64,000 nt of DNA from Gemmatimonadota bacterium (GTDB lineage: Bacteria > Gemmatimonadota > Gemmatimonadetes > Longimicrobiales > Gaopeijiaceae): assembly GCA_034521595.1 (NCBI GenBank), contig JAXHMG010000003.1, forward strand, positions 992,001 to 1,056,000, in the 5' to 3' direction. Shown here piece after piece: positions 1-64,000 of this stretch. The notes below the pieces were generated by a model. The model searched no databases. It was not told the DNA's origin and saw only the letters and a list, made by a program, of their open reading frames with translations. How positions within the stretch are numbered: position 1 is the stretch's first letter; each line of letters starts with the position of its first letter. A program made the translations under genes and the position numbers.

Positions 1-695
1 GCTCCGAGCCCACCTCCACAGGCCTGAGTCCGGCAACAGCGCCCCAGGCCGAATCCCTCACCGATATCGAGCGGAAGATCCTGGACTTCATGGTCCAGTA
101 CCTCCGAGCGAACACCTATCAGCCCTCGATCCGCGAGATCGGGCGCCGGTTCGGGATCAAGAGCACCAAGACCGTCTCGGAGCATCTTCACGTGTTGGCC
201 GAGAAAGGGTACCTGGAGCGGGACTCGTCCCGGTCCCGAGGGGTCAGGATCCTCGGGGTGGACTTGAGCACGGAAACGGTGTCCGTGCCGTGCTTCAGCG
301 AGATGCCGGACGATCCGGCCACGGCGGCGGAAGCGAGCGGGCTGGAACGGATGTCGATCGATCGCCGGCTCGGGGGGACCGAAGGCTCGTTCTTCCTGCG
401 CGCCAGCGGCGCCGACCTGGCCCTGCTCGGTGTCGAGGAAGGGGACCTCGTGCTCGTCTCGCCCGTGACGGCGACCTTGGTCGAGGACGGCGCGGTGGTG
501 CTGGCTCGGACCGGTGCGGGAACCGTTTTCCACCGTCTGCGTCGTAACGGCCGCGGCGTCGTGCTCGAGTCGCTCGGTTCCGAGAGTGAGCGGGTGGGGG
601 TCGACGACCCGGAGCAGCTCGAGCTTCTCGGCCGTGTGGCCGGCTTCTATCGCAGGATGGACGAGAGCGTCCTGCCCGCGCCCACGCGGCACTGA
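1..695 (+). CDS. lexA: LexA-like repressor (5' end upstream of window; catalytic residues degenerate)
   Basis: Frame is open from position 3 (..LTDIERKILDFMVQYLRANTYQPSIREIGRRFGIKSTKTVSEHLHVLAEKGYLERDSSRSRGVR), a LexA winged HTH; followed by an S24-like domain (FFLRASG..EEGDLVLV). Confidence 0.85.
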   Translation, partial: SEPTSTGLSPATAPQAESLTDIERKILDFMVQYLRANTYQPSIREIGRRFGIKSTKTVSEHLHVLAEKGYLERDSSRSRGVRILGVDLSTETVSVPCFSEMPDDPATAAEASGLERMSIDRRLGGTEGSFFLRASGADLALLGVEEGDLVLVSPVTATLVEDGAVVLARTGAGTVFHRLRRNGRGVVLESLGSESERVGVDDPEQLELLGRVAGFYRRMDESVLPAPTRH

Positions 696-709
696 TCCCC
701 GGGGATCCG

Positions 710-1201
710 GTGGATGAGCCGGTACCGGACGGGCGGTCCGGTGCAGGGGGGTCCGCCGCCGACGAGGGCTGGATGCGCCACGCCCTCGCCCTCGCCCGCG
801 CGGCCGCCGCCGAAGGGGAAGTGCCGGTCGGTGCCGTGTTGGTTCGGGACGGAGCGATCCTGGCTGAGGGGCAGAACCGGACGGTGCGCGACACGGATCC
901 CACCGCCCACGCGGAGGTGGTGGCCTTGCGTGCCGCCGGACGGAAGCAGGGAGACTGGAGGATCCTGCGTGCCACGTTGTATGTTACGCTCGAGCCGTGC
1001 GCCATGTGCGCCGGAGCTATCGTGTTGGGACGGGTCCCCCGGGTCGTGTACGCGGCCCCCGATCCGAAGGCGGGTATGGCCGGATCGCTCGGCAACCTGT
1101 TGCAGGACCGTCGCTTGAACCACTGGTGTGACGTGCACGCCGGCGTCTTGTCGGAGGAGTCCTCCCTTATGCTGCAGTCGTTCTTTCGAGCTCGCCGATG
1201 A
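710..1201 (+). CDS. tadA: tRNA adenosine(34) deaminase
   Basis: GEVPVGAVLV, DPTAHAE, TLEPCAMCAGA motifs. Confidence 0.95.
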   Translation: MDEPVPDGRSGAGGSAADEGWMRHALALARAAAAEGEVPVGAVLVRDGAILAEGQNRTVRDTDPTAHAEVVALRAAGRKQGDWRILRATLYVTLEPCAMCAGAIVLGRVPRVVYAAPDPKAGMAGSLGNLLQDRRLNHWCDVHAGVLSEESSLMLQSFFRARR

Positions 1202-2586
1202 GACTTCGCGGTCTGTTGCCCCTGTGCGCCGCGGCCCTCGCCACCGGGTGCACGGTCGTGGGCGCGCCCGTCCCGATCGCCACCCCGTCGGCCGGAGGCG
1301 ATCCCGACGAGCGGCCCGAGGGTCCCGCCGCCGAGGCTCCGGCCGTCGCCGATGAGGGCCCGGCCCGGGATCGGGCGCCGGAGCCGACGTTCACCGGCCT
1401 GCAGCCGGTCCGGACGTTCGAGGAGGTGCGCGCCCTCTGGGTGGTGCGGTCGACGATGACGAGCGAGGCGGAGGTCCGGACCATGGTGGACCGCGCCGCG
1501 TCCGCGGGCTTCAACACCGTGGTGGTGCAGGTGCGGGGGCGCGCGGACGCCTTTTACCGCTCCTCGCTCGAGCCCCGGGCGGAAACCATCACCGAGCCGG
1601 AGGGGTTCGATCCGCTGGCTCTCGCCATCGAGGAAGGACATCGGCGCGGGCTCGCGGTGCACGCCTGGGTGAACACCCATCTGGTCTGGGGGCCGGCCTC
1701 GCCACCCCGGAGCCCGGATCACATCCTGAACGCGAGACCCGACTGGCTGGCGGTGCCCAGAGCCCTCGCCGAGGAGCTCTACACGCTGGCGCCGAACGAC
1801 CCCCGGTACGTCGAGGCCCTCCGGCGCTACGCCGACCGAAACCGGAACACGGTCGAGGGGATCTACACGAGCCCCTCACATCCCGAGGTCCACGCCCGGG
1901 TCCATGCCGTCTGGATGGAGCTCCTCGAGCGCTATGACGTGGACGGCATCCACTTCGACTATGTCCGGTTTCCCTCGGGAGCGTTCGATTACTCGCGTGG
2001 CGCGTTGGAGCGGTTCCGAACGTGGGTCGCGGAGCGTGAAGGGCTCGGGAACGGGGTCGGGCGAAGCGCGGGTGCGGGCTTCACGTCGGCACGGGAAGCG
2101 TTGGCGTTCGTCGATGCCCGCCCCGACGCGTGGGCGGAGTTCAGGCGGGCTCAGGTGACCGGGCTCGTGCGCCGGATCTACCGTGACGTGAAGGCACGAC
2201 GGCCGGAAGTGGTCGTGTCGGCGGCGGTGATCGCGAATGCCGAGGACGCGTACCATCACCGCTTTCAGGATTGGAAGGGCTGGCTCGCCGAGGGAATCCT
2301 CGACATCGCGGTGCCCATGGCCTACACGACCGACGACGCGCGCTTCGAGCGGCAGGTCACCGAGGTGCGGCGCGCGGCCGGCGCCCGCGAGCGCGCGTGG
2401 GCGGGGATCGGCGCGTACCTCAACGGGCTGCAGGGCACGCTCGACAAGATCGACCTCGCGCGCGCGAGGGACGCCGGCGGGATCGTCCTGTTCTCCTACG
2501 ACTGGGCGGTCTCGACCGGGATGGAGGACGACACCCCGTTTCTGGAGCGGATCGGCCGGGAACGCTTCCGCGGGTCCGGGCCTTAA
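1198..2586 (+). CDS. GH10-like (GHL10/YddW-type) glycoside hydrolase lipoprotein
   Basis: Lipobox-like LATGC; EVRALWV, VQVRGRADAFY, VHAWVN, YDVDGIHFDYVRFP. Confidence 0.85.
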   Translation: MRLRGLLPLCAAALATGCTVVGAPVPIATPSAGGDPDERPEGPAAEAPAVADEGPARDRAPEPTFTGLQPVRTFEEVRALWVVRSTMTSEAEVRTMVDRAASAGFNTVVVQVRGRADAFYRSSLEPRAETITEPEGFDPLALAIEEGHRRGLAVHAWVNTHLVWGPASPPRSPDHILNARPDWLAVPRALAEELYTLAPNDPRYVEALRRYADRNRNTVEGIYTSPSHPEVHARVHAVWMELLERYDVDGIHFDYVRFPSGAFDYSRGALERFRTWVAEREGLGNGVGRSAGAGFTSAREALAFVDARPDAWAEFRRAQVTGLVRRIYRDVKARRPEVVVSAAVIANAEDAYHHRFQDWKGWLAEGILDIAVPMAYTTDDARFERQVTEVRRAAGARERAWAGIGAYLNGLQGTLDKIDLARARDAGGIVLFSYDWAVSTGMEDDTPFLERIGRERFRGSGP

Positions 2587-2590
2587 AGCA

Positions 2591-4528
2591 CTACGTCTCG
2601 TCCTCCACGCGGCTTCCGGCCAGCCTCAGGAAGACGAAGAGCAGCACGGCGCCCCCTCCGAGCGCCACCCAGATCGGGAGACCGTACGCCGTACCGATGT
2701 CCCCGAGCAGCATGCCCACCACACCGACGAGCAGGGCGTAGGGGAGCTGCGTGCGGACGTGGTCGATGTGGTCACACCCCGAAGCCATCGACGAAAGGAC
2801 CGTGGTGTCCGAGATCGGCGAGCAGTGATCGCCGAAGATCGCCCCCGCGAGCACCGAGCTGATCGATCCGAGCAGGATCGAGTACGCCGCCGTCTCCCCG
2901 AAGCCCTCCTGGTAGCCCCCGAGCGCCACGGTGAGGGGGATCACCAGGGGAAGAAGAATCGCCATGGTGCCCCAGGAGGTGCCGGTGGCGAACGACATGG
3001 CGGCCGCCGTCGCGAAGACGGTCACCGGCACGAGCGCGAGCGGGAGCCGCTCGTTCAGGAGCTGGGCGAGGTACTGGGAGGTGCCCAGCTCCTCGGTGAC
3101 CAGCCCCAGCGACCAGGCGAGCACCAGAATGATCATGGCGGTCATCATGGCGCGCATGCCGCCCACCATCGCGTCGACGCCTTCGCCGATGGTGAGGATC
3201 TTCTGGCCGGCCGAAAGCAGGATGGCCACGACGCAGCCCGCGAGCGAGCCCCAGAGCAGGGTGGCGAACGGATCGGCGGCGCCGAAAACGTCGCGTAGAG
3301 GCGCGTCGGGCCCGGCGCTCGCCCGTCCGGTGGCGTAGAGCCCCCAGAGCACGACCACGATGACCGTCAGCACCGGGATGCCGGCGTTCCACCAGCGCGC
3401 CTCGACGCCCTCCTTGGCCTGCATGCTTTCGGACTCCGTGGCCGCCGCGAGCTGGGCGCCGGGGCGGTAGAGGCCTCCGCCGGACGCCGCGCGCTTTTCC
3501 GCGGCGGCCATGGTGCCGAAGTCGAGGCGGGAGAAGGCGGTGAGCGCCGCGAAGTAGAGGGCCAGAAGCGGATAGAAACGGTACGGAATGGTCTCGATGA
3601 AGACGGAAAACGGGTTGGCGGCCAGGAGCGCCTCGGCGGCGGCCGGATTCTGCTCCGCCGCGATGCGGAGACCGTCCGCGATCAGGCTGATCTCGTAGCC
3701 CACCCAGGTCGAGAGCGGGACGATGGCTGCGAGGGGGGCGGCCGTCGAGTCCACCAGATAGGCCAGCTTCTCGCGGGAGATCTTCAGGCGATCCGTGATC
3801 GCCCGCATGGTGTTGCCCACGATGAGGGTGTTGGCGTAGTCGTCGAAGAAGATGGTCATCCCCGCGAGCCAGGTGGCGATCTTGCCGCGTCGCCGGGTGC
3901 GCGCGAACGGCGTCGCCGCCGCCACGATCCCCAGCGTGCCCCCGTTTCGGGAGATGATCCCGACCATCCCGCCCAGCAGGAGCGAGAAGACCACGATCTG
4001 AGGGTGCCCGCCGTCCAGGTCGCCCAGCGTGGGTACGACGAAGCGGTCGATGACCCGCCACGTGCCGGTGATCGGATTGAAGCCCGCGATGGCCCAGGCG
4101 CCGATCCAGACCCCGACGAACAACGCGGCCACGGCTTCCCGGAGCAGGAGCGCCAGCCCGATCGCGATGAGCGGGGGGATCACCGAGAACCACGCGGGCG
4201 TGTACGTCGGATCGATCTCGAGGCTCGCTCCCCCGAGGGAGATCGTGAGGGGAAGCAGGTCCCCGCTCGTGACGACCAGGTCCTCGATCGCGGTGTCTCC
4301 GGATGCGGTGCCCTCGGCCAAGACGCCCCCCGCCCGGTCGCGCACCACGTAGGCGGCCTCGCCGTCCAGCTCGACGGCGACGGTGAACGGCACCCCGCCG
4401 AGCACCACGTCCGGCACGTCGGTAACCCTCTGTGCCGAGAGCTCGGCGGGTCCGAGGAGTCCGAGTAGGGTGAGGAGTGCGCCGAGGAAGGCGGAACGCG
4501 AGCACGGCCGGAGCAAGCGCATGGGCAT
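2591..4528 (-). CDS. Na+/H+ antiporter NhaC-family protein with N-terminal signal peptide and soluble extension
   Basis: IFFDDYAN, SREKLAYLVDSTAAP, FATGTSWGTM, GDHCSPISDTTVLSS; start set at MPMRLL. Confidence 0.9.
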   Translation of the reverse strand: MPMRLLRPCSRSAFLGALLTLLGLLGPAELSAQRVTDVPDVVLGGVPFTVAVELDGEAAYVVRDRAGGVLAEGTASGDTAIEDLVVTSGDLLPLTISLGGASLEIDPTYTPAWFSVIPPLIAIGLALLLREAVAALFVGVWIGAWAIAGFNPITGTWRVIDRFVVPTLGDLDGGHPQIVVFSLLLGGMVGIISRNGGTLGIVAAATPFARTRRRGKIATWLAGMTIFFDDYANTLIVGNTMRAITDRLKISREKLAYLVDSTAAPLAAIVPLSTWVGYEISLIADGLRIAAEQNPAAAEALLAANPFSVFIETIPYRFYPLLALYFAALTAFSRLDFGTMAAAEKRAASGGGLYRPGAQLAAATESESMQAKEGVEARWWNAGIPVLTVIVVVLWGLYATGRASAGPDAPLRDVFGAADPFATLLWGSLAGCVVAILLSAGQKILTIGEGVDAMVGGMRAMMTAMIILVLAWSLGLVTEELGTSQYLAQLLNERLPLALVPVTVFATAAAMSFATGTSWGTMAILLPLVIPLTVALGGYQEGFGETAAYSILLGSISSVLAGAIFGDHCSPISDTTVLSSMASGCDHIDHVRTQLPYALLVGVVGMLLGDIGTAYGLPIWVALGGGAVLLFVFLRLAGSRVEDET

Positions 4529-4691
4529 GGACCGTCGTGGGTAAGGAGGACCGAACGAAGCTCGGGGGCTGGGAACCGCGCTATCATGGGGCGCCCCGTG
4601 GGGCGGTGACAACCCCGGCGCGACCATCGTTGACCCCGACGCGAGGAAGCCCGAACTTTCCGCCGCTTCGCTCCCGTCCCCGACCGAGCCC

Positions 4692-5252
4692 ATGCCCGAC
4701 GAACAGCGCACCCCCCTGATGGACGAGTCCGACGTGCGGCGAGCGATCGCCCGCATGGCCCGGGAGATCGTGGAGCGGAGCGGCGGAACGGATCACCTCG
4801 TGCTCATGGGCATCCACCGCCGCGGCACGCACATCGCCGAGTGGCTCCGCGGCGAGATCGAGGCGGCCGAGGAAGCGTCGCCCGCCACGGGCTCCATCGA
4901 CATCACCCTCTACCGCGACGACCTGGCCGAGATCGGGCCCCGACCCGTCGTGGGAGGTTCGGAGCTCCCGCCGGACGGCATCGACGACCGCACCGTGGTC
5001 ATCGTCGACGACGTGGCCTTCACGGGCCGGACCGGCAGGGCCGCGCTCAACGAGCTGAACGACTGGGGTCGGCCCCGGCGTGTGCTCTTCTGCGTCCTCG
5101 TGGACCGCGGGGGACGGGAGCTCCCGATCCAGCCCGACATCGTCGGCCGGGCGTTTCAGGTGCTGCCTCACCAACGCGTGGAGGTGATGGTGCCCGAGCT
5201 CGACGACGGTGTCGGCGTGTATCTGGTGGATCCGGAGGCGGGTGACCGGTGA
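4692..5252 (+). CDS. pyrR: Pyrimidine operon regulator / uracil phosphoribosyltransferase
   Basis: [37 protein letters not shown]. Confidence 0.95.
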
Positions 5253-6220
5253 GCCGGCTCAGCGTCTCTCTCGGAAAGGATCTGATCGGCCTCGAGGATC
5301 TTTCCCGTGAGGACATCCTGGGCATTCTGGATACGGCCGAGCCCTTCAAGGAGATCTCCGAGCGGCGGATCAAGAAGGTGCCGGTGCTCCGTGGCAAGAC
5401 CATCGTGAACCTCTTCTTCGAGGCTTCGACGCGGACGCGGATCTCCTTCGAGTTCGCCGAGAAGCGGTTGAGCGCCGACACGGTGAACATCTCGGAGACC
5501 GGATCCTCGGTGGCGAAGGGCGAAACGCTCGTCGACACGGCCCGCAACCTCGAGGCCATGAGCATCGACATGGTCGTGATGCGGCACGGCGCCTCGGGAG
5601 CGGCCCGGTTCCTCGCCGACCGCATCCCTTCGAACGTCGTCAACGCGGGGGATGGCCAGCACGAGCATCCGACCCAGGCGCTCCTCGACCTGTTGACGAT
5701 TCGGGACCATCTCGGCCCGCTCGACGGATTGAAGGTCTGCATCGTGGGCGACATCCTGCACTCTAGGGTGGCGCGCTCGAACATCTACGGACTCCAGAAG
5801 CTCGGCGCCGAGGTCGCGGTGTGTGGCCCTCCCACGCTCCTGCCCGTCGCCCCGTCGGAGCTGGGGGTGGAGGTCTTCACGCGGATCGAGGAGGCCATCG
5901 AATGGGCCGACGCGCTCAACGTGCTCCGGCTGCAGCTCGAGCGCATGAAGAGCGGCTACGTGCCGAGCCTGCGTGAGTACAACCGGCTGTGGGGCGTCTC
6001 GAGCGCGCGGCTCGACGCGGCGAAGCGTGACGTCTTGGTGCTCCACCCGGGGCCGATGAACCGCGGAGTCGAAATCGACTCCGACGTCGCCGACGGGCCG
6101 CATTCCGTGATTCTGCACCAGGTCACCAACGGCGTGGCCGTGCGCATGGCGGTCCTCTACCTGCTCGCGGGTGGCCGTCCGGACAAGGCGGAAGCCGCCA
6201 AGCAGGGAGACGAAGCATGA
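5249..6220 (+). CDS. pyrB: Aspartate carbamoyltransferase catalytic subunit
   Basis: [36 protein letters not shown]. Confidence 0.97.
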
Positions 6221-7500
6221 GCGGGAAGACGTTGTTGCGGGGAGGACGGGTCGTCGACCCCAGCCAGGAGCTCGACGGCGTGAGGGACGTGCTCCTCGAG
6301 AGCGGGAAGGTCGTCTCCGTCGAGGCGGACACCACCGCCCCGGAGGACGCGGAGGTGGTGGACTGTACCGGCCTGGTCGTCACCCCGGGTCTGATCGACG
6401 TGCATGTGCACCTGCGTGAGCCGGGCGAAGAGCACAAGGAGACGATCGCCTCCGGTGCCGCGGCCGCTGCCGCGGGAGGGTTCACGGCCGTCTGTGCCAT
6501 GCCCAACACGGATCCTCCGATCGATGACCCGGCGGGCGTGGGCTTCGTGGCCGCGGAAGGACGGCGGGCCGGCAAGGCCCGGGTCTACCCGGTCGGCTGC
6601 ATCTCGGTCGGACGCGCGGGTGAGCGCCTCGCGCTCGTCGGCGAGATGGTGCAGGCGGGAGCGGTTGCGATCACCGACGACGGAAGCCCGGTCATGGACT
6701 CGGGGCTCATGCGCATGGCGCTCGAATACGCGCGGGCCTTCGACATCCCGGTCGCGGATCATCCGGAAGACATCGGCCTCTCACGTGACGGACACATGAA
6801 CGAAGGGCTCGTGTCGACCAGGCTCGGGCTCGTGGGGAAGCCGAACGCCTCCGAGGACGTCCACATCGTGCGGGACCTGCTCGTGGCGGAGCTGACCGGA
6901 GGCCACATCCACCTCCAGCACGTCTCCACCCGCTTCGGCGTCGAGTCCATCCGTCAAGCGAAGGCCCGCGGCGTGCGGGTCACGGCGGAAGCTTCGCCCC
7001 ACCACCTGGTCCTGACCCACGAAGCCGTCGAAGGCTACCGGACGGAGGCGAAGATGAACCCGCCCCTGCGGAGCGAAGAGGACCGGGCCGCGGTCCGGGC
7101 GGGACTCGCCGACGGGACGCTGGACACGATCGCCACCGACCACGCGCCCCACCACTACGACGAGAAGGAGGCCGCGTTCTCCGACGCCCCGAACGGGATC
7201 GTCGGGCTCGAAACGGCGCTCGGGGTCGTGCTCACCGAGGTCGTGGCGGAGGGCGTCATCGACCTGAGCACAATGGTGGAGCGGATGAGCTGCGCGCCGG
7301 CGCGCGCGTTCGAGCTACCGGGAGGGACCTTGGAGCCGGGTCATCCGGCCGACGTGACCGTGTTCGATCCCGAGGCCACGTGGACGGTCGAGCCCGCCCG
7401 GTTCGTGTCCAAGAGCCGGAACACGCCCTTCGTGGACTGGGAGCTGCGGGGGCGTGCCGTGCGGACCATCGTCGACGGGCGCACCGTCTGGTCGCGCTGA
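6217..7500 (+). CDS. pyrC: Dihydroorotase
   Basis: [29 protein letters not shown]. Confidence 0.97.
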
Positions 7501-7515
7501 CTCTCGCACACACGA

Positions 7516-7549
7516 AAGACCCGGGCCGCCGTTCGGTGGCCCGGGTCTT
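7516..7549. terminator. Stem-loop between convergent pyrC and rpsT (probable bidirectional terminator)
   Basis: aagacccgggccgcc-gttc-ggtggcccgggtctt inverted repeat. Confidence 0.75.
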
Positions 7550-7601
7550 CGGCTCTTTGACGAAGCGGGGAGCGTTCAAGCGCTCCCGGAGTCGATCGGG
7601 A

Positions 7602-7853
7602 TTACAGCGTGTTCACGTGCCGGGTGAGGCTGCTCTTGATGCGCGCGACCCGATTCGGATGCACCAACCGACGTGTGGCGGCGCGGTCGAGCAGGGCGAA
7701 AGCCTCACGGAGGAGCGTCGTGGCTTCCTCTTGGGAAGTGGATTCACGCACCCTCTTGACCGCAGTGCGCACACGTGCGCGCTCGGCCCGGTTCTTGGTC
7801 CGGGCGCGGGCACTGAGATTCATGCGCTTCTTCGCGCTCTTGATGTTCGGCAT
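7602..7853 (-). CDS. rpsT: 30S ribosomal protein S20
   Basis: MPNIKSAKKRM...LDRAATRRLVHPNRVARIKSSL. Confidence 0.96.
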   Translation of the reverse strand: MPNIKSAKKRMNLSARARTKNRAERARVRTAVKRVRESTSQEEATTLLREAFALLDRAATRRLVHPNRVARIKSSLTRHVNTL

Positions 7854-7967
7854 GGGTCGCTCGTGGACCGGTTTTTCGACAACTTGTGAGCCACGTAAGC
7901 TAGATCCGACCGGCAATGCGATCAACCGCCTCTTTTCCACCCCTTCGAGAGACTCGCTGACACCCGT

Positions 7968-8621
7968 ATGGACGCACTCGTGCTCATCGTCGTGCTCCTC
8001 TTCTCGATCGTCGTCCACGAAGTGGCGCACGCCTGGCAGGCGCGCAGGGAGGGGGACGACCTGGCGGAGCGCCTTGGCCGCATCACCTTGAACCCGATTC
8101 CCCACCTCGATCCCTTCGGATCCGTCCTGGTGCCGTTTCTGTTGTACGTCTCGGGCACGGGCATCCTGTTCGGATGGGCCAAGCCCGTGCCGGTCGACCC
8201 GTCTCGCTACCGCGATCCCGTATGGGGTGACGTGCGGGTCTCGATGGCCGGGATCGTGTCGAACCTGGGGCTCGTGGTGCTCGCCACGCTCGGCGCGGTC
8301 GCCCTGCTCGTCGCCGAGGGTTGGGTGGGCCCGCTAGGGACCGTGGGAGACGTGTGGCTGCGGGCCATGGAGTACGGGATCCTGATCAACCTGCTCCTCG
8401 CCTTCTTCAACCTCTTGCCCATTCCGCCCCTCGACGGATCGCACGTGGTCTTCCACATGCTGCCGGAGGGGCTTCGTTACCGGTACCGGGAGCTCGGACG
8501 CTACGGGCTGCTGATCCTCATCGGTCTGCTCTTCCTGATCCCCGGGCTGTTCCGCATCGTCCTCTGGCCCGTTTTCTTCTTCCGAGGGCTGGCCGACAGC
8601 TTCATCCGCCTGTGGATCTGA
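7968..8621 (+). CDS. Site-2 protease (M50 family)
   Basis: HEVAH zinc motif, GRITLNPIPHLDP, FNLLPIPPLDG. Confidence 0.95.
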   Translation: MDALVLIVVLLFSIVVHEVAHAWQARREGDDLAERLGRITLNPIPHLDPFGSVLVPFLLYVSGTGILFGWAKPVPVDPSRYRDPVWGDVRVSMAGIVSNLGLVVLATLGAVALLVAEGWVGPLGTVGDVWLRAMEYGILINLLLAFFNLLPIPPLDGSHVVFHMLPEGLRYRYRELGRYGLLILIGLLFLIPGLFRIVLWPVFFFRGLADSFIRLWI

Positions 8622-9418
8622 CCGTCGGCGAAGGCGCGCCCGAGCGCGGAGGCTTCTTTCTCGTCGACATCGAGCGGTTCCAGGGGCCGCTCGATCTCCT
8701 GCTGCATTTGATCCGCACGCAGGATATCGACATCCTCGACATCCCGATCGCGCGGATCACCGATCAGTTTCTCGTCGCCATCCAAGAGCTGGCCGTCGAC
8801 GACCTGGACGGGGCGGGCGAGTTCCTCGAGATGGCGGCGACGCTGGTGCGCATCAAGGCCCAGATGCTGTTGCCGCGGCCCGCCGAGGAGGAGGAAGAAG
8901 ACCCTCGTGCCGAGCTCGTGCGCCGTCTCCTGGAATACGAGCAGATCCGTGAGGTGACGCACCGCATGCGGGTCGCGGAGGCCGAGCGGGGCCGCCGGTT
9001 CGCGAAGGGGTACGTCCCGGTGCGGCCGAAGAAGCCGGAGGTGCAGTCCCCGTTGGAGACGACGTGGGAGGAGGTGTACGAAGCCGCCCTGGGCGTGGAG
9101 CTTCCGCACGCGAACGAGCGCACGCACCGCGTGACACCGCGAACGGTTTCGATGGAAGAGAAGTCGGTCCTCATCCTCGATGCGCTCAAGGAGAGCCCCC
9201 GTGTGGAGTTTTCCGGGCTGGTGTCGGGCTTCGGGGAGCGCATGCACGGGGTGATGACGCTGCTCGCCGGCCTCGAGCTGGGCCGCCGCCGCTTGCTCAT
9301 TCTGAGACAGACGCGGCCGTTCGCCGACCTCTGGCTCTACCGCCGTGAAGGGACGGACGACGAGTCCGAGCCGGTCGAGGCCCCCGACGACCCCGAGGCC
9401 GAAGGAGCTCACCCGTGA
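8612..9418 (+). CDS. scpA: Segregation/condensation protein A
   Basis: FQGPLDLLLHLI, EFLEMAATLVRIKAQMLLP, DPRAELVRRLLEY; start approximate. Confidence 0.93.
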   Translation: MDLTVGEGAPERGGFFLVDIERFQGPLDLLLHLIRTQDIDILDIPIARITDQFLVAIQELAVDDLDGAGEFLEMAATLVRIKAQMLLPRPAEEEEEDPRAELVRRLLEYEQIREVTHRMRVAEAERGRRFAKGYVPVRPKKPEVQSPLETTWEEVYEAALGVELPHANERTHRVTPRTVSMEEKSVLILDALKESPRVEFSGLVSGFGERMHGVMTLLAGLELGRRRLLILRQTRPFADLWLYRREGTDDESEPVEAPDDPEAEGAHP

Positions 9419-10041
9419 ATCCGCATCAGATCGTCGAAGCAGTCCTGTTCGCCTCCGACGCGCCGCTCACCGCGGACGAGATCACGCGGGCGGACGAAAC
9501 CCTGGATGAGGACGCGGTGGAAGCGGCGATCGAAGCTCTGAACGCGGAGTACGATGACGCCCAACGGGCGTTCGAGATCGTGGAGCTGGCCGAAGGCTAC
9601 CAGATCCTCACCCGTCCCGAGTTCTCGACCTACCTCGAGCGGTTCGACAACGTACCCCGACCGTCACGCCTCTCGGGGCCGGCGTTGGAAACGCTGGCCA
9701 TCATCGCGTACCGGCAGCCCATCGGCCGGCTCGAGGTGGAGTACATCCGCGGGGTGGGCGCGTCGGGGGTCATCCGCACGCTCCAGGAACGGCGCCTGAT
9801 CGAGGTCGTGGGGCGCGCCGAGAGCCTGGGACGGCCCCTTCTGTACGGCACGACCGGGCACTTCCTCGAACACTTCGGCTTCCGCTCGTTGGAGGACCTG
9901 CCGCGACCGGAGGAGTTGCCCGTGGTGCTCCGCGACCGCCCCGCGCTGGGCGTGGAGGACGAGGTCGAGGGAGCGGAAGACGAGACGAGCGACGCCGAGA
10001 AGGACGGAGGCGCTACCGCGCCGGAGGGCAGCCGCTCGTGA
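9415..10041 (+). CDS. scpB: SMC-Scp complex subunit ScpB
   Basis: VEAVLFAS, LSGPALETLAIIAYRQP, GRPLLYGTT. Confidence 0.95.
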   Translation: MNPHQIVEAVLFASDAPLTADEITRADETLDEDAVEAAIEALNAEYDDAQRAFEIVELAEGYQILTRPEFSTYLERFDNVPRPSRLSGPALETLAIIAYRQPIGRLEVEYIRGVGASGVIRTLQERRLIEVVGRAESLGRPLLYGTTGHFLEHFGFRSLEDLPRPEELPVVLRDRPALGVEDEVEGAEDETSDAEKDGGATAPEGSRS

Positions 10042-10799
10042 GCGACGGGATGCGCATCCAGAAGTTTCTCTCTCGGGCGGGCAAGGCGTCTCGCCGCGAA
10101 GCCGAGCGCCTCATGCAGGAGGGGCGGGTACGAGTCAACGGCGAGGTGGTCACGGAGCTCGGCACCCGAGTCGACGCGGACCGCGACGCCGTGGAGCTCG
10201 ACGGGGAGCGCGTCACGCAAGAGGCGAAGCGTTGGGTGGCGTTTCACAAGCCACCGGGCGTGCTCACGACACGCTCCGACCCGCATGGCGGCACCACGGT
10301 CTACGACGTGCTTCCCGAAGCGCTGGCGAGCCTCAACTACGTCGGGCGGCTCGATCGGGACGCCGAAGGCCTCCTGCTCATGACCAACGACGGAGACCTG
10401 GCCAACCGCGTTCAGCACCCGAGCGGCGAGGTGGAGCGAGAGTACTGGGTGGAGGCGGCCGGGGTCGTGGATGCGGGGGTGGTGCGCCGACTCACCTCCG
10501 GGGTCCGGCTCGAGGACGGGACGGCGCGGGCTCGCCGGGTTCGGGTGCTCGACGCGGGACCGACCGTCTCCCACCTCAGGCTCGTGCTCACCGAAGGACG
10601 GAAGCGCGAGGTGCGGAGGATGATGAGCGAAGTCGGCCATGGCGTGCTCCGGTTGAAGCGGCTCCGCTTCGGGCCCGTCAGGCTCGACGAGCTACCGCGA
10701 GGAGAGTGGCGCTCGTTGACGCCTCGGGAGCTCGACGGGCTCCGAAAGGTCCGGGCTCGGCCCCGCCGGTCGCGCGGGAAAGGGCGAGCGGACCGGTGA
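10038..10799 (+). CDS. rluB: rRNA pseudouridine synthase (RluB/RsuA family)
   Basis: S4 domain (RIQKFLSRAG.ASRREAE), VGRLDRD, EGRKREVRRM. Confidence 0.85.
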   Translation: MSDGMRIQKFLSRAGKASRREAERLMQEGRVRVNGEVVTELGTRVDADRDAVELDGERVTQEAKRWVAFHKPPGVLTTRSDPHGGTTVYDVLPEALASLNYVGRLDRDAEGLLLMTNDGDLANRVQHPSGEVEREYWVEAAGVVDAGVVRRLTSGVRLEDGTARARRVRVLDAGPTVSHLRLVLTEGRKREVRRMMSEVGHGVLRLKRLRFGPVRLDELPRGEWRSLTPRELDGLRKVRARPRRSRGKGRADR

Positions 10800-10829
10800 C
10801 GCGGCCCGCCGGACTTCTGCCGCCGCCTG

Positions 10830-12290
10830 CTAGTGGTACGACCGGCGCGCCTTCCACGTCTCGCGGTGGAACAGCACCAGAACGGTGTAGATCTCCAGGC
10901 GGCCGACCAGCATGAGGAACGAGAGAATCGCGAGCGCGGGCTCCGACATCCAGCCGTAGTTGTCCGTGGCACCCACGGCGCCGAACCCGGGGCCGACGTT
11001 GCCCACCGTGGCGATGCTCGCGCCGATCGCCGTGAGCGGATCCATCCCCAGCAGGCCCATCACGAGCGCGCCGGACAGACAGAGCAGCAGGTAGAGCACG
11101 ACGAATCCGATCACATGGGCGAGCACGTCTTCCTTGATAGGCTTTCGGCCGATGCGCGCGACGAGGATCGCTCGCGGGTGGAGCGTCTTCCGGATCTCGT
11201 TGAGCGTGTGCTTGAGCAGGAGCAGCACCCGGACCGCCTTGATGCCTCCCCCGGTCGATCCCGCCATGCCACCGACGAAGAAGAGGGTGAAGAGGACCAT
11301 CTGCGCGCCGGGCACCCATGACTCGTAGTCGGCGCTCACGAACCCCGTGGTGGTGATGATCGCGGCGCTCTGGAAGAGGCCGTGTCGGATGGCCGGCTCG
11401 ATCGCGTCGTAGCTCCCCGCGGTCAGGTTCAGCGCGGCTATGACGGCGGCCGCGCCGAGGAGAAGGAGGGTGAAGAAGCGCCATTCCTGATCGCGGACGT
11501 ACATCGGCCGGCCGGTGGCGGCTTTGAAGTGGAGCGCGAAATTCACCCCGGCCAGGTACATGAACGCGATCGTGACCCAGTGGATGTAGGGGGATTCGAA
11601 GGCCGCGAGCGACGCGTCCCTGGTGCTGAATCCCCCTGTCGCGAGCGTCGAGAAGCTGTGGTTGACGGCGTCGAACCATCCGACTCCGCCCGCCACGTAG
11701 AGGAGCGTCTGGACCAGCGTCAGGCCGACGTACACCAGCCACAGGAGCTTGGCGGTCTGCGTGATCCGGGGCCGCAGCCGCTCGGGCGTCGGTCCGGGGA
11801 CCTCGGCCTGGAAGAGCTGCATGCCACCGACGCCGAGGTAGGGCAGGATCGCGATCACCAACACGATGATCCCCATGCCCCCGAGCCAGTGCGTGAGCGA
11901 CCTCCAGAAGAGCATGCCGTGGGACAGCCCTTCGATCTCGGAAAACACGGTGGCGCCCGTCGTGGTGAAGCCGGACATCGCTTCGAAGACGGCGGCGACC
12001 GGCGAACCCAGGGTGCCGGTGAGGAGGTAGGGCAGGGCCCCGAAGATGGCGGTCGCCGCCCACGCGAGGGTCACGATGGCGAAGCCTTCCCGGGTCGTGA
12101 CGTCGCCCTCGAACGTGGTCGTCTTGTAGACCGCACCGCCGACGGTGAAGGTGATCGCGGCGGCCGCGAGGATCGCCAGGGCGGACTCGGCCTCTCCGTA
12201 AATGGCGGCGACGCCCGCCGCCGATGCCATGAAGAGCGCCACGAAGACCTGCAGGAGCCCGACGACGTTCGCGACTTTGCGGAGTGACAT
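10830..12290 (-). CDS. trkH: Trk potassium uptake membrane protein
   Basis: FEAMSGFTTTGAT, WLGGMGIIV, GSTGGGIK, GRLEI. Confidence 0.95.
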   Translation of the reverse strand: MSLRKVANVVGLLQVFVALFMASAAGVAAIYGEAESALAILAAAAITFTVGGAVYKTTTFEGDVTTREGFAIVTLAWAATAIFGALPYLLTGTLGSPVAAVFEAMSGFTTTGATVFSEIEGLSHGMLFWRSLTHWLGGMGIIVLVIAILPYLGVGGMQLFQAEVPGPTPERLRPRITQTAKLLWLVYVGLTLVQTLLYVAGGVGWFDAVNHSFSTLATGGFSTRDASLAAFESPYIHWVTIAFMYLAGVNFALHFKAATGRPMYVRDQEWRFFTLLLLGAAAVIAALNLTAGSYDAIEPAIRHGLFQSAAIITTTGFVSADYESWVPGAQMVLFTLFFVGGMAGSTGGGIKAVRVLLLLKHTLNEIRKTLHPRAILVARIGRKPIKEDVLAHVIGFVVLYLLLCLSGALVMGLLGMDPLTAIGASIATVGNVGPGFGAVGATDNYGWMSEPALAILSFLMLVGRLEIYTVLVLFHRETWKARRSYH

Positions 12291-13633
12291 CAGGAAAACA
12301 TCTGTTCGACGTCGTGGATCGCTGCAGGGAGCGCGAAGACGATGACGTCGTCATCCACGAGGATGCGGTCGTCGCCGCGCGGGACGATGATCTCGTCCCC
12401 GCGAAGGATCGCGCCCACGACTGCGTCCTTGGGGAAGCCCACGTCGCGCAGGGCCTTGCCCGCGATGGGCGCGCCCTCCTCGACCTGAAACTCGATGGCC
12501 TCGGCTTCGATGCCGGCCAGGCTCGCGACCGTGATGACCCGCCCGCGGCGCACGTAGCGGAGGATCGCGTTGACCGTCGAGACCCGTGGTGAGACGCTCG
12601 CGTCGATACCGACCCGTGGAACGATCCCGAGGTACTCGAACTTGTCGATCAGGCTCACCACCTTCCGGGCGCCGATCGACTTGGCCAGCAGGCTCGAGAG
12701 CAGGTTGGTCTCGTCGTTTCCCGTCGCCGCCACGAACCCGTCGATGCCGCTCACCCCTTCCATCTCCAGGAGCTCGAGGTCGGTGGCGTCCGCGTTCAGC
12801 ACGAGCGAGCGCGGGAGCTCTTCGGCCATCTCCACGCAGCGGCGTCGCTCCCGGTCGAGGATCGTACACTCGATCCCGTGCTGTTCCAGGACCTTCGCCA
12901 GGTAGAGTCCTTCGGTGCTCCCTCCCGCGATCATCACGCGACGGAGCGCGAACCGTGGGTGGCCCGCGAGGGGCGGGATGTCCTTCACCTCGTCGGTGGG
13001 AGCGATCAAGTAGATCTGATCGCCAACCTCGACGGTCGAGTTCGGGCCGGGCACTTCCGTGACCCCGTCGCGCACGATCGCGGCGGTGACGTAGTGACGG
13101 TCCTCGAGCTCCTCGCCGAGGGTGAGAAGCGTGCGCCCCGCGATCGGCGCGCCTTCGAGCACTTTGAGCCCGATGAGCTGAAGCCTTCCTTCCGCGAAGT
13201 GCGCGACATCGGTGGCGGCGGAGCTCTGGAGGAGCTGATACGTCTCCCAGGCGCACTCCCGTTCCGGGTTGACCATCAGGTCGATGCCCATCTGTTCGCG
13301 CGAAAGCACCGAAGAACGGTTGTAGTACTCCGGGTTCGAGATCCTCGCGACGGTGTACTCGACCCCGAGCTTTCTCGCCGTCAGGCAGGAGATGAGGTTG
13401 ACTTCGTCGCGACTGGTCACCGCCATGATGACGCGCGCGTTCCGCACCTCCGCCTCCTCGAGGACCGACATCGACGCACCGTTGCCGACGATGGTGAGCA
13501 CGTCGAGCTGTTGCTGCGCGAACTCCGCGCGGTCCGGATCGGTCTCGATCAGGACCACGTCATGATCTTCCTCGGAGAGGCGCTGGGCGAGATGAAATCC
13601 CACCTCTCCCGCGCCCACGATGACCACTCTCAC
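12290..13633 (-). CDS. trkA: Trk potassium uptake NAD-binding protein
   Basis: VIVGAGEVG Rossmann motif, two RCK N/C pairs. Confidence 0.95.
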   Translation of the reverse strand: MRVVIVGAGEVGFHLAQRLSEEDHDVVLIETDPDRAEFAQQQLDVLTIVGNGASMSVLEEAEVRNARVIMAVTSRDEVNLISCLTARKLGVEYTVARISNPEYYNRSSVLSREQMGIDLMVNPERECAWETYQLLQSSAATDVAHFAEGRLQLIGLKVLEGAPIAGRTLLTLGEELEDRHYVTAAIVRDGVTEVPGPNSTVEVGDQIYLIAPTDEVKDIPPLAGHPRFALRRVMIAGGSTEGLYLAKVLEQHGIECTILDRERRRCVEMAEELPRSLVLNADATDLELLEMEGVSGIDGFVAATGNDETNLLSSLLAKSIGARKVVSLIDKFEYLGIVPRVGIDASVSPRVSTVNAILRYVRRGRVITVASLAGIEAEAIEFQVEEGAPIAGKALRDVGFPKDAVVGAILRGDEIIVPRGDDRILVDDDVIVFALPAAIHDVEQMFS

Positions 13634-13765
13634 TGCGAGGGGTCTCCCGTTTGAGAAAAAAGGCACCGCATCGGCGTACGACCCGTCGGAAAGTAGCGCG
13701 ATCGCGCGTGTTTCGTAGGCGCCCCGTGGTGTCGTGGAAGGAGGTCGCTATCTTTTCGGTCCTTC

Positions 13766-13839
13766 GGGCCCGTAGCTCAGTTGGTCAGAGCAGCCGACTC
13801 ATAATCGGTAGGTCGCAGGTTCAAGTCCTGCCGGGCCCA
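13766..13839 (+). tRNA. tRNA-Ile2 (CAT anticodon, lysidine type); CCA not encoded
   Basis: GGGCCCG..CGGGCCC-A acceptor stem, TAGCTCAGTTGGTCAGAGC D-arm, GCCGA-CTCATAA-TCGGT anticodon arm, GGTTCAAGTCC T-loop; resembles ileX-type rather than Met tRNAs. Confidence 0.92.
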
Positions 13840-13852
13840 CTGGCAGACCTCC

Positions 13853-14545
13853 TCAATCCCCCTCCGGGTCGGGCGGTAGGCGGACTCTTGAACCCCGGTG
13901 GCTACCTGCTCCATCGTATCGATGTCGGGCTGCTGGTAGATGTTTGCCAGCACGTGCGCGCCCTTTCCAGCCGCCGAGGTGAGCGACGTCGCGCAAGGGC
14001 AGGTCGTTGCGGGCGGCGGCGATGCTCCGGAGGCAGTGCCACCCCTGGCCCTTCCGTCGCGGCACGCCCGCCGCCTTCTCGGTCCGCTTCCACCACTTCG
14101 TCGCCAGGCAGACGTCGATCGAGCCCTCGCTCGCGGGGGCGGGGAACATCGGGGCGTCACCGATCCCCGGTCGCTGTCGCATCATGCGCTGAAGCTCCGC
14201 ACGCAACCGCGGCGTGACCGGCGCCACCCACTCCCGCCCGAGCTTGTCGCTCTCGGCCCTCCAGCGAAGAGCGCCGTAGCTTGCCATTGGGGAGCCAGCT
14301 CCGAATACCTGAGGGCGACGATGGCCCCGATGCGACGACCGGCTCCGCCGGCGATCACCAGTAGCGAACTATGAAGGGATGGACCTGGTCTCCCGCCTCG
14401 ACCATGGCCTCGAACTCGGCGTCATCGAGCCATTCCCTCTTAGGGTTCTTCTCGGACGGGACCTTGAGGCCGCGGGTCGGGTCCTGGCTGAGTATGAACG
14501 ACCCGTTCGGACGCCGGGATGCGGCAGCCCATCGCAGACCTGCGC
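13853..14545 (-). pseudogene. Tyrosine recombinase (phage-type integrase), C-terminal part, frameshifted
   Basis: Across frames: GRRIGA (R), AESDK (K), GWHCLR (HxxR), LGGWK, NIYQQPD (Y). Confidence 0.85.
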
Positions 14546-14590
14546 CACCGCCGGGATTGTCGGAGGGCTCCAGTCCATGAGGATGGCGTC
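14545..14590 (+). repeat. Degenerate copy of the IS3-family left end
   Basis: ccaccgccgggattgtcggagggctccagtccatgaggatggcgtc vs IS start at 30967 tgaaccgcccgggattgtcggaggctccagtccttgagaggatggggtc. Confidence 0.8.
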
Positions 14591-14750
14591 GGCTGCGTTG
14601 AAGAAAATCGAAAAAGGGGCCGACGAACACCGTTGCGCCCCAAGATCCGTGCTCACCATTGACCGGGTCCTTCTCAACGATGTCATCCGCCGTGTGGCTC
14701 ACTGGCAGTCCCATCGACTCCCTGCAGTGGCGCAAAATCCCGCATTCATT

Positions 14751-15802
14751 CAATCAGTGCCCACTTTCCTCCGGTCCCATTCAGGAGCCATCGTCAGTAG
14801 CGCATCTTCAGCCCCTCCGCAATCGTACACTGGATATCCGGACCTGAGACGGCGGAGATTTAGATACGCATGTAGCTCAAAGCCCCTTTCAGGGGCGCAC
14901 ATACTCAGCGCACGCCATCAGTTACGATGAGCCGATCGCAGTCTGGACGGTCCTCTGCGTATGCTTGTGCTGGAGAGAGCGGACAAACAGGAGTTGCCCA
15001 TCTTTTTTGCCTCGACGACGACGCGGAGGGAACCGTCGGAGCGAGGGAGCCTATCGAACAACGCGACATCGACCCGGTTCCACTCCACTGCCATCCGCTG
15101 GGGTGTCCACCCGAGCGCCCGGAGAAGTGGCGTCACCAGATAAGCAACGGTTTCATGCTCCACGGCCGGCTCAGCGTCGTAATCATTTCGCGATCCGCAT
15201 CAACTCACCTATCTGGCTCACGAGGAATTGATAGACGAATGGCTACACCTCGGTCAAGAGGAACTCGGAAATAGCATCAATGCCGGTCTCGATGCCCGTC
15301 ACCGTCGACAGGCAGGTCGACGAGTTCCCGTTCCCACGCGTGCTGCGGGACCTCGAGTTCCTCAAGCCACTTCTCTACCGCCGGGCTGTCCAGCTCTTGG
15401 GGTATCACCGAGCTTCATGGCGTAGGTTTCAAATTCCCTAGCGCCGTTCTCCGCTCACAACCAGCGCACTCGCCGAACGTGTTGTAGATCCCAACCATCA
15501 ACATCGCCGAATTCGTCGCTCCAGAGATATTCACCGACGACCTCACCCACCCCGAGGACACGAGCAGTTCCCGTGCGCAGAACCACAATTTCGCCACTCT
15601 TCATCTCGTCGCAGAAGCGTCGAAGGTCCGTGAGCTTCCGCGCTGAGCGGCCGGCCCGGCGGAGGTCATCTTCGCACCCTGGCCAAGGGCCGGCAGACCC
15701 GGGTCCATTGAGAATGACATCCCACCTTAGGCATAGGCGGGCATAGTTTCGGTCTGTATCACCTGCTGCTTGCTGCCAAACTGTCTTGCCCGTGATGTCC
15801 AT
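14751..15802 (-). pseudogene. Putative nuclease: PUA/EVE-like N-terminal domain plus HsdR_N-type PD-(D/E)xK domain (frameshifted)
   Basis: N-term EMKSGEIVVLR..VLGVGEVVGEY..HVRRVRW; C-term ETVAYLVTPLLRALGW..RVDVALF..VVVEAKK..LIVTDG. Confidence 0.6.
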
Positions 15803-15833
15803 GTCTGCTCAGACGGATTGCGAGGTGAAGGGT

Positions 15834-15857
15834 GAAGAACGTTCAGGCTTGTTATGT
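15834..15857 (-). repeat. Collapsed attC-like site (outer ends only)
   Basis: aacgttcagg-cttgttatgt joins the two termini seen in the full repeats; lies between a gene end (15910) and the next ATG (15802). Confidence 0.5.
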
Positions 15858-15909
15858 GAGGTTCTGGGCCACCACTACCGCTGCTGGCTCTTCCCTCCAG
15901 GCGCAGCTC

Positions 15910-16644
15910 CTACACGGAGAAGAGGTCGATCCGAAAGTCCTCAACTCTTCGCTGCCCCGAAGGGTCGTCCCAACTGACAACTACCTCGAACTCAGTCGGC
16001 GAACCCATTGTGGGGGCCGCCAAGACGGAGACTGATTCACCCGGACGCAGCTTCGGAGCCGGGAACTTCCTTTCTCGTTCGTCCCCGACCAAGATCTTCT
16101 CATGACCACCGTTCAATGGAATGAGCTCCTGAAGATCAACATTCGTCGCTTCTGCGTTGCCAGTATTGATGAACTCAACTCGGCGGGTGCTTCCCGATCC
16201 GTGGCGTATCACCTGGACCGAAACGAACGCTTCGGCGTCGTCCGGTTGATGAGAAGCCGAATCCTCCATGGGCTCGACTGAAGGTGGATCCTCCTCAAGC
16301 ACTTCCGCAATGACGTCGTCCAACGCAAGAACGTGATGCGCCAGCTGAACAGCGGTCGTCTCAACTAGCATGTTTGCCACTGTGCTCAACAGCAAGGAGT
16401 TCGAGACGAAGCGCTCCATTGCTGGCGCAGCTCGGGGTTGTCGTCGTGAAATACCGAGCCGTAGAGCCAAGCTTCGAAGACGTCTGCGTGGGTCAGCCCA
16501 TCGAGCTCGACGTCTTTGCTCCTCAGCACGTCTAGATAACTGGCGCGTAAGCGTGAGAGGTGAGGGCGACGGTCCTCGCAGGACTTGGCTAAGATGTTGA
16601 GCGCGGTCAGAAAAAGCGCGCTCTTGTTGCATCTCCGCTAGCAT
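15910..16644 (-). CDS. Hypothetical cassette protein (may extend to 16846 via frameshift); beta-rich C-terminal domain
   Basis: 244 aa ORF between attC-like sites; C-term VEFINTGNAEATNV..FEVVVSWDDPSG. Confidence 0.5.
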   Translation of the reverse strand: MLAEMQQERAFSDRAQHLSQVLRGPSPSPLTLTRQLSRRAEEQRRRARWADPRRRLRSLALRLGISRRQPRAAPAMERFVSNSLLLSTVANMLVETTAVQLAHHVLALDDVIAEVLEEDPPSVEPMEDSASHQPDDAEAFVSVQVIRHGSGSTRRVEFINTGNAEATNVDLQELIPLNGGHEKILVGDERERKFPAPKLRPGESVSVLAAPTMGSPTEFEVVVSWDDPSGQRRVEDFRIDLFSV

Positions 16645-16903
16645 ACGTCCGACGGAGTGCGATCATGAAGGAAATGCAAGCGCTCGCTATCGTGACCCCT
16701 CCGGGAAACCGATAGCTGACTTCCGGAACGCGCGGATATGGAGACGCCGACATCGCCTCCAGACCGAATGATGGTCGACTCCAGGATATCTCGGCCGCAG
16801 CGCGGCGGACCGCCCGGAGTCGCGCTAGTTCATCCGCTTCAAACAAGGGCTCCCACGCCTCCGACGTTCCCGTTCAGGATTCCCGCACGTTCAGAACCGA
16901 ACG

Positions 16904-17023
16904 TCACAACGTCTCGCGCTTCCGCCGCACGCCCAACATGGTCGACTCACAGCGCAAGCTGCAAGGCGAGCGCTGCGGACCCATCTACCCTGTCCGCGAC
17001 AGCAGCAAACGCATTATTCAGCC
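16904..17023 (-). repeat. Divergent attC-like site
   Basis: Minus strand: GCTGAAT-AAT-GCGTTTGCTGCTG...CGGCGGAAGCGC-GAGAC-GTTGTGA. Confidence 0.5.
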
Positions 17024-17304
17024 GATACCGTCGAGACAGGGGATCGTACTGGCGATTGAGAAACGCCGAGACCGACTGCTCCCGTGGGGGCATTTGAGGT
17101 TGTACTGCACTTGCCTCACAGGCAGGTGCGGATCCGCGGCGCCTGAGGCGACTCACGGACTGGCGGGCCAGAAACTGAGCGAAAACCATGACCGGTCTAC
17201 GCGGGCCAAGTGAGTCCCGGTCAGCGGCTACGCCGGGCGCTCGAAATCCGGAACGGCTTCTTATAAGTTTGACTATGCACCGAAGAACTCGGAGAGGTCC
17301 CCGT

Positions 17305-17932
17305 TTACCGAGGCACATCTTCTCCGGCTCTCTCCTGTGCCTTGCTGAGGATAGAGCGTCTATGCGCTGCCCCGATCAAGAAGACGCCTACCGTGAAATG
17401 TCGATGCCGGGAATAGTCATCGATTCCCTGTAGCATCGCTTCTTCACGACGTTCATTCATGGTCGTCCAGGGACCGCAATCCATGACGCGACGATGGTCA
17501 ACGGCTTTGCGACCGGCGAGCCATTCGACCGTGTCCGGACTTTTGGACTCCGGACCAAGCCTGACTGGACCGTTCGCTATTCAGATAGGCGAATCCGGAT
17601 CTCTCGATCCACGACGCGTTCTCGTCGATCAAGCGGCAGTACTTGCGGCTGGTGCGTTCAATCTTCTGAACTAAGAAGCGTTTTGCTCGAAAGAACCCTT
17701 CGTCCGGCTGGGGCAGGTCTACCGGAACAATCGGCACCTTTTCGGTTTCTCGGTAGCGCCTTATGGCGATCGATCTGAGGTTGCTGCGGGTGCCGTCTAG
17801 GAAGTCGCCGAGAGCTGCTGGCGGGAGTTCAAGGAAATTATCTGGTCGGATCCGTTCGAGAATCGCAACGAGGCGGGGAACGGCGACGAGCCCTTCCTCA
17901 TGAGAGTCCCGACGAACTAGCACACGGGTCAT
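17305..17932 (-). pseudogene. Hypothetical cassette protein, TraB/TIKI-like motifs (frameshifted)
   Basis: HEE..LERIRPDNFLE N-term and GVFLIGAAHRRSI C-term in another frame; RBS-like GAGGG before the ATG. Confidence 0.5.
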
Positions 17933-17947
17933 TCCGCATCCCTCACT

Positions 17948-18023
17948 GACCTAGGCGGCATGTCTGAGGTTACGTAGGTCGAACCGGACGAAGTGAGCCG
18001 AGCGGGAAACATGCTCGTTAGGC
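17948..18023 (-). repeat. attC-like site (one arm intact, other degenerate)
   Basis: + strand gtaggtcgaaccggacgaagtgagccgagcgggaaacatgctcGTTAGGC matches the right half of the 22370/23674/33084 repeats. Confidence 0.7.
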
Positions 18024-18057
18024 GGCGTTGGGCCGTGTTCGGCCAGAGCGATCGCGA

Positions 18058-19025
18058 TCAGGTCACCAGTTCCAAGAGGTCGGTTTCAGTAATCTCTCTC
18101 ACCTCCAATCGACCGCGCTGCGATGCCGTGGTGGAATGCGGGAAGATGTCGATGACCAGGATGAAGAGAGACTTGTTGTTGTGCGAAAGCACGGGAAGAC
18201 CCGAAACCGTATCGCTCACGGCAAGCCCGAGATCTGCCTCGGACGTCTTGAAGACCACCAGATATCCGACGGGTTCAGTTGTAGTCCTGGGAGTAGATGT
18301 AGAGCTGATTGACCCCTCTTGCGAGGTAGGGGACGTCCTTGCCTGAGTCCGGATCGAAGATCTTGGCGTCCGCAATCAGTCGTTCCTCTCCGGTCTGCGC
18401 TTCGACCAGATCCGCCTCGCCGGACGCAGAAGCCGGTTCGATCGCAAAGTCGAGCCCCTGATCGAAGAGATATTGGTACATATCTAAGGCCAGCACCTTC
18501 TCGCCCCGCTTCTCCGCTGACTGCCACGTCTCAAAAAGTCTCGACCTGGAGAACCACTCGCAGCGGTGCTTGTAGCGAAGAAGGAGGCCGAGCACCGCCC
18601 GCCCGGTGTCCAGCTTCTCGTCGATGTACTCGTAGAGTGGCTCGGTCGAGAGCTCGTGTGAATTGCTCACCCCAACCCGACACGTGTGTCCCGTCTACCC
18701 GACCGAGCCGGTAGGAGACTGAGTACACTGGAGACCTCCCTCGTCGGACAGACTGGTGTTCGATGAGAGCGAGGGCGAGCGAAGCATGCTCTTCCTCCGT
18801 GGTCGGCTCGAAGAACCCCCCGGCCGTCAAGGAGCGGCTCAATCCGCTGGTTGGCATCTGGCACTTCTAGACGAAGGTCATCCAAAACACCCCAGAGTAA
18901 TGAGTGGCTCGAACGCCAATACTGCCTGAGCCCTAAGACGTAGTGGCCTCGGAGCGGGTCGAGTTAAGCCGACGCACTCGCTTCTGCAAACCGTATCGAA
19001 GTGCCTGCAAGACGTCGCTATTCAT
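18058..19025 (-). pseudogene. Cassette protein with C-terminal PD-(D/E)xK nuclease-like domain (frameshifted)
   Basis: MNSDVLQALRYGLQKRVRRLNS N-term; SGEADLV..RLIADAKIF..NQLYIYSQDYN..GYLVVF. Confidence 0.6.
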
Positions 19026-19113
19026 ATCCAGAACTCGATCTCGCCGAACGAGCGAAGGTGGTACTGAGTTCATCGACCGCACGACTACTTGCGCTCAGCT
19101 TTGCGGGCGCTGT

Positions 19114-19745
19114 TCATGTGATCGTCGAGTTGAAGGTTCCGCTTACATTCGGCGGCAGATGACTAGGTTCGAGTCCGGATTTCACGATCATCGCCGGGTT
19201 AAGGAAACCACACTTCGGGCATGGAACATCGATCTCCGCGTGATCGATGCCAAACACGGCATCAGGCATTTCCCTCCTTCTCTTCGAACCCGGCGGCGTA
19301 GAGCGCGACGAGGCCACTCGTGAGATCTAGGATATGCACGACGCGCCCATCCGCGAGGTGGATGCCGATCTGCACTTCGCCTATGCCAAAAGCACCCTTG
19401 CCGTAATGCCCTCGGCCCACAGCCTTGCTGGGCCGACGTGGAGACCGCACCAGGCGTCCCACGCCGAACAGGATCGAGCTCGAAGTGCTTCGATGCGTTC
19501 GCTAGGTCCGGCATGCCCGAGAATCTGATGCTACCAACTCACGAAGGCGATCCGGAGGGAAGTCACAGGTATCATCCCGTTCGATCCACTCCCGCAGGCG
19601 GTATCCGTAACCACGAAGTTGAAGGCCCCATCAGACGTCACCTCGTCGTCCAGAGCAGCCAGATCCCGCTTCAATTTCTTGAAGAGGTCCTCCGCCCCGC
19701 TAGGCCGTAGCGTAACGTTCCTTCTCCCCTTGTTATCTAGGACGC
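19114..19745 (-). pseudogene. Hypothetical cassette protein (frameshifted) followed by a small CxxC peptide
   Basis: EDLFKKLKRD..VTSDGAFNFVVT, DLANASKHFEL, GKGAFGIGE; then IDVPCPKCGF. Confidence 0.45.
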
Positions 19746-19787
19746 CCGCTCACCAGTCTGGACCCTCCTACCTGAAGGCTCAATGCC

Positions 19788-19881
19788 GCCTAACGTTCAA
19801 AGTTGCGGTCGTGGCTCGCGAACACGAGGCATGATCGTCGTAGTGAGCGTACCGAACGAAGCCGGCAACTGATTGTTATGT
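19788..19881 (-). repeat. attC recombination site (94 bp)
   Basis: Minus strand ACATAAC-AATC-AGTTGCCGG...CCGCAACT-TTGAAC-GTTAGGC; paired R and L boxes. Confidence 0.85.
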
Positions 19882-19884
19882 GTC

Positions 19885-21134
19885 GTATGTCGACGTCGAT
19901 CACCCCATCTGTGACAACCCTGCGCAACTGTTGCACCCGTCGGTTCGTGCCGGGCCTGGGCGCGCGCCGCCCTCGTACTGCGATGAGAGCGCGAGGATTC
20001 GTTCGGAAGAACCCCTCCGCCGCGGATACAGTGATGTCGGTGCGGGTCGGTGATCAACTCCCTATCGCCTTCCCCTCGAACTGGGAAACACGATGACCGC
20101 GGCCGGCCCAATGCTTCAAGAGGATCGTTGAGTTCAGGAGGTCGGTCTGAAACATCGAAACTAGCGCTGTATCTACAATGCGTTGGGTCCACGCCCACGA
20201 AGTAGAACATGAATACTGACTTTTCGTGCGAAAGAAACTCCAGGGCCTTGTCTAAGTTGTAAGCCTTAGGGTTGCAGTCAGGACCACGATCTTGGTCTTC
20301 ACGTCCGTCTCCAGTCAGGAAACCGTCGAACGCCCTCCGATAGTCCCCAGCGTGTTCTCAGTCTTGAATGCAGGGATGCCCTGGCTCGCCCCATGGGACT
20401 GAAGTGCCTGTATGATCTCCTGTCGCAACGTGTCGTCTTCCCCAGCGATCAGGTATTCATTACCTTGCCGCGCACGTTTACTTTTCTCATTAAGGCTGTA
20501 AGCACGATTTCGTTGCGGAACCGATCAACTCTTTATCAAGGCTCTGCTTCAGAGTCACGGCGTGTTGCGATTTCACAAACCGGACCGCCCTGTTCAGGAG
20601 CCGCCACGATCGAACGCCTGGCGAGGTCATTTACGACATATTTGTGACCAGTCGGCGAAATGTTGTTCGTCGCCTCGACAAGCCGAACGAGGTTGTCATC
20701 GAATCCCACAGATGCATGGATATTGAAGAGGCGCTCAATGTTGGCCGGGACATTTTGGATGCCCTGGAATTCCGTCAGGATATCCGAGCCGTTGAAGCTG
20801 CCCTTGATATTATCTACCGGTAGTCACGCGAACTATGACTGATTTTTCGGAGAAGAAGTGGTGTTCGCAAGAAGGACGAAATTCTCAGAAGGTGTCACGA
20901 GACAGACCAGAAACGGGAAGACGTTGACCTCTCGAGATTGGAGAGGGACAGGACCGTATTTGAGAAGCGCTTCTCTGCGGCGGAACTGAACCTTATGGCG
21001 AAATCCTCGCAGTAGAACACTGAGCGGTCTTTCGTTAGGCCAAACTGGGCCGTGACTATACTCGCCAGTCGCGCCTTGTCGTTGATCCCATGGTGGCCAG
21101 CGATCACTTCTAAGAGCTGATTGAGCTTGCTCAT
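19885..21134 (-). pseudogene. Probable type II restriction endonuclease (frameshifted)
   Basis: MSKLNQLL..FSNTVLSLSNL..VCLVTP..NIKGSFNGSDI; directly downstream of and overlapping a DNA methyltransferase. Confidence 0.6.
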
Positions 21135-22120
21135 TTGACGAGCTTGAGGTCGCCTTCGGAATCGACCGTGCCGCCACCTCCATCCCTCGCTCTTGGCCCT
21201 TGCGGCTGTTCCGCTCCCAGAAGACTCCATCCGCATAGCCTTGGATAGACGGGTTGAGCGAAGCCGTGTCCAAGCGTTTGAGAGCCCAGCAGCAATATTC
21301 CGCCACCTGCTCAACGCCTAGGAACTTGCGGCCCAGTTTCTTGGACACTACCGCCATCGTGCCGCTCCCCAAGACCGGGGATCCAAATACAAAACCACTT
21401 CGATCCGTGCTGGCGAGGATCAGCTTGGCGAGGAGCTTCTCCGGCTTCCTAGTCGGATGGTCCGGTCCGGCATCGACCAAAAAGGAACCGTAATGTCGCT
21501 CCAGATATTCGATGGGTGCGTAAGACGGAAATTCCCGTCTTCACTTTCGTCCCAGTCTTTGGGATGTCCGGCCTCATCCCGGTACGGAGCGATCACCCGG
21601 CGCTTCACCTTTATGGTATTAATGTTGAAGTAGTAGGCATTGGACGCGGTGCAGAACCAGATATCCTCTAGTGTCCTCTTCCAGTTGGACTTCGCTCCCC
21701 GGCCTCTTCTCTCGCTCCCACGTGATCCGATTCACGACCAACTTGTCCTCCAGAATCGGCGCTATGAGCATTGATGTCCTCCAGTCGGAGCACACCAACC
21801 GTGCCCTGCGGTTTCAGCGCGGGAATCAGAACGTCGAGAACGGACCCAAACCACGACCGATATTCGTCCTTTTGTTTCTGCTTGAACAAACGCCCGTTGG
21901 GTTCTTTGTGATGTTGTAGGGAGGATCAACTACGATCAAATCGGCGAAATTGGTGGAAACGGTGCGACCTCAAAGAGGTCCTGGTTTACAACTTCCCCTT
22001 CCAAAGCATCCGCGGAAGTAGGCTCACTTAGGCGCTTGAGCCTCTTGGATAGACTCCTGATCTCGTCCTCGTCACATGACAACGTTCGATTTCGAGGGGC
22101 TCGGCTTTTGAGCAGTTCCT
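21131..22120 (-). pseudogene. Beta-class N4C/N6A DNA methyltransferase (frameshifted)
   Basis: VDPPYN, NRITWERE, EDIWF, HPSNIWSDI, HPTRKPEKL, LGSGT; catalytic motif precedes SAM-binding motif. Confidence 0.85.
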
Positions 22121-22369
22121 TCGGAATACAATGCCGGATGTGGAAAGTTTCGAGTTCCTGAGCCATCTGCTGGGCCTGTACAGCAGCGCCAGCGGGTTCT
22201 TGGATCGGAGCGTGTGGACCCTCAGCGCCAGCTGCCAAGTTCAGTGCGGCTCGGCCCCGGACTGAACGGCGTCTCTGGGCTCTAACGTGGCGATGTCAAC
22301 CGTGGCACCGTAGTGGCTCTGGTGCCGAACATGAGCTTCTGAGGGTCGCGCCCCCGAGGACGCATGTCG

Positions 22370-22531
22370 CCATGACGTTCAGATGTTTCCGACGTGGCCA
22401 CCGCCGAGCTGCTTACATGCGAACAGAAGCGGAAGCCAAGTTCACTGCACCCAGTCTACGGACCCAAGGCGCTCGAGGCCATGTAGGTGGAGCGGGCGAA
22501 GCCCGCGGAACCGGAAACATTCTTGTCATCA
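22370..22531 (-). repeat. attC-like site (~160 bp family) with GAC/GTC cores
   Basis: + strand ccatGAC-gttcag-atgtttccg...ccggaaacat-tctt-GTCatca; arms near-identical to the 33084 copy. Confidence 0.85.
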
Positions 22532-22559
22532 CACGTCGCACACACCCCTGATGTCCGAC

Positions 22560-23658
22560 ACCCACCTGCGACTGCTATCGCCCCTCTCGAAGGGATTGAG
22601 CATGGAGGTGAAGGTACCTCTTCGAGAGGCTCTGGACTGGTCCGACTGGTAGATCTCCTCGGGAGCATCTTGGCCATGAAAAACGTCGTCCCGGTTCTTC
22701 TTGGCCTCAGCAAACGTCTCTAGGTCTGCGTCCGCCTGCTCTGGTGCCAGGCTGGAGGCGATCGGCGAACTTCTCCGTGAGCCGATACTTGTCCTTCATG
22801 ACATCCTGAACTCGACTGATGTAATGGCCGTGCGCCTCAGCAGGGACCTCACGTCGAAGCGCCTCGAAGAACCGCTTCTCGTCGTATCCAAACACCTTGT
22901 TGGTGAACATTTCCAAGGCTGCCCATCCCGCTCTGAAATGACCGGAGTCGGTCGGATGAGTTCTCCAGCGACGCTAGGAAGAGATTGAAGACTGGATCGA
23001 GCTTCCGGAGTACGTCAAGATCCATGAAGGTCTTCAGGACATCGTCCTTCAGTGTCGTAGGAAATGACTTCCAGTCCGGTAGCGGTCGCTGAGCCCCCCA
23101 TCTGTTTGGCGAAAACCTTCTTCCATCGCCGCGATCGTACCATAGAGCTGTTGTGTACGGCTTCAGGGTAGCCGAGTGCTCGGACTCCACCGATACCGCG
23201 AGCATAATAGCTGCCGTGGATCGTTTGGTATCACCACCTATATCGGCCCCAGAGGCTCCGTTCAGCCGGACAACAACCTCCCCGATCTGACGCTCTCGCT
23301 CCGAATCGGGAAAGTCGGCCACCTCCCCGATTCGCCGTACGACTAGGTAGGCCCTGGCCCGGCCAAGGTCTTGGCGATGAGATCGAGCGATCTCGACCTC
23401 CTGCTCAAGGCGCTCTTCCGGCGTCCCTTCCGGTCCGCCTCCACTCAGCGCGCGGAGCAGCATGTTGCCTACTGCCACGCTCAAGTCAGCATCGGCGCAA
23501 TGGGGATCAGGGTCCGGAGTGATGCATGCCCACAGACCGTCCTGATCCACGAGGACCACTTCCCCTTCAGCCGGTGCCGCGAGTCCGGATAGCTCCTGAA
23601 CGACGGTATGGACGAACTTGAAGACGGTATCCGGGATCACGTATACGGGAAGGCACAC
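22560..23658 (-). pseudogene. Cassette protein with C-terminal HEPN-like Rx4H motif (frameshifted)
   Basis: 269 aa ORF continuing in other frames to AKKNRDDVFHG; fills the gap between two attC sites. Confidence 0.5.
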
Positions 23659-23673
23659 CGCTCACGCGATGTC

Positions 23674-23833
23674 AGATAACGTTCTTGTGTTACCGACGTG
23701 GCCCACCACCGGAGCGCTCAGAGTTGACCGCCCGAGAGTAGGCGCCACTCCGCTTCCGCGCCACGAAAGCCTCGGGCCATGTAGGTCGGAGCGGACGCGA
23801 AGCGGCCGCGGAGCCGGCAACACTTTGTTATGT
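23674..23833 (-). repeat. attC site (160 bp family)
   Basis: + strand AGATAAC-gttctt-gtgttaccg...ccggcaacac-ttt-GTTATGT. Confidence 0.88.
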
Positions 23834-24197
23834 GAAGTCGCGATCACGAATGGTCAGGCAACCGACACGTAGGCTACGACCAGTACCGTTCCCAATCCCG
23901 CCGCAGGGTTTCCAACAGACGTCGGGCTGCCTCTACCTCACCAGCACTTAGTTCCCACCGGGCGTTCAGCACGCGATTGCTAAAGCCGGACGGGAACGCA
24001 TTTCGGTCGAAGTTTCGTACCCCTCGCAGGAGTCGATCCAAGGCCTCCAGAGCACGCTGGAACTCCGACCGGTTGTCCCTCGTCGGCTCGGTGTCCCGCA
24101 GTATTTGGATCGCCCCGTCGAGGTAGCCTACGAGGACCGCCGATGGCGGTGGCGCCCCTGGCGGGGCGTTTGGTCGCTACAGCTTCCGCGTGCGTTT

Positions 24198-24416
24198 CTA
24201 GCTCCTCGGCCAGTTGGTGCAGGTCCGCGATCCGGCTTCGAACCAGTCGGGCAAGACCAGTTTCCCACCCCTCGGGGAGGAGGCGCGATAGTTGGCGGCC
24301 GAACTGCTCATCCGTGCCTGCCGCACCGACTGCACGGACGTCATCCCGAGTGCCTCAGCGAGGTCTTGATGCTTCGGACATTCCGTGAGCCGGTCCGTCG
24401 CCTCGATGAAGTCCAT
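24198..24416 (-). CDS. Small helix-turn-helix protein (3' end probably frameshifted)
   Basis: MDFIEATDRL..HQDLAEALGMTSVQSVRQAR; GGGAGG RBS-like motif. Confidence 0.6.
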   Translation of the reverse strand: MDFIEATDRLTECPKHQDLAEALGMTSVQSVRQARMSSSAANYRASSPRGGKLVLPDWFEAGSRTCTNWPRS

Positions 24417-24437
24417 CCTTCGAAACCTCCCATGTGG

Positions 24438-24484
24438 GTCTATGGTAGCATAGACTGCCACGAGGGTCTATGTCAAGATAGAAC
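24438..24484 (-). promoter_or_regulatory. Sigma70-type promoter overlapped by two palindromic operators
   Basis: Minus strand TTGACA-N18-TATGCT; GTCTATG-gtag-CATAGAC (24438-24455) and GTCTAT-gtcaag-ATAGAA (24466-24483). Confidence 0.7.
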
Positions 24485-24727
24485 GGCCACCGCATAGCGC
24501 CCAGGCGTCTCTCACCGATAAGGCACAGGCGATTTCGTGCGTGCCTCCGCGCTCTGGCATTCAGCGAAGCCCGCTACGAGGCTTCCTCATCCTCTGGCGG
24601 CGGCATCTCTACATGGAACTCCTCCTGTGCCTCTTCAGTGCGGGTCGGCAAATAAGTTCCCGAAGGCCTCGCATACTCGCTCGCACTGCTCGCCTTTGAA
24701 CATCGAGCGGCAGTTCGAGAGAGGCCT

Positions 24728-25514
24728 TCACGGTGCCATCGAGACCGCCAATGCCTGCTTCACTTCTTCTGAGGACGGCTCGGCATCTCCATGTACTGAT
24801 CTATTCCGGAGCCGGTAGACATCCGGCAGGGCAGCTATGAGTGCTTGGTCAGGCTCAGGTGCGTTGGACAACGCCTTCATGGAAAAATCGAGAGTCGACC
24901 CAGTAAACCGTTGACCTTCATCCAAGAACGCGGCCATCAAGGCTCGAATGCCGCGCTCGAAACGAGCGAACCCGTCAACGAAATCCAGCACAGCGCTTCG
25001 TTCGGGGCTGACCGCGCCGCTGGGCTCGTCCGACTGAGCGGGTGCGGGCGGCGTAACGAATCGCACCTTTGTCCAAACTTCCCGACTAACCGTGTCGGTG
25101 ATCCAGCCATTTAGGTCGGTGTCGAACTCCGTCTCGAGAATCTGACCGAGTGCGTCGAACGCGGTTTCCATGTGATAGTCCAGACTGACGTCATCCACAT
25201 TCCCGTAGCGGTGTTGGATGGCGTTCCGCTCATCGACCAGCAGTTCGACCCGCGCGTGAAAATCCAGCTCGGTCGAGGCTCCATAGCTTGGCCAGGCTCG
25301 TGAGGGCTTCGTGGGTGTTAATAGTGCGGCTGCCGTTCTTCTCGTAGATCGGGACGTTGCGTTCTATCAGAGCGGCCTTGATCGCCAACTCCACTGCCTG
25401 AGCAAGATGCAGAACGGCCACCTTACGGTGGCGCGGCGTGTCACTGGCGTAGTTCTCAAGCCCATGCTGCAGGATTTCCAGGGCGAAGCGGAGGATCGGT
25501 GAAGTCTGTGCCAC
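24728..25514 (-). pseudogene. Protein with two HEPN-like Rx4H motifs (frameshift near 25260)
   Basis: LHLAQAVELAIKA..ERNAIQH, and FARFERGIR..RLRNRSVHG. Confidence 0.65.
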
Positions 25515-25756
25515 TTCCGCGCCTTCCTTTGCCTAAGGTGTGGCTACCAGATCGGCCAAGCGATTTCACATAACTATCGGTAAGCGACACGGTAAGGCAA
25601 TTATCCGCAACTGCGCACTCCAACAATCAGTACGAGGAGCGCTCTAACCGCCTGCTCCATAGCAGGTGAGCCGCGTTGCAACTAGAGGGATTACGGACAA
25701 GCCGTGCCAAATGTGGCCGCTTTGACTCCGATCCCCGCCTCCAGAAGTCCCAGTCT

Positions 25757-26460
25757 TCATGTGCGAGCGGAGCTCGGTTCGCTCGTCCCGATGAAAGCGC
25801 CAGTTGGGCAGAACCGAGTTCCATCAACGCTTTGAACCGCTCGGTACGGTGTCGTTCGAGACAGTGTCATCGTGGACGAGGATGTATTCGAGGCATTTCG
25901 GAGGTTTCTCAGCCAGCTCCGTGTTGAGCCAGATGCGGCCCACTTCCGCGTTGCAGGTTCCACCGGGTCTTCATCCGCCGGACCCGTAGGTCGCTCGCCT
26001 TGACACGGACCCTCGCCTCCCATGTTTCCAGCAGATCTGCAGCGGCATCGCGAACCTGTGAACGGTACCAACACTCGAGGACGGCATCCCTCTTCTCCCG
26101 ATCCGAGCCCCTGCGGACCAGCAGCTCCATCCGGGTCTTCCCGACGAGGCGCACCGAGGGTGGGCCATCATGCTCCACGACGTCCAGTCGATACCGCCGG
26201 CCCCGGAAGTAGTGGCTTTCTCCCGTCACGAGCTCGCGCCTCGATTGCCTCTCCTGGCCCTCGAAACTCCTTGCGACGACGCCGGATCCAAGCCAGGCGC
26301 GTCACAGATCGCCAGACGGACGGCATCATCGTCCAGGTGGAAGGAGCGGCGACACCTCACGCGGCCAGCCGGCGGGTAGACACCCCACATGGAGGTTCTT
26401 GATCTGCTTGCGCACGACGTCAACAGCGATGCCGCCGACCTCGATCTCGTGACGTTCAGT
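25757..26460 (-). pseudogene. M48/YgjP-type (DUF45) metallopeptidase associated with type I R-M (frameshifted)
   Basis: VYPPAGRVR, GESHYFRGRRYRL, VRRMKTRW, EYILVH; directly downstream of hsdR. Confidence 0.8.
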
Positions 26461-29400
26461 ACTCACGTTGGGCCTTCACGATCTCGAACAGGGCCTCTGC
26501 CAGGATGTCGTCTCCTCCGACCTCGGCCTTGATCGCATTGCGAACTTCGCGCTCCTTGAACCGGTTTCCGCGCCAGTCTGCCTTCTTGACCTGGCGGATG
26601 GCCCGATCGATGGCGATGGCCGTCTCGCTGCGGCACGCCTCGGGGCGACGGCTCTCGCAGGCCGTATCGGGCGCCGAGCTCCATCGAGATTGTCGTAGAG
26701 GGCGCGGAGTGGAGGTGTCTCGATTTCGGCTGGGTAGGTGGAGCCGGTGTGTGGTTGACTCACCTTCCACGTCAGGTCCACAATCCCAGCCAGGTACGCC
26801 TTGTAGTCCAGCGCTTCTTGGCGGCGTTGTGTGATGAGTGCGTCCAGCAGCATCCGACATGTGCTCGTAGTACTTCGGGTTGACGGCCATCTCGTCGATG
26901 ATCAGGCGGCGGACGTTGTTCTCGATCGTCTCTGCCATCGCCTCCCGGTCGCTCGGCGCAGCGTCTGCGGCAGGGCATCCAGACCGCCTGCTTCGCCACG
27001 CTCGACGATCAGTTCGACAAGTGTCAGGTCGTCGAAGGCTGAGAGCTTTTCGCTGTCCTCTGCGCGGATGTAAGTGTCGAGCAGGTGACGCATGGCCGGC
27101 TCGTACATCTTCATGTCGATGTAGTCGCCGCTGGCGAGCTTCACCTCCTCGCGGACCTTTTCGTAGTGGGTGACCTCCCCCCTGACCGCCTCCGCCTCTG
27201 CATCGGAATAGCCCGCCTGGCCCATCTCGTTCGCGAGATTCGCATAGGCCCGCACGTACGCGCCCAACCAGCTTATAGAGTGCGATGCGCTTGGGCTCGT
27301 TGTTCTTCAGTTGTTCGCCGTTTCCGCTCTCGGCGGCGCAGAAGTAGCGCAAGTGGGCCGACGTGTCTCGCGGCGGCTCCACGGGCTCGCACAGCGCCTT
27401 CACCGCCTCGCGCGCCTCCTCCAGCCGCTCGTGGCCCTGCTTCGAGCCGATCCTTTGAGCAGTCCCGCCACATCCTCTTGGTCGTACCCGCCGAAGGCCT
27501 CGCCGGTGTAGTCCTTGATGGACTGCTCGAGCGACCGGAACAGGTCCTTGTAGTCGACGATATAGCCGTACTCCTTGTCCTCGCCGTCGAGCCGGTTGAC
27601 GCGGCAGATGGCCTGGAACAGGCCGTGGTCCTGCATCTGCTTGTCGATGTAGAGGTAGGTGGCCGGCAGCGCGTCGAACCCGGTGAGGAGTTTGTCGACC
27701 ACGATCAGGAGCTTCATCTGGCCGGGCTGCTCGACGAAGCGCTTCTTCACCTCCTCCTCGAACTGCTCGACCTTGTACATGGCCTTGCTTTCCGGCTCAT
27801 CGAAGTGGGCCGCGAGCATCTTCCGGTAGATGTCGTACTGGTGAAGCTTTTCAGTCAACCCCTCTCCGGTATCTCTCGCCCTTGATGTCGGCCGGCGACG
27901 GCTGGTACAGAGGTGACGATCGCGCACTTGCCCGGCGAGATCCGGTCTGCTGGAACATCTCGAAGAAGCGGCAGGCCGAGTAAATGCTGCCCGACACGAG
28001 AATCGCGTTGCCGTGACCGCTCTTGAGCCGGTCGCGCGTCGCCATGTCCATCATGATGTCCGCGACGATGGTTTCCAGCCGATCACGCGCCGATAGCACC
28101 TTTTTCATGGTGCCCCAGCGTTGCTTGAGCTGGGCCTTGGCGATGTCCGTGAGTCCCTTGGTCTTCAGCTCGAACCACCGATCGACCTTCTCCTGCGAGG
28201 TGATGCGCTGGTCGATGTCGCGAGCTTCGTACGCGAAGATCCAGCACCACACCGTCGTGCACCGCCTCGTCGTACTTGTAGGTGTGGATGTAGGGGCCGA
28301 ACGTCTCGATGCTGCGCCGTTTGTCACTCTTGAGCAGCGGCGTGCCGGTGAAGCCCATCAGCGTCGCATCGGGCAGTAAAGCCTTCATTGCCTCATGCAG
28401 CTTACCGGACTGAGTCCGGTGGCACTCATCGACGAAGACGAAGAGCTCGCCCTTGGGCGCGGAAGTCCCTGGGGACGTGCTTCTTGATGTCGTCGAGGAA
28501 GGCGGCAACGTCACCTTCCTCTGAGGCGCCGAACTTGTGGATCAGCGAGCAAATCAGCCATTCCTCGCTGGCGTTCAGCACCTGTGCGAGGTCGGCGCCG
28601 CTCGTCGTGCGGTAGATCTCCTCGCTGACGCCCTTGAAGACCTTCTCGATCTGGTCGTCCAGCTCGGTGCGGTCGGTGATGATCAGCACCCGGCTGTCCG
28701 GCACGTGCTCTCGGATCCACTTTGCGCAGCCACACCATGATCAGGCTCTTGCCGCTCCCCTGGGTGTGCCAGAGGATGCCGCCCTCCCGCTGAAGCGCAT
28801 GCGTCTGAGCGGCCCGCACCCCGAAGTACTGGTTGTGACGGCAGGTCTTCTTGATGCCGGCATCGAAGACCATGAAGTCGTGGATGATCTCGAGCAGCCG
28901 CTCCTTGCGGCAGAGCTGGCCCAACTCCCGAAGTAGCGGATTGTCCCCGGCCTCCGGATCGACCTCGGCTTCCTTCCAGCGGAGCCAGTACTTCTCCGGT
29001 GTCTCGATGACGCCGTAGCGCAGCCCCTCGGTGTCGTTCCCCGCCATCACCAGCTGCACCGTCGCGTAGAAGGGCCGGATGAAGGTCTTCTTCTGGCTGT
29101 CGAGGTTCTGGCGGATCCCTTCGCTCACGGACACGGTCGACCGCTTCAGCTCCAGCACGCCGAGCGCGACGCCGTTCACATAGAGCACGACGTCAGGGCG
29201 TTTGGTATGCTCGCCGGCGACGGTCACTTCCTCGGCGACAGCGAAGTCGTTGTTGTCGGGGTCCTCCCAGTCGATCAGCCACACCGTCTCGGTCTGCTCG
29301 CCGACATCAGGCCGAACCTTCACGCCGTAGCGCAGGAGGCCGTAGACCTCGCGGTTGGCGTCGTAAGCGTCTTGCTGCCCGACAGTCCGGCGGCCTTGGC

Positions 29401-29599
29401 CAGTGCGAACAGCACTTTGCCGATGATCTTGTCGCCGTGGCCTTGCCCGTCTGAGCCAGTCCGTCAGAAGGGCCTTCTCGACGTTTCCACTGCCCTCGCG
29501 GTCCTTCCAATACCCGAGGTGATCGTAGCCGAGGGCATCCCGGAAGAAGTCGATCACTCGCTTCTGGGTGAGGGCTTCGCGTTGACCGACGTTGCTCAT
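26456..29599 (-). pseudogene. hsdR: Type I restriction endonuclease subunit R (many frameshifts)
   Basis: RPDVVLYVNG..LELK, WHTQGSGKS, DECHR, GFTGTP, VVDKLLTGFDA, QAICRVNR. Confidence 0.92.
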
Positions 29600-30477
29600 A
29601 CCCCCGCCTCCGCGCGCGCATTCTGGAGCTGCTTCAGGGTGACGCCGTGTGCATCCTTCCACGCGTTCCTGCCGTTTGCGGCGCCGCCAACGAGGACTCC
29701 GGCCGCCAGTGGACGGTGACGCGAAGCCGGAAGTCCTGGGTGAACACGAGATGGACACCCTCTTCCACGAGCACCGCGCGGTCCCGCGAGTTGTCGGCGG
29801 AGGTCGCGAATGATAGTCATGGACCGATTTTCGTCTCGGAGGCACGGCCCTTCGACCCCTGAAGCACAACGAAGCCATCCGCCAACTTCGCGCCCTCTCG
29901 CCTCACTTCCCCTTTCCGAGAGATATAGCACCCCGTCGGCTACCGAGGCAGGCTCGTCGGTGGCCGCTGCCTCGAAGGCATCCACGCCTAGCAGAGGGTA
30001 GATGACGAGCATCTCCGCCAGGAACCACTCGGCGTCGGCCCGGTCAGCCTCGGACAGGGGTGGCTCTCCGGCACGCTGCCGTTGTCGAGCTCCCACTGGT
30101 TTGCGGATCATCGCCAGGGCGAGCAGCCTTGCTTCCAGGAAACGTACGACGGCCTTGTTGAGGCTCTCGTCGGTGCTGGTGAAGGCGACGAAACGGGTTC
30201 CAGAAGTCCTTGCGGCTCGCGTGTTGTTTGCATCCGTTCGCGCAGCACATCGGCCTCACCGACGTAGAGGCGGTCGCTACCGCCGTCGCCCGGCCCAAGG
30301 AGCAGGTATACGCCTGGCCTGCCCATCTCCTCCCGCTCTAACGCGCGACCCAGCTGTGAACGACTCGCCACCACGGCTCGCCCGACCCAGTTGGACTTGT
30401 CGACAAGGCGGATCCCGTCCGGAGAGCCGTCTGCGAGGAAGATCCGAATGGAGGTGGGACGAAGGTCGCGACCCGTC
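29596..30477 (-). pseudogene. GIY-YIG nuclease / DUF4357 protein (frameshifted)
   Basis: SIRIFLADGSPDG, PGVYLLLG..LYVGEAD, AAGVLVGGAANGRNAWK. Confidence 0.8.
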
Positions 30478-30966
30478 TCCCGTTTCGGAGTCTGCGGGTT
30501 CGACCAACCGGATGCGGCCCGTGAGTAGCTGCTGCATCATGCCCTGCTTGATGGCGCGGATCTTGTCACGGCGGCGCTCCAGCGCGGCAATTTCCGCGTC
30601 CATGTCGGAGAGGACGGTGGCGATGGCAACCTGTTCCTCCTCCGTCGGCGGCAGGGCTACTCGGAAAGCCTGGAACGTGGGGAGACGAAGCGAATCGACC
30701 GTTGCCTTGACCGTGTTCTGCATCGCCCAAGCGCCGAATCTGATCGCCATGAAGGAATGGACGAACCTGGTCGACACCCCCGGCGACATTTGGGTGATTG
30801 CATAGACCCTCTGATGTACATCGAACCGACCACTGACGTAATGGAAGATCTCTCCGATGCAGGCCTTCCCCGGGGACGAGTATGGCTTCATCGGTGAGGG
30901 AGTAGCTGTCAATTCGTTCCACTACGTCGGAGCGTACGAAGAAGGCGTATTCGCCGTCCGGAACCT
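30470..30966 (-). pseudogene. hsdS: Type I R-M specificity subunit, 3' part only (cut by IS3)
   Basis: LPPTEEEQVAIATVLSDMDAEIAALE..KQGMMQQLLTGRIRL. Confidence 0.9.
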
Positions 30967-32301
<1,335 letters not shown>

Positions 32302-32572
32302 GTCCCGCTGGCGAGCATCGTCTGGAGTCTCCGGCGGCCTGGTTCATTGCGATCCCTAACGTGGCGTCTGACCTTCATGATGGCGAGGCATGCATAGTGT
32401 CGTTGTTTACGACGCCATCGACGAAGCCTCGGCTGAAGCGGGATGTGCTGTGAACCCCATGCGAAGCGACGCCGTAGAATGATCCAAAAAGACGCGCCTA
32501 GACCGAGTCCCAAACCCAATGCAGACGCACCATCAGCAAGGAACACGATCGCCGGGGCGAGCGGGTGATTGC

Positions 32573-32875
32573 TCAAGCCCATCGTTTCTCCGCGATGGGC
32601 GGGATCCGCGCAGCCGCTGCAACAACTGTGACGATGATGACGGCGACCGCGACAAGACCGAGCGCAAGCAGTAAAATCCCGAGCAGGCCTTGCGCCGATT
32701 GGACCGCAACTTGCACGACCACCAATACGATGGCCAGCGTCGCAGCTCCGATGCGCTTCGTGCGTGCCCAAGTGATTGATTTCCGCCGGATCGGGTGACC
32801 GCATCCCGGGCAAGACTTCGCTTCAGCGGAGATTTCCTTGGAACAGGCAGGACAGCGGATCAGGACCATGCACAC
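32573..32875 (-). CDS. Zinc-ribbon membrane protein
   Basis: LIRCPACSKEISAEAKSCPGCGHP followed by hydrophobic helices. Confidence 0.65.
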   Translation of the reverse strand: MCMVLIRCPACSKEISAEAKSCPGCGHPIRRKSITWARTKRIGAATLAIVLVVVQVAVQSAQGLLGILLLALGLVAVAVIIVTVVAAAARIPPIAEKRWA

Positions 32876-33083
32876 CTCTCATCTCGCAGTGTGTTCCAGA
32901 TTGATAACGTAGCTCATTGAACCCAAGGCTGCCTAAATCGTATTCGCCGACCGCGTAGCGGTCCGGCGGGTGTACGCGGGTCCATCATATAACGCACACG
33001 TGTCGCTCGTTGGCACCGATCCCACGGTTCCACTTATCAGCGCCGGGCGTAGGCACGCGGAATCCGACCCGAAAACACATGTC

Positions 33084-33241
33084 CTATAACGTTCAGATGT
33101 TTCCGACGTGGCCACCGCAGAAGCGCTCATCTTTCCTGAGACCTACGGAGTTCAGCTGTCAGCCTACGATGTCCGACACGCTCGAGGCCATGTAGGTCGG
33201 AGCGAACGAAGTGAGCGGAGCCGGAAACATTCTTGTTATAC
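33084..33241 (-). repeat. attC site (158 bp family)
   Basis: + strand CTATAAC-gttcag-atgtttccg...ccggaaacat-tctt-GTTATAC. Confidence 0.9.
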
Positions 33242-33303
33242 GGCGTGTGCCGTACACTGCATCTGGCACCCTCCCGATCCTGCTGACCCTTATGGTCAGG
33301 ACC

Positions 33304-33963
33304 TTATACTGGTTGCCGCCCGTCACTGAGGATCTGGGCGGCTCGACGAAAGACGTTCAGCACCTCATCTCGTCGATCGGGTCGGCGGTTCAGGGAGCAG
33401 GCTGCTCGGGATGGTGCTGGCTTGGGGACGGCCGCCGTCGAAAGTGCGCGGACCTGCGCCTCGACACCCGTTGCGCCTTCCGCCCCAGATCGGGTCGCGG
33501 CTCTGAGGTTCGGGGAGCAGAGTCCGATCAGGGCGTGCGAGCCGTGGGGCTGCCGAATTCGTAGATCCGCCGCGTTATCCGGTCGTATCTTGGTCCCGGT
33601 CCCCACGTACCAGGGGACCACATTCCAGATAATGCTCTGGTTACGAGCGATCCCGGCCTCGTCCGACGGCATGGACATGTTGCGTGCCGAGGGGTCAGGG
33701 TTGTCCCGTGACACAAAGCCTGATTCCACCGCTTTTCCGCCTGGCGCTTCAAGAAGGAACAGAGCTTCGGCGGCAATCCCACCATCGCAAGGGTCAAAGT
33801 GCGGCGTATCGTGGTCGGGCCCAAGCTGGTTCCGTAGGTCGGCTAGGAGATCCTCCAGCGGGGCGACGTGCGGCAGACCCAGTAAGGCCATACGTCTGTT
33901 CGTCTCGCCCGGCCGCTTGAGCGCGTACGGCATCTCAGCTCCTGTAGAAAGTCGCACACTCAT
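33304..33963 (-). CDS. Uracil-DNA glycosylase superfamily protein (C-terminus probably frameshifted)
   Basis: PHFDPCDGG..LFLLEAPG..SGFVSRDNPDPSARN..WNVVPW. Confidence 0.8.
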   Translation of the reverse strand: MSVRLSTGAEMPYALKRPGETNRRMALLGLPHVAPLEDLLADLRNQLGPDHDTPHFDPCDGGIAAEALFLLEAPGGKAVESGFVSRDNPDPSARNMSMPSDEAGIARNQSIIWNVVPWYVGTGTKIRPDNAADLRIRQPHGSHALIGLCSPNLRAATRSGAEGATGVEAQVRALSTAAVPKPAPSRAACSLNRRPDRRDEVLNVFRRAAQILSDGRQPV

Positions 33964-34222
33964 GCACGTGGCAGCTCCCTGCCGAGTGGTTCGAGCCCTC
34001 CGGCCCTCAAGGTACTTCGAGGCACATGACGGATAACTACATGTTCCCCGAGGGGACTTGTCGGGAATGCGATCCGATAGAGACGGATTCGCGACCCTCT
34101 CATGGTCGTTCCATCCCGGCTGTCAGCACACACATGGGGTCTGCTGGATCCAGCCGATCTTCTTAACTCTGCGTATTCCGGCCACGCGGCGTTGGCGGGT
34201 GATCCTTCTTCCTCTTCCGCAC

Positions 34223-34483
34223 TCATACTCCGTTCCGTCGGAGGTGGCGCCAGGCCGAGCTGTCGACTTCAGCGTCGTGGTCCGGATCGTCCGCCGTTGA
34301 GCCCTGATGCGCCAGAGACTCCCGCAGGGCGGGGCGGGGAAGCCTCCAGTCACGCCCCTGGAGCTTGTAGCCGCGGAGCTCGCCGGCGATTGGCCACCGC
34401 CGGATGGTCGACGGTGACCGCTGAACCTCCTCGGCGACCTGCTCCACACTCATGTCCCGCGTCATGGAGGGCTGCACGTCCAC
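34223..34483 (-). CDS. Excisionase-type HTH DNA-binding protein
   Basis: [35 protein letters not shown]. Confidence 0.75.
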
Positions 34484-34741
34484 AGACGGACCCTCGAGGA
34501 GCGTGGCCCAGGAGGTCTGCCCGCGTGAGCGTCACGGAGGACGCGTCGGACGGCAGGGCAGCCGCGAGCTCGGCGGAGGCGGTCGGCGAGGTTATAGGCC
34601 TACATCGCTCGATAGGCAGTCGCTCTATCGCACAACTAAGCTGGTCCTGCGACATCGTGCCAGGACCTGCGACATGGTCGAGCGAAGGTGGCTGAGGGTA
34701 CCTGTCTGGGTCGTGTCCCAGTTTCCGTATCAGTTCGGGTT

Positions 34742-34789
34742 GCCGGAAGTCCCCACATGCGACCACGGGGCAATGTGGGAACTTCCGGC
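34742..34789. repeat. Inverted repeat near right island boundary
   Basis: gccggaagtccccacatgc ... gcaatgtgggaacttccggc. Confidence 0.6.
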
Positions 34790-34825
34790 GCACCACCTCG
34801 ATGAACCGAGGACCATCCCGCAAGC

Positions 34826-35198
34826 TCGACCCCTCCGGGTCCTGCTGGCGACGGAGCTTTTTGATCCGGCCGCGCCGGCGCTTCTGGTCCTTGCGCTTCC
34901 TGCGTTCCCGCTTCGGAACGCGGGTCTCCCTCCGGGGCTCCGGACGCCGGTTGTGCTCCTCCAAGGCTTCCCGAAGGCGCTCGAGGGCGCGGGCGCGATT
35001 GCGGTGCTGGCTCCGCTCCTCGCGGGCGACGACCCGGATGCCGGTGGGGTCGTGGACGAGGCGGACGGCCGACTCGGTGCGGTTCTGGTGCTGACCGCCC
35101 GGTCCCCCGGCCACGAAGGTCTCGACACGGCATTCGGCGAGCAGGGCGTCGTCGGAATCGGGGATCGGGACGGGCTCGACGGTGCCTTCGTCGGTCAT
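34826..35198 (-). CDS. Peptidyl-tRNA hydrolase / ArfB-like release factor (expected stop missing; 3' end approximate)
   Basis: [24 protein letters not shown], basic C-terminal tail. Confidence 0.85.
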
Positions 35199-35337
35199 GC
35201 TGGACTCCTCGCGGCGGTCGGCCCGACCGGTGCTTTCAGCGACGGCGGTCCGGAAAGGTGGCCTCCGGTGGTATGGAACTCCCGTCGGGATCTAGGTAGT
35301 GTTCCGGCGGCACTTCTCACGTCTCGACGAGCCGCGG

Positions 35338-36420
35338 ATGATCTACGACCGGTCCGACCAGAACCCGGGGGCGAACCTCCTGTTCATGTTGGCGTGTCTC
35401 GTGGTCGTCGTCTACGGGATGCGCTTCGCGGCCGCCATCCTCCTCCCGTCGGCGTTGGCTCTGTTCCTGACCGTGCTGAGCTTGCCGGTCATGCTGTGGC
35501 TGCGCCAGCGTCACGTCCCGGGCGCGGTGGCCATCACGCTCACGGTGCTTCTGGACGTCGGGGTGATCGGGCTGCTCATCCTCATGGTGAGCCAGTCGGT
35601 CTCCGAGCTCCAGGCTCAGCTGCCCCGTTACATCAGGCAGTTCCAGGAGCTCCAGGTCACATGGTTCAGCGCGATCGAGTCGCGCACCGATTTCGCGGTG
35701 TCACAGTACCTGACGACGGACCTCGTCGACCCACTGGCGATCATCGACTTTGCCCGCGGTGCCGTGGGCCGGGTCGCCCAGTTCGTTTCGATGACCTTTC
35801 TCGTCTTCCTCATCATGGCGTTCATGCTGAGCGAGGCGATGGTCTTTCCGGAAAAGTTCCGGCATGTCGCGGGACCCGGCAAGAAGAACGAGGACCGACT
35901 CCAGAAGGTCGTGGGCGAGATTCAGACCTACCTGGGGATCAAGACGGTGATCTCCATCGCGACCGGCTTGATCCTCGGGACATGGGCTCACCTCATGGGT
36001 CTCGATTTCCCCATCCTGCTGGGGCTGATCGCGTTCGTGCTCAACTACGTGCCCACCGTGGGCTCCATTCTGGCCGCCCTGCCCGCGCTCTTCCTGAGCC
36101 TCATCCTGGTGGGGACGGTCGGTCACGCGGTGGGCGTGGCCGTCGGCTACGTGGTCGTGAACACGCTCTTCGGCAACATCTTGGAACCCACGCTCATGGG
36201 GCGCCGTCTGGGCCTCTCCACGCTGGTCGTGATCCTGTCGCTGCTGTTCTGGGGATGGGCGTGGGGGCCCCTCGGTGCGCTCCTTTCGGTGCCGCTCACC
36301 GTCGTGGTCAAGATCTGGTTGGAGAACACGAAGGACCTCAGGTGGGTAGCCGTACTCCTGGACAAGATGCCCCCTCCGGAGTCCGTCGTGGCTCCGGACT
36401 CCGCCGAACAGGCAGGTTGA
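35338..36420 (+). CDS. AI-2E family transporter
   Basis: YLGIKT, LNYVPTVGS, EPTLMGRRLGLS, LLSVPLT. Confidence 0.92.
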   Translation: MIYDRSDQNPGANLLFMLACLVVVVYGMRFAAAILLPSALALFLTVLSLPVMLWLRQRHVPGAVAITLTVLLDVGVIGLLILMVSQSVSELQAQLPRYIRQFQELQVTWFSAIESRTDFAVSQYLTTDLVDPLAIIDFARGAVGRVAQFVSMTFLVFLIMAFMLSEAMVFPEKFRHVAGPGKKNEDRLQKVVGEIQTYLGIKTVISIATGLILGTWAHLMGLDFPILLGLIAFVLNYVPTVGSILAALPALFLSLILVGTVGHAVGVAVGYVVVNTLFGNILEPTLMGRRLGLSTLVVILSLLFWGWAWGPLGALLSVPLTVVVKIWLENTKDLRWVAVLLDKMPPPESVVAPDSAEQAG

Positions 36421-36422
36421 CG

Positions 36423-36929
36423 ATGGCACGCGTACCGTTCGAGACACTTCCCGACCATGGCCGACTCTGGGTCTTTCCCGCCTCGCGCTCTCTATCCGGG
36501 TCCGAGCGAGAGCAGTTGTTGAACGAGGTCGATGCGTTTCTGGAGACGTGGGCGGCGCACGGTCGTCCGCTGAAGGCGTCGCGAGAGCTCCGTGACGACC
36601 GTTTTCTCGTAGTCGGCGTCGATGTCGATGCGGCTTCGCCCTCCGGATGCTCGATCGACGCCTTGGTGAACGGGCTGGAGGAGCTGGCCGAACGATTCGG
36701 CATCACCCTCACGGACCACGCCCCGGTCCGCTATCGGGACGACGGCGAGATCCGGCAGGTGTCCCGCCCCGAGTTCCGGTCACTCGCGAAGAACGGCCGG
36801 ATCGGCCCGGACGTGAGAGTGTTCGACACGACCCTGACGACGATCGCCCAGCTTCGACAGGGTGGGCTCGAGGGCCGGGCCGCGGATACGTGGCACGGAC
36901 GGGCCTTCTTCAGCGCCCAGCTGCAGTAG
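36423..36929 (+). CDS. Conserved hypothetical protein
   Basis: LPDHGRLWVF, WAAHGRPL, SGCSID, WH motifs; host-like codon use. Confidence 0.75.
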   Translation: MARVPFETLPDHGRLWVFPASRSLSGSEREQLLNEVDAFLETWAAHGRPLKASRELRDDRFLVVGVDVDAASPSGCSIDALVNGLEELAERFGITLTDHAPVRYRDDGEIRQVSRPEFRSLAKNGRIGPDVRVFDTTLTTIAQLRQGGLEGRAADTWHGRAFFSAQLQ

Positions 36930-36951
36930 CGGTCGCGCCCGCCGGCGCCTC

Positions 36952-37995
36952 TCAGCTTCGCATCCGCAGGGCGAGGAACTCCGCGATCCGCTCGTCGCCC
37001 CAGAACCGCGGTCGCCATGGGCTTCCGGCGAGGAAGCCCACGTGCCCGCCGGTTGGCTCGAGCTGCAACTCGATGTGGGGGGTTCGGGCGGCTTCCTCGC
37101 GAGGTATGGCGGCCGCCGGTAGGAAGGGATCATCCACGGCGTGCAGCAGGAGCGTGGGAACCCGCACGCTCTCCAGGTATCGGTTGCTGCTCGAATGGGC
37201 GTAGTAGTGCTCGGCGTCTTCGAAGCCGTGAAGCGGCGCCGTGATCAGGTCGTCGAAGCGGCGCAGGGTCGGAGCGGCGTAGACGGCGTCGAGGTCCACC
37301 CGGTGAGCGAGCCGTCCTGCCTTGGCGCGCACCTTGTTCTTGAGCGAATGGAGGAAGTACTCCGTGTACGCCCGCCCCATCGCGCTTTGTTCGAGGAGTG
37401 CGGAGCCAGCCGACAGATCGTAGGGCACGGACATCGCCACGGCCGCGTCGAGGAGAGCCCGTCCACCGTCCTCCCGCTCACCCATGAGCTTCAGCAGGAT
37501 GTTGCCGCCGAGGGAGAAGCCGACGGCGGCCAACCGTCGATCCGGATGGCGGTCGCGGAGTCGGGAGAGCACTGCGACGGGGTCTTCGGTGGCCCCCGAG
37601 TGGTAGAAGCGATCCGAGCTGTTCGGCTCGCCGCTGCAGCCGCGGAAGTTGAGGGCCGCCGGCCACAAACCCTTCGCTGCGAGCTCCGCGCAGACGTTCC
37701 GTACGTACCCACTCTTCGAACACCCTTCGAGCCCGTGCATGACCAGCACGATCGGCGCGTCGGGACCGGGGTCGGGGCCCCAGTCGAGGTCGAGGAAGTC
37801 ACCGTCCGCCGTGGACAGCCGTTCGCGCCTGTACACCAGCCCGTTGCCGGACCGCAGCATCCGGGCGGCCAAGGTCTGCAGGTGCGGTCCGGGCGCCCAG
37901 CGGGAAGGCCTGAACACGTCCGAGACCGTCGGCACGGAAGGATCCGCCGTCTCAGGGGACGGGGTGGGCTTTCTCAAGGGATGGACGGTTGCCAT
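36952..37995 (-). CDS. YheT-like alpha/beta hydrolase
   Basis: HLQT, HGLEG, NFRGCSG, GFSLGGN, DDPF, GGHVGF. Confidence 0.92.
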   Translation of the reverse strand: MATVHPLRKPTPSPETADPSVPTVSDVFRPSRWAPGPHLQTLAARMLRSGNGLVYRRERLSTADGDFLDLDWGPDPGPDAPIVLVMHGLEGCSKSGYVRNVCAELAAKGLWPAALNFRGCSGEPNSSDRFYHSGATEDPVAVLSRLRDRHPDRRLAAVGFSLGGNILLKLMGEREDGGRALLDAAVAMSVPYDLSAGSALLEQSAMGRAYTEYFLHSLKNKVRAKAGRLAHRVDLDAVYAAPTLRRFDDLITAPLHGFEDAEHYYAHSSSNRYLESVRVPTLLLHAVDDPFLPAAAIPREEAARTPHIELQLEPTGGHVGFLAGSPWRPRFWGDERIAEFLALRMRS

Positions 37996-38114
37996 GATGG
38001 ATGAAAGCTAATCGAAACGGGGGTGCGGTGGATCGTTGTGAGCGGTCGGGCCGACCACTGGACGGGTCGTCGCGAAGGGAGGTCCATGGCGAGCAAGCGG
38101 GGCGAGGGGTAGCG

Positions 38115-39266
38115 ATGCGCCCGCTCGGTGTGGGCGCGCTCGTCGGCGCCGTGGCCATCTGGATGGCGGTCGGGCCGGCGTTCGCTCAGTCCGGATACGA
38201 AGGTGCGGAAGCCGGCCCGCGCCCGGACACCCTGACGGCGCGCTCGACCGCGTGGTGGCTTCGGTGGGGGCCGGAGCGCCCGGACCTCCTGCGCTACAAC
38301 CGTGTCGAAGGGCTTTCGGTGGGCGTCCGGGCGGGCGTGCGCCCCTATGCCTTCGGGCGCGGCCTTCCGGTGACGACGACCGTGCGGCTGGGCACGGCCG
38401 ACCGCACCCCGAGCTTCCGTCTCGCCATCGAGCGCCCGTCGTTGCGGCGCGCGCTCTCCGTGGCCTTCTACGACGAGTTGTCCACGACCGAGCAGGGAGC
38501 GAGGCACTTCGGGCCCCTGAACTCGCTGACGAGCGCCCTCGCCGGGCGCGATGCCGGCGACTACTACCGCCGCACGGGTGTCCGGTTCGCTTGGGAGCCG
38601 CCGCCCACGGAGCACCCGACCTACGGAGTCGCGATCCACTCGGAGCGCCACGCCTCCGTGAGCGCGGAGACCCGTGCGTCGTTGGCGCGCCTGTGGCACG
38701 GGGACGGGTGGGCGTTCCGGCCCAATGTGGCGGCCGAGGAAGGCTGGGAGCACGCGCTCACCGTCGCGTGGACGCCCTGGTGGGGCCGGGATCGCCGGAG
38801 CGTGCGGGGCGGGGTCCGGACGGTCGCCGCCGCGGCGTTGGGCGACCTGAGGCATGTGCGGGCGGCCGTCCTCGGCCGCTTGGTGCTTCCGATTCCCGGA
38901 GGGATGCGGGTCGCGTTCGCGGCGGGGGGAGGAGGGGCGAGTGAGGAAGTGCCGCTCCAGCGGAGCTTCGCCGTGGGCGGTCCGTCTACGTTGCGCGGAT
39001 ATCCTTCCCGCGTCCGTGTCGGGCCCTGCCACGCGCGGGCCCGCGTCGAGCTCGAGCGTACGGTGGCACCCGGAGCGGTCGTGGCGTTTTGGGATGGCGC
39101 GTGGGCGGGAGCGTGCGACGCCTGGTCCGAAGCGAGCCCGCTGCGCTCCGTCGGGATCGGGGTGGCGTTGGTCGACGGGTTCGTGCGGGCGGATCTCGTG
39201 CGCGCTCTGGACGCTCCCGGGGCCGTCCGGCTCGAGGTCTACGTGGACGATCCCCCCTACCGGTGA
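38115..39266 (+). CDS. Outer-membrane beta-barrel protein (Omp85/BamA-TamA barrel-like)
   Basis: Signal peptide; LRYNRVEG; VGGPSTLRGY loop motif. Confidence 0.6.
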   Translation: MRPLGVGALVGAVAIWMAVGPAFAQSGYEGAEAGPRPDTLTARSTAWWLRWGPERPDLLRYNRVEGLSVGVRAGVRPYAFGRGLPVTTTVRLGTADRTPSFRLAIERPSLRRALSVAFYDELSTTEQGARHFGPLNSLTSALAGRDAGDYYRRTGVRFAWEPPPTEHPTYGVAIHSERHASVSAETRASLARLWHGDGWAFRPNVAAEEGWEHALTVAWTPWWGRDRRSVRGGVRTVAAAALGDLRHVRAAVLGRLVLPIPGGMRVAFAAGGGGASEEVPLQRSFAVGGPSTLRGYPSRVRVGPCHARARVELERTVAPGAVVAFWDGAWAGACDAWSEASPLRSVGIGVALVDGFVRADLVRALDAPGAVRLEVYVDDPPYR

Positions 39267-39329
39267 GCCTCGACGGTACTTCGCACCATTCTGCACTAAA
39301 CAGCGTTACCGGCTCATCGCCCTTGTATA

Positions 39330-39365
39330 TTGACGTCCTGTCAGTCCTTGTTTACAGTGTTCACT
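39330..39365 (+). promoter_or_regulatory. Sigma70 promoter with overlapping imperfect palindrome, upstream of TetR gene
   Basis: TTGACG-N17-TACAGT ending 7 nt before ATG 39366; GTttACAgTGTtcAC dyad. Confidence 0.6.
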
Positions 39366-40001
39366 ATGTCCGACCAACGCAGCAATATCCTGGCCCACGC
39401 TTGCGACCTCTACCTGGCCGAAGGGCTCGACGGCTTTTCCATGAGGAAGCTCGCGCGCGCGGTCGGCGTGACGGCTCCGGCGCTCTACCGGCACTTCGAG
39501 AGCCGCGAGGCCGTACTGGCGGATGTGGTGCGCGAGGCGCACCGGGCGTTTACCGCCTACCTGTACCGGGCGCTCGAAGGCCGCACGCCCGAGGAGCGCC
39601 TGACGCGGGCCGGTGAGGGGTATCTGGAGTTCGCCCTGCAGCAGCCCCGGTGGTACCAGATGGTCTTCATCGCGCCCGACCAGATCGGACAGGAAACCCT
39701 GCCCGACGACATCGAGGCACAAGGATGCGCGATCCACCAGTTCTGGGTGGATCGACTGCGGGAGTGCATGGATGCCGAGCTGTTGGCGCCCGCGGATCCC
39801 GTGGACGTGGGGCTCACGCTGTGGGCGCATGCGCACGGCCTGATCAAGCTGTACCAGAACGGGCATTTCCAGATGAACGAAGACGAATTCCGCGAGCTGT
39901 ACCGTGCCTCGGGAGCGCGGATCATGATGGGCATCGCGACGGATGCGTACCGACGAGAGCTCGCTCAACGCTTCGATGCCGAAGCGGCCACGGCGGGCTG
40001 A
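39366..40001 (+). CDS. TetR/AcrR-family regulator
   Basis: GLDGFSMRKLARAVGVTAPALYRHF. Confidence 0.93.
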   Translation: MSDQRSNILAHACDLYLAEGLDGFSMRKLARAVGVTAPALYRHFESREAVLADVVREAHRAFTAYLYRALEGRTPEERLTRAGEGYLEFALQQPRWYQMVFIAPDQIGQETLPDDIEAQGCAIHQFWVDRLRECMDAELLAPADPVDVGLTLWAHAHGLIKLYQNGHFQMNEDEFRELYRASGARIMMGIATDAYRRELAQRFDAEAATAG

Positions 40002-40022
40002 CGAGCATATTCGGAGGATGGG

Positions 40023-41511
40023 ATGCGGATGACAACGAGCCGGTCGTCGGGGGTTCTGATCGCGCTCCTCCTGACAGGCGCTCCTTTGGGAGTGGATGCG
40101 CAGGAGACGCGCGTGCTCGGCCTCGAAGACGCCGTGCGAACGGCTCTCGACCAGAGCAGGGACGTGCGCACCGCCGAGCTGGGGCTGGAGGAAGCCAACG
40201 AACAGGTGTCCGAAGCGTGGAGCAACGTCTATCCCTCGGTCGACTTCAACGCGAGCTATACTCGCAACCTGTCGCCGGCGGTGAACTTCCTTCCGGCCGC
40301 GATCTTCGGTGACCCCGACGCGGGGCCGGACGACTTCGTCCCCGTGCAATTCGGGGCCGACAACACGTGGCAGTCGACCATCGCCCTCGAGCAACCGATC
40401 TTCGCCGCGGGCGCGTTTCTCGGGGTCGGTGCGGCGGCGCGCTTCCGTGACCTCCAGGAAGAGGTCGTGCGGGGCCGGGTCCAGACGGTCGTGACCCGGG
40501 TGCGCTCTTCCTACTACGGCCTCCTGCTCGCGCAGGAGCAGGCACGCCTCATGGAGAACTCCGTGCGCCGGGTCCGTCAGTCGCTCAAGGAAACGCGATC
40601 GTTGAACGAGGCCGGAATCGTTTCGGACTACGACGTGCTCCGCCTCGAGGTCGAGCTGGCCAACCTCGAGCCGAACCTCCGTCGGGCCCGGAACGCGGTG
40701 GAGCAAGCGCGCCGCCAGTTGGCTCTGGAGCTCGACCTTCCGACCGACGCCGATCTCGCCGTCACGGGCGAGCTCGCGAGCATGGATCTGGAGGACCCGT
40801 CGGCGAACGATTCCGCCAACCGGGAGATCCTGTCCTTCGTCGGGTTCGGCGAGCCCGATGGGGAGCCCGAGGTCGACGAAGCGGTCTCGCTCGCCCAGGA
40901 GCTCCGCTCCGACCTCCGGCAGCTCGAGCTCACGCAGTCGTTGCGCAAGACCGAGATGCGCCTCGAGCAGGCCGAGTATCTGCCGCGGATCACGTTGTTC
41001 GGGAACTACGTCATCAACGCCCAGAACAACGGCAGCCCGAGCTTCTTCGGCCAGGGACGGGGGGCAACGCGCCTATTCGAGGAACATTGGGATCAGGGTG
41101 AGCGTGCCCCTGTTTGAGGGCTTCTCCCGGGACGCACGCGTCGACCAGCGGCGGGCGTCGCTGCAGCAGGCGGAAACGGAGACGGAGTTCGCGACCGACC
41201 AGGCCCGCTCGGAGGTGCGCACGCTCGTCGAGCGAGCCGAGGAGGCCTACCTGCGCGCCACCGGACAACGTCTGGCCGTGCGGCAGGCGCGGGAGGGCTT
41301 CGAGATCGCGAGCGCCCAGTACCGGGAGGGCATCGGGAGCCAGCTCGAGTTGACGGACGCGGAGGTCGCGCTTCGCCAGAGTGAGTTCAACTACGCGGAG
41401 GCGGTCTACGACTACCTCGTCGCGCGAGCCGAGCTCGATCAGGCCACGGGGCAGGTCCCGCTGGTGGATGTGGGGGCCGACGCGGCGGTCATGGGGGGCT
41501 CGGAGCGATGA
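40023..41511 (+). CDS. TolC-family outer membrane protein (one frameshift near 41060)
   Basis: OEP repeats split across ORFs 40023-41117 and 40858-41511 at a G-run. Confidence 0.88.
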
Positions 41512-42623
41512 CGATGGACCATATCACGATCAGGGGGGCGACTGCCATGAAAGGGTTCGGGTTGCGTTTCCTCGCCGGGGCCCTCGTGGTCGGGGCCGCC
41601 GCGGGCTGTGGGAGCGACGCGCAGGCGGATGGCGCTCAGGAGACCGGCGAAGCCTCGTTTACGCGCGTGATCAACGTCGAGGTCGAAGAGGTCGCCTTGG
41701 AGGACTTCGTCGAGGAGATCCGCGTGACCGGAGTCGCGCAGGCGAACCAGGACGTGACGGTGTCCGCCGAGGAGAGCGGGGTGATCCGGGCGATCCTGGC
41801 CGAGAAGGGGGCCTTCGTCAGTGAAGGGCAGCCCCTACTCAAGATCGACGACGGGGTGCTCAGGGCCCAGGTGGATCAGGCGCGGGCACAGGCCGAGCTC
41901 GCGGCCCAGACGTGGGAGCGCAGGAAGCGGCTCTGGGAGGAGGACGGCGTCGGCTCGGAGATCGCGTACCTGGAAGCCAAGTTCTCCGCCGAGCAGTCGG
42001 CCGCGAACCTGGCCGGGTTGGAGCGGCGGCTCGAGCGGACCACGGTGCGGGCTCCGTTCGACGGCATCTTCGACGAACGCTCGGTCGAGGTGGGTTCGAT
42101 GGTGAGCCCGGGTCAGGCCGTCGGCCGGGTGGTCGCCCTGTCGACCGTGAAAGTCGAAGCAGGCGTTCCCGAGCGGTACGCTCCCGATGTGAGCCCTGGC
42201 AGCAATGCCACCGTGCGCTTCGACGTCCTTCCGGGGGAGCAGTTCCCGGCGACGATCGAGTTCGTGGGCTCGAGCGTGGATCCGCGGAACCGGACCTTTC
42301 CGATCGAGATCGTGATGGAGAATCCACGGCGCGTCGTGAAGCCCGAGATGGTGGCGAACGTGGTCGTGCAGCGTCGCTCGTTCTCGGACGTCGTCGTCGT
42401 GCCACAGGATGCCTTGGTGCGGGTCGAGGACGGATACGTGCTCTTCGTCGCCGAGGAAGCGGACGGCGATGGACCGAGAGCTCGCACTCGCCAGGTCGAG
42501 CTCGGCCCCAGCCAGAACAACCGGGTCGTCGTCGAATCGGGGCTCGAGCCCGGCGACCGCCTGATCGTGGTTGGGCAGCGATCGGTCGCCGGCGGCGACC
42601 GGATCAACGTGGTTGGCCCTTGA
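41508..42623 (+). CDS. RND efflux periplasmic adaptor (MFP)
   Basis: VSAEESG, TVRAPFDG, VDPRNRTF, GLEPGDRLIV. Confidence 0.92.
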   Translation: MTMDHITIRGATAMKGFGLRFLAGALVVGAAAGCGSDAQADGAQETGEASFTRVINVEVEEVALEDFVEEIRVTGVAQANQDVTVSAEESGVIRAILAEKGAFVSEGQPLLKIDDGVLRAQVDQARAQAELAAQTWERRKRLWEEDGVGSEIAYLEAKFSAEQSAANLAGLERRLERTTVRAPFDGIFDERSVEVGSMVSPGQAVGRVVALSTVKVEAGVPERYAPDVSPGSNATVRFDVLPGEQFPATIEFVGSSVDPRNRTFPIEIVMENPRRVVKPEMVANVVVQRRSFSDVVVVPQDALVRVEDGYVLFVAEEADGDGPRARTRQVELGPSQNNRVVVESGLEPGDRLIVVGQRSVAGGDRINVVGP

Positions 42624-42688
42624 GCGGCTACGGGAGAGACGGACGATGAACGCGACGCGGTTTGGCGCGCAAAGGATGGATGATGTCC

Positions 42689-45600
42689 ATGGCTGATCCA
42701 CGAAGCACGGGTGGGGGCAACGGGACGCCCACGCGGGGCGCCCTGGCGCGGTTCAAGGAGTTCGCGCCCACGAGGTTCGCGATCGAGCACAAGACCAGCG
42801 TGGTCGTGCTCCTCGTCATCGTCGTGGTCATGGGGGCCCTGGCGTACCGGGCGACGCCGAAGGAGTCGTTCCCGGAGCTCCCCATCCCGATGATCGTGGT
42901 GAACACCCAGTATCCGGGCGTATCACCGGCCGACATGGAGAGTCAGGTCACCCGGGTCATCGAAGAGGATCTCAGCACGATCGGCGAGATCGACGAGCTC
43001 ACGTCGACCTCGGTCGAAGGGTACTCCAGCATCACGGCCGAGTTCGGGACCGATATCGACCTCGACGAGGCGCTGCAGAAGGTCCGTGAGAAGGTGGACC
43101 TCGCGAAGCCCGACCTGCCGAGCGATGTAGAGGACCCCAGCATCGTCGAGTTCAACTTCTCCGAAGTCCCGATCATGCAGGTGAACCTGTCCGGCGAGTA
43201 CGGGCTGGTCCGCCTCAAGGAGATCGGGGAAGAGCTGCAGGACCGCATCGAGCAGATTCCGGCGGTTCTGCGCGCGGACCTGCGCGGGGGGCTCGAGCGC
43301 GAAGTGCAGGTGGACGTCGACCTCGTACGGCTGCAATTCTACGGGGTGGCTCTCGCCGACCTGGTGGACGCCATCCGGGACGAGAACGTCAACGTGCCGG
43401 GCGGCTCCATCGACGTGGGGTCGTCGAAGTACCTTCTCAGGGTGGACGGGGAGTTCACCGACCCGTCACACATCGAGGACATCGTCGTGTCGATGGCCGA
43501 CGGCCGTCCCGTGTACCTGCGCGATATCGCCCAGGTGGATTTCGGGTTCGCCGAGCGTGAGACCTACGCACGGATGAACGGAAACGCCGTGGTCACGCTC
43601 GATGTCGTCAAGCGGGCTGGGGCGAACATCATCGAGACCGCGGCCGAGGTCAACGCGGTCATCGACGAGATGGATCCGCTCTTTCCGCCGACGACGGCGG
43701 TCGAGATCACTTCCGATCAGACCGAGCAGATCGAGCAGATGGTCTCGAGCCTCGAGAACAACATCCTCTCGGGCCTCATCCTGATCATCGCCGTTCTCTT
43801 GTTCTTCCTGGGGCTCGGGAACTCCGTCTTCGTGGCCATCTCGATTCCCTCGTCCATGTTCCTTTCGTTCATCGTGCTGAACGCGATGGGCATCTCGATG
43901 AACATGGTCGTGCTCTTCAGCCTGATCCTGGCCCTCGGCATGCTCGTCGACAACGCGATCGTCGTCGTCGAGAACATCTACCGATTCCTCGAGGAAGGCT
44001 GGGATCGTGTGGAGGCGGCGAAGAAAGCGACCGGCGAAGTCGCATGGCCGATCATCGCCGCGACGGCCACCACGCTGGCGGCCTTCACCCCGCTGCTCTT
44101 CTGGCCCGGCGAAGTCGGCTCGTTCATGGGCTATCTGCCGACCACGCTGATCATCACGTTGACGAGCTCACTCTTCGTAGCGCTGGTCATCGTGCCGACC
44201 CTGTGCGCGATGTTCATGAAGCTCGAAGGGACACCGCGGCAGCCGATGACGCCCGCGATGCGGTGGACGCTCGTCGGAGGGGGCGTGGTCCTCCTCCTGG
44301 GGATCGCGGGCGCGAACCCGTTGACGGCGGTGCTCATCGCCCTGACCGCCGGGTTCCTGTGGGCGCTCCACAAATTTCTGCTGGGGCGGTTCGCGCGGAC
44401 CTTCCAGGACAGGACGCTCCCCTATGCGGTCGATGGCCTCTACGAGCCCTCCCTGCGCTGGGCGCTGCGGCATCGCGCCGCGATGTTGGGGGGCACCTTC
44501 GTTCTCTTCGCCGTCACGGTGATGGCGTTCGGCCGGTTCAATGCCGGGATCGAATACTTTCCCGAGTCCATGCCGCCGGCGCAGCTCATCGTGGATATCG
44601 AGGCTCCGGTAGGAACCCGCGCCGCCGTCACCGATCAGATCGTCCAACGTATCGAGTCCTCACTCGAAGGCTTTCCGGGCAGCCGGGACTGGGAATCCGT
44701 CGTCGCGGTGACGGGGAGCGGTGGCGGCGGTGGCGGCAACTTCATGGCCGGGGGACCGGATGGGCCGGAGGGCGGGCGCGTGACCGTATCGCTCGTCGAT
44801 TTCCAGGACCGCGAAGTGGATGCGTTCGACGTTCTCGCCGACCTTCAGGCATCGCTCGGCGACGACATCGCGGGGGCTACGATCACGGTGGACAAGCCGC
44901 AGGAGGGCCCCGCCCAGGGCGCGCCGGTGAGCGTGGAGATCGTGGGAGAGGATCCCGGAAACCTTAAGGTGTTGTCGGACCGGGTGTTGACCGTGCTCGA
45001 GGACTCGGACGTGTACCCGAAGCTGGTGGGGCTCGAGAGCGACCTCGACGAGGCCCGAGCCGAGCTCTCGATCCAGGTCGACCGGGAGCGGGCCGCGCTG
45101 TACGACCTGAGCACGGCGGCGGTCGGTAACGCCGTGCGTGGAGCCATCAACGGTATCGAGGCGGCCCAGTACCGCACCGGCAACGACGAATACGACATCA
45201 TCGTCAGGCTCGCGCCCGAGTATCGGCAGGACCTCGAATCCCTCCGCGACCTCACCGTCATGGCCGAAGGAGGGATCCAGGTCCCGCTGGTGCAAGTGGC
45301 TGATTGGAGCGTACAGGACGGCTACGGGTCGATCCGGCGGAAGGACCAGGAACGCATGGCCACGATCACCTCCGACGTCGCTGCGGGATTCAACTCCAAC
45401 GCGGTCCTGGGCGAGGTCCGGTCGGTGCTGTCCGATTTCGAGGAGTCCGAGCTGCCCCCGGGCTATACGCTCCGCTACACCGGGCAGTCGGAGGACCAGG
45501 CCGAGGCTCAGGCCTTCCTCGGGGGGGCGTTTCTCACGGCTCTGATGTTGATCGCGTTCATCCTGATCAGCCAGTTCAACTCGGTGGTCAAGCCGGTGAT

Positions 45601-46255
45601 CATCCTCACATCGGTGCTGATGTCCACGGTCGGGGTGCTCCTCGGTCTCATGCTCTTCCGGATGCCATTCGGCATCATCAACACCGGCGTCGGCATCATT
45701 TCCCTGGCCGGCATCGTCGTGAACAACGCGATCATCTTGATCGACTACATCGACGTGCTACGCACCAGAGACGGCATGAACCGGAGGGAGGCTCTGGTGG
45801 AGGGGGGCAAGACACGTTTCCGTCCGGTGGTCCTCACCGCGATCACGACCGCGTTGGGTCTCATCCCCCTCGCGATCGGCCTGAACTTCGACTTTTTCGG
45901 CCTCTATGGCTCACTCACGCCCGAGCTCTTCTGGGGTGGAGAGCAGGCCGCGTGGTGGGGACCGATGGCGGTGGCCATCATCGCCGGGGTGTTGTTCGCC
46001 ACCTTCCTCACGCTCGTCCTGGTTCCCGTGATGTATTCGTTGGTGGACGACTTCGCTTCGTTCTTCAAGCGGCACTACGTGTCCGGAGGCGACGAGGAAG
46101 CCGCTTCCGAGGGCGTGGGCGCAGCGGATCGCGGAGATGAGGTCGAGGCCCCGGTGGAGGGGCCGTGGGTCGAGGAGCCCGAGCCGGCCGGGGCACGGCT
46201 GGAGCGTGGTGGAGGTCGAGGGGGCGGTCTGGATCCTGCCCCGGAGCCGGGCTGA
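42689..46255 (+). CDS. RND efflux permease (AcrB/CzcA family)
   Basis: YPGVSP, GMLVDNAIVVVENI, GIVVNNAIILID, RFRPVVLTA. Confidence 0.95.
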   Translation: MADPRSTGGGNGTPTRGALARFKEFAPTRFAIEHKTSVVVLLVIVVVMGALAYRATPKESFPELPIPMIVVNTQYPGVSPADMESQVTRVIEEDLSTIGEIDELTSTSVEGYSSITAEFGTDIDLDEALQKVREKVDLAKPDLPSDVEDPSIVEFNFSEVPIMQVNLSGEYGLVRLKEIGEELQDRIEQIPAVLRADLRGGLEREVQVDVDLVRLQFYGVALADLVDAIRDENVNVPGGSIDVGSSKYLLRVDGEFTDPSHIEDIVVSMADGRPVYLRDIAQVDFGFAERETYARMNGNAVVTLDVVKRAGANIIETAAEVNAVIDEMDPLFPPTTAVEITSDQTEQIEQMVSSLENNILSGLILIIAVLLFFLGLGNSVFVAISIPSSMFLSFIVLNAMGISMNMVVLFSLILALGMLVDNAIVVVENIYRFLEEGWDRVEAAKKATGEVAWPIIAATATTLAAFTPLLFWPGEVGSFMGYLPTTLIITLTSSLFVALVIVPTLCAMFMKLEGTPRQPMTPAMRWTLVGGGVVLLLGIAGANPLTAVLIALTAGFLWALHKFLLGRFARTFQDRTLPYAVDGLYEPSLRWALRHRAAMLGGTFVLFAVTVMAFGRFNAGIEYFPESMPPAQLIVDIEAPVGTRAAVTDQIVQRIESSLEGFPGSRDWESVVAVTGSGGGGGGNFMAGGPDGPEGGRVTVSLVDFQDREVDAFDVLADLQASLGDDIAGATITVDKPQEGPAQGAPVSVEIVGEDPGNLKVLSDRVLTVLEDSDVYPKLVGLESDLDEARAELSIQVDRERAALYDLSTAAVGNAVRGAINGIEAAQYRTGNDEYDIIVRLAPEYRQDLESLRDLTVMAEGGIQVPLVQVADWSVQDGYGSIRRKDQERMATITSDVAAGFNSNAVLGEVRSVLSDFEESELPPGYTLRYTGQSEDQAEAQAFLGGAFLTALMLIAFILISQFNSVVKPVIILTSVLMSTVGVLLGLMLFRMPFGIINTGVGIISLAGIVVNNAIILIDYIDVLRTRDGMNRREALVEGGKTRFRPVVLTAITTALGLIPLAIGLNFDFFGLYGSLTPELFWGGEQAAWWGPMAVAIIAGVLFATFLTLVLVPVMYSLVDDFASFFKRHYVSGGDEEAASEGVGAADRGDEVEAPVEGPWVEEPEPAGARLERGGGRGGGLDPAPEPG

Positions 46256-46367
46256 GCGCCATCCCGGACTCTTCGCACGGGCCGTGGGTCGTCCCGGTTG
46301 AGACGAAACGGTAACATCGTCGAGCCCGGGGTTGCCTCGGCGGGGCTTCGTTTCGAACGTCAGGTCC

Positions 46368-46721
46368 ATGAACGATGCCACGACGAGTGATCTGAACGGG
46401 GCGAGCCTGGACGAGTTGGTCACATTGGCGAGCCAGGAGCCGGTGCTCGACGAGAAAGCCGAGGCCACGCTGGCTCGTCGGCTCTCCGAGGGGGAGACAG
46501 AAGCGCGCCAGCGCTTGCTCATGGGGAATCTTCGCATGGCGGTGGACGAGGCCATTCGTCATCGGGGCCTTGGAGCACCACAGAGCCAGCTCGTGCGAAG
46601 GGCGGTACGCACGCTCGCGACCGCGGCACGGGACTACGATCCGGAGCTCCATGGTCTCTTCTCCCGGTACGCCGGACGGTTGGTGCGGTCGGCACTGTCG
46701 GAGGAAGTGACCGAGTCGTGA
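46368..46721 (+). CDS. Truncated sigma70-like protein (regions 1.2-2 only)
   Basis: PVLDEKAEATLARR..EARQRLLMGNLRMAV..YDPELHGLFSRYA..VRSAL. Confidence 0.7.
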   Translation: MNDATTSDLNGASLDELVTLASQEPVLDEKAEATLARRLSEGETEARQRLLMGNLRMAVDEAIRHRGLGAPQSQLVRRAVRTLATAARDYDPELHGLFSRYAGRLVRSALSEEVTES

Positions 46722-46836
46722 TCCACCGGCCCGTACCGGAACCCGGTCTCGTCCCTTCACCGAAATGCGCGCGCGTGTTCTATTCTTTCCGAGGCTCTAA
46801 CGCAACGTAACTCGGTGGAACAGGACGACGGCCCAG

Positions 46837-47781
46837 GTGAGATTCTCGGGAAGCATCCGGGCGGCGACGGCGCTGCTGATGGTGGTGGGGCTGACGTGGC
46901 CGTCTCCCGCCAGCGGTCAGAACGCGCGCCAGGGCCTTTTGACGCTCGACGACGCGCGCCTGTTCTACGAGGTTCGCGGCTCCGGGGAGCCCATGATCGT
47001 GGTGCACGGAGGACCGGGACTGGATCATCGGTACCTCCGTCCGGGGCTGGACATTCTGGCGACCCGGAATACGCTGATCTACTATGATCAGCGCGGCACT
47101 GGCCGCTCGACGACCGACGTGGGCCCCGAGACCGTGACCCTGGAGGCGTTCGTCGGGGACATCGAAGCGCTTCGGCAAGCGTTGGGCCACGAGCGCATCC
47201 ACGTGCTGACCCATTCGTTCGGGTCCATCATCGGGTTGGCCTACGCTCGAGCCTATCCCGACCGGCTGCGCTCGCTCGTCTTGATGAATCCCGTGGAGCC
47301 CGGAGACCGCTTCAGCGCCGAGACATCCCGTCGACGGGCCGCGGCGCGCACGGAATCCGATTCCGCCGAGCTGGCGACCCTCACCACGTCGGAAGGGTTC
47401 GCGGCTCACGACCCGGCCACGCTGGAGCAGGTGTTCCAAGTGGCGTTCCGAGCCGCGATGCGGGATCCGGACCGTGTCGAGGAGCTCGATCTGGAGCTGA
47501 TGGACGCGACGGCCAGGAACGGGCAGGAGATCGCGGAGCTCCTCGGCGGCGAGGTTCGCCGTGAAGAGCCGTGGGACTGGCTGGAGGAAATCGAAACGCC
47601 CACCCTCGTGGTTCACGGCGAGGACGACGCACCCCCGATCGAGATGTCTGCCGAGCTGGCCGACCAGCTCCCGGCCGGGCGTCTCGAGGTTCTGGCGTCC
47701 GGACATTTCCCGTACATCGAAGCTCCGGACGACCTTCTCGCGGCGGTATCGGCGTTCCTGGCGGGGCTTCAGCCCCGATGA
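46837..47781 (+). CDS. Exported alpha/beta hydrolase (proline iminopeptidase-like)
   Basis: HGGPG, YDQRGTGRS, HSFG, SGHFPY. Confidence 0.88.
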   Translation: MRFSGSIRAATALLMVVGLTWPSPASGQNARQGLLTLDDARLFYEVRGSGEPMIVVHGGPGLDHRYLRPGLDILATRNTLIYYDQRGTGRSTTDVGPETVTLEAFVGDIEALRQALGHERIHVLTHSFGSIIGLAYARAYPDRLRSLVLMNPVEPGDRFSAETSRRRAAARTESDSAELATLTTSEGFAAHDPATLEQVFQVAFRAAMRDPDRVEELDLELMDATARNGQEIAELLGGEVRREEPWDWLEEIETPTLVVHGEDDAPPIEMSAELADQLPAGRLEVLASGHFPYIEAPDDLLAAVSAFLAGLQPR

Positions 47782-47993
47782 CGAGAGGCTCGGCGCTCGT
47801 GCGCGTCGGGATGGTGCTGGTGGCCTACGGGTTGGGCGTGCTTCTCATCTTGCCCCTGCTCGATACGGTGCAACGCGTGTTGTTCCTCCCGCCGCTCTTC
47901 GACCGGCTGGCGCGCGGGGGTCTGGTCGTGGGGGCTGCGGTCGCCGCGACGTTGGCGTGGCGCTACCCGGAGCTCGGAGAGGGGTCGGACTGA
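47778..47993 (+). CDS. Small membrane protein
   Basis: 71 aa with two hydrophobic segments, ATGA overlap with upstream gene. Confidence 0.55.
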   Translation: MTRGSALVRVGMVLVAYGLGVLLILPLLDTVQRVLFLPPLFDRLARGGLVVGAAVAATLAWRYPELGEGSD

Positions 47994-48469
47994 GCTGGAC
48001 TCAGGCGCCAACGGGCCGTCACCGTGGCGACGGCGTCGCCTTCGGCATCGAACACCTCCGCCGTGACCGTGTGCTCGAGCGGCTCCGTCACCGTCGGCAC
48101 GTGGACGTGCGCTTCGGCCCGCAGCCCACCTCGCGCCTTCTTCAGATAACGCACGTCCAAACCCGTGACGATGCCACGGACGGTGGGCGGTAGCCCGGTC
48201 AGAACCGCCAGGCCGGAGGCGAGCTCGCCGACATTCGCGATGGCGATGGCGTGTACGGAGTGGAGGTGATTGCGGACCCGGCGCCGGTCACGGATCCGTA
48301 GACGTGCATGTCCGGGCTCGAGCGCTTCGACAAGCGCGCCGACCGTGCCGCTGTACGGGACCATCACGCCGAGGGCGCGGCTGAACAGCCACGCCCCGCC
48401 CGGAAGTGGTGAAAGGCGCTGCCACAGGCGCAGGAGGCGAGGTCCGGGGGCGTCGGAGGAATGGGGCAA
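47963..48469 (-). CDS. Hotdog-fold thioesterase-like protein (DUF4442/PaaI-like)
   Basis: PYSGT, RNHLHSVHAIAIAN, YLKKARG. Confidence 0.85.
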   Translation of the reverse strand: MPHSSDAPGPRLLRLWQRLSPLPGGAWLFSRALGVMVPYSGTVGALVEALEPGHARLRIRDRRRVRNHLHSVHAIAIANVGELASGLAVLTGLPPTVRGIVTGLDVRYLKKARGGLRAEAHVHVPTVTEPLEHTVTAEVFDAEGDAVATVTARWRLSPAQSDPSPSSG

Positions 48470-48596
48470 GCCGAAAACTCCCGTGGTGAGCGAAGAAGGC
48501 CCCATCTTCGCCGGTATCCCGGTCGTGGGCAACATGTCGGGATGAACGGCGTCTCCGGGTCTTCCAACCGGCGCCCGACTCGACGATCGTGTCCGG

Positions 48597-50006
48597 ATGA
48601 GCACACCCGACCATCCCCTGCGCGCCGCCCCCGTCCGGGCGTTTCGTCCCGCCCCGGACGATCTCACCGCACTCTTCCGGTTGGCGTTTCCCGTGGCGGT
48701 GATCCAAGTCGGAATGATGGCCATGGGAGCGGTGGACACCGTGATGGTGGGACGGGTGTCGGCGACCGACCTGGCCGCGGTCGCCATCGGAAATCTGTAC
48801 TTCTTCGGGGTCGCGGTGTTCGGAATGGGCGTCCTCTTCGCGCTCGACCCCGTGGTGTCCCAGGCCGTGGGCGCCAACGACGAGATCGCGGTCGCGCGTT
48901 CCGTGCAGCGCGGGCTCGTCATCGCGGGCGGCCTCACCGTTTTGGCGACCGTCCTGCTCCTGCCCGCGGGCCCTGTTCTGGCTTTCGCCCGCCAGCCGGC
49001 GGAGGTGGTGCCGGTCGCCCACGGTTACGCGCACGCACTCGTCCCCGGGGTGTTCCCGTTTTACGCGTTCGTCGTGGTGCGTCAGAGCTTGCAAGCGATG
49101 GGTCACGTTCGTCCGATTCTGGTCTCGGTCGTCGTCGCGAACGTGTTCAACGCCGGCGCCAACTGGGTCCTGGTGTTCGGAAACCTCGGCATGCCGCCGA
49201 TGGGCGCCGTCGGCTCATCCTGGGCGACGAGCCTGAGCCGATGGTTCATGGCGCTGGTCCTCCTGCGGTTCAGCTGGCCGTTGCTCCGGTCGGCGCTACG
49301 GCCCCTCCGCCGAGATGCGTTCACGGCCGGTCCGCTGAGACGGGTGCTGAGCGTGGGTGTGCCGATCGGCGGGCAACAGCTTCTCGAATTCGGAGTGTTC
49401 GGTGCGACGGGCCTCCTCATGGGGTGGTTGGGAACGGTCGCGGTGGCGAGCCATCAGGTCGCGCTCCAGTTTGCCGCCTTGACCTTCATGGTTCCGTTGG
49501 GCGTCGCGCAGGCCACCAGCGTGATGGTGGGTCAGGCGGTCGGGCGGGCGGATCCACCGGCCGCGCGACGGGCGGCGGGCGCCGGGGGGATGATCGGTAC
49601 CGGATTCATGGTCGTCACGGCGGTGTTGCTCCTCGCCTTTCCGGAGACCCTCGCACGGGGCTTCAGTGACGACCCGGAGGTGATCCGCGCCGCGGCGATC
49701 CTTCTCCCGATCGCGGGGGTCTTCCAGGTCTTCGACGGGCTTCAGGTCGTGTCCTCCGGCGCGCTGCGCGGCATCGCGGACACGCGCGTTCCCCTGGTGC
49801 TGACGCTCGTCGGGTTTTGGCTGATCGGCCTGCCGATCAGCGGGTGGCTCGGCTTCGGCCTCGAGTGGGGAGCACCGGGCGTCTGGTGGGGATTGGCGAT
49901 CGGAATCGGTGCCGTCGCGCTGCTTCTGGTCGCGCGGGTGCGCACCCGGTTCGGTCGCGCTCTCCGGCGGCTCGCGATCGACGAGGTTCCGGATCGCGGC
50001 TCATGA
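48597..50006 (+). CDS. MATE-family efflux transporter
   Basis: DTVMVGR, SQAVGA, HQVALQ, FQVFDGLQ, GALRG. Confidence 0.95.
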   Translation: MSTPDHPLRAAPVRAFRPAPDDLTALFRLAFPVAVIQVGMMAMGAVDTVMVGRVSATDLAAVAIGNLYFFGVAVFGMGVLFALDPVVSQAVGANDEIAVARSVQRGLVIAGGLTVLATVLLLPAGPVLAFARQPAEVVPVAHGYAHALVPGVFPFYAFVVVRQSLQAMGHVRPILVSVVVANVFNAGANWVLVFGNLGMPPMGAVGSSWATSLSRWFMALVLLRFSWPLLRSALRPLRRDAFTAGPLRRVLSVGVPIGGQQLLEFGVFGATGLLMGWLGTVAVASHQVALQFAALTFMVPLGVAQATSVMVGQAVGRADPPAARRAAGAGGMIGTGFMVVTAVLLLAFPETLARGFSDDPEVIRAAAILLPIAGVFQVFDGLQVVSSGALRGIADTRVPLVLTLVGFWLIGLPISGWLGFGLEWGAPGVWWGLAIGIGAVALLLVARVRTRFGRALRRLAIDEVPDRGS

Positions 50007-50136
50007 CCCGTGGCCCTTTCGAGCCCGGCGAGCGAATCCCTGCTGCCGCCCCGGGAGGCGCCTTTCACGGGTTGCCGTGGGGTTGGGGCAGGACGAGGTT
50101 GTGCGCTCCTCCACTGTCCCCGCTACCCACCGGATC

Positions 50137-50703
50137 ATGTCCTTCACGTTCGATCCTCTGGAGATCCCCGATGTGGTATTGGTGCGTCCGACACGCCACG
50201 ACGATCGTCGTGGCTGGTTGAGGGAAACGTATCGACGGAGCGCCTTCGCGGCGGCCGGCATCGATGTCGATTTCGCCCAGGACAACCTGGTTCGTTCGGT
50301 ACGCGGGGTGTTGCGCGGGATGCACTTCCAGCTTCCGCCGGCCGCGCAAGGGAAGCTGGTGGGCGCGGCGCAGGGGCGAATCTTCGACGTGGCGGTGGAT
50401 CTCCGGGCCGATCGCGCGACTTACGGAGAGTGGGTGGGGCGAACGGTGGATGCGGAGGACGGCGCGCTTCTGTGGATTCCACCCGGGTTCGCGCACGGCT
50501 ACATGGTGCTCAGCGAGACGGCGCATGTGACCTACAAGGTCACTGCGGAGCATCGGGCGGATCTGAACCGGGGCTTCCGGTGGGACGACCCCGACGTTGG
50601 CATCGAGTGGCCTCTTGCCGACCCGATCCTCTCCGACCGGGATCGTGATTTGCCTCCGCTGAGCGAGTTGGAGTTTTCCTTCACCGAAACCGTGACGCCG
50701 TGA
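50137..50703 (+). CDS. rfbC: dTDP-4-dehydrorhamnose 3,5-epimerase
   Basis: DDRRGW, QDN, GVLRGMHFQ, DVAVDLR, PPGFAHG. Confidence 0.95.
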   Translation: MSFTFDPLEIPDVVLVRPTRHDDRRGWLRETYRRSAFAAAGIDVDFAQDNLVRSVRGVLRGMHFQLPPAAQGKLVGAAQGRIFDVAVDLRADRATYGEWVGRTVDAEDGALLWIPPGFAHGYMVLSETAHVTYKVTAEHRADLNRGFRWDDPDVGIEWPLADPILSDRDRDLPPLSELEFSFTETVTP

Positions 50704-51395
50704 GCCGGGCAGCGGGGTCTTCGGGCCGGGCGACGGGGACGGAGCACCGGATGGAGGTCCCGAAAACGGCCCGGTATCTGACACTCGGTCCGGACTCGGC
50801 TCCGGACGTGTGGATCGTGCTCCACGGGTACGGACAGTTGGCACGCCGCTTCCTGCGCCGATTCGAGCCGGTCGACGACGGCAGCCGGTATATCGTCGCG
50901 CCCGAAGCGCTCTCGCGTTTCTACGCGGAAAGCGAGTCCGGTCGTCACGGGCCGGGCTCGATCGTTGGCGCCACCTGGATGACGCGCGAAGCGCGGGACG
51001 ACGAGATCGCCGATTACGTCCGGTATCTCGACCTGTTGGCCGACCGCGTGCTCGGGAGGCACCGGCGGCTGACCGTGCTCGGATTTTCGCAGGGCGTGGC
51101 CACTGCCTGTCGGTGGACCGTGCGCGGGAACGTCCAGCCCGACCGTATCGTCTTGTGGGGGGATTTTCTCCCGCCGGACCTGGATTTCCAGGTAGCTCGA
51201 GAGCGTTGGGCGGCGGTCGAGACGGTACTCGTTCGGGGGCGGGAGGACCACGCTCTTCGCTCGAAGAAGCTGGCGGTCGAGGAGGCCGAGCGTGTGGAGG
51301 CCGCCGGGCTCGACCTACGGACCGTGCGTTACGAGGGTGGGCACGATATCGACGCGAGGGCGCTCGCCGGGCTGACGAAGCCGAGCTCGGAGTGA
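50700..51395 (+). CDS. Phospholipase/carboxylesterase
   Basis: LHGYGQ, APEALSRFY, GFSQG, GGH. Confidence 0.88.
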   Translation: MSRAAGSSGRATGTEHRMEVPKTARYLTLGPDSAPDVWIVLHGYGQLARRFLRRFEPVDDGSRYIVAPEALSRFYAESESGRHGPGSIVGATWMTREARDDEIADYVRYLDLLADRVLGRHRRLTVLGFSQGVATACRWTVRGNVQPDRIVLWGDFLPPDLDFQVARERWAAVETVLVRGREDHALRSKKLAVEEAERVEAAGLDLRTVRYEGGHDIDARALAGLTKPSSE

Positions 51396-51419
51396 GCGGA
51401 CTCCACGTCGGTTAGTCGG

Positions 51420-52430
51420 TCAAAAGGACCCCACGAACGTGATCTCCGGCTCGAGCTCGTAGCCGAGACGTCGGTGGACCGTTTCCTGTGCGAGATCGAT
51501 CAACGCCCGCACGTCGTCGGCCGTGGCTCCACCGAAGTTCACGATGATGTTGGCGTGCTTGTGAAAGATTCCGGCCGCCCCTCGGACGTGACCCTTCAGG
51601 CCGCATTCGTCGATGAGTCGGCCCGCGCCGACCCCTTCGATCTTCTTGAAGACGGAGCCGGCGCATGGATAGAGCCAGAGGTCGGGGTGCCGCGCATCCC
51701 GCCACTCGAGGTTCTCGCGAACGACGCGGCGGAGATCCTCGACGGACGCACGCTCGAGCTGGAAGGTGGCCGAGAGCACCAGGTCGTCCCGGTGGTGCAG
51801 GATGCTCTCGTCGTATCCGAACCGGAAATAGTCGACGTCGACCGTGCGGTGCTCGCCCTCTTCGGTGAAGATCTCCGCCGACTCCAAGATCTCTTCGATG
51901 AAGACCGTCCGCTCGCGTTCCGGGGCCGGAGAGAGAAAGTGGAGGTTCTGCCACAGCGCGCCGCCGACCGTGCTCGGGATGCCCACGAAGTGATGGAGCC
52001 CGGCCAGGCCTCGGCTGACCGTGAGATCGGTGAGCGTGGGATACGTCCGGACGCCGGCGCCCACGACAATCCGCTCGTCTTCGAGGATGTCCACACCGTC
52101 GATGTCGCACCGGATGACGAGACCGCGGAACCCCCGGTCCCCGACGAGGATGTTCGCGCCCGCGCCGAGCACGAAATACGGCACGCCCGATGCTCGAGCG
52201 GCCGTCACGGCTTCCACGAGCTCCGCGGGTGTGTGCGCCTGAACGAACAGGTCCGCGGGTCCTCCGATGCGGAAGGTGGTGTAGGGGGCGAGGGTGACCC
52301 GGCGCAGTATGCGTTCCGGCCCGAGGCGGGCTTCGAGCGCGTCGAGCGCGTTCGCGTCGACGGGTGTCTGCAAATCGGCTTCCTCGTCCGGCACGGAGTC
52401 GTGCCGTAGCGAAGGGTACGGGGCGTACAT
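51420..52430 (-). CDS. murB: UDP-N-acetylmuramate dehydrogenase
   Basis: TTFRIGGPAD, GAGANILV, GIPSTVGGA, AGSVFK, KHANIIVN, LEPEI. Confidence 0.93.
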   Translation of the reverse strand: MYAPYPSLRHDSVPDEEADLQTPVDANALDALEARLGPERILRRVTLAPYTTFRIGGPADLFVQAHTPAELVEAVTAARASGVPYFVLGAGANILVGDRGFRGLVIRCDIDGVDILEDERIVVGAGVRTYPTLTDLTVSRGLAGLHHFVGIPSTVGGALWQNLHFLSPAPERERTVFIEEILESAEIFTEEGEHRTVDVDYFRFGYDESILHHRDDLVLSATFQLERASVEDLRRVVRENLEWRDARHPDLWLYPCAGSVFKKIEGVGAGRLIDECGLKGHVRGAAGIFHKHANIIVNFGGATADDVRALIDLAQETVHRRLGYELEPEITFVGSF

Positions 52431-52590
52431 GGACTCGGGTCGCCCCCGGAATTCCTACGATCGAAGATCCTACTATAGCCGGCCACGCCACGCAGGGGTA
52501 CCGAAGCGGATGGCGTGCCGGTGTAGGCGCGCCTAGGTTCGGGACGGAATATGCGGTATCACCAGCCTTGTCGGAGGGGAGGACGCGACC

Positions 52591-53070
52591 GTGAGCACCA
52601 TGGCTTCGGATCTGGCACACGTCATCGCGCGAGAGCTCGACCGTGTCGCAGAGGAGATCTCGGCGTACCGGGACGAACGGAACCTTTGGGTCACCGAGGG
52701 TGCGCAGCGAAATGCCCCGGGAACCCTCGCGCTACATCTCGCGGGCAATCTCCGACATTACGTGGGCGCCGGACTCGGTGACACGGGTTACGTGCGTGAT
52801 CGTTCGGCGGAGTTTCACGATCGTGATGTGCCCCGGACCGTGCTTCTCGAGCGCCTGGCCGAGGCCCGGGACACGGTTCTGCGGGTCTTGGCGGCCGTCC
52901 CGGACGAGACGCTCCGCAACGGCCGCATCGCGGTCGAGGTGCCGGAAGCGTACCGGGAGCTGACACCCCACGGATACCTCGTGCACCTCACGTGGCATCT
53001 CGGTTGGCACCAGGGTCAGATCTACTACCATCGCCTCGCGGTGGAGCCCCCCGAAGCGTCTTCGCCGTAG
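52591..53070 (+). CDS. DinB/DUF1572-family protein
   Basis: NAPGTLALHLAGNL, YVRDRSAEF, HLGWHQGQI. Confidence 0.85.
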   Translation: MSTMASDLAHVIARELDRVAEEISAYRDERNLWVTEGAQRNAPGTLALHLAGNLRHYVGAGLGDTGYVRDRSAEFHDRDVPRTVLLERLAEARDTVLRVLAAVPDETLRNGRIAVEVPEAYRELTPHGYLVHLTWHLGWHQGQIYYHRLAVEPPEASSP

Positions 53071-53110
53071 CGCCCCCGACACCTCCGCTTCTGCACCACC
53101 CTGCCAGTGG

Positions 53111-53240
53111 TGTCCGGTTCCGGGACGGCGCGTCTCGGAACCGGACGCTCACGGCTCCGCGTATCGCACCGGCTCTCCGTTGCTCCCCGCCTGAAACCGG
53201 GCTTTCCGTCGTTCCGTAGGGTGTGGCACGTCCCTTTCAT
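53111..53240 (+). promoter_or_regulatory. Putative sigma54 promoter with upstream palindromic enhancer
   Basis: TGGCACG-tccc-TTTCA at 53224-53239 (-12 box imperfect); TCCGGTTCCGGGACG-gcg-CGTCTCGGAACCGGA dyad at 53113-53145; operon encodes a sigma54 activator. Confidence 0.6.
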
Positions 53241-53386
53241 AGGAAGGAGGACGTTCCCAGCGAGATCGGCTCGGCCGGAGGGGATGCACGGGTGGTGGTG
53301 TGGATGTCGGTGATCAACCTGCCGACTCCGGTCGGGCCCTCGAGGGAGTTCAGCGGTCTCGGAAATGACGGCGGACTCTTGGAAAA

Positions 53387-54919
53387 ATGTCGATGAATCG
53401 GGGTGGTGCGACGATGGGTGGAACACGGATCCTCAACGGGGGGCTCGCCCTCGGTTGCTGCCTTCTCGTCCTCGTATCGGGGGTCACGGCCCAGACGCGT
53501 GCCGAACACCTCACGCTCGAGGACGCGATCGAGCTCGCTCGGGCGAACAACCCGACGTTTCTCAGCACCGAGAACGACCGTGACGTAGCGAGCTGGCGAG
53601 AGCGGGAGGCTTACGGGGCGTTCCTGCCGAGAGTCGACGCCAGCGGGTCGGCCGCGTACACCAAGGCGGGGACTCAGCGCATCGGCACGCTGGATTTCGG
53701 GGCACAGGGCACGGACTGGTACTCGTCCTCATATAACCTGGGGCTCACGTGGACCCTGAGCGGGAACACGATCTTCGGTGTGTCGAACGCCCGTTCGACT
53801 CGCCGAGCGACCGAGGCTCGGGTAGACGCCGCGGAGTTCGACCTCCAAAGCCGGGTCGCGCTCCAGTACATGGCCGCCCTCCGGGCACGTGACCAGGTGG
53901 AGGTCGCTCAGCGGCAACTCGATCGAGCACGCCAAAATCGTCGGATCGTCGAAAGCCGCGTGTTCTCCGGGGACGCCGCGGGTACCGAGGGGACTCAGGC
54001 CGAGGTGGATCTCGGGCGCGCGGAGGTCGGACTCATCCAGGCCCAGCGGGACTTGCGCCAGGCCAAGCTCTTGCTGGCCGAGCAGATCGGCGTCGGACTC
54101 GATCCGGATGTGCGGCTTGTCGATGACTTCGAGGTGTTCGAGCCGACCTACGACGTCGAGGAGCTCGTGGCCTCGGCGGTGAGCGGGCACCCGTCGCTCG
54201 ATGCCTTCCGAGCTCAGGAAAGCGCTCGCCGCGCCGCGGCCCGGCAGACCGCGACCAGTCAGTATCTCCCCACCGTCAGGGTCTCGACCGGATTCAGGGG
54301 AAACACGCTACAGGCCTTGAACGAGGACTTCTTGCTCGAATCGGCGGAGGATCGGATACAGAGCCGGCGTGAGGAATGCGAGTTCGAAAATGCGGTCAGC
54401 TCGGGCCTCTCGTCCCCACTTCCGGGATATCCCCGCGATTGTTCGGAGCACGTCATGACCGAAGAGATGCGGCATGAGGTGATCGCATCCAATGACGTGT
54501 TTCCCTTCGACTTCACCGAGCTGCCCTTCGAGTTGCGACTGAATGTGTCGATCCCGGTGTTTACCGGCTTTTCCAGACAGCGACAAGTCGCTCAGGCAAG
54601 AGTGGACGCCGAAGACGCGGAGCACGACCGACGCGCCGAGGAGCTTCGCTTGCGCACGGCCGTGACGAGCGCCGCCGACGACCTGGAGTCCGCGTATCGG
54701 GTGCTGGAGACCGAGGAACGGAACCGCGCGCTCGCCGAAGAACAGCTTCAGCTCCAACAGCGCCGCTACGCCCTCGGAGCCGCGAATCTACTCGAGTTGC
54801 TGGACGCGCAGACGACCGTGACGACCGCCGATCAGGCGTATCTCAACGCGTTGTACGACTTCCATTTCAGCCTCGTCTCGTTGGAAGCTGCCGTCGGACG
54901 GCGGCTTCCGCGGGAGTGA
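53387..54919 (+). CDS. TolC-family outer membrane protein
   Basis: Signal peptide, LTLEDAIELARANNP, two OEP repeats. Confidence 0.9.
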   Translation: MSMNRGGATMGGTRILNGGLALGCCLLVLVSGVTAQTRAEHLTLEDAIELARANNPTFLSTENDRDVASWREREAYGAFLPRVDASGSAAYTKAGTQRIGTLDFGAQGTDWYSSSYNLGLTWTLSGNTIFGVSNARSTRRATEARVDAAEFDLQSRVALQYMAALRARDQVEVAQRQLDRARQNRRIVESRVFSGDAAGTEGTQAEVDLGRAEVGLIQAQRDLRQAKLLLAEQIGVGLDPDVRLVDDFEVFEPTYDVEELVASAVSGHPSLDAFRAQESARRAAARQTATSQYLPTVRVSTGFRGNTLQALNEDFLLESAEDRIQSRREECEFENAVSSGLSSPLPGYPRDCSEHVMTEEMRHEVIASNDVFPFDFTELPFELRLNVSIPVFTGFSRQRQVAQARVDAEDAEHDRRAEELRLRTAVTSAADDLESAYRVLETEERNRALAEEQLQLQQRRYALGAANLLELLDAQTTVTTADQAYLNALYDFHFSLVSLEAAVGRRLPRE

Positions 54920-54937
54920 GGTGACGACGGAGAAACC

Positions 54938-56203
54938 GTGGATATCATCAGGGACACCAAGCCACAGAAGAAGCGAAAGAAGATCCTGTGGAGCCTGGTC
55001 GCGATCGCAGGTCTCGGACTGACGATCTTCGTGCCCCGGCTCCTTCCCACCGCGGCGCCCACCGTGGACGGGAATGTGGTTTGGCAGGATACGGTCGAGT
55101 TCGGAACCCTGATTCGCCAGGTCCGGGGCCCGGGAACACTGGTGCCCGAGCAGCGGAGGCTCATCACGGCCGTCACACCGGGCCGCATCGAGGAGATCCA
55201 TGCCCTTCCGGGCACCGAGGTCGAGGCTGGTACCGTGATCATGCGCATGAGCAATCCGGACGTGGACATGCAGTTGCTGCAAGCCCAACAGCAGCTCTCG
55301 CAGGCCCGTGCGCAGCTCGCCCAGCTCCGGACCAACCTTCAGACGGGCGAGCTCACGCAGCGGGGCACGGTGGCGACGGTCCGCACCCAGTACCTCGACG
55401 CGAAGCGCACCTACGAGACGAACCAGCGCCTCTTCGACGAGAATCCCGACCTCGTGGCCCGGGCAGTGCTCGAACGGTCCCGCGAGTCCATGGAGGAGCT
55501 CGAGTTGCGGCTCGAACTCGAGGAGGACCGGCTCGAGGTCATGGAGTCCACGGCCTCCGTGCAGGTTCTCGCCCAGCAGGAGCAGATCCAGCGTCTCGAG
55601 GAGATGGTCCGGTTCAACCGAGACCGCCTCGAGTCGATGGAGGTGACGGTCCCGGTCACCGGGGTTCTGGCTCCGTTGGACATCCCGATCCAGGAAGGGC
55701 AGTGGGTGCAGTCGGGTCAGACGCTGTCCCTGGTCGTGGTGCCGGGCCGCCTCAAGGCGGAGGTGCGGATCACCCAGACGCAGGCGCAGGACATCGTGAT
55801 CGGCCAGCGGGCGCTCATCGATACCCGCAGCGACACCATCGAAGGCCGGGTGGTCCGGATCGATCCGGCGGTGCGGAACGGGACGGTGACGATCGACGTC
55901 GCGCTCCCGGACGAGCTTCCGAGCTCCGCCCGGCCGGATCAGAGCGTCGACGGCAACGTGATCATCGAACGGTTGGACGACGTGACCTTCGTGGGGCGTC
56001 CCACCTTCGGGCAGGCGAACTCACGGGTCAGCCTCTTTCGCGTCACTGAAGACGGCGAGTACGCGGAGCGGGTGTCGGTTCAACTCGGGGCCAGCTCCGT
56101 CAACGATATCGAAGTGCGGGAGGGGCTGAGCGAGGGCGACGTGGTGATCCTTTCCGACATGTCTCGATGGGACGATTTCGACCGCGTGCGGATCGGCAAC
56201 TGA
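54938..56203 (+). CDS. Efflux periplasmic adaptor (HlyD/MacA-like)
   Basis: VRGPGTLVPE, coiled coil, RIDPAVRNGTV, GLSEGDVVI. Confidence 0.9.
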   Translation: MDIIRDTKPQKKRKKILWSLVAIAGLGLTIFVPRLLPTAAPTVDGNVVWQDTVEFGTLIRQVRGPGTLVPEQRRLITAVTPGRIEEIHALPGTEVEAGTVIMRMSNPDVDMQLLQAQQQLSQARAQLAQLRTNLQTGELTQRGTVATVRTQYLDAKRTYETNQRLFDENPDLVARAVLERSRESMEELELRLELEEDRLEVMESTASVQVLAQQEQIQRLEEMVRFNRDRLESMEVTVPVTGVLAPLDIPIQEGQWVQSGQTLSLVVVPGRLKAEVRITQTQAQDIVIGQRALIDTRSDTIEGRVVRIDPAVRNGTVTIDVALPDELPSSARPDQSVDGNVIIERLDDVTFVGRPTFGQANSRVSLFRVTEDGEYAERVSVQLGASSVNDIEVREGLSEGDVVILSDMSRWDDFDRVRIGN

Positions 56204-56276
56204 ACGATCCAACAGACGTCACCGCCGTGGGCGCGGCACGGCTCCGAGTGGCGTGACACCGATGGGAGGGGACGAG

Positions 56277-57041
56277 ATGACGAAAGAGCATGCGTTGATC
56301 GAGCTGGGAGAGATGAGCAAGGTGTTCTACACCGAAGAGGTGGAGACCCACGCGCTCTCGAACATCAACCTCTCGATCGAAACGGGGGAGTTCGTGTCGA
56401 TCGCGGGGCCGTCGGGGTGTGGGAAGACGACGTTGTTGTCGATTCTGGGGTTGTTGGACAGCCCGACGAGTGGGCGGTACCTGCTCGACGACACGCCGGT
56501 GGAGAACCTGACGGCGAGCCAGCGTGCGAAGATCCGGAACCAGGCGATCGGGTTCATCTTCCAGGCGTTCAACCTGATCGGGGACCTCACGGTTCAGGAG
56601 AACGTGGAGCTGCCGCTGACGTACCGGGGGATGCCGGGCTCGGAGCGGAAGGAGCGGGTACAGGCGGCGCTGGAGCGCGTGGGCATGGCGCACCGGATGA
56701 CGCACTACCCGAGTCAGCTCAGTGGCGGCCAGCAGCAGCGCGTGGCGGTGGCTCGGGCGATCGTGGGCAAGCCGTTGATCCTGCTCGCGGACGAGCCGAC
56801 GGGAAACCTGGATTCGAAGAACGGAAACGCCGTGATGGAGCTCATGCACGAGCTGCACGACGAGGGCGCCACGATCTGCATGGTGACGCACGATCCGCGC
56901 TACGCCGAGGTCGCCGACCGCGCCGTGCATCTCTTCGACGGCCAGATCGTCAGTGAGGACGACGTTCGGCGGGCCCAGGAGCTCGAGGAAGCCGGATTCG
57001 ATCTCCATCACGGCCCGGGAGAGCCCACGCCGAAAGCTTGA
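56277..57041 (+). CDS. ABC transporter ATP-binding protein (LolD/MacB type)
   Basis: GPSGCGKT, LSGGQQQRV, LADEPTGNLD, VTH. Confidence 0.95.
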   Translation: MTKEHALIELGEMSKVFYTEEVETHALSNINLSIETGEFVSIAGPSGCGKTTLLSILGLLDSPTSGRYLLDDTPVENLTASQRAKIRNQAIGFIFQAFNLIGDLTVQENVELPLTYRGMPGSERKERVQAALERVGMAHRMTHYPSQLSGGQQQRVAVARAIVGKPLILLADEPTGNLDSKNGNAVMELMHELHDEGATICMVTHDPRYAEVADRAVHLFDGQIVSEDDVRRAQELEEAGFDLHHGPGEPTPKA

Positions 57042-57144
57042 GGACATACGCGTCGGGGGAGACCTGACGCGGCATGCTCGGGAGCCGTAGGTTGAGGCAC
57101 CTCCGAGCGGCGACTCGGTCAAACGCGCGCGCCACGAGATACGC

Positions 57145-57813
57145 ATGATCAGGCTGAAGAACGTCGAGAAGTCGTACAGGACCGGGGCCGGTGAAACGTT
57201 CGTGCTGCGGCGCATCTCGGCCGATATCGAGACGGGGGAGTTCGTCACCGTCATGGGGCCGTCGGGCGCCGGAAAGTCCACCTTGCTCTCCATCATGGGG
57301 ATGCTCGACGGAGACTGGGGCGGCGAGTACTACCTCTTCGGCGAGCCGGTGCACGCGATGCGCCCACGGGCTCGGAGCGAGCTCGGTAAGGCCTATGTGG
57401 GCTTCGTGTTCCAGCAATACCATCTCCTCGACGACCTGACGGTGTACGAGAACCTGGAGATTCCGCTCTCGTACCGGAACGTGAAACGGAAGGAACGCCA
57501 GGCGATCGTCGCCGACGCGCTGGACCGGTTCCAGATCGTGGGGAAGAAGGACCTGTACCCGAGTCAGCTCTCGGGCGGCCAGCAGCAGCTCGTCGCGGTG
57601 GCGCGCGCGGTCGTCGCGGAGCCCTCGGTGATTCTGGCCGACGAGCCGACCGGCAGCCTACATTCCAGCCAGGGCCGCATGATCATGGATCTGCTCACCG
57701 AGCTGAACCGGAGTGGCACCACCGTCGTTCAGGTGACGCACAACGAAGAGTACGCGGCGTACGGGAGCCGGATCATCGAGCTCCGAGACGGATGGATCGT
57801 GGACGAATCGTGA
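57145..57813 (+). CDS. ABC transporter ATP-binding protein (LolD/MacB type)
   Basis: [25 protein letters not shown]. Confidence 0.95.
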
Positions 57814-59180
57814 TGCCGGAAAAGCCCCGCATTCTCGTCGCGGACGATCAGCAGGACGTCCTCGAGGCTCTGCACATGCTGCTCGAGGCAGAAGGGTTCG
57901 AGGTGCGAAGCGCGACCTCACCCGCCGGAGTGGTCGAGGCCGTCGAGTCCGGTGACTTCGACCTCGTCCTCATCGACCTGAACTACACCCGCGATACCAC
58001 GTCCGGGCGCGAGGGGCTCGACCTCGTCACGTCGATTCGAGAGCTCGATGCCACCGTGCCGGTCGTCGTGATGACCGCGTGGGGGAGCGTCGAAGGTGCC
58101 GTCGAAGCGATGCGTCGGGGCGCGCGCGACTATATCGAGAAGCCGTGGGACAACGAGCGGCTGCTCACTACGCTCCGGACCCAGGTCGAGCTGGGCCGGG
58201 CGCTGCGGCGTAGCCAGCTCCTGGAAGGCGAGAATCTTCGGTTGAAGGGAGAAGGTGCGCCGGAGCTCATCGCGACCTCCGAGGCCATGCAGCCGGTCCT
58301 CGAGGTGATCGACCGCGTGGGCCCGTCGGACGCGAACGTCCTGGTCGTTGGAGAGCACGGAACGGGCAAAGAGGTCATCGCCCGCTGGCTTCACGCGGTC
58401 TCCGATCGTGCCCGGAACGCGCTGATCACCGTGAACGCGGGCGGGTTCAGCGAAGGGGTCTTCGAGAGTGAGCTGTTCGGCCACGTGCGGGGCGCCTTCA
58501 CCGATGCGAAAGGAGACCGCGTCGGCTGCTTCGAGCTGGCCGACGAAGGCACGCTCTTTCTGGACGAGATCGCGAACGTGCCGCTGCAGCAACAGGCGAA
58601 GCTTCTCCGAGTGCTCGAGACGGGCGAGATCCAGCGGGTGGGGTCGTCGAAAGTGCGGAGCGTGGACGTACGCGTGCTCTCCGCGACCAACGCCAACCCG
58701 GGGGAGGCGGTCGAGCGGGGAGAGTTTCGTGAGGACCTCCTCTACCGGCTGAACACCGTCGAAGTGCGGCTCCCGCCGCTGCGGGACCGAAGAGAGGACA
58801 TCCTCCCGCTGGCCCGGCACTTCCTCGGAAAGCAGGTGGCACGGTACGGGCGCGACATCGAAGGCTTTTCCAGAGCGGCCGAGGAGGCGCTCCTCGCACA
58901 TGCATGGCCGGGCAACGTGCGCGAGCTCCAACATTCGGTCGAGCGCTCGGTCCTCATGGCTCGTGGGTCTCGTATCGAGATGTCGGACTTGGGATTAAGG
59001 CGGAAGGGGGACGGAGCCACGCCCATGGACGAGCTGACGCTGGAAGAGGCGGAGCGACTCCTCATCGAAAAGGCGCTCCAGCGTCACGCGGGGAACGTCA
59101 GCCGGACCGCGGAAGCGCTCGGGCTGAGCCGGAGCGCGCTCTACCGCCGGTTGCAGCGCCACGATATCGAGCCGGCGTAG
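57813..59180 (+). CDS. Sigma54-dependent response regulator (REC-AAA+-Fis HTH)
   Basis: GEHGTGKE, ESELFGH.RGAFTDA, LFLDE, WPGNVREL. Confidence 0.95.
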   Translation: MPEKPRILVADDQQDVLEALHMLLEAEGFEVRSATSPAGVVEAVESGDFDLVLIDLNYTRDTTSGREGLDLVTSIRELDATVPVVVMTAWGSVEGAVEAMRRGARDYIEKPWDNERLLTTLRTQVELGRALRRSQLLEGENLRLKGEGAPELIATSEAMQPVLEVIDRVGPSDANVLVVGEHGTGKEVIARWLHAVSDRARNALITVNAGGFSEGVFESELFGHVRGAFTDAKGDRVGCFELADEGTLFLDEIANVPLQQQAKLLRVLETGEIQRVGSSKVRSVDVRVLSATNANPGEAVERGEFREDLLYRLNTVEVRLPPLRDRREDILPLARHFLGKQVARYGRDIEGFSRAAEEALLAHAWPGNVRELQHSVERSVLMARGSRIEMSDLGLRRKGDGATPMDELTLEEAERLLIEKALQRHAGNVSRTAEALGLSRSALYRRLQRHDIEPA

Positions 59181-59239
59181 CAGCCCGTGGTAGATCTCGT
59201 GCGGCCCCGGTCGATGACACGTTCGGCGCGCTCCCGACC

Positions 59240-60583
59240 GTGAGCGGCATCTGGCGGCGACTCGGGCACGATACCCGGATCGTCGTTCTCTCGCTGCTCG
59301 CCGGAGCCCCCGGGGTCGCCGTGGCCCTGGTTCTTCTGTGGGCAGGGGATCACGCGACGCTCCTGCAGTGGTTCCTCACGGCCGTGGTCGTCGGTGGGTG
59401 GGCGCTCCTCACACTGCTGCTCCGCGAGCATGTCGTCCGGCCCTTGGGAACGCTCGCGAACATGCTGGCCGCCTTGCGGGAGGGCGATTTCTCCATCCGC
59501 GCTCGCGTGGTGGACGCCACGGATCCGCTCTCACTCGTCTTCCACGAGCTGAACGCGCTCGAAGAGACCCTCAGAGACCAGCGACTGGGGGCGGTCGAAG
59601 CCACGGAGACGCTTCGGAAGGTCTTGGAGGAGATCGACGTGGCCGTCTTCGCCTTCGATCCGGGAGGCACGCTCCGAATCGTGAACCGCGCGGGCGAGCG
59701 GCTCCTGGGCCAGCCGGCCGAACGGTTGATCGGCAGGTCCGCCGAGGAGGTCCGCTTGGACGAGACGCTGGAGGGGGTGGCACCGCGGACGTTGGAGGTA
59801 GCGTTCCCGGGGGGCACCGGCCGTTGGGAGCTCAGGAGAAGCGTCGTGCGCCAGGAAGGATCCCGCCTTCAGCTCGTCGCCCTGTCGGATTTGAGTCGCG
59901 CGTTGCGTGAGGAGGAACGGCAGGCCTGGAAGCGGATCATTCGGGTCCTCTCCCACGAGATCAACAACTCGCTCACGCCGATCAAATCGGTCTCGGGGAG
60001 CCTGCGAACCATGCTCGCCCGCCGTGAGCTCCCCGACGACGTCGGTGAGGATGTGGAGCGCGGGCTGTCGATCATCTCGGGCCGGGCGGAGTCGCTCGGG
60101 CGCTTCATGGCTTCCTACGCGCGCCTGGCCCGGCTCCCGCATCCGGAGTTCGCCCCCGTCGACGTGGCCGAGCTGATTCGCCGGGTCGCCGATTTGGAGA
60201 TGCGGCGGGCCGTGGAAGTGGGCTCGGGTCCCGAGTTGACGATTCAGGCCGATTCGGACCAGCTCGAGCAGGCGCTCATCAACCTCGTGCACAACGCCGT
60301 GGATGCGACGCTAGAGAGTGGGGCGGACGGCCCGGTCTCGATCGGTTGGACGCACCGGAGCGGAACGCTACACGTGCTCGTGGACGACGAAGGTCCGGGG
60401 CTACCCGACACGGGGAACCTGTTCGTGCCGTTCTATACCACGAAGCCCGGTGGCTCGGGCATCGGGCTGGTCCTCGCCCGCCAGATCGTCGAGGCACACG
60501 GGGGTACGCTGGTGCTCGAAGAGCGAGGGGAACGTCCTGGTGCTCGCGCACGTCTCACGCTCCCCGTGGATCCGGAAGCCTGA
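59240..60583 (+). CDS. Sensor histidine kinase (NtrY-like)
   Basis: Two TM helices, PAS-like region, LSHEINNSL, NLVHNA, DEGPG, GSGIGL. Confidence 0.93.
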   Translation: MSGIWRRLGHDTRIVVLSLLAGAPGVAVALVLLWAGDHATLLQWFLTAVVVGGWALLTLLLREHVVRPLGTLANMLAALREGDFSIRARVVDATDPLSLVFHELNALEETLRDQRLGAVEATETLRKVLEEIDVAVFAFDPGGTLRIVNRAGERLLGQPAERLIGRSAEEVRLDETLEGVAPRTLEVAFPGGTGRWELRRSVVRQEGSRLQLVALSDLSRALREEERQAWKRIIRVLSHEINNSLTPIKSVSGSLRTMLARRELPDDVGEDVERGLSIISGRAESLGRFMASYARLARLPHPEFAPVDVAELIRRVADLEMRRAVEVGSGPELTIQADSDQLEQALINLVHNAVDATLESGADGPVSIGWTHRSGTLHVLVDDEGPGLPDTGNLFVPFYTTKPGGSGIGLVLARQIVEAHGGTLVLEERGERPGARARLTLPVDPEA

Positions 60584-60748
60584 GGAGCTCCGACCACCAC
60601 GCTCGCCTCGCCGGTCGCTCCGGCACGTACATCGGTATCCGAGTCGCGGTCCGTGAGTGGCCGAGTGAGGTCGGCTCCGGATGGCTCGCCGTGACACCGC
60701 GGGCGGTGCCGGGTTACCTTCCGCGGTGGCATCCGCAGATGTCGGCTC

Positions 60749-61681
60749 GTGCAAAGCCTTCCGGGGGGACGATCTCCGTTGCTGCAGCGGCCCATCAAAG
60801 TGTTAGTGGTCGAGTCGGACCAGGAATACCACGACCATCTCGCGTCCGAGGTCGCCGAGTCGGATACGGCGGCGGTGACGCTCGAGTGGGTGGGGGAGTT
60901 GAGCCAGGCGCTGGCGCGCCTTACGCGCGGCGGGTTCGACGCCATCCTGTTGTCCCTCGACCTCCCCGACAGCGAAGGGATGGTCACCTTCGACCGAGCG
61001 TACGCATTCAGTCCCGACGTGCCCATCGTAGTGCTCACGGACGAACCGGACGAGGCTGCGGCGACGGCCACCGTCCAGGCCGGGGCTCAGGATTATTTGG
61101 TCAAGCACGAGATCACGACTTCCCTGCTGGTGCGGTCGCTTCGACACGCGGTGGAGCGTCACAGGCTCTTTTCCGCGCTCCGCAGTCTCTCGCTGATCGA
61201 CGACTTGACGGGGCTCTACAACCGGCGCGGATTCACCGACTTGGGTGAGCAGTATCTCAAGCTGGCTCGACGGTCCGGGCGCGGAGTGAGCATGGTGTAC
61301 GTCGACCTCGACCGGTTCAAGACCATCAACGACTCGCTCGGTCACCACGTGGGCGACCGGGCTCTGGCGAAGGTCGCCGACATCCTGCGTGCGACGTTCC
61401 GCAAGTCCGACATCATCGCACGGTTGGGGGGGGACGAGTTCGGCGTGCTCGCCCTGGAAGCTTCCGACGAGAGCTCGGAATCCCTGGTCGAGCGGTTGCG
61501 GGAAAGCGTCGCGGAGTTCAATCAGACCAGCCCCGATCCGTATCAGCTGGCCGTGAGCATCGGCATGGCGCGGCAGGAAGACGAGCCCGGCGTCCGGCTC
61601 GAAGACCTCGTCGCCGAGGCGGACAGCGCGATGTATCGCGAGAAGCACGAGAAGCGAGCAGCCGCTCTGAGGGGACGATGA
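60749..61681 (+). CDS. REC-GGDEF diguanylate cyclase
   Basis: DDLTGLYNRR, DLDRFKTIND, RKSD..RLGGDEF. Confidence 0.93.
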   Translation: MQSLPGGRSPLLQRPIKVLVVESDQEYHDHLASEVAESDTAAVTLEWVGELSQALARLTRGGFDAILLSLDLPDSEGMVTFDRAYAFSPDVPIVVLTDEPDEAAATATVQAGAQDYLVKHEITTSLLVRSLRHAVERHRLFSALRSLSLIDDLTGLYNRRGFTDLGEQYLKLARRSGRGVSMVYVDLDRFKTINDSLGHHVGDRALAKVADILRATFRKSDIIARLGGDEFGVLALEASDESSESLVERLRESVAEFNQTSPDPYQLAVSIGMARQEDEPGVRLEDLVAEADSAMYREKHEKRAAALRGR

Positions 61682-63807
61682 GCGAACGGGGCGCGGAGAC
61701 CAAGAACCAGGATCGATCCAACGTCACTGCGGTACACTGGCTCGTGCGGATCGCGGAGCGCGCCGGCTACGGCGACCACGAGCGTCCCGAGATACCCGCG
61801 AGCAGTCGGGCTTCGGAAGCGTGGGGAGATGTCGCCCGTGCCTATGGCCTGAGCGACGGGGCGTTGGCCGAGTTGGTGGCGGAGTATTTCCGGTTGAACG
61901 TGGCCAAGCTCGATCGTGCCGATCCCAATGCCGCGCTGTTGATCCCGGAAACGATGGCGCGGAAGCACCATGTCTACCCGATCGTCGACGACGATCGGCA
62001 CCTCGTCGTCGCGACCTGCGATCCCACGGACGTCGAAGCCGAGCGCGCGCTCGGCTTCAGCACGGGCAGGACCCCGCTCTTCGAGGTCGCCTCCCCCAGC
62101 GTGATTCAGGACGCCCTCGACCAACGTTTCTCACCCGAGCAGGCCGTGGACGCTCTGCTCGGCGGGCTCGGGGATGACGTGAGCGAGGATGCGGTCCGGC
62201 TGGTGGAAGAGCTGGGCCCGGAGTCCATCAGCCAGGACGACGTCACGGCCACGCCCGTGGTCAAGCTGACCAACCTGATCATCCGCGACGGCATCGGGCA
62301 GGGGGCCAGCGACGTGCACATCGAGCCGGGTCGAAGGATGGGCGCGGTCCGGTATCGGGTCGACGGCGTGCTGCGCAAGCACATGGACCTTCCGATGGCC
62401 GCGCTGAACCGCGTGATCTCGCGGATCAAGGTGCTTTCCAAGCTCGATATCGCGGACCGCCTCCGCCCGCAGGACGGGAAAGCCCGGGTCCAGGTGCGAG
62501 GTCGCGCGTACGACCTGCGGGTGTCGACCATTCCGGCCGGCGGCGCGGAGAAGTGCGTCATCCGGGTGCTCGACTCCAGCGCCTCGCTCTCCCTCGACGA
62601 CCTCGACCTACCGAAGAAGGAGCTCGAGCGCTTCCGTGAACTCCTCGCGTACCGAGACGGGATCCTGGTCGTGACAGGTCCGACCGGATCCGGTAAGACG
62701 ACCACGCTCTACGGTGGGTTGCGCGAGCTCGCCGACGGAAAAGTCAATATCATGACCGTCGAGGACCCGATCGAATACGAGCTCGCGGGCGTGACGCAGA
62801 CGCAGGTCCAGACCAAGCAGGGCATGACGTTCGCGGGTGCGCTGCGGGCGATGCTGCGCCAGGATCCGGACGTGATCCTCGTCGGTGAGATCCGGGACAA
62901 GGAGACCGCCGTGACGGCGGCCCAAGCGGCCATGACCGGTCACTTGGTGCTCACCACCGTGCACGCCAACGACGCGGTGAGCACGGTCGCGCGCCTCGCC
63001 GATCTCGGGCTCCAGTTCAGCACGATCTCGCAGACGCTTCGCGGCTCCGTGGCGCAGAGGCTGATACGCCGGGTATGCCCGGCGTGCGCGGAGCCCGTGC
63101 GGGGTCAGCTCACGCCCGACGAACAGCGCTTGACCGAGCGGCACGGCATCGAGCCCGTGGTGCGGGCCGTGGGCTGCCCCGAGTGCGGGTTCACGGGTTA
63201 TCGCGGACGTCTTCCGGTCAACGAGGTGCTCGTGGTGGGGCCTCGGGTGCAGCAGGCGATCGAGCAACGAAAAGGGTGGTCGACGCTCCAGCGGATCGCC
63301 GTTCAGGGCGGCATGCGCACCCTGCACGAGGTGGGGCTCGAGTGGGTGACCCAGTCGCGGACCACCCTGGTCGAGATCGAACGCGTGTTGGGTCAGCAGA
63401 TCGAAGACACGCCGGACGAGGCGGACTCCGGACCAGCGCGCATCCTGTTGGTGGACGACGACGAACAGGCGCGACTGCTGATGCGCACGCTGTTCGAGAA
63501 CGAAGGCTATGAGGTCTACGATGCGGAAGACGGGTATAAGGCCTTGGATATCCTGAAGGACGACCAGAATTTCCGGCTCGTGGTGCTCGATCTCGCCATG
63601 CCCGGGATGGATGGCCGCCAGGTACTCGATCAGATTCGAGGGTCCGTGGAGACGGCGGCACTACCGGTGCTGATTCGAACCGGCACGGGAAGCGACAAGC
63701 TGGAAGCCGAGCTTCTCAACGCGGGTGCGGACGACTACGTCGACAAGTCGGTGGATGCCGAACGGTTTCTCGCGCGCGTGGAGGCCGTCATGCGACGGGC
63801 GATCTGA
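61678..63807 (+). CDS. GspE/PilB-family secretion ATPase with C-terminal REC domain
   Basis: ASDVHIEP, GPTGSGKTTT, TVEDPIE, RQDPDVILVGEIRD, CxxC pairs; LVDDD..VLDLAMPGMDG. Confidence 0.93.
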   Translation: MSERGAETKNQDRSNVTAVHWLVRIAERAGYGDHERPEIPASSRASEAWGDVARAYGLSDGALAELVAEYFRLNVAKLDRADPNAALLIPETMARKHHVYPIVDDDRHLVVATCDPTDVEAERALGFSTGRTPLFEVASPSVIQDALDQRFSPEQAVDALLGGLGDDVSEDAVRLVEELGPESISQDDVTATPVVKLTNLIIRDGIGQGASDVHIEPGRRMGAVRYRVDGVLRKHMDLPMAALNRVISRIKVLSKLDIADRLRPQDGKARVQVRGRAYDLRVSTIPAGGAEKCVIRVLDSSASLSLDDLDLPKKELERFRELLAYRDGILVVTGPTGSGKTTTLYGGLRELADGKVNIMTVEDPIEYELAGVTQTQVQTKQGMTFAGALRAMLRQDPDVILVGEIRDKETAVTAAQAAMTGHLVLTTVHANDAVSTVARLADLGLQFSTISQTLRGSVAQRLIRRVCPACAEPVRGQLTPDEQRLTERHGIEPVVRAVGCPECGFTGYRGRLPVNEVLVVGPRVQQAIEQRKGWSTLQRIAVQGGMRTLHEVGLEWVTQSRTTLVEIERVLGQQIEDTPDEADSGPARILLVDDDEQARLLMRTLFENEGYEVYDAEDGYKALDILKDDQNFRLVVLDLAMPGMDGRQVLDQIRGSVETAALPVLIRTGTGSDKLEAELLNAGADDYVDKSVDAERFLARVEAVMRRAI

Positions 63808-64000
63808 GCGGCAGCGTGGAGGCGCATGGCCCTCGAAGGGGGAGCCGCCGCCATTCGGAAAAGGACCTTGCGGGAACGTGACCGTTTCGTGACAATCGGC
63901 CCGACCTCGCTTCCTGCGGGCTTCCACCCCCAAGGCGAACGTGACTCACCGGACTCTATTCCTCTGCATGCTCGCCGCCGTCACGGCCCCTTCCTGCGTG

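Follow-up and report, generated by a model that had tools for sequence, protein, structure and literature searches.

The repeats analysed here are real: as the evidence below supports, they are cassette-type recombination sites, ending in AAC...GTT and with R and L boxes that pair, and the window (the whole 64,000-nucleotide stretch of Gemmatimonadota DNA under analysis) probably carries a CALIN-like satellite cluster of them that forms part of an integron-like system of this genome. This reading follows from the site family being clustered, not dispersed, and from the same type of site accompanying orthologs of one tyrosine recombinase, and not canonical IntI. As defined by Cury et al. (2016; PMC4889954), a CALIN is a cluster of cassette-type sites with no integron integrase nearby; if accepted as attC, the sites at 19787, 22369, 23673 and 33083 form such a cluster, of two or more attC with no integrase in the vicinity.

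Results

Recombination sites in the window

The covariance model R1 was built from 20 copies that all lie outside the window (alignment A1), and with it the whole window was scanned with filters off. Matches were found with this outside model (Table 1), and of the eight attC-like hairpins claimed in the initial annotation four are confirmed, two stand as degraded remnants and two are unsupported: at 16904 there is just a 9-mer left half-site at 16887, and 19043-19118 gives no match. The short site retains the R, L and side-hairpin parts with the variable middle almost absent, and in the degenerate site the 3' half alone is recognisable. R1 reaches no significance at 15833-15857 (9.7 bits, E 0.83); the window has just two occurrences of the pattern AACGTTC-N(0-12)-TTGTTA, at 15838 and 19714, versus 0.00 expected in 100 shuffles, and both are read as R-box-only vestiges, the one at 19714 being beyond the initial list.

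All supported window sites lie on the + strand, in the common orientation that had been claimed, and the best reverse-strand score of 11 bits indicates that R1 is strand-specific. The sites at 22369, 23673 and 33083 fall between genes, as had also been claimed, with 15 nt from the ORF start at 23658 to site 23673 and 62 nt from the ORF stop at 33304 to the site end at 33241; the claim does not extend to site 19787, which is overlapped by ORF 19797-20210.

Table 1. Sites, island landmarks and genes, with the distant recombinase; positions refer to the window unless prefixed C3.
Feature	Position	Strand	Evidence
tRNA-Met (CAT), left anchor of the island	13766-13840	+	ARAGORN
Integrase-like reading frames of phage type, distributed over three frames of the assembly	13856-14753	-	phrog_216
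115-aa ORF	15455-15802	-	PADLOC candidate PDC-S02, positions ~59-120 only, E 6.7e-6
R-box-only vestige	15838-15854	+	Pattern search; left and right ends directly joined, without the interior
Degenerate site	17914-18023	+	R1 16.7 bits, E 0.019; nhmmer 1009913-1010029, E 5.5e-9
Second R-box-only vestige	19714-19735	+	Pattern search
Short 95-nt site	19787-19881	+	R1 37.9 bits, E 2.4e-7
ORF with C-terminal end only (161-216 of 221) of N6_N4 DNA methylase	20833-21480	-	PF01555, E 2.8e-12
Full site	22369-22531	+	R1 120.3 bits
269-aa ORFan	22849-23658	-	Sole ORF between two intact sites
Full site	23673-23833	+	R1 121.3 bits
Two ORFs, upstream one 25230-25514	24728-25514	-	
YgjP-like metallopeptidase fragment	25909-26229	-	PF01863, E 9.5e-14
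hsdR, type I restriction subunit, at least 4 overlapping frames	26456-29878	-	HSDR_N, SWI2_SNF2, T1R_D3
hsdS fragment, one specificity domain	30277-30912	-	PF01420, E 4e-6
IS3-family element	30967-32300	+	HTH_21 + rve; blastn 87% over 1344 nt
Full site	33083-33241	+	R1 132 bits, E 3.7e-29
219-aa ORF, faint UDG-superfamily likeness	33304-33963	-	PF03167, E 0.12
HTH_17 (excisionase/AlpA-type) ORF, right end of the island	34226-34531	-	PF12728, E 1.1e-7
arfB, after the HTH_17 ORF	about 34770-35190		RF-1 domain
Tyrosine recombinase, 399 aa, ORF intact	C3:34259-35458	-	TIGR02249

Architecture and covariation of the sites

The full site is an imperfect palindrome of ~155-160 nt, which on the + strand reads as an R stem (ATAAC...GTTAT), a short asymmetric spacer, an L stem with the arms TGTTTCCG / CGGAAACA, a third stem with the arms ACGTGGCC / GGCCATGT and an invariant G.T, a variable middle, and a conserved side hairpin in the 3' arm that is closed by a C-GNA-G triloop. 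The spacers are unequal (7 nt vs 5 nt) and partly paired, and the fold shows bulges of 3 nt and 1 nt besides the side hairpin of ~28 nt; these features may or may not correspond to the canonical extrahelical G and T.

In the 20 training copies 96.3% of the cells pair, both sides change in 7 of 31 pairs, and the covariation score is reached by 0 of 500 shuffles, with slid controls pairing at 33-44%. In a set of 14 sites outside the model (four from the window and ten from three other contigs), whose alignment was fitted to the model, 92% pair, both sides change in 20 of the 31 pairs, and here too none of 500 shuffles attains the score, the slid controls pairing at 32-54%. The repeats therefore have what is expected of attC, namely an imperfect palindrome, R''/R' boxes with AAC/GTT, paired L''/L' boxes and a structure conserved over sequence. 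The folding energy counts against the integron-like reading: folded as single-stranded DNA, 33086-33239 is not more stable than its shuffles (z -1.08 for the + and -1.19 for the - strand), of which 30/200 and 28/200, respectively, fold equally well. The sites, their conserved structure and clustering, their association with the recombinase and the insertion are observed; which strand folds and where the crossover falls (ATAA|C on the + strand) are inferred, as is any activity at present.

The island and its genes

The window sites sit within inserted DNA adjoining tRNA-Met, as the initial reading of a CALIN-type cluster in an inserted island had it. The insertion, of about 20.7 kb and low in GC (53-64% vs 67-71% in the flanks), lies between tRNA-Met and arfB and is missing in related genera: the distance from trkA to the AI-2E transporter gene is 21.6 kb here and about 0.74, 0.80 and 2.0 kb in the relatives G165, G160 and G163. 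A phage-type integrase remnant had also been claimed, and it stands weakly, as the frame at 13856-14368(-) matches the phrog_216 integrase of PHROGs at E 1.9e-4 and the integrase-like frames beside the tRNA give no Pfam match even at E<=1. A short-read contig across 14616-14965 differs from the assembly by 7 indels and 0 substitutions, and the broken frames in the window may be assembly indels. Even when up to 3 mismatches were allowed, the 23-nt tRNA end did not recur as an attL/attR, and a direct repeat search at the island gave just one 12-nt repeat, at chance level; this counts against the main reading. The insertion is presumably an integrative island, which acquired cassettes or came with them.

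The description of the island as loaded with defence genes was overstated. In PADLOC hsdR matches REase_I (E 6.2e-126 and 2.1e-24), and it is accompanied by an hsdS fragment; N6_Mtase has no match in the window, the matches of the genome being at C3:334764 and C3:1501472-1502452, so that a complete type I R-M system (hsdR, hsdM and hsdS) is absent from the window. These R-M parts had been counted among the genes of the cassette bank; they are present, but are not flanked by sites at cassette spacing and lie in a site-free gap of 9.2 kb. The other PADLOC matches are partial or weak: the 115-aa ORF covers the N-terminal part only of the PDC-S02 profiles, which are 308-346 long, and ORF 25230-25514 matches the N-terminal 14-79 of the 355 positions of PDC-S19 and HEPN weakly, leaving of the HEPN claim this N-terminal part. 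No match was found for the PD-(D/E)xK reading, and the E value of the UDG candidate (Table 1) does not bear that claim out. The 269-aa ORFan forms a cassette of 1.3 kb (about 22376-23679) and has no match in Pfam, NCBIfam, PHROGs or Atlas, with one weak PADLOC match (HEC-01B, E 0.004). Further copies of the IS3-family element lie at C3:7167-8488 in the main array, C3:1978440-1979458 (two aligned pieces) and C1:5888-6651 (three aligned pieces).

The main array and its recombinase

In the 3.49 Mb of the genome nhmmer found 31 copies of the site family. Of these, 17 lie in C3:605-32701 and a further 2 where C1 begins; the remaining 12, of which the window holds 4, are spread over seven places, at least five of them low-GC patches. 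This distribution speaks against the REP/MITE behaviour of dispersal irrespective of gene boundaries and recombinase. The main array, 0.98 Mb from the window, comprises the 19 copies of C3:605-32701 and the beginning of C1; in it at least 19 sites follow one another at intervals of ~0.4-1.1 kb, the cargo being single ORFs and HigB/HigA-like pairs, and it lies directly downstream of, and co-directional with, a tyrosine recombinase of 399 aa. Further points against the main reading are that the array ORFs are of mixed orientation (among 15 short intervals, 9 have their longest ORF on the - strand) and that the C3 copies are all on the + strand on both replichores. An IS3 copy lies within the array, as do 12.5 kb of DNA other than cassettes, and this indicates that the array has been rearranged. 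As to a possible attI, a GTTAT junction that has the consensus cassette flank occurs 234 nt beyond the stop codon of the recombinase gene; when this simple pattern was sought at the orthologous loci, no motif like it was found.

TIGR02249 matches the recombinase with 213.5 bits (cut-off 265) in two pieces, skipping model positions 174-235, and against its best solved relative, VchIntIA (2A3V), residues 293-317 align to chain residues 173-239, i.e., 25 versus 67 residues. Its KDR-to-HxLRH spacing is 59 aa, compared with 99-101 in canonical IntI (n=11, including E. coli IntI1) and 63-66 in Xer-like rows (n=7). Therefore, this single candidate of the genome has neither intI_Cterm nor the ~40-aa IntI-specific (I2) insertion near patch III, and it carries an extra N-terminal domain of ~75 residues with the order beta-beta-alpha-beta-beta-alpha-beta. 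In the tree, canonical IntI forms one clade (19 rows, SH-aLRT 100), outside of which lies a Gemmatimonadota I2-less clade (5 rows, support 96), and both share a superclade (support 100) from which XerC/D are excluded; by these sequence comparisons the recombinase is related to IntI yet outside the IntI clade. The window itself has no match to PF00589 or TIGR02249, which bears out the claim that no integron integrase is encoded there, and the proposal of an IntI encoded elsewhere is half right: the genome does encode, outside the window, a recombinase for this site family, but it is I2-less and not a canonical IntI.

Discussion

We propose that the recombinase would act in trans, its substrates in the window being the three intact sites and perhaps also the short one, and that the DNA between intact sites could thereby be excised or exchanged, the remaining three sites presumably being dead remnants. 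An alternative that we consider rather unlikely is that the window sites are inert relics, either brought in by the island or left stranded in it, and that no shuffling occurs at present. Degraded or vestigial sites make up 4 of the 7 in the window, the 9.2-kb stretch holds the incomplete R-M genes and the IS, and contigs at ~2-3x depth over the window revealed no variant arrangement or excision, leaving the earlier notion of an ongoing shuffling of a cassette bank unsupported. However, the three full-length sites score as high as array copies and the recombinase ORF is intact. Moreover, site 33083 is 91% identical to the array copies C3:29756 and C3:16608 and 90% to C3:1517125, a member of another satellite cluster (blastn), and its flanks are unrelated to those of these copies, as expected of one exchanging pool.

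Considerably less probable is an ordinary integron with a canonical IntI that was lost or is unassembled, in which case the I2-less recombinase would have another role and the window cluster would be a plain CALIN produced by rearrangement or secondary-site insertion. Canonical IntI is above cut-off in 57/151 genomes of the phylum and absent from the present assembly, which at 93.25% completeness could have left intI unassembled; the main array has been rearranged; and Cury et al. (2016; PMC4889954) concluded that recombinases near attC without intI_Cterm were not IntI. The cases in that study had fewer than 3 attC sites, however, against 17-19 and at least 11 here, and none of the 16 own-family genomes sampled, 12 of which are in 1-3 contigs, yielded a canonical IntI. 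R1 sites lie downstream of the orthologous recombinase in three further Gemmatimonadota contigs, from different genomes (11 in L016, 1 in L015 and 1 in L092), all on the strand opposite to the gene as in the present genome, and thus in 4/4 loci with at least 450 nt of downstream flank, the present one included; the other four loci with the 3' end of the gene show no sites within their 410 nt or less of downstream sequence. In contrast, at five canonical IntI loci (100 kb) the site type was not found, R1 giving one weak match on a canonical attC (16.9 bits, E 0.028). It is very improbable that we are dealing with selfish repeats of the MITE/REP type, or with structured 3'-UTR/terminator elements, and not with recombination sites: terminal inverted repeats, a position mostly downstream of ORFs and unremarkable folding energy would suit it, but 19/31 copies form one array with cassette spacing adjoining a recombinase, the AAC and GTT ends are invariant while the stems covary, in other genomes the orthologous recombinase likewise has the array downstream of it, and the ORFs beside the sites face both ways, which a terminator role would not explain.

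For the satellite-cluster reading a mechanism can be proposed tentatively, as a possibility to which we give somewhat less than even weight: a tyrosine recombinase lineage beside IntI, which never had or has lost I2, may run a cassette system of its own in Gemmatimonadota, recognising the long folded site by the GNA-triloop side hairpin and the third stem, perhaps via the N-terminal domain. According to Escudero et al. (2020; PMC7790495), the IntI-specific domain reads the extrahelical bases of folded attC, and for a recombinase without this domain folded-strand recombination is therefore not a given. If the proposal is true, the lineage would either represent a second way of recombining folded single strands or survive from a pre-I2 stage in the evolution of integrons, and surveys requiring the IntI-specific domain would class all such arrays as CALINs.

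Among known systems, the insertion resembles tRNA-anchored (defence) islands in its low GC, its place by a tRNA, the integrase-like frames on the tRNA side, the HTH_17 ORF at the far end, the R-M parts and the IS; it differs in its incomplete R-M and in its left 8 kb, which form a cassette array, and the search for flanking direct repeats came up empty. The closest plasmid-borne relatives of the recombinase, at about 37-41% identity, are IS91-associated tyrosine recombinases (plasmid records H1, H3 and H11), which share the superclade with it and IntI and, in the one measurable, the 59-aa spacing. They lie directly upstream of an IS91-family transposase, whereas no Y2 transposase occurs within 1.4 Mb of the present recombinase and the ORF next to it is an unrelated lipoprotein-like cassette.

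The sedentary chromosomal integrons compared are the canonical Gemmatimonadota loci L078, L079 and L082, with intI co-directional with the array. The present system shares with them imperfect palindromes with AAC...GTT ends on the 3' side of the recombinase at 0.4-1.1 kb spacing, spacer asymmetry of the same polarity relative to the recombinase gene, ORFan cargo, and HigB/HigA-like pairs on the other strand. It is distinguished by a recombinase without the I2 insertion and outside the IntI clade, and by sites of ~155-160 nt with a third stem and a side hairpin, compared with canonical sites here of 109-126 nt without both. From CALINs the window differs in that its sites are tied to a non-IntI recombinase, lie inside a tRNA-adjacent insertion and so far have no significant match to R2, a stand-in attC model from two canonical arrays (best 10.2 bits, E 0.63, at 19784-19887), a result that also counts against the main reading. 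With CALINs as described by Cury et al. (2016; PMC4889954), it shares two or more sites in the same orientation without an integrase nearby, cassettes lacking database homologs, and an IS that adjoins the cluster or lies in it.

Attachment-like sites in the window and across the genome

The assembly comprises 3.49 Mb in three contigs (67% GC, 93% complete), and the homologs of the window proteins bear Gemmatimonadota names. A repeat search with reading of the sequence found three copies of a repeat of about 160 nt and one half copy in the window, and an nhmmer profile found 31 copies genome-wide: 17 in C3:605-32701 (C3 being the contig of the window, which spans C3:992001-1056000), 2 at the start of contig C1 and 12 in seven further places. 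Because the 2 copies at the C1 start are on the opposite strand, C1 probably continues this main array. On C3, every one of the 29 copies is on the + strand. The GC skew switches at about 1.17 Mb and about 2.93 Mb, and copies occur to either side of the apparent terminus, which rules out a simple replication-strand rule for their orientation. The presumed terminus, at the GC-skew maximum, holds one of the two Xer genes (C3:1178572-1179372).

A covariance model (R1), built from an alignment of 20 copies from outside the window and run over the whole window with filters off, gave five matches below E 0.05 (see table), and the complementary strand of the best site scored 11 bits. The pattern AACGTTC-N(0-12)-TTGTTA, for which no match was expected, occurs in the window only at two R-box-only vestiges. 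The array of attC-like repeats described in the initial annotation is largely right, with these five sites and two vestiges, but the support for its site at 16904 comes to one 9-mer, and nothing supports the one at 19043-19118. A second model (R2), from canonical attC sites of two other arrays, had no significant match on the window or the main array.

Coordinates of the sites, satellites and related features (C1 and C3, contigs of the assembly; coordinates without a contig are window positions)
Feature	Location	Strand	Details
Site	33083-33241	+	R1, 132 bits
Site	23673-23833	+	R1, 121 bits
Site	22369-22531	+	R1, 120 bits
Site, 95-nt form	19787-19881	+	R1, 37.9 bits
Site	17914-18023	+	R1, 16.7 bits
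R-box-only vestiges	15838-15854; 19714-19735		
Recombinase	C3:34259-35458	-	399 aa; Phage_int_SAM_4 + Phage_integrase
Satellite copy	C3, 332 kb	+	7.6 kb from tRNA-Ala, adjoining intact hsdM
Satellite copy	C3, 968 kb	+	low-GC patch
Satellite copy	C3, 1.45 Mb	+	
Satellite, four copies	C3, 1.505-1.519 Mb	+	island starting at tRNA-Leu with PF00589 ORF; hsdM fragments
Satellite, one weak copy	C3, 1.96 Mb	+	
tRNA-Ala low-GC island	C3:324708-336000		same site family; intact Type I hsdM at 334764-335702
tRNA-Leu low-GC island	C3:1489552-1521000		same site family; PF00589 ORF 1489787-1490239; fragmented hsdM 1501472-1502452
Y2_Tnp (IS91-family) matches	C3:1532256-1532438; C3:1541376-1541558		14-23 kb beyond the 1.5-Mb satellite cluster
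IS3-family element, about 1.33 kb	30967-32300; C3:7167-8488 (inside main array); C3:1978440-1979458; C1:5888-6651 (start of C1)		82-97% identity

Structure and polarity of the sites

RNAalifold with manual reading of the 20-copy alignment gives five helices per site. Three are the R stem (ATAAC/GTTAT), the L stem and a third stem in which one G.T is invariant; the other two belong to a side branch of the 3' arm, which has three base pairs at its foot and ends in a hairpin that a C-GNA-G loop closes. In this alignment 96.3% of cells pair and both sides have changed in 7 of the 31 pairs; its covariation score was reached by none of 500 shuffles, and slid controls pair at 33-44%. For 14 sites outside the training of R1, pairing is 92% and both sides have changed in 20 of the 31 pairs, in an alignment fitted to the model. 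The single-stranded DNA folding energy is unexceptional on both strands (z about -1.1), and it is covariation and context that support the sites, rather than their stability.

The G.T of the third stem is found in all 20 training copies, and the other strand would give an A.C mismatch; the GNA triloop is likewise on the + strand. The two spacers differ in length, with 5 nt at the 5' side and 7 nt at the 3' side when read on the - strand; in canonical Gemmatimonadota sites, the intI strand shows a like inequality (5 and 6 nt in the L079 locus), and so do the top strands of class 1 attC sites. Within the main array, the ORF C3:29913-30905 (-) takes up all the space between its two flanking sites, and 9 of 15 short intervals have their longest ORF on the - strand. 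From the G.T, the triloop, the spacer inequality and these ORFs, we infer that the - strand is the top (cassette) strand and the + strand the folding one, on which crossover would fall between ATAA and C.

The island and its cargo

The sites of the window lie in a low-GC island, with 53-64% GC from about 13.85 to about 34.5 kb versus 67-71% outside. Its left end has tRNA-Met followed by integrase-like frames (phrog_216, E 1.9e-4; nothing in Pfam), and its right end an HTH_17 gene followed by arfB; a search for a direct repeat of the tRNA end found none. The distance from trkA to the AI-2E transporter gene is 21.6 kb here versus about 0.74, 0.80 and 2.0 kb in three related genera, and in a fourth genus the two genes are 70 kb apart on one contig. 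Several other islands carry the same sites (see table), and thus the window holds one of several island-borne clusters.

Sites occur every 1-2.5 kb in the left 8 kb (15.8-23.8 kb), followed by a site-free stretch of 9.2 kb with a PDC-S19/HEPN-like N-terminal fragment, a YgjP-like fragment, hsdR in at least four frames, a DUF4357 ORF, an hsdS fragment and an IS3-family element. Only one cassette is flanked by two intact sites (about 22376-23679); its product is a 269-aa ORFan (ORF 22849-23658), for which no usable Protein Atlas match was obtained. By blastn, no cassette cargo is shared with attC-bearing loci, only the sites and the IS being common, and among the tblastx matches listed between the island and these loci, those outside the sites are short and of low identity. 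The array had been described as loaded with defence genes; parts of a restriction-modification system are indeed present, but the load is thin, as hsdM is absent from the window, hsdR is spread over several frames and hsdS is a fragment. The defence genes of the window look incomplete, and the cargo of the cluster is mostly unknown.

Of the public runs, only one salt-pan metagenome contains the stretch (32% of sampled words; contigs only, about 2-3x depth). Eight short-read contig pieces (run X1) listed on the island, 2,836 nt in all, show 18 substitutions and 11 single-base gaps against the window, and the piece at 14616-14965 (350 nt) has 0 substitutions and 7 gaps. Because these differences resemble indel errors of long-read assembly, the integrase, hsdR and other broken frames of the island may be whole in the organism, and frameshifts elsewhere in the assembly are perhaps also consensus errors. 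None of the salt-pan contigs, at this depth, joins two sites across a cassette, which is no evidence either way on excision; the contig joints listed are in the restriction-modification/IS part, short-sided and possibly from other organisms.

A recombinase without the IntI-specific insertion beside the main array

The TIGR02249 matches in the assembly are a tyrosine recombinase beside the main array, two Xer proteins and one 33-residue scrap, with no canonical IntI found by this search in the 93% complete assembly. The proposal that an IntI encoded elsewhere serves the cassette cluster was correct as to the kind of arrangement, though the enzyme itself is not an IntI: its best family is integron integrase, at 213.5 bits versus a cut-off of 265, and it stays under the cut-off because the match passes over the IntI-specific stretch of the profile (about positions 174-235). 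Where the solved VchIntIA has 67 residues, the recombinase has 25. The KDR and HxLRH motifs stand 59 aa apart in the recombinase and three orthologs, against 99-101 aa in 11 canonical IntI and 63-66 aa in 7 Xer-like rows (motif readable in 21 of 75 rows, plus 3 of 6 added rows).

A midpoint-rooted tree of 42 rows, from a quick search with SH-aLRT as the only support measure, puts the canonical IntI in a single clade (support 100) to which E. coli IntI1 and a Serratia IntI belong; the Gemmatimonadota clade (support 96) lacking the IntI-specific insertion (I2) stands outside it. Both group with IS91-associated recombinases (support 100), apart from XerC/D, and the tree gives no firm branching order within this group. 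The I2-less family is rare in the phylum, with 4 carriers among 151 sampled genomes (E<=1e-60), and canonical IntI passes the cut-off in 57 of the 151 and in 0 of 16 of the organism's own family. These IntI tallies include two genomes flagged unpublished, G097 and G057, and the IntI of G097 (locus L062) is among the spacing rows and in the tree; no conclusion hinges on either.

The predicted fold of the recombinase has a mean pLDDT of 65 and is confident only at residues 1-75 and about 115-200. Residues 1-75 (locus L001:1195-2394, - strand) form an extra N-terminal domain, conserved in the family, with a beta-beta-alpha-beta-beta-alpha-beta order (pLDDT about 90) and no Pfam family. Its fold matches are weak and below the tool's meaningful level (XPB 5tnu, Z 4.7, rmsd 2.4 over 55 residues; UvsW 2oca, Z 4.6, rmsd 2.5 over 61 residues).

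R1 sites stand downstream of orthologs in three other loci, on the strand opposite the recombinase gene as in this genome: 11 in L016 (E 4.5e-16 to 0.047), one in L015 (E 2.4e-10) and one in the metagenome contig L092 (E 2.9e-15). Thus all four loci whose downstream sequence reaches 450 nt or more have sites; the loci L017, L075, L090 and L091 have none, and their sequence ends 221-410 nt past the gene. Five canonical IntI loci (100 kb) served as control and gave one weak R1 match. A candidate attI lies 234 nt past the recombinase stop codon, where a GTTAT junction leads into the consensus cassette flank. The array cargo includes a SnoaL-like protein, an HTH_3 protein and, on the other strand, a Gp49/HigB-like protein.

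That the recombinase is part of an IS91 element was rejected, as the next ORF is lipoprotein-like (396 aa, no Pfam family, without counterpart in the other loci) and the Y2 transposase matches are 1.5 Mb away. Two observations concern other loci. In an Acidobacteriota MAG contig (L019), a duplicated unit of about 1.9 kb (4378-6275 and 10380-12274) breaks a canonical integron array with 16 or more sites in two places; the unit carries an I2-less recombinase, whose clade is found elsewhere upstream of IS91-family transposases. At L082 9045-9569, a 21-nt unit is repeated in tandem about 25 times close upstream of a canonical Gemmatimonadota intI.

Discussion

The window feature alone is a CALIN, an attC cluster without a nearby integron integrase, and taken alone it makes the more modest practical point of a cassette cluster with mostly unknown cargo. 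The recombinase and the site type to which the cluster belongs make it more than a CALIN. Should the enzyme act on these sites, a natural protein would make the origin of integrons testable, and an overlooked recombinase may serve part of the many "orphan" attC clusters in environmental genomes.

In the parts of the literature consulted here, gain of the I2 helix is held to have let integron integrases recombine folded single strands (Escudero 2020, PMC7790495), and no description of arrays served by an I2-less recombinase was found, although supplementary figures S1 and S5 of Cury 2016 may bear on the point. According to the main account of that genome-wide survey, there was no convincing attC array served by a recombinase without the IntI-specific region, and its four intermediate cases adjoined fewer than three sites (Cury 2016, PMC4889954). 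In contrast to those cases, as given there, the conserved I2-less clade reported here adjoins arrays of 17-19 and at least 11 sites.
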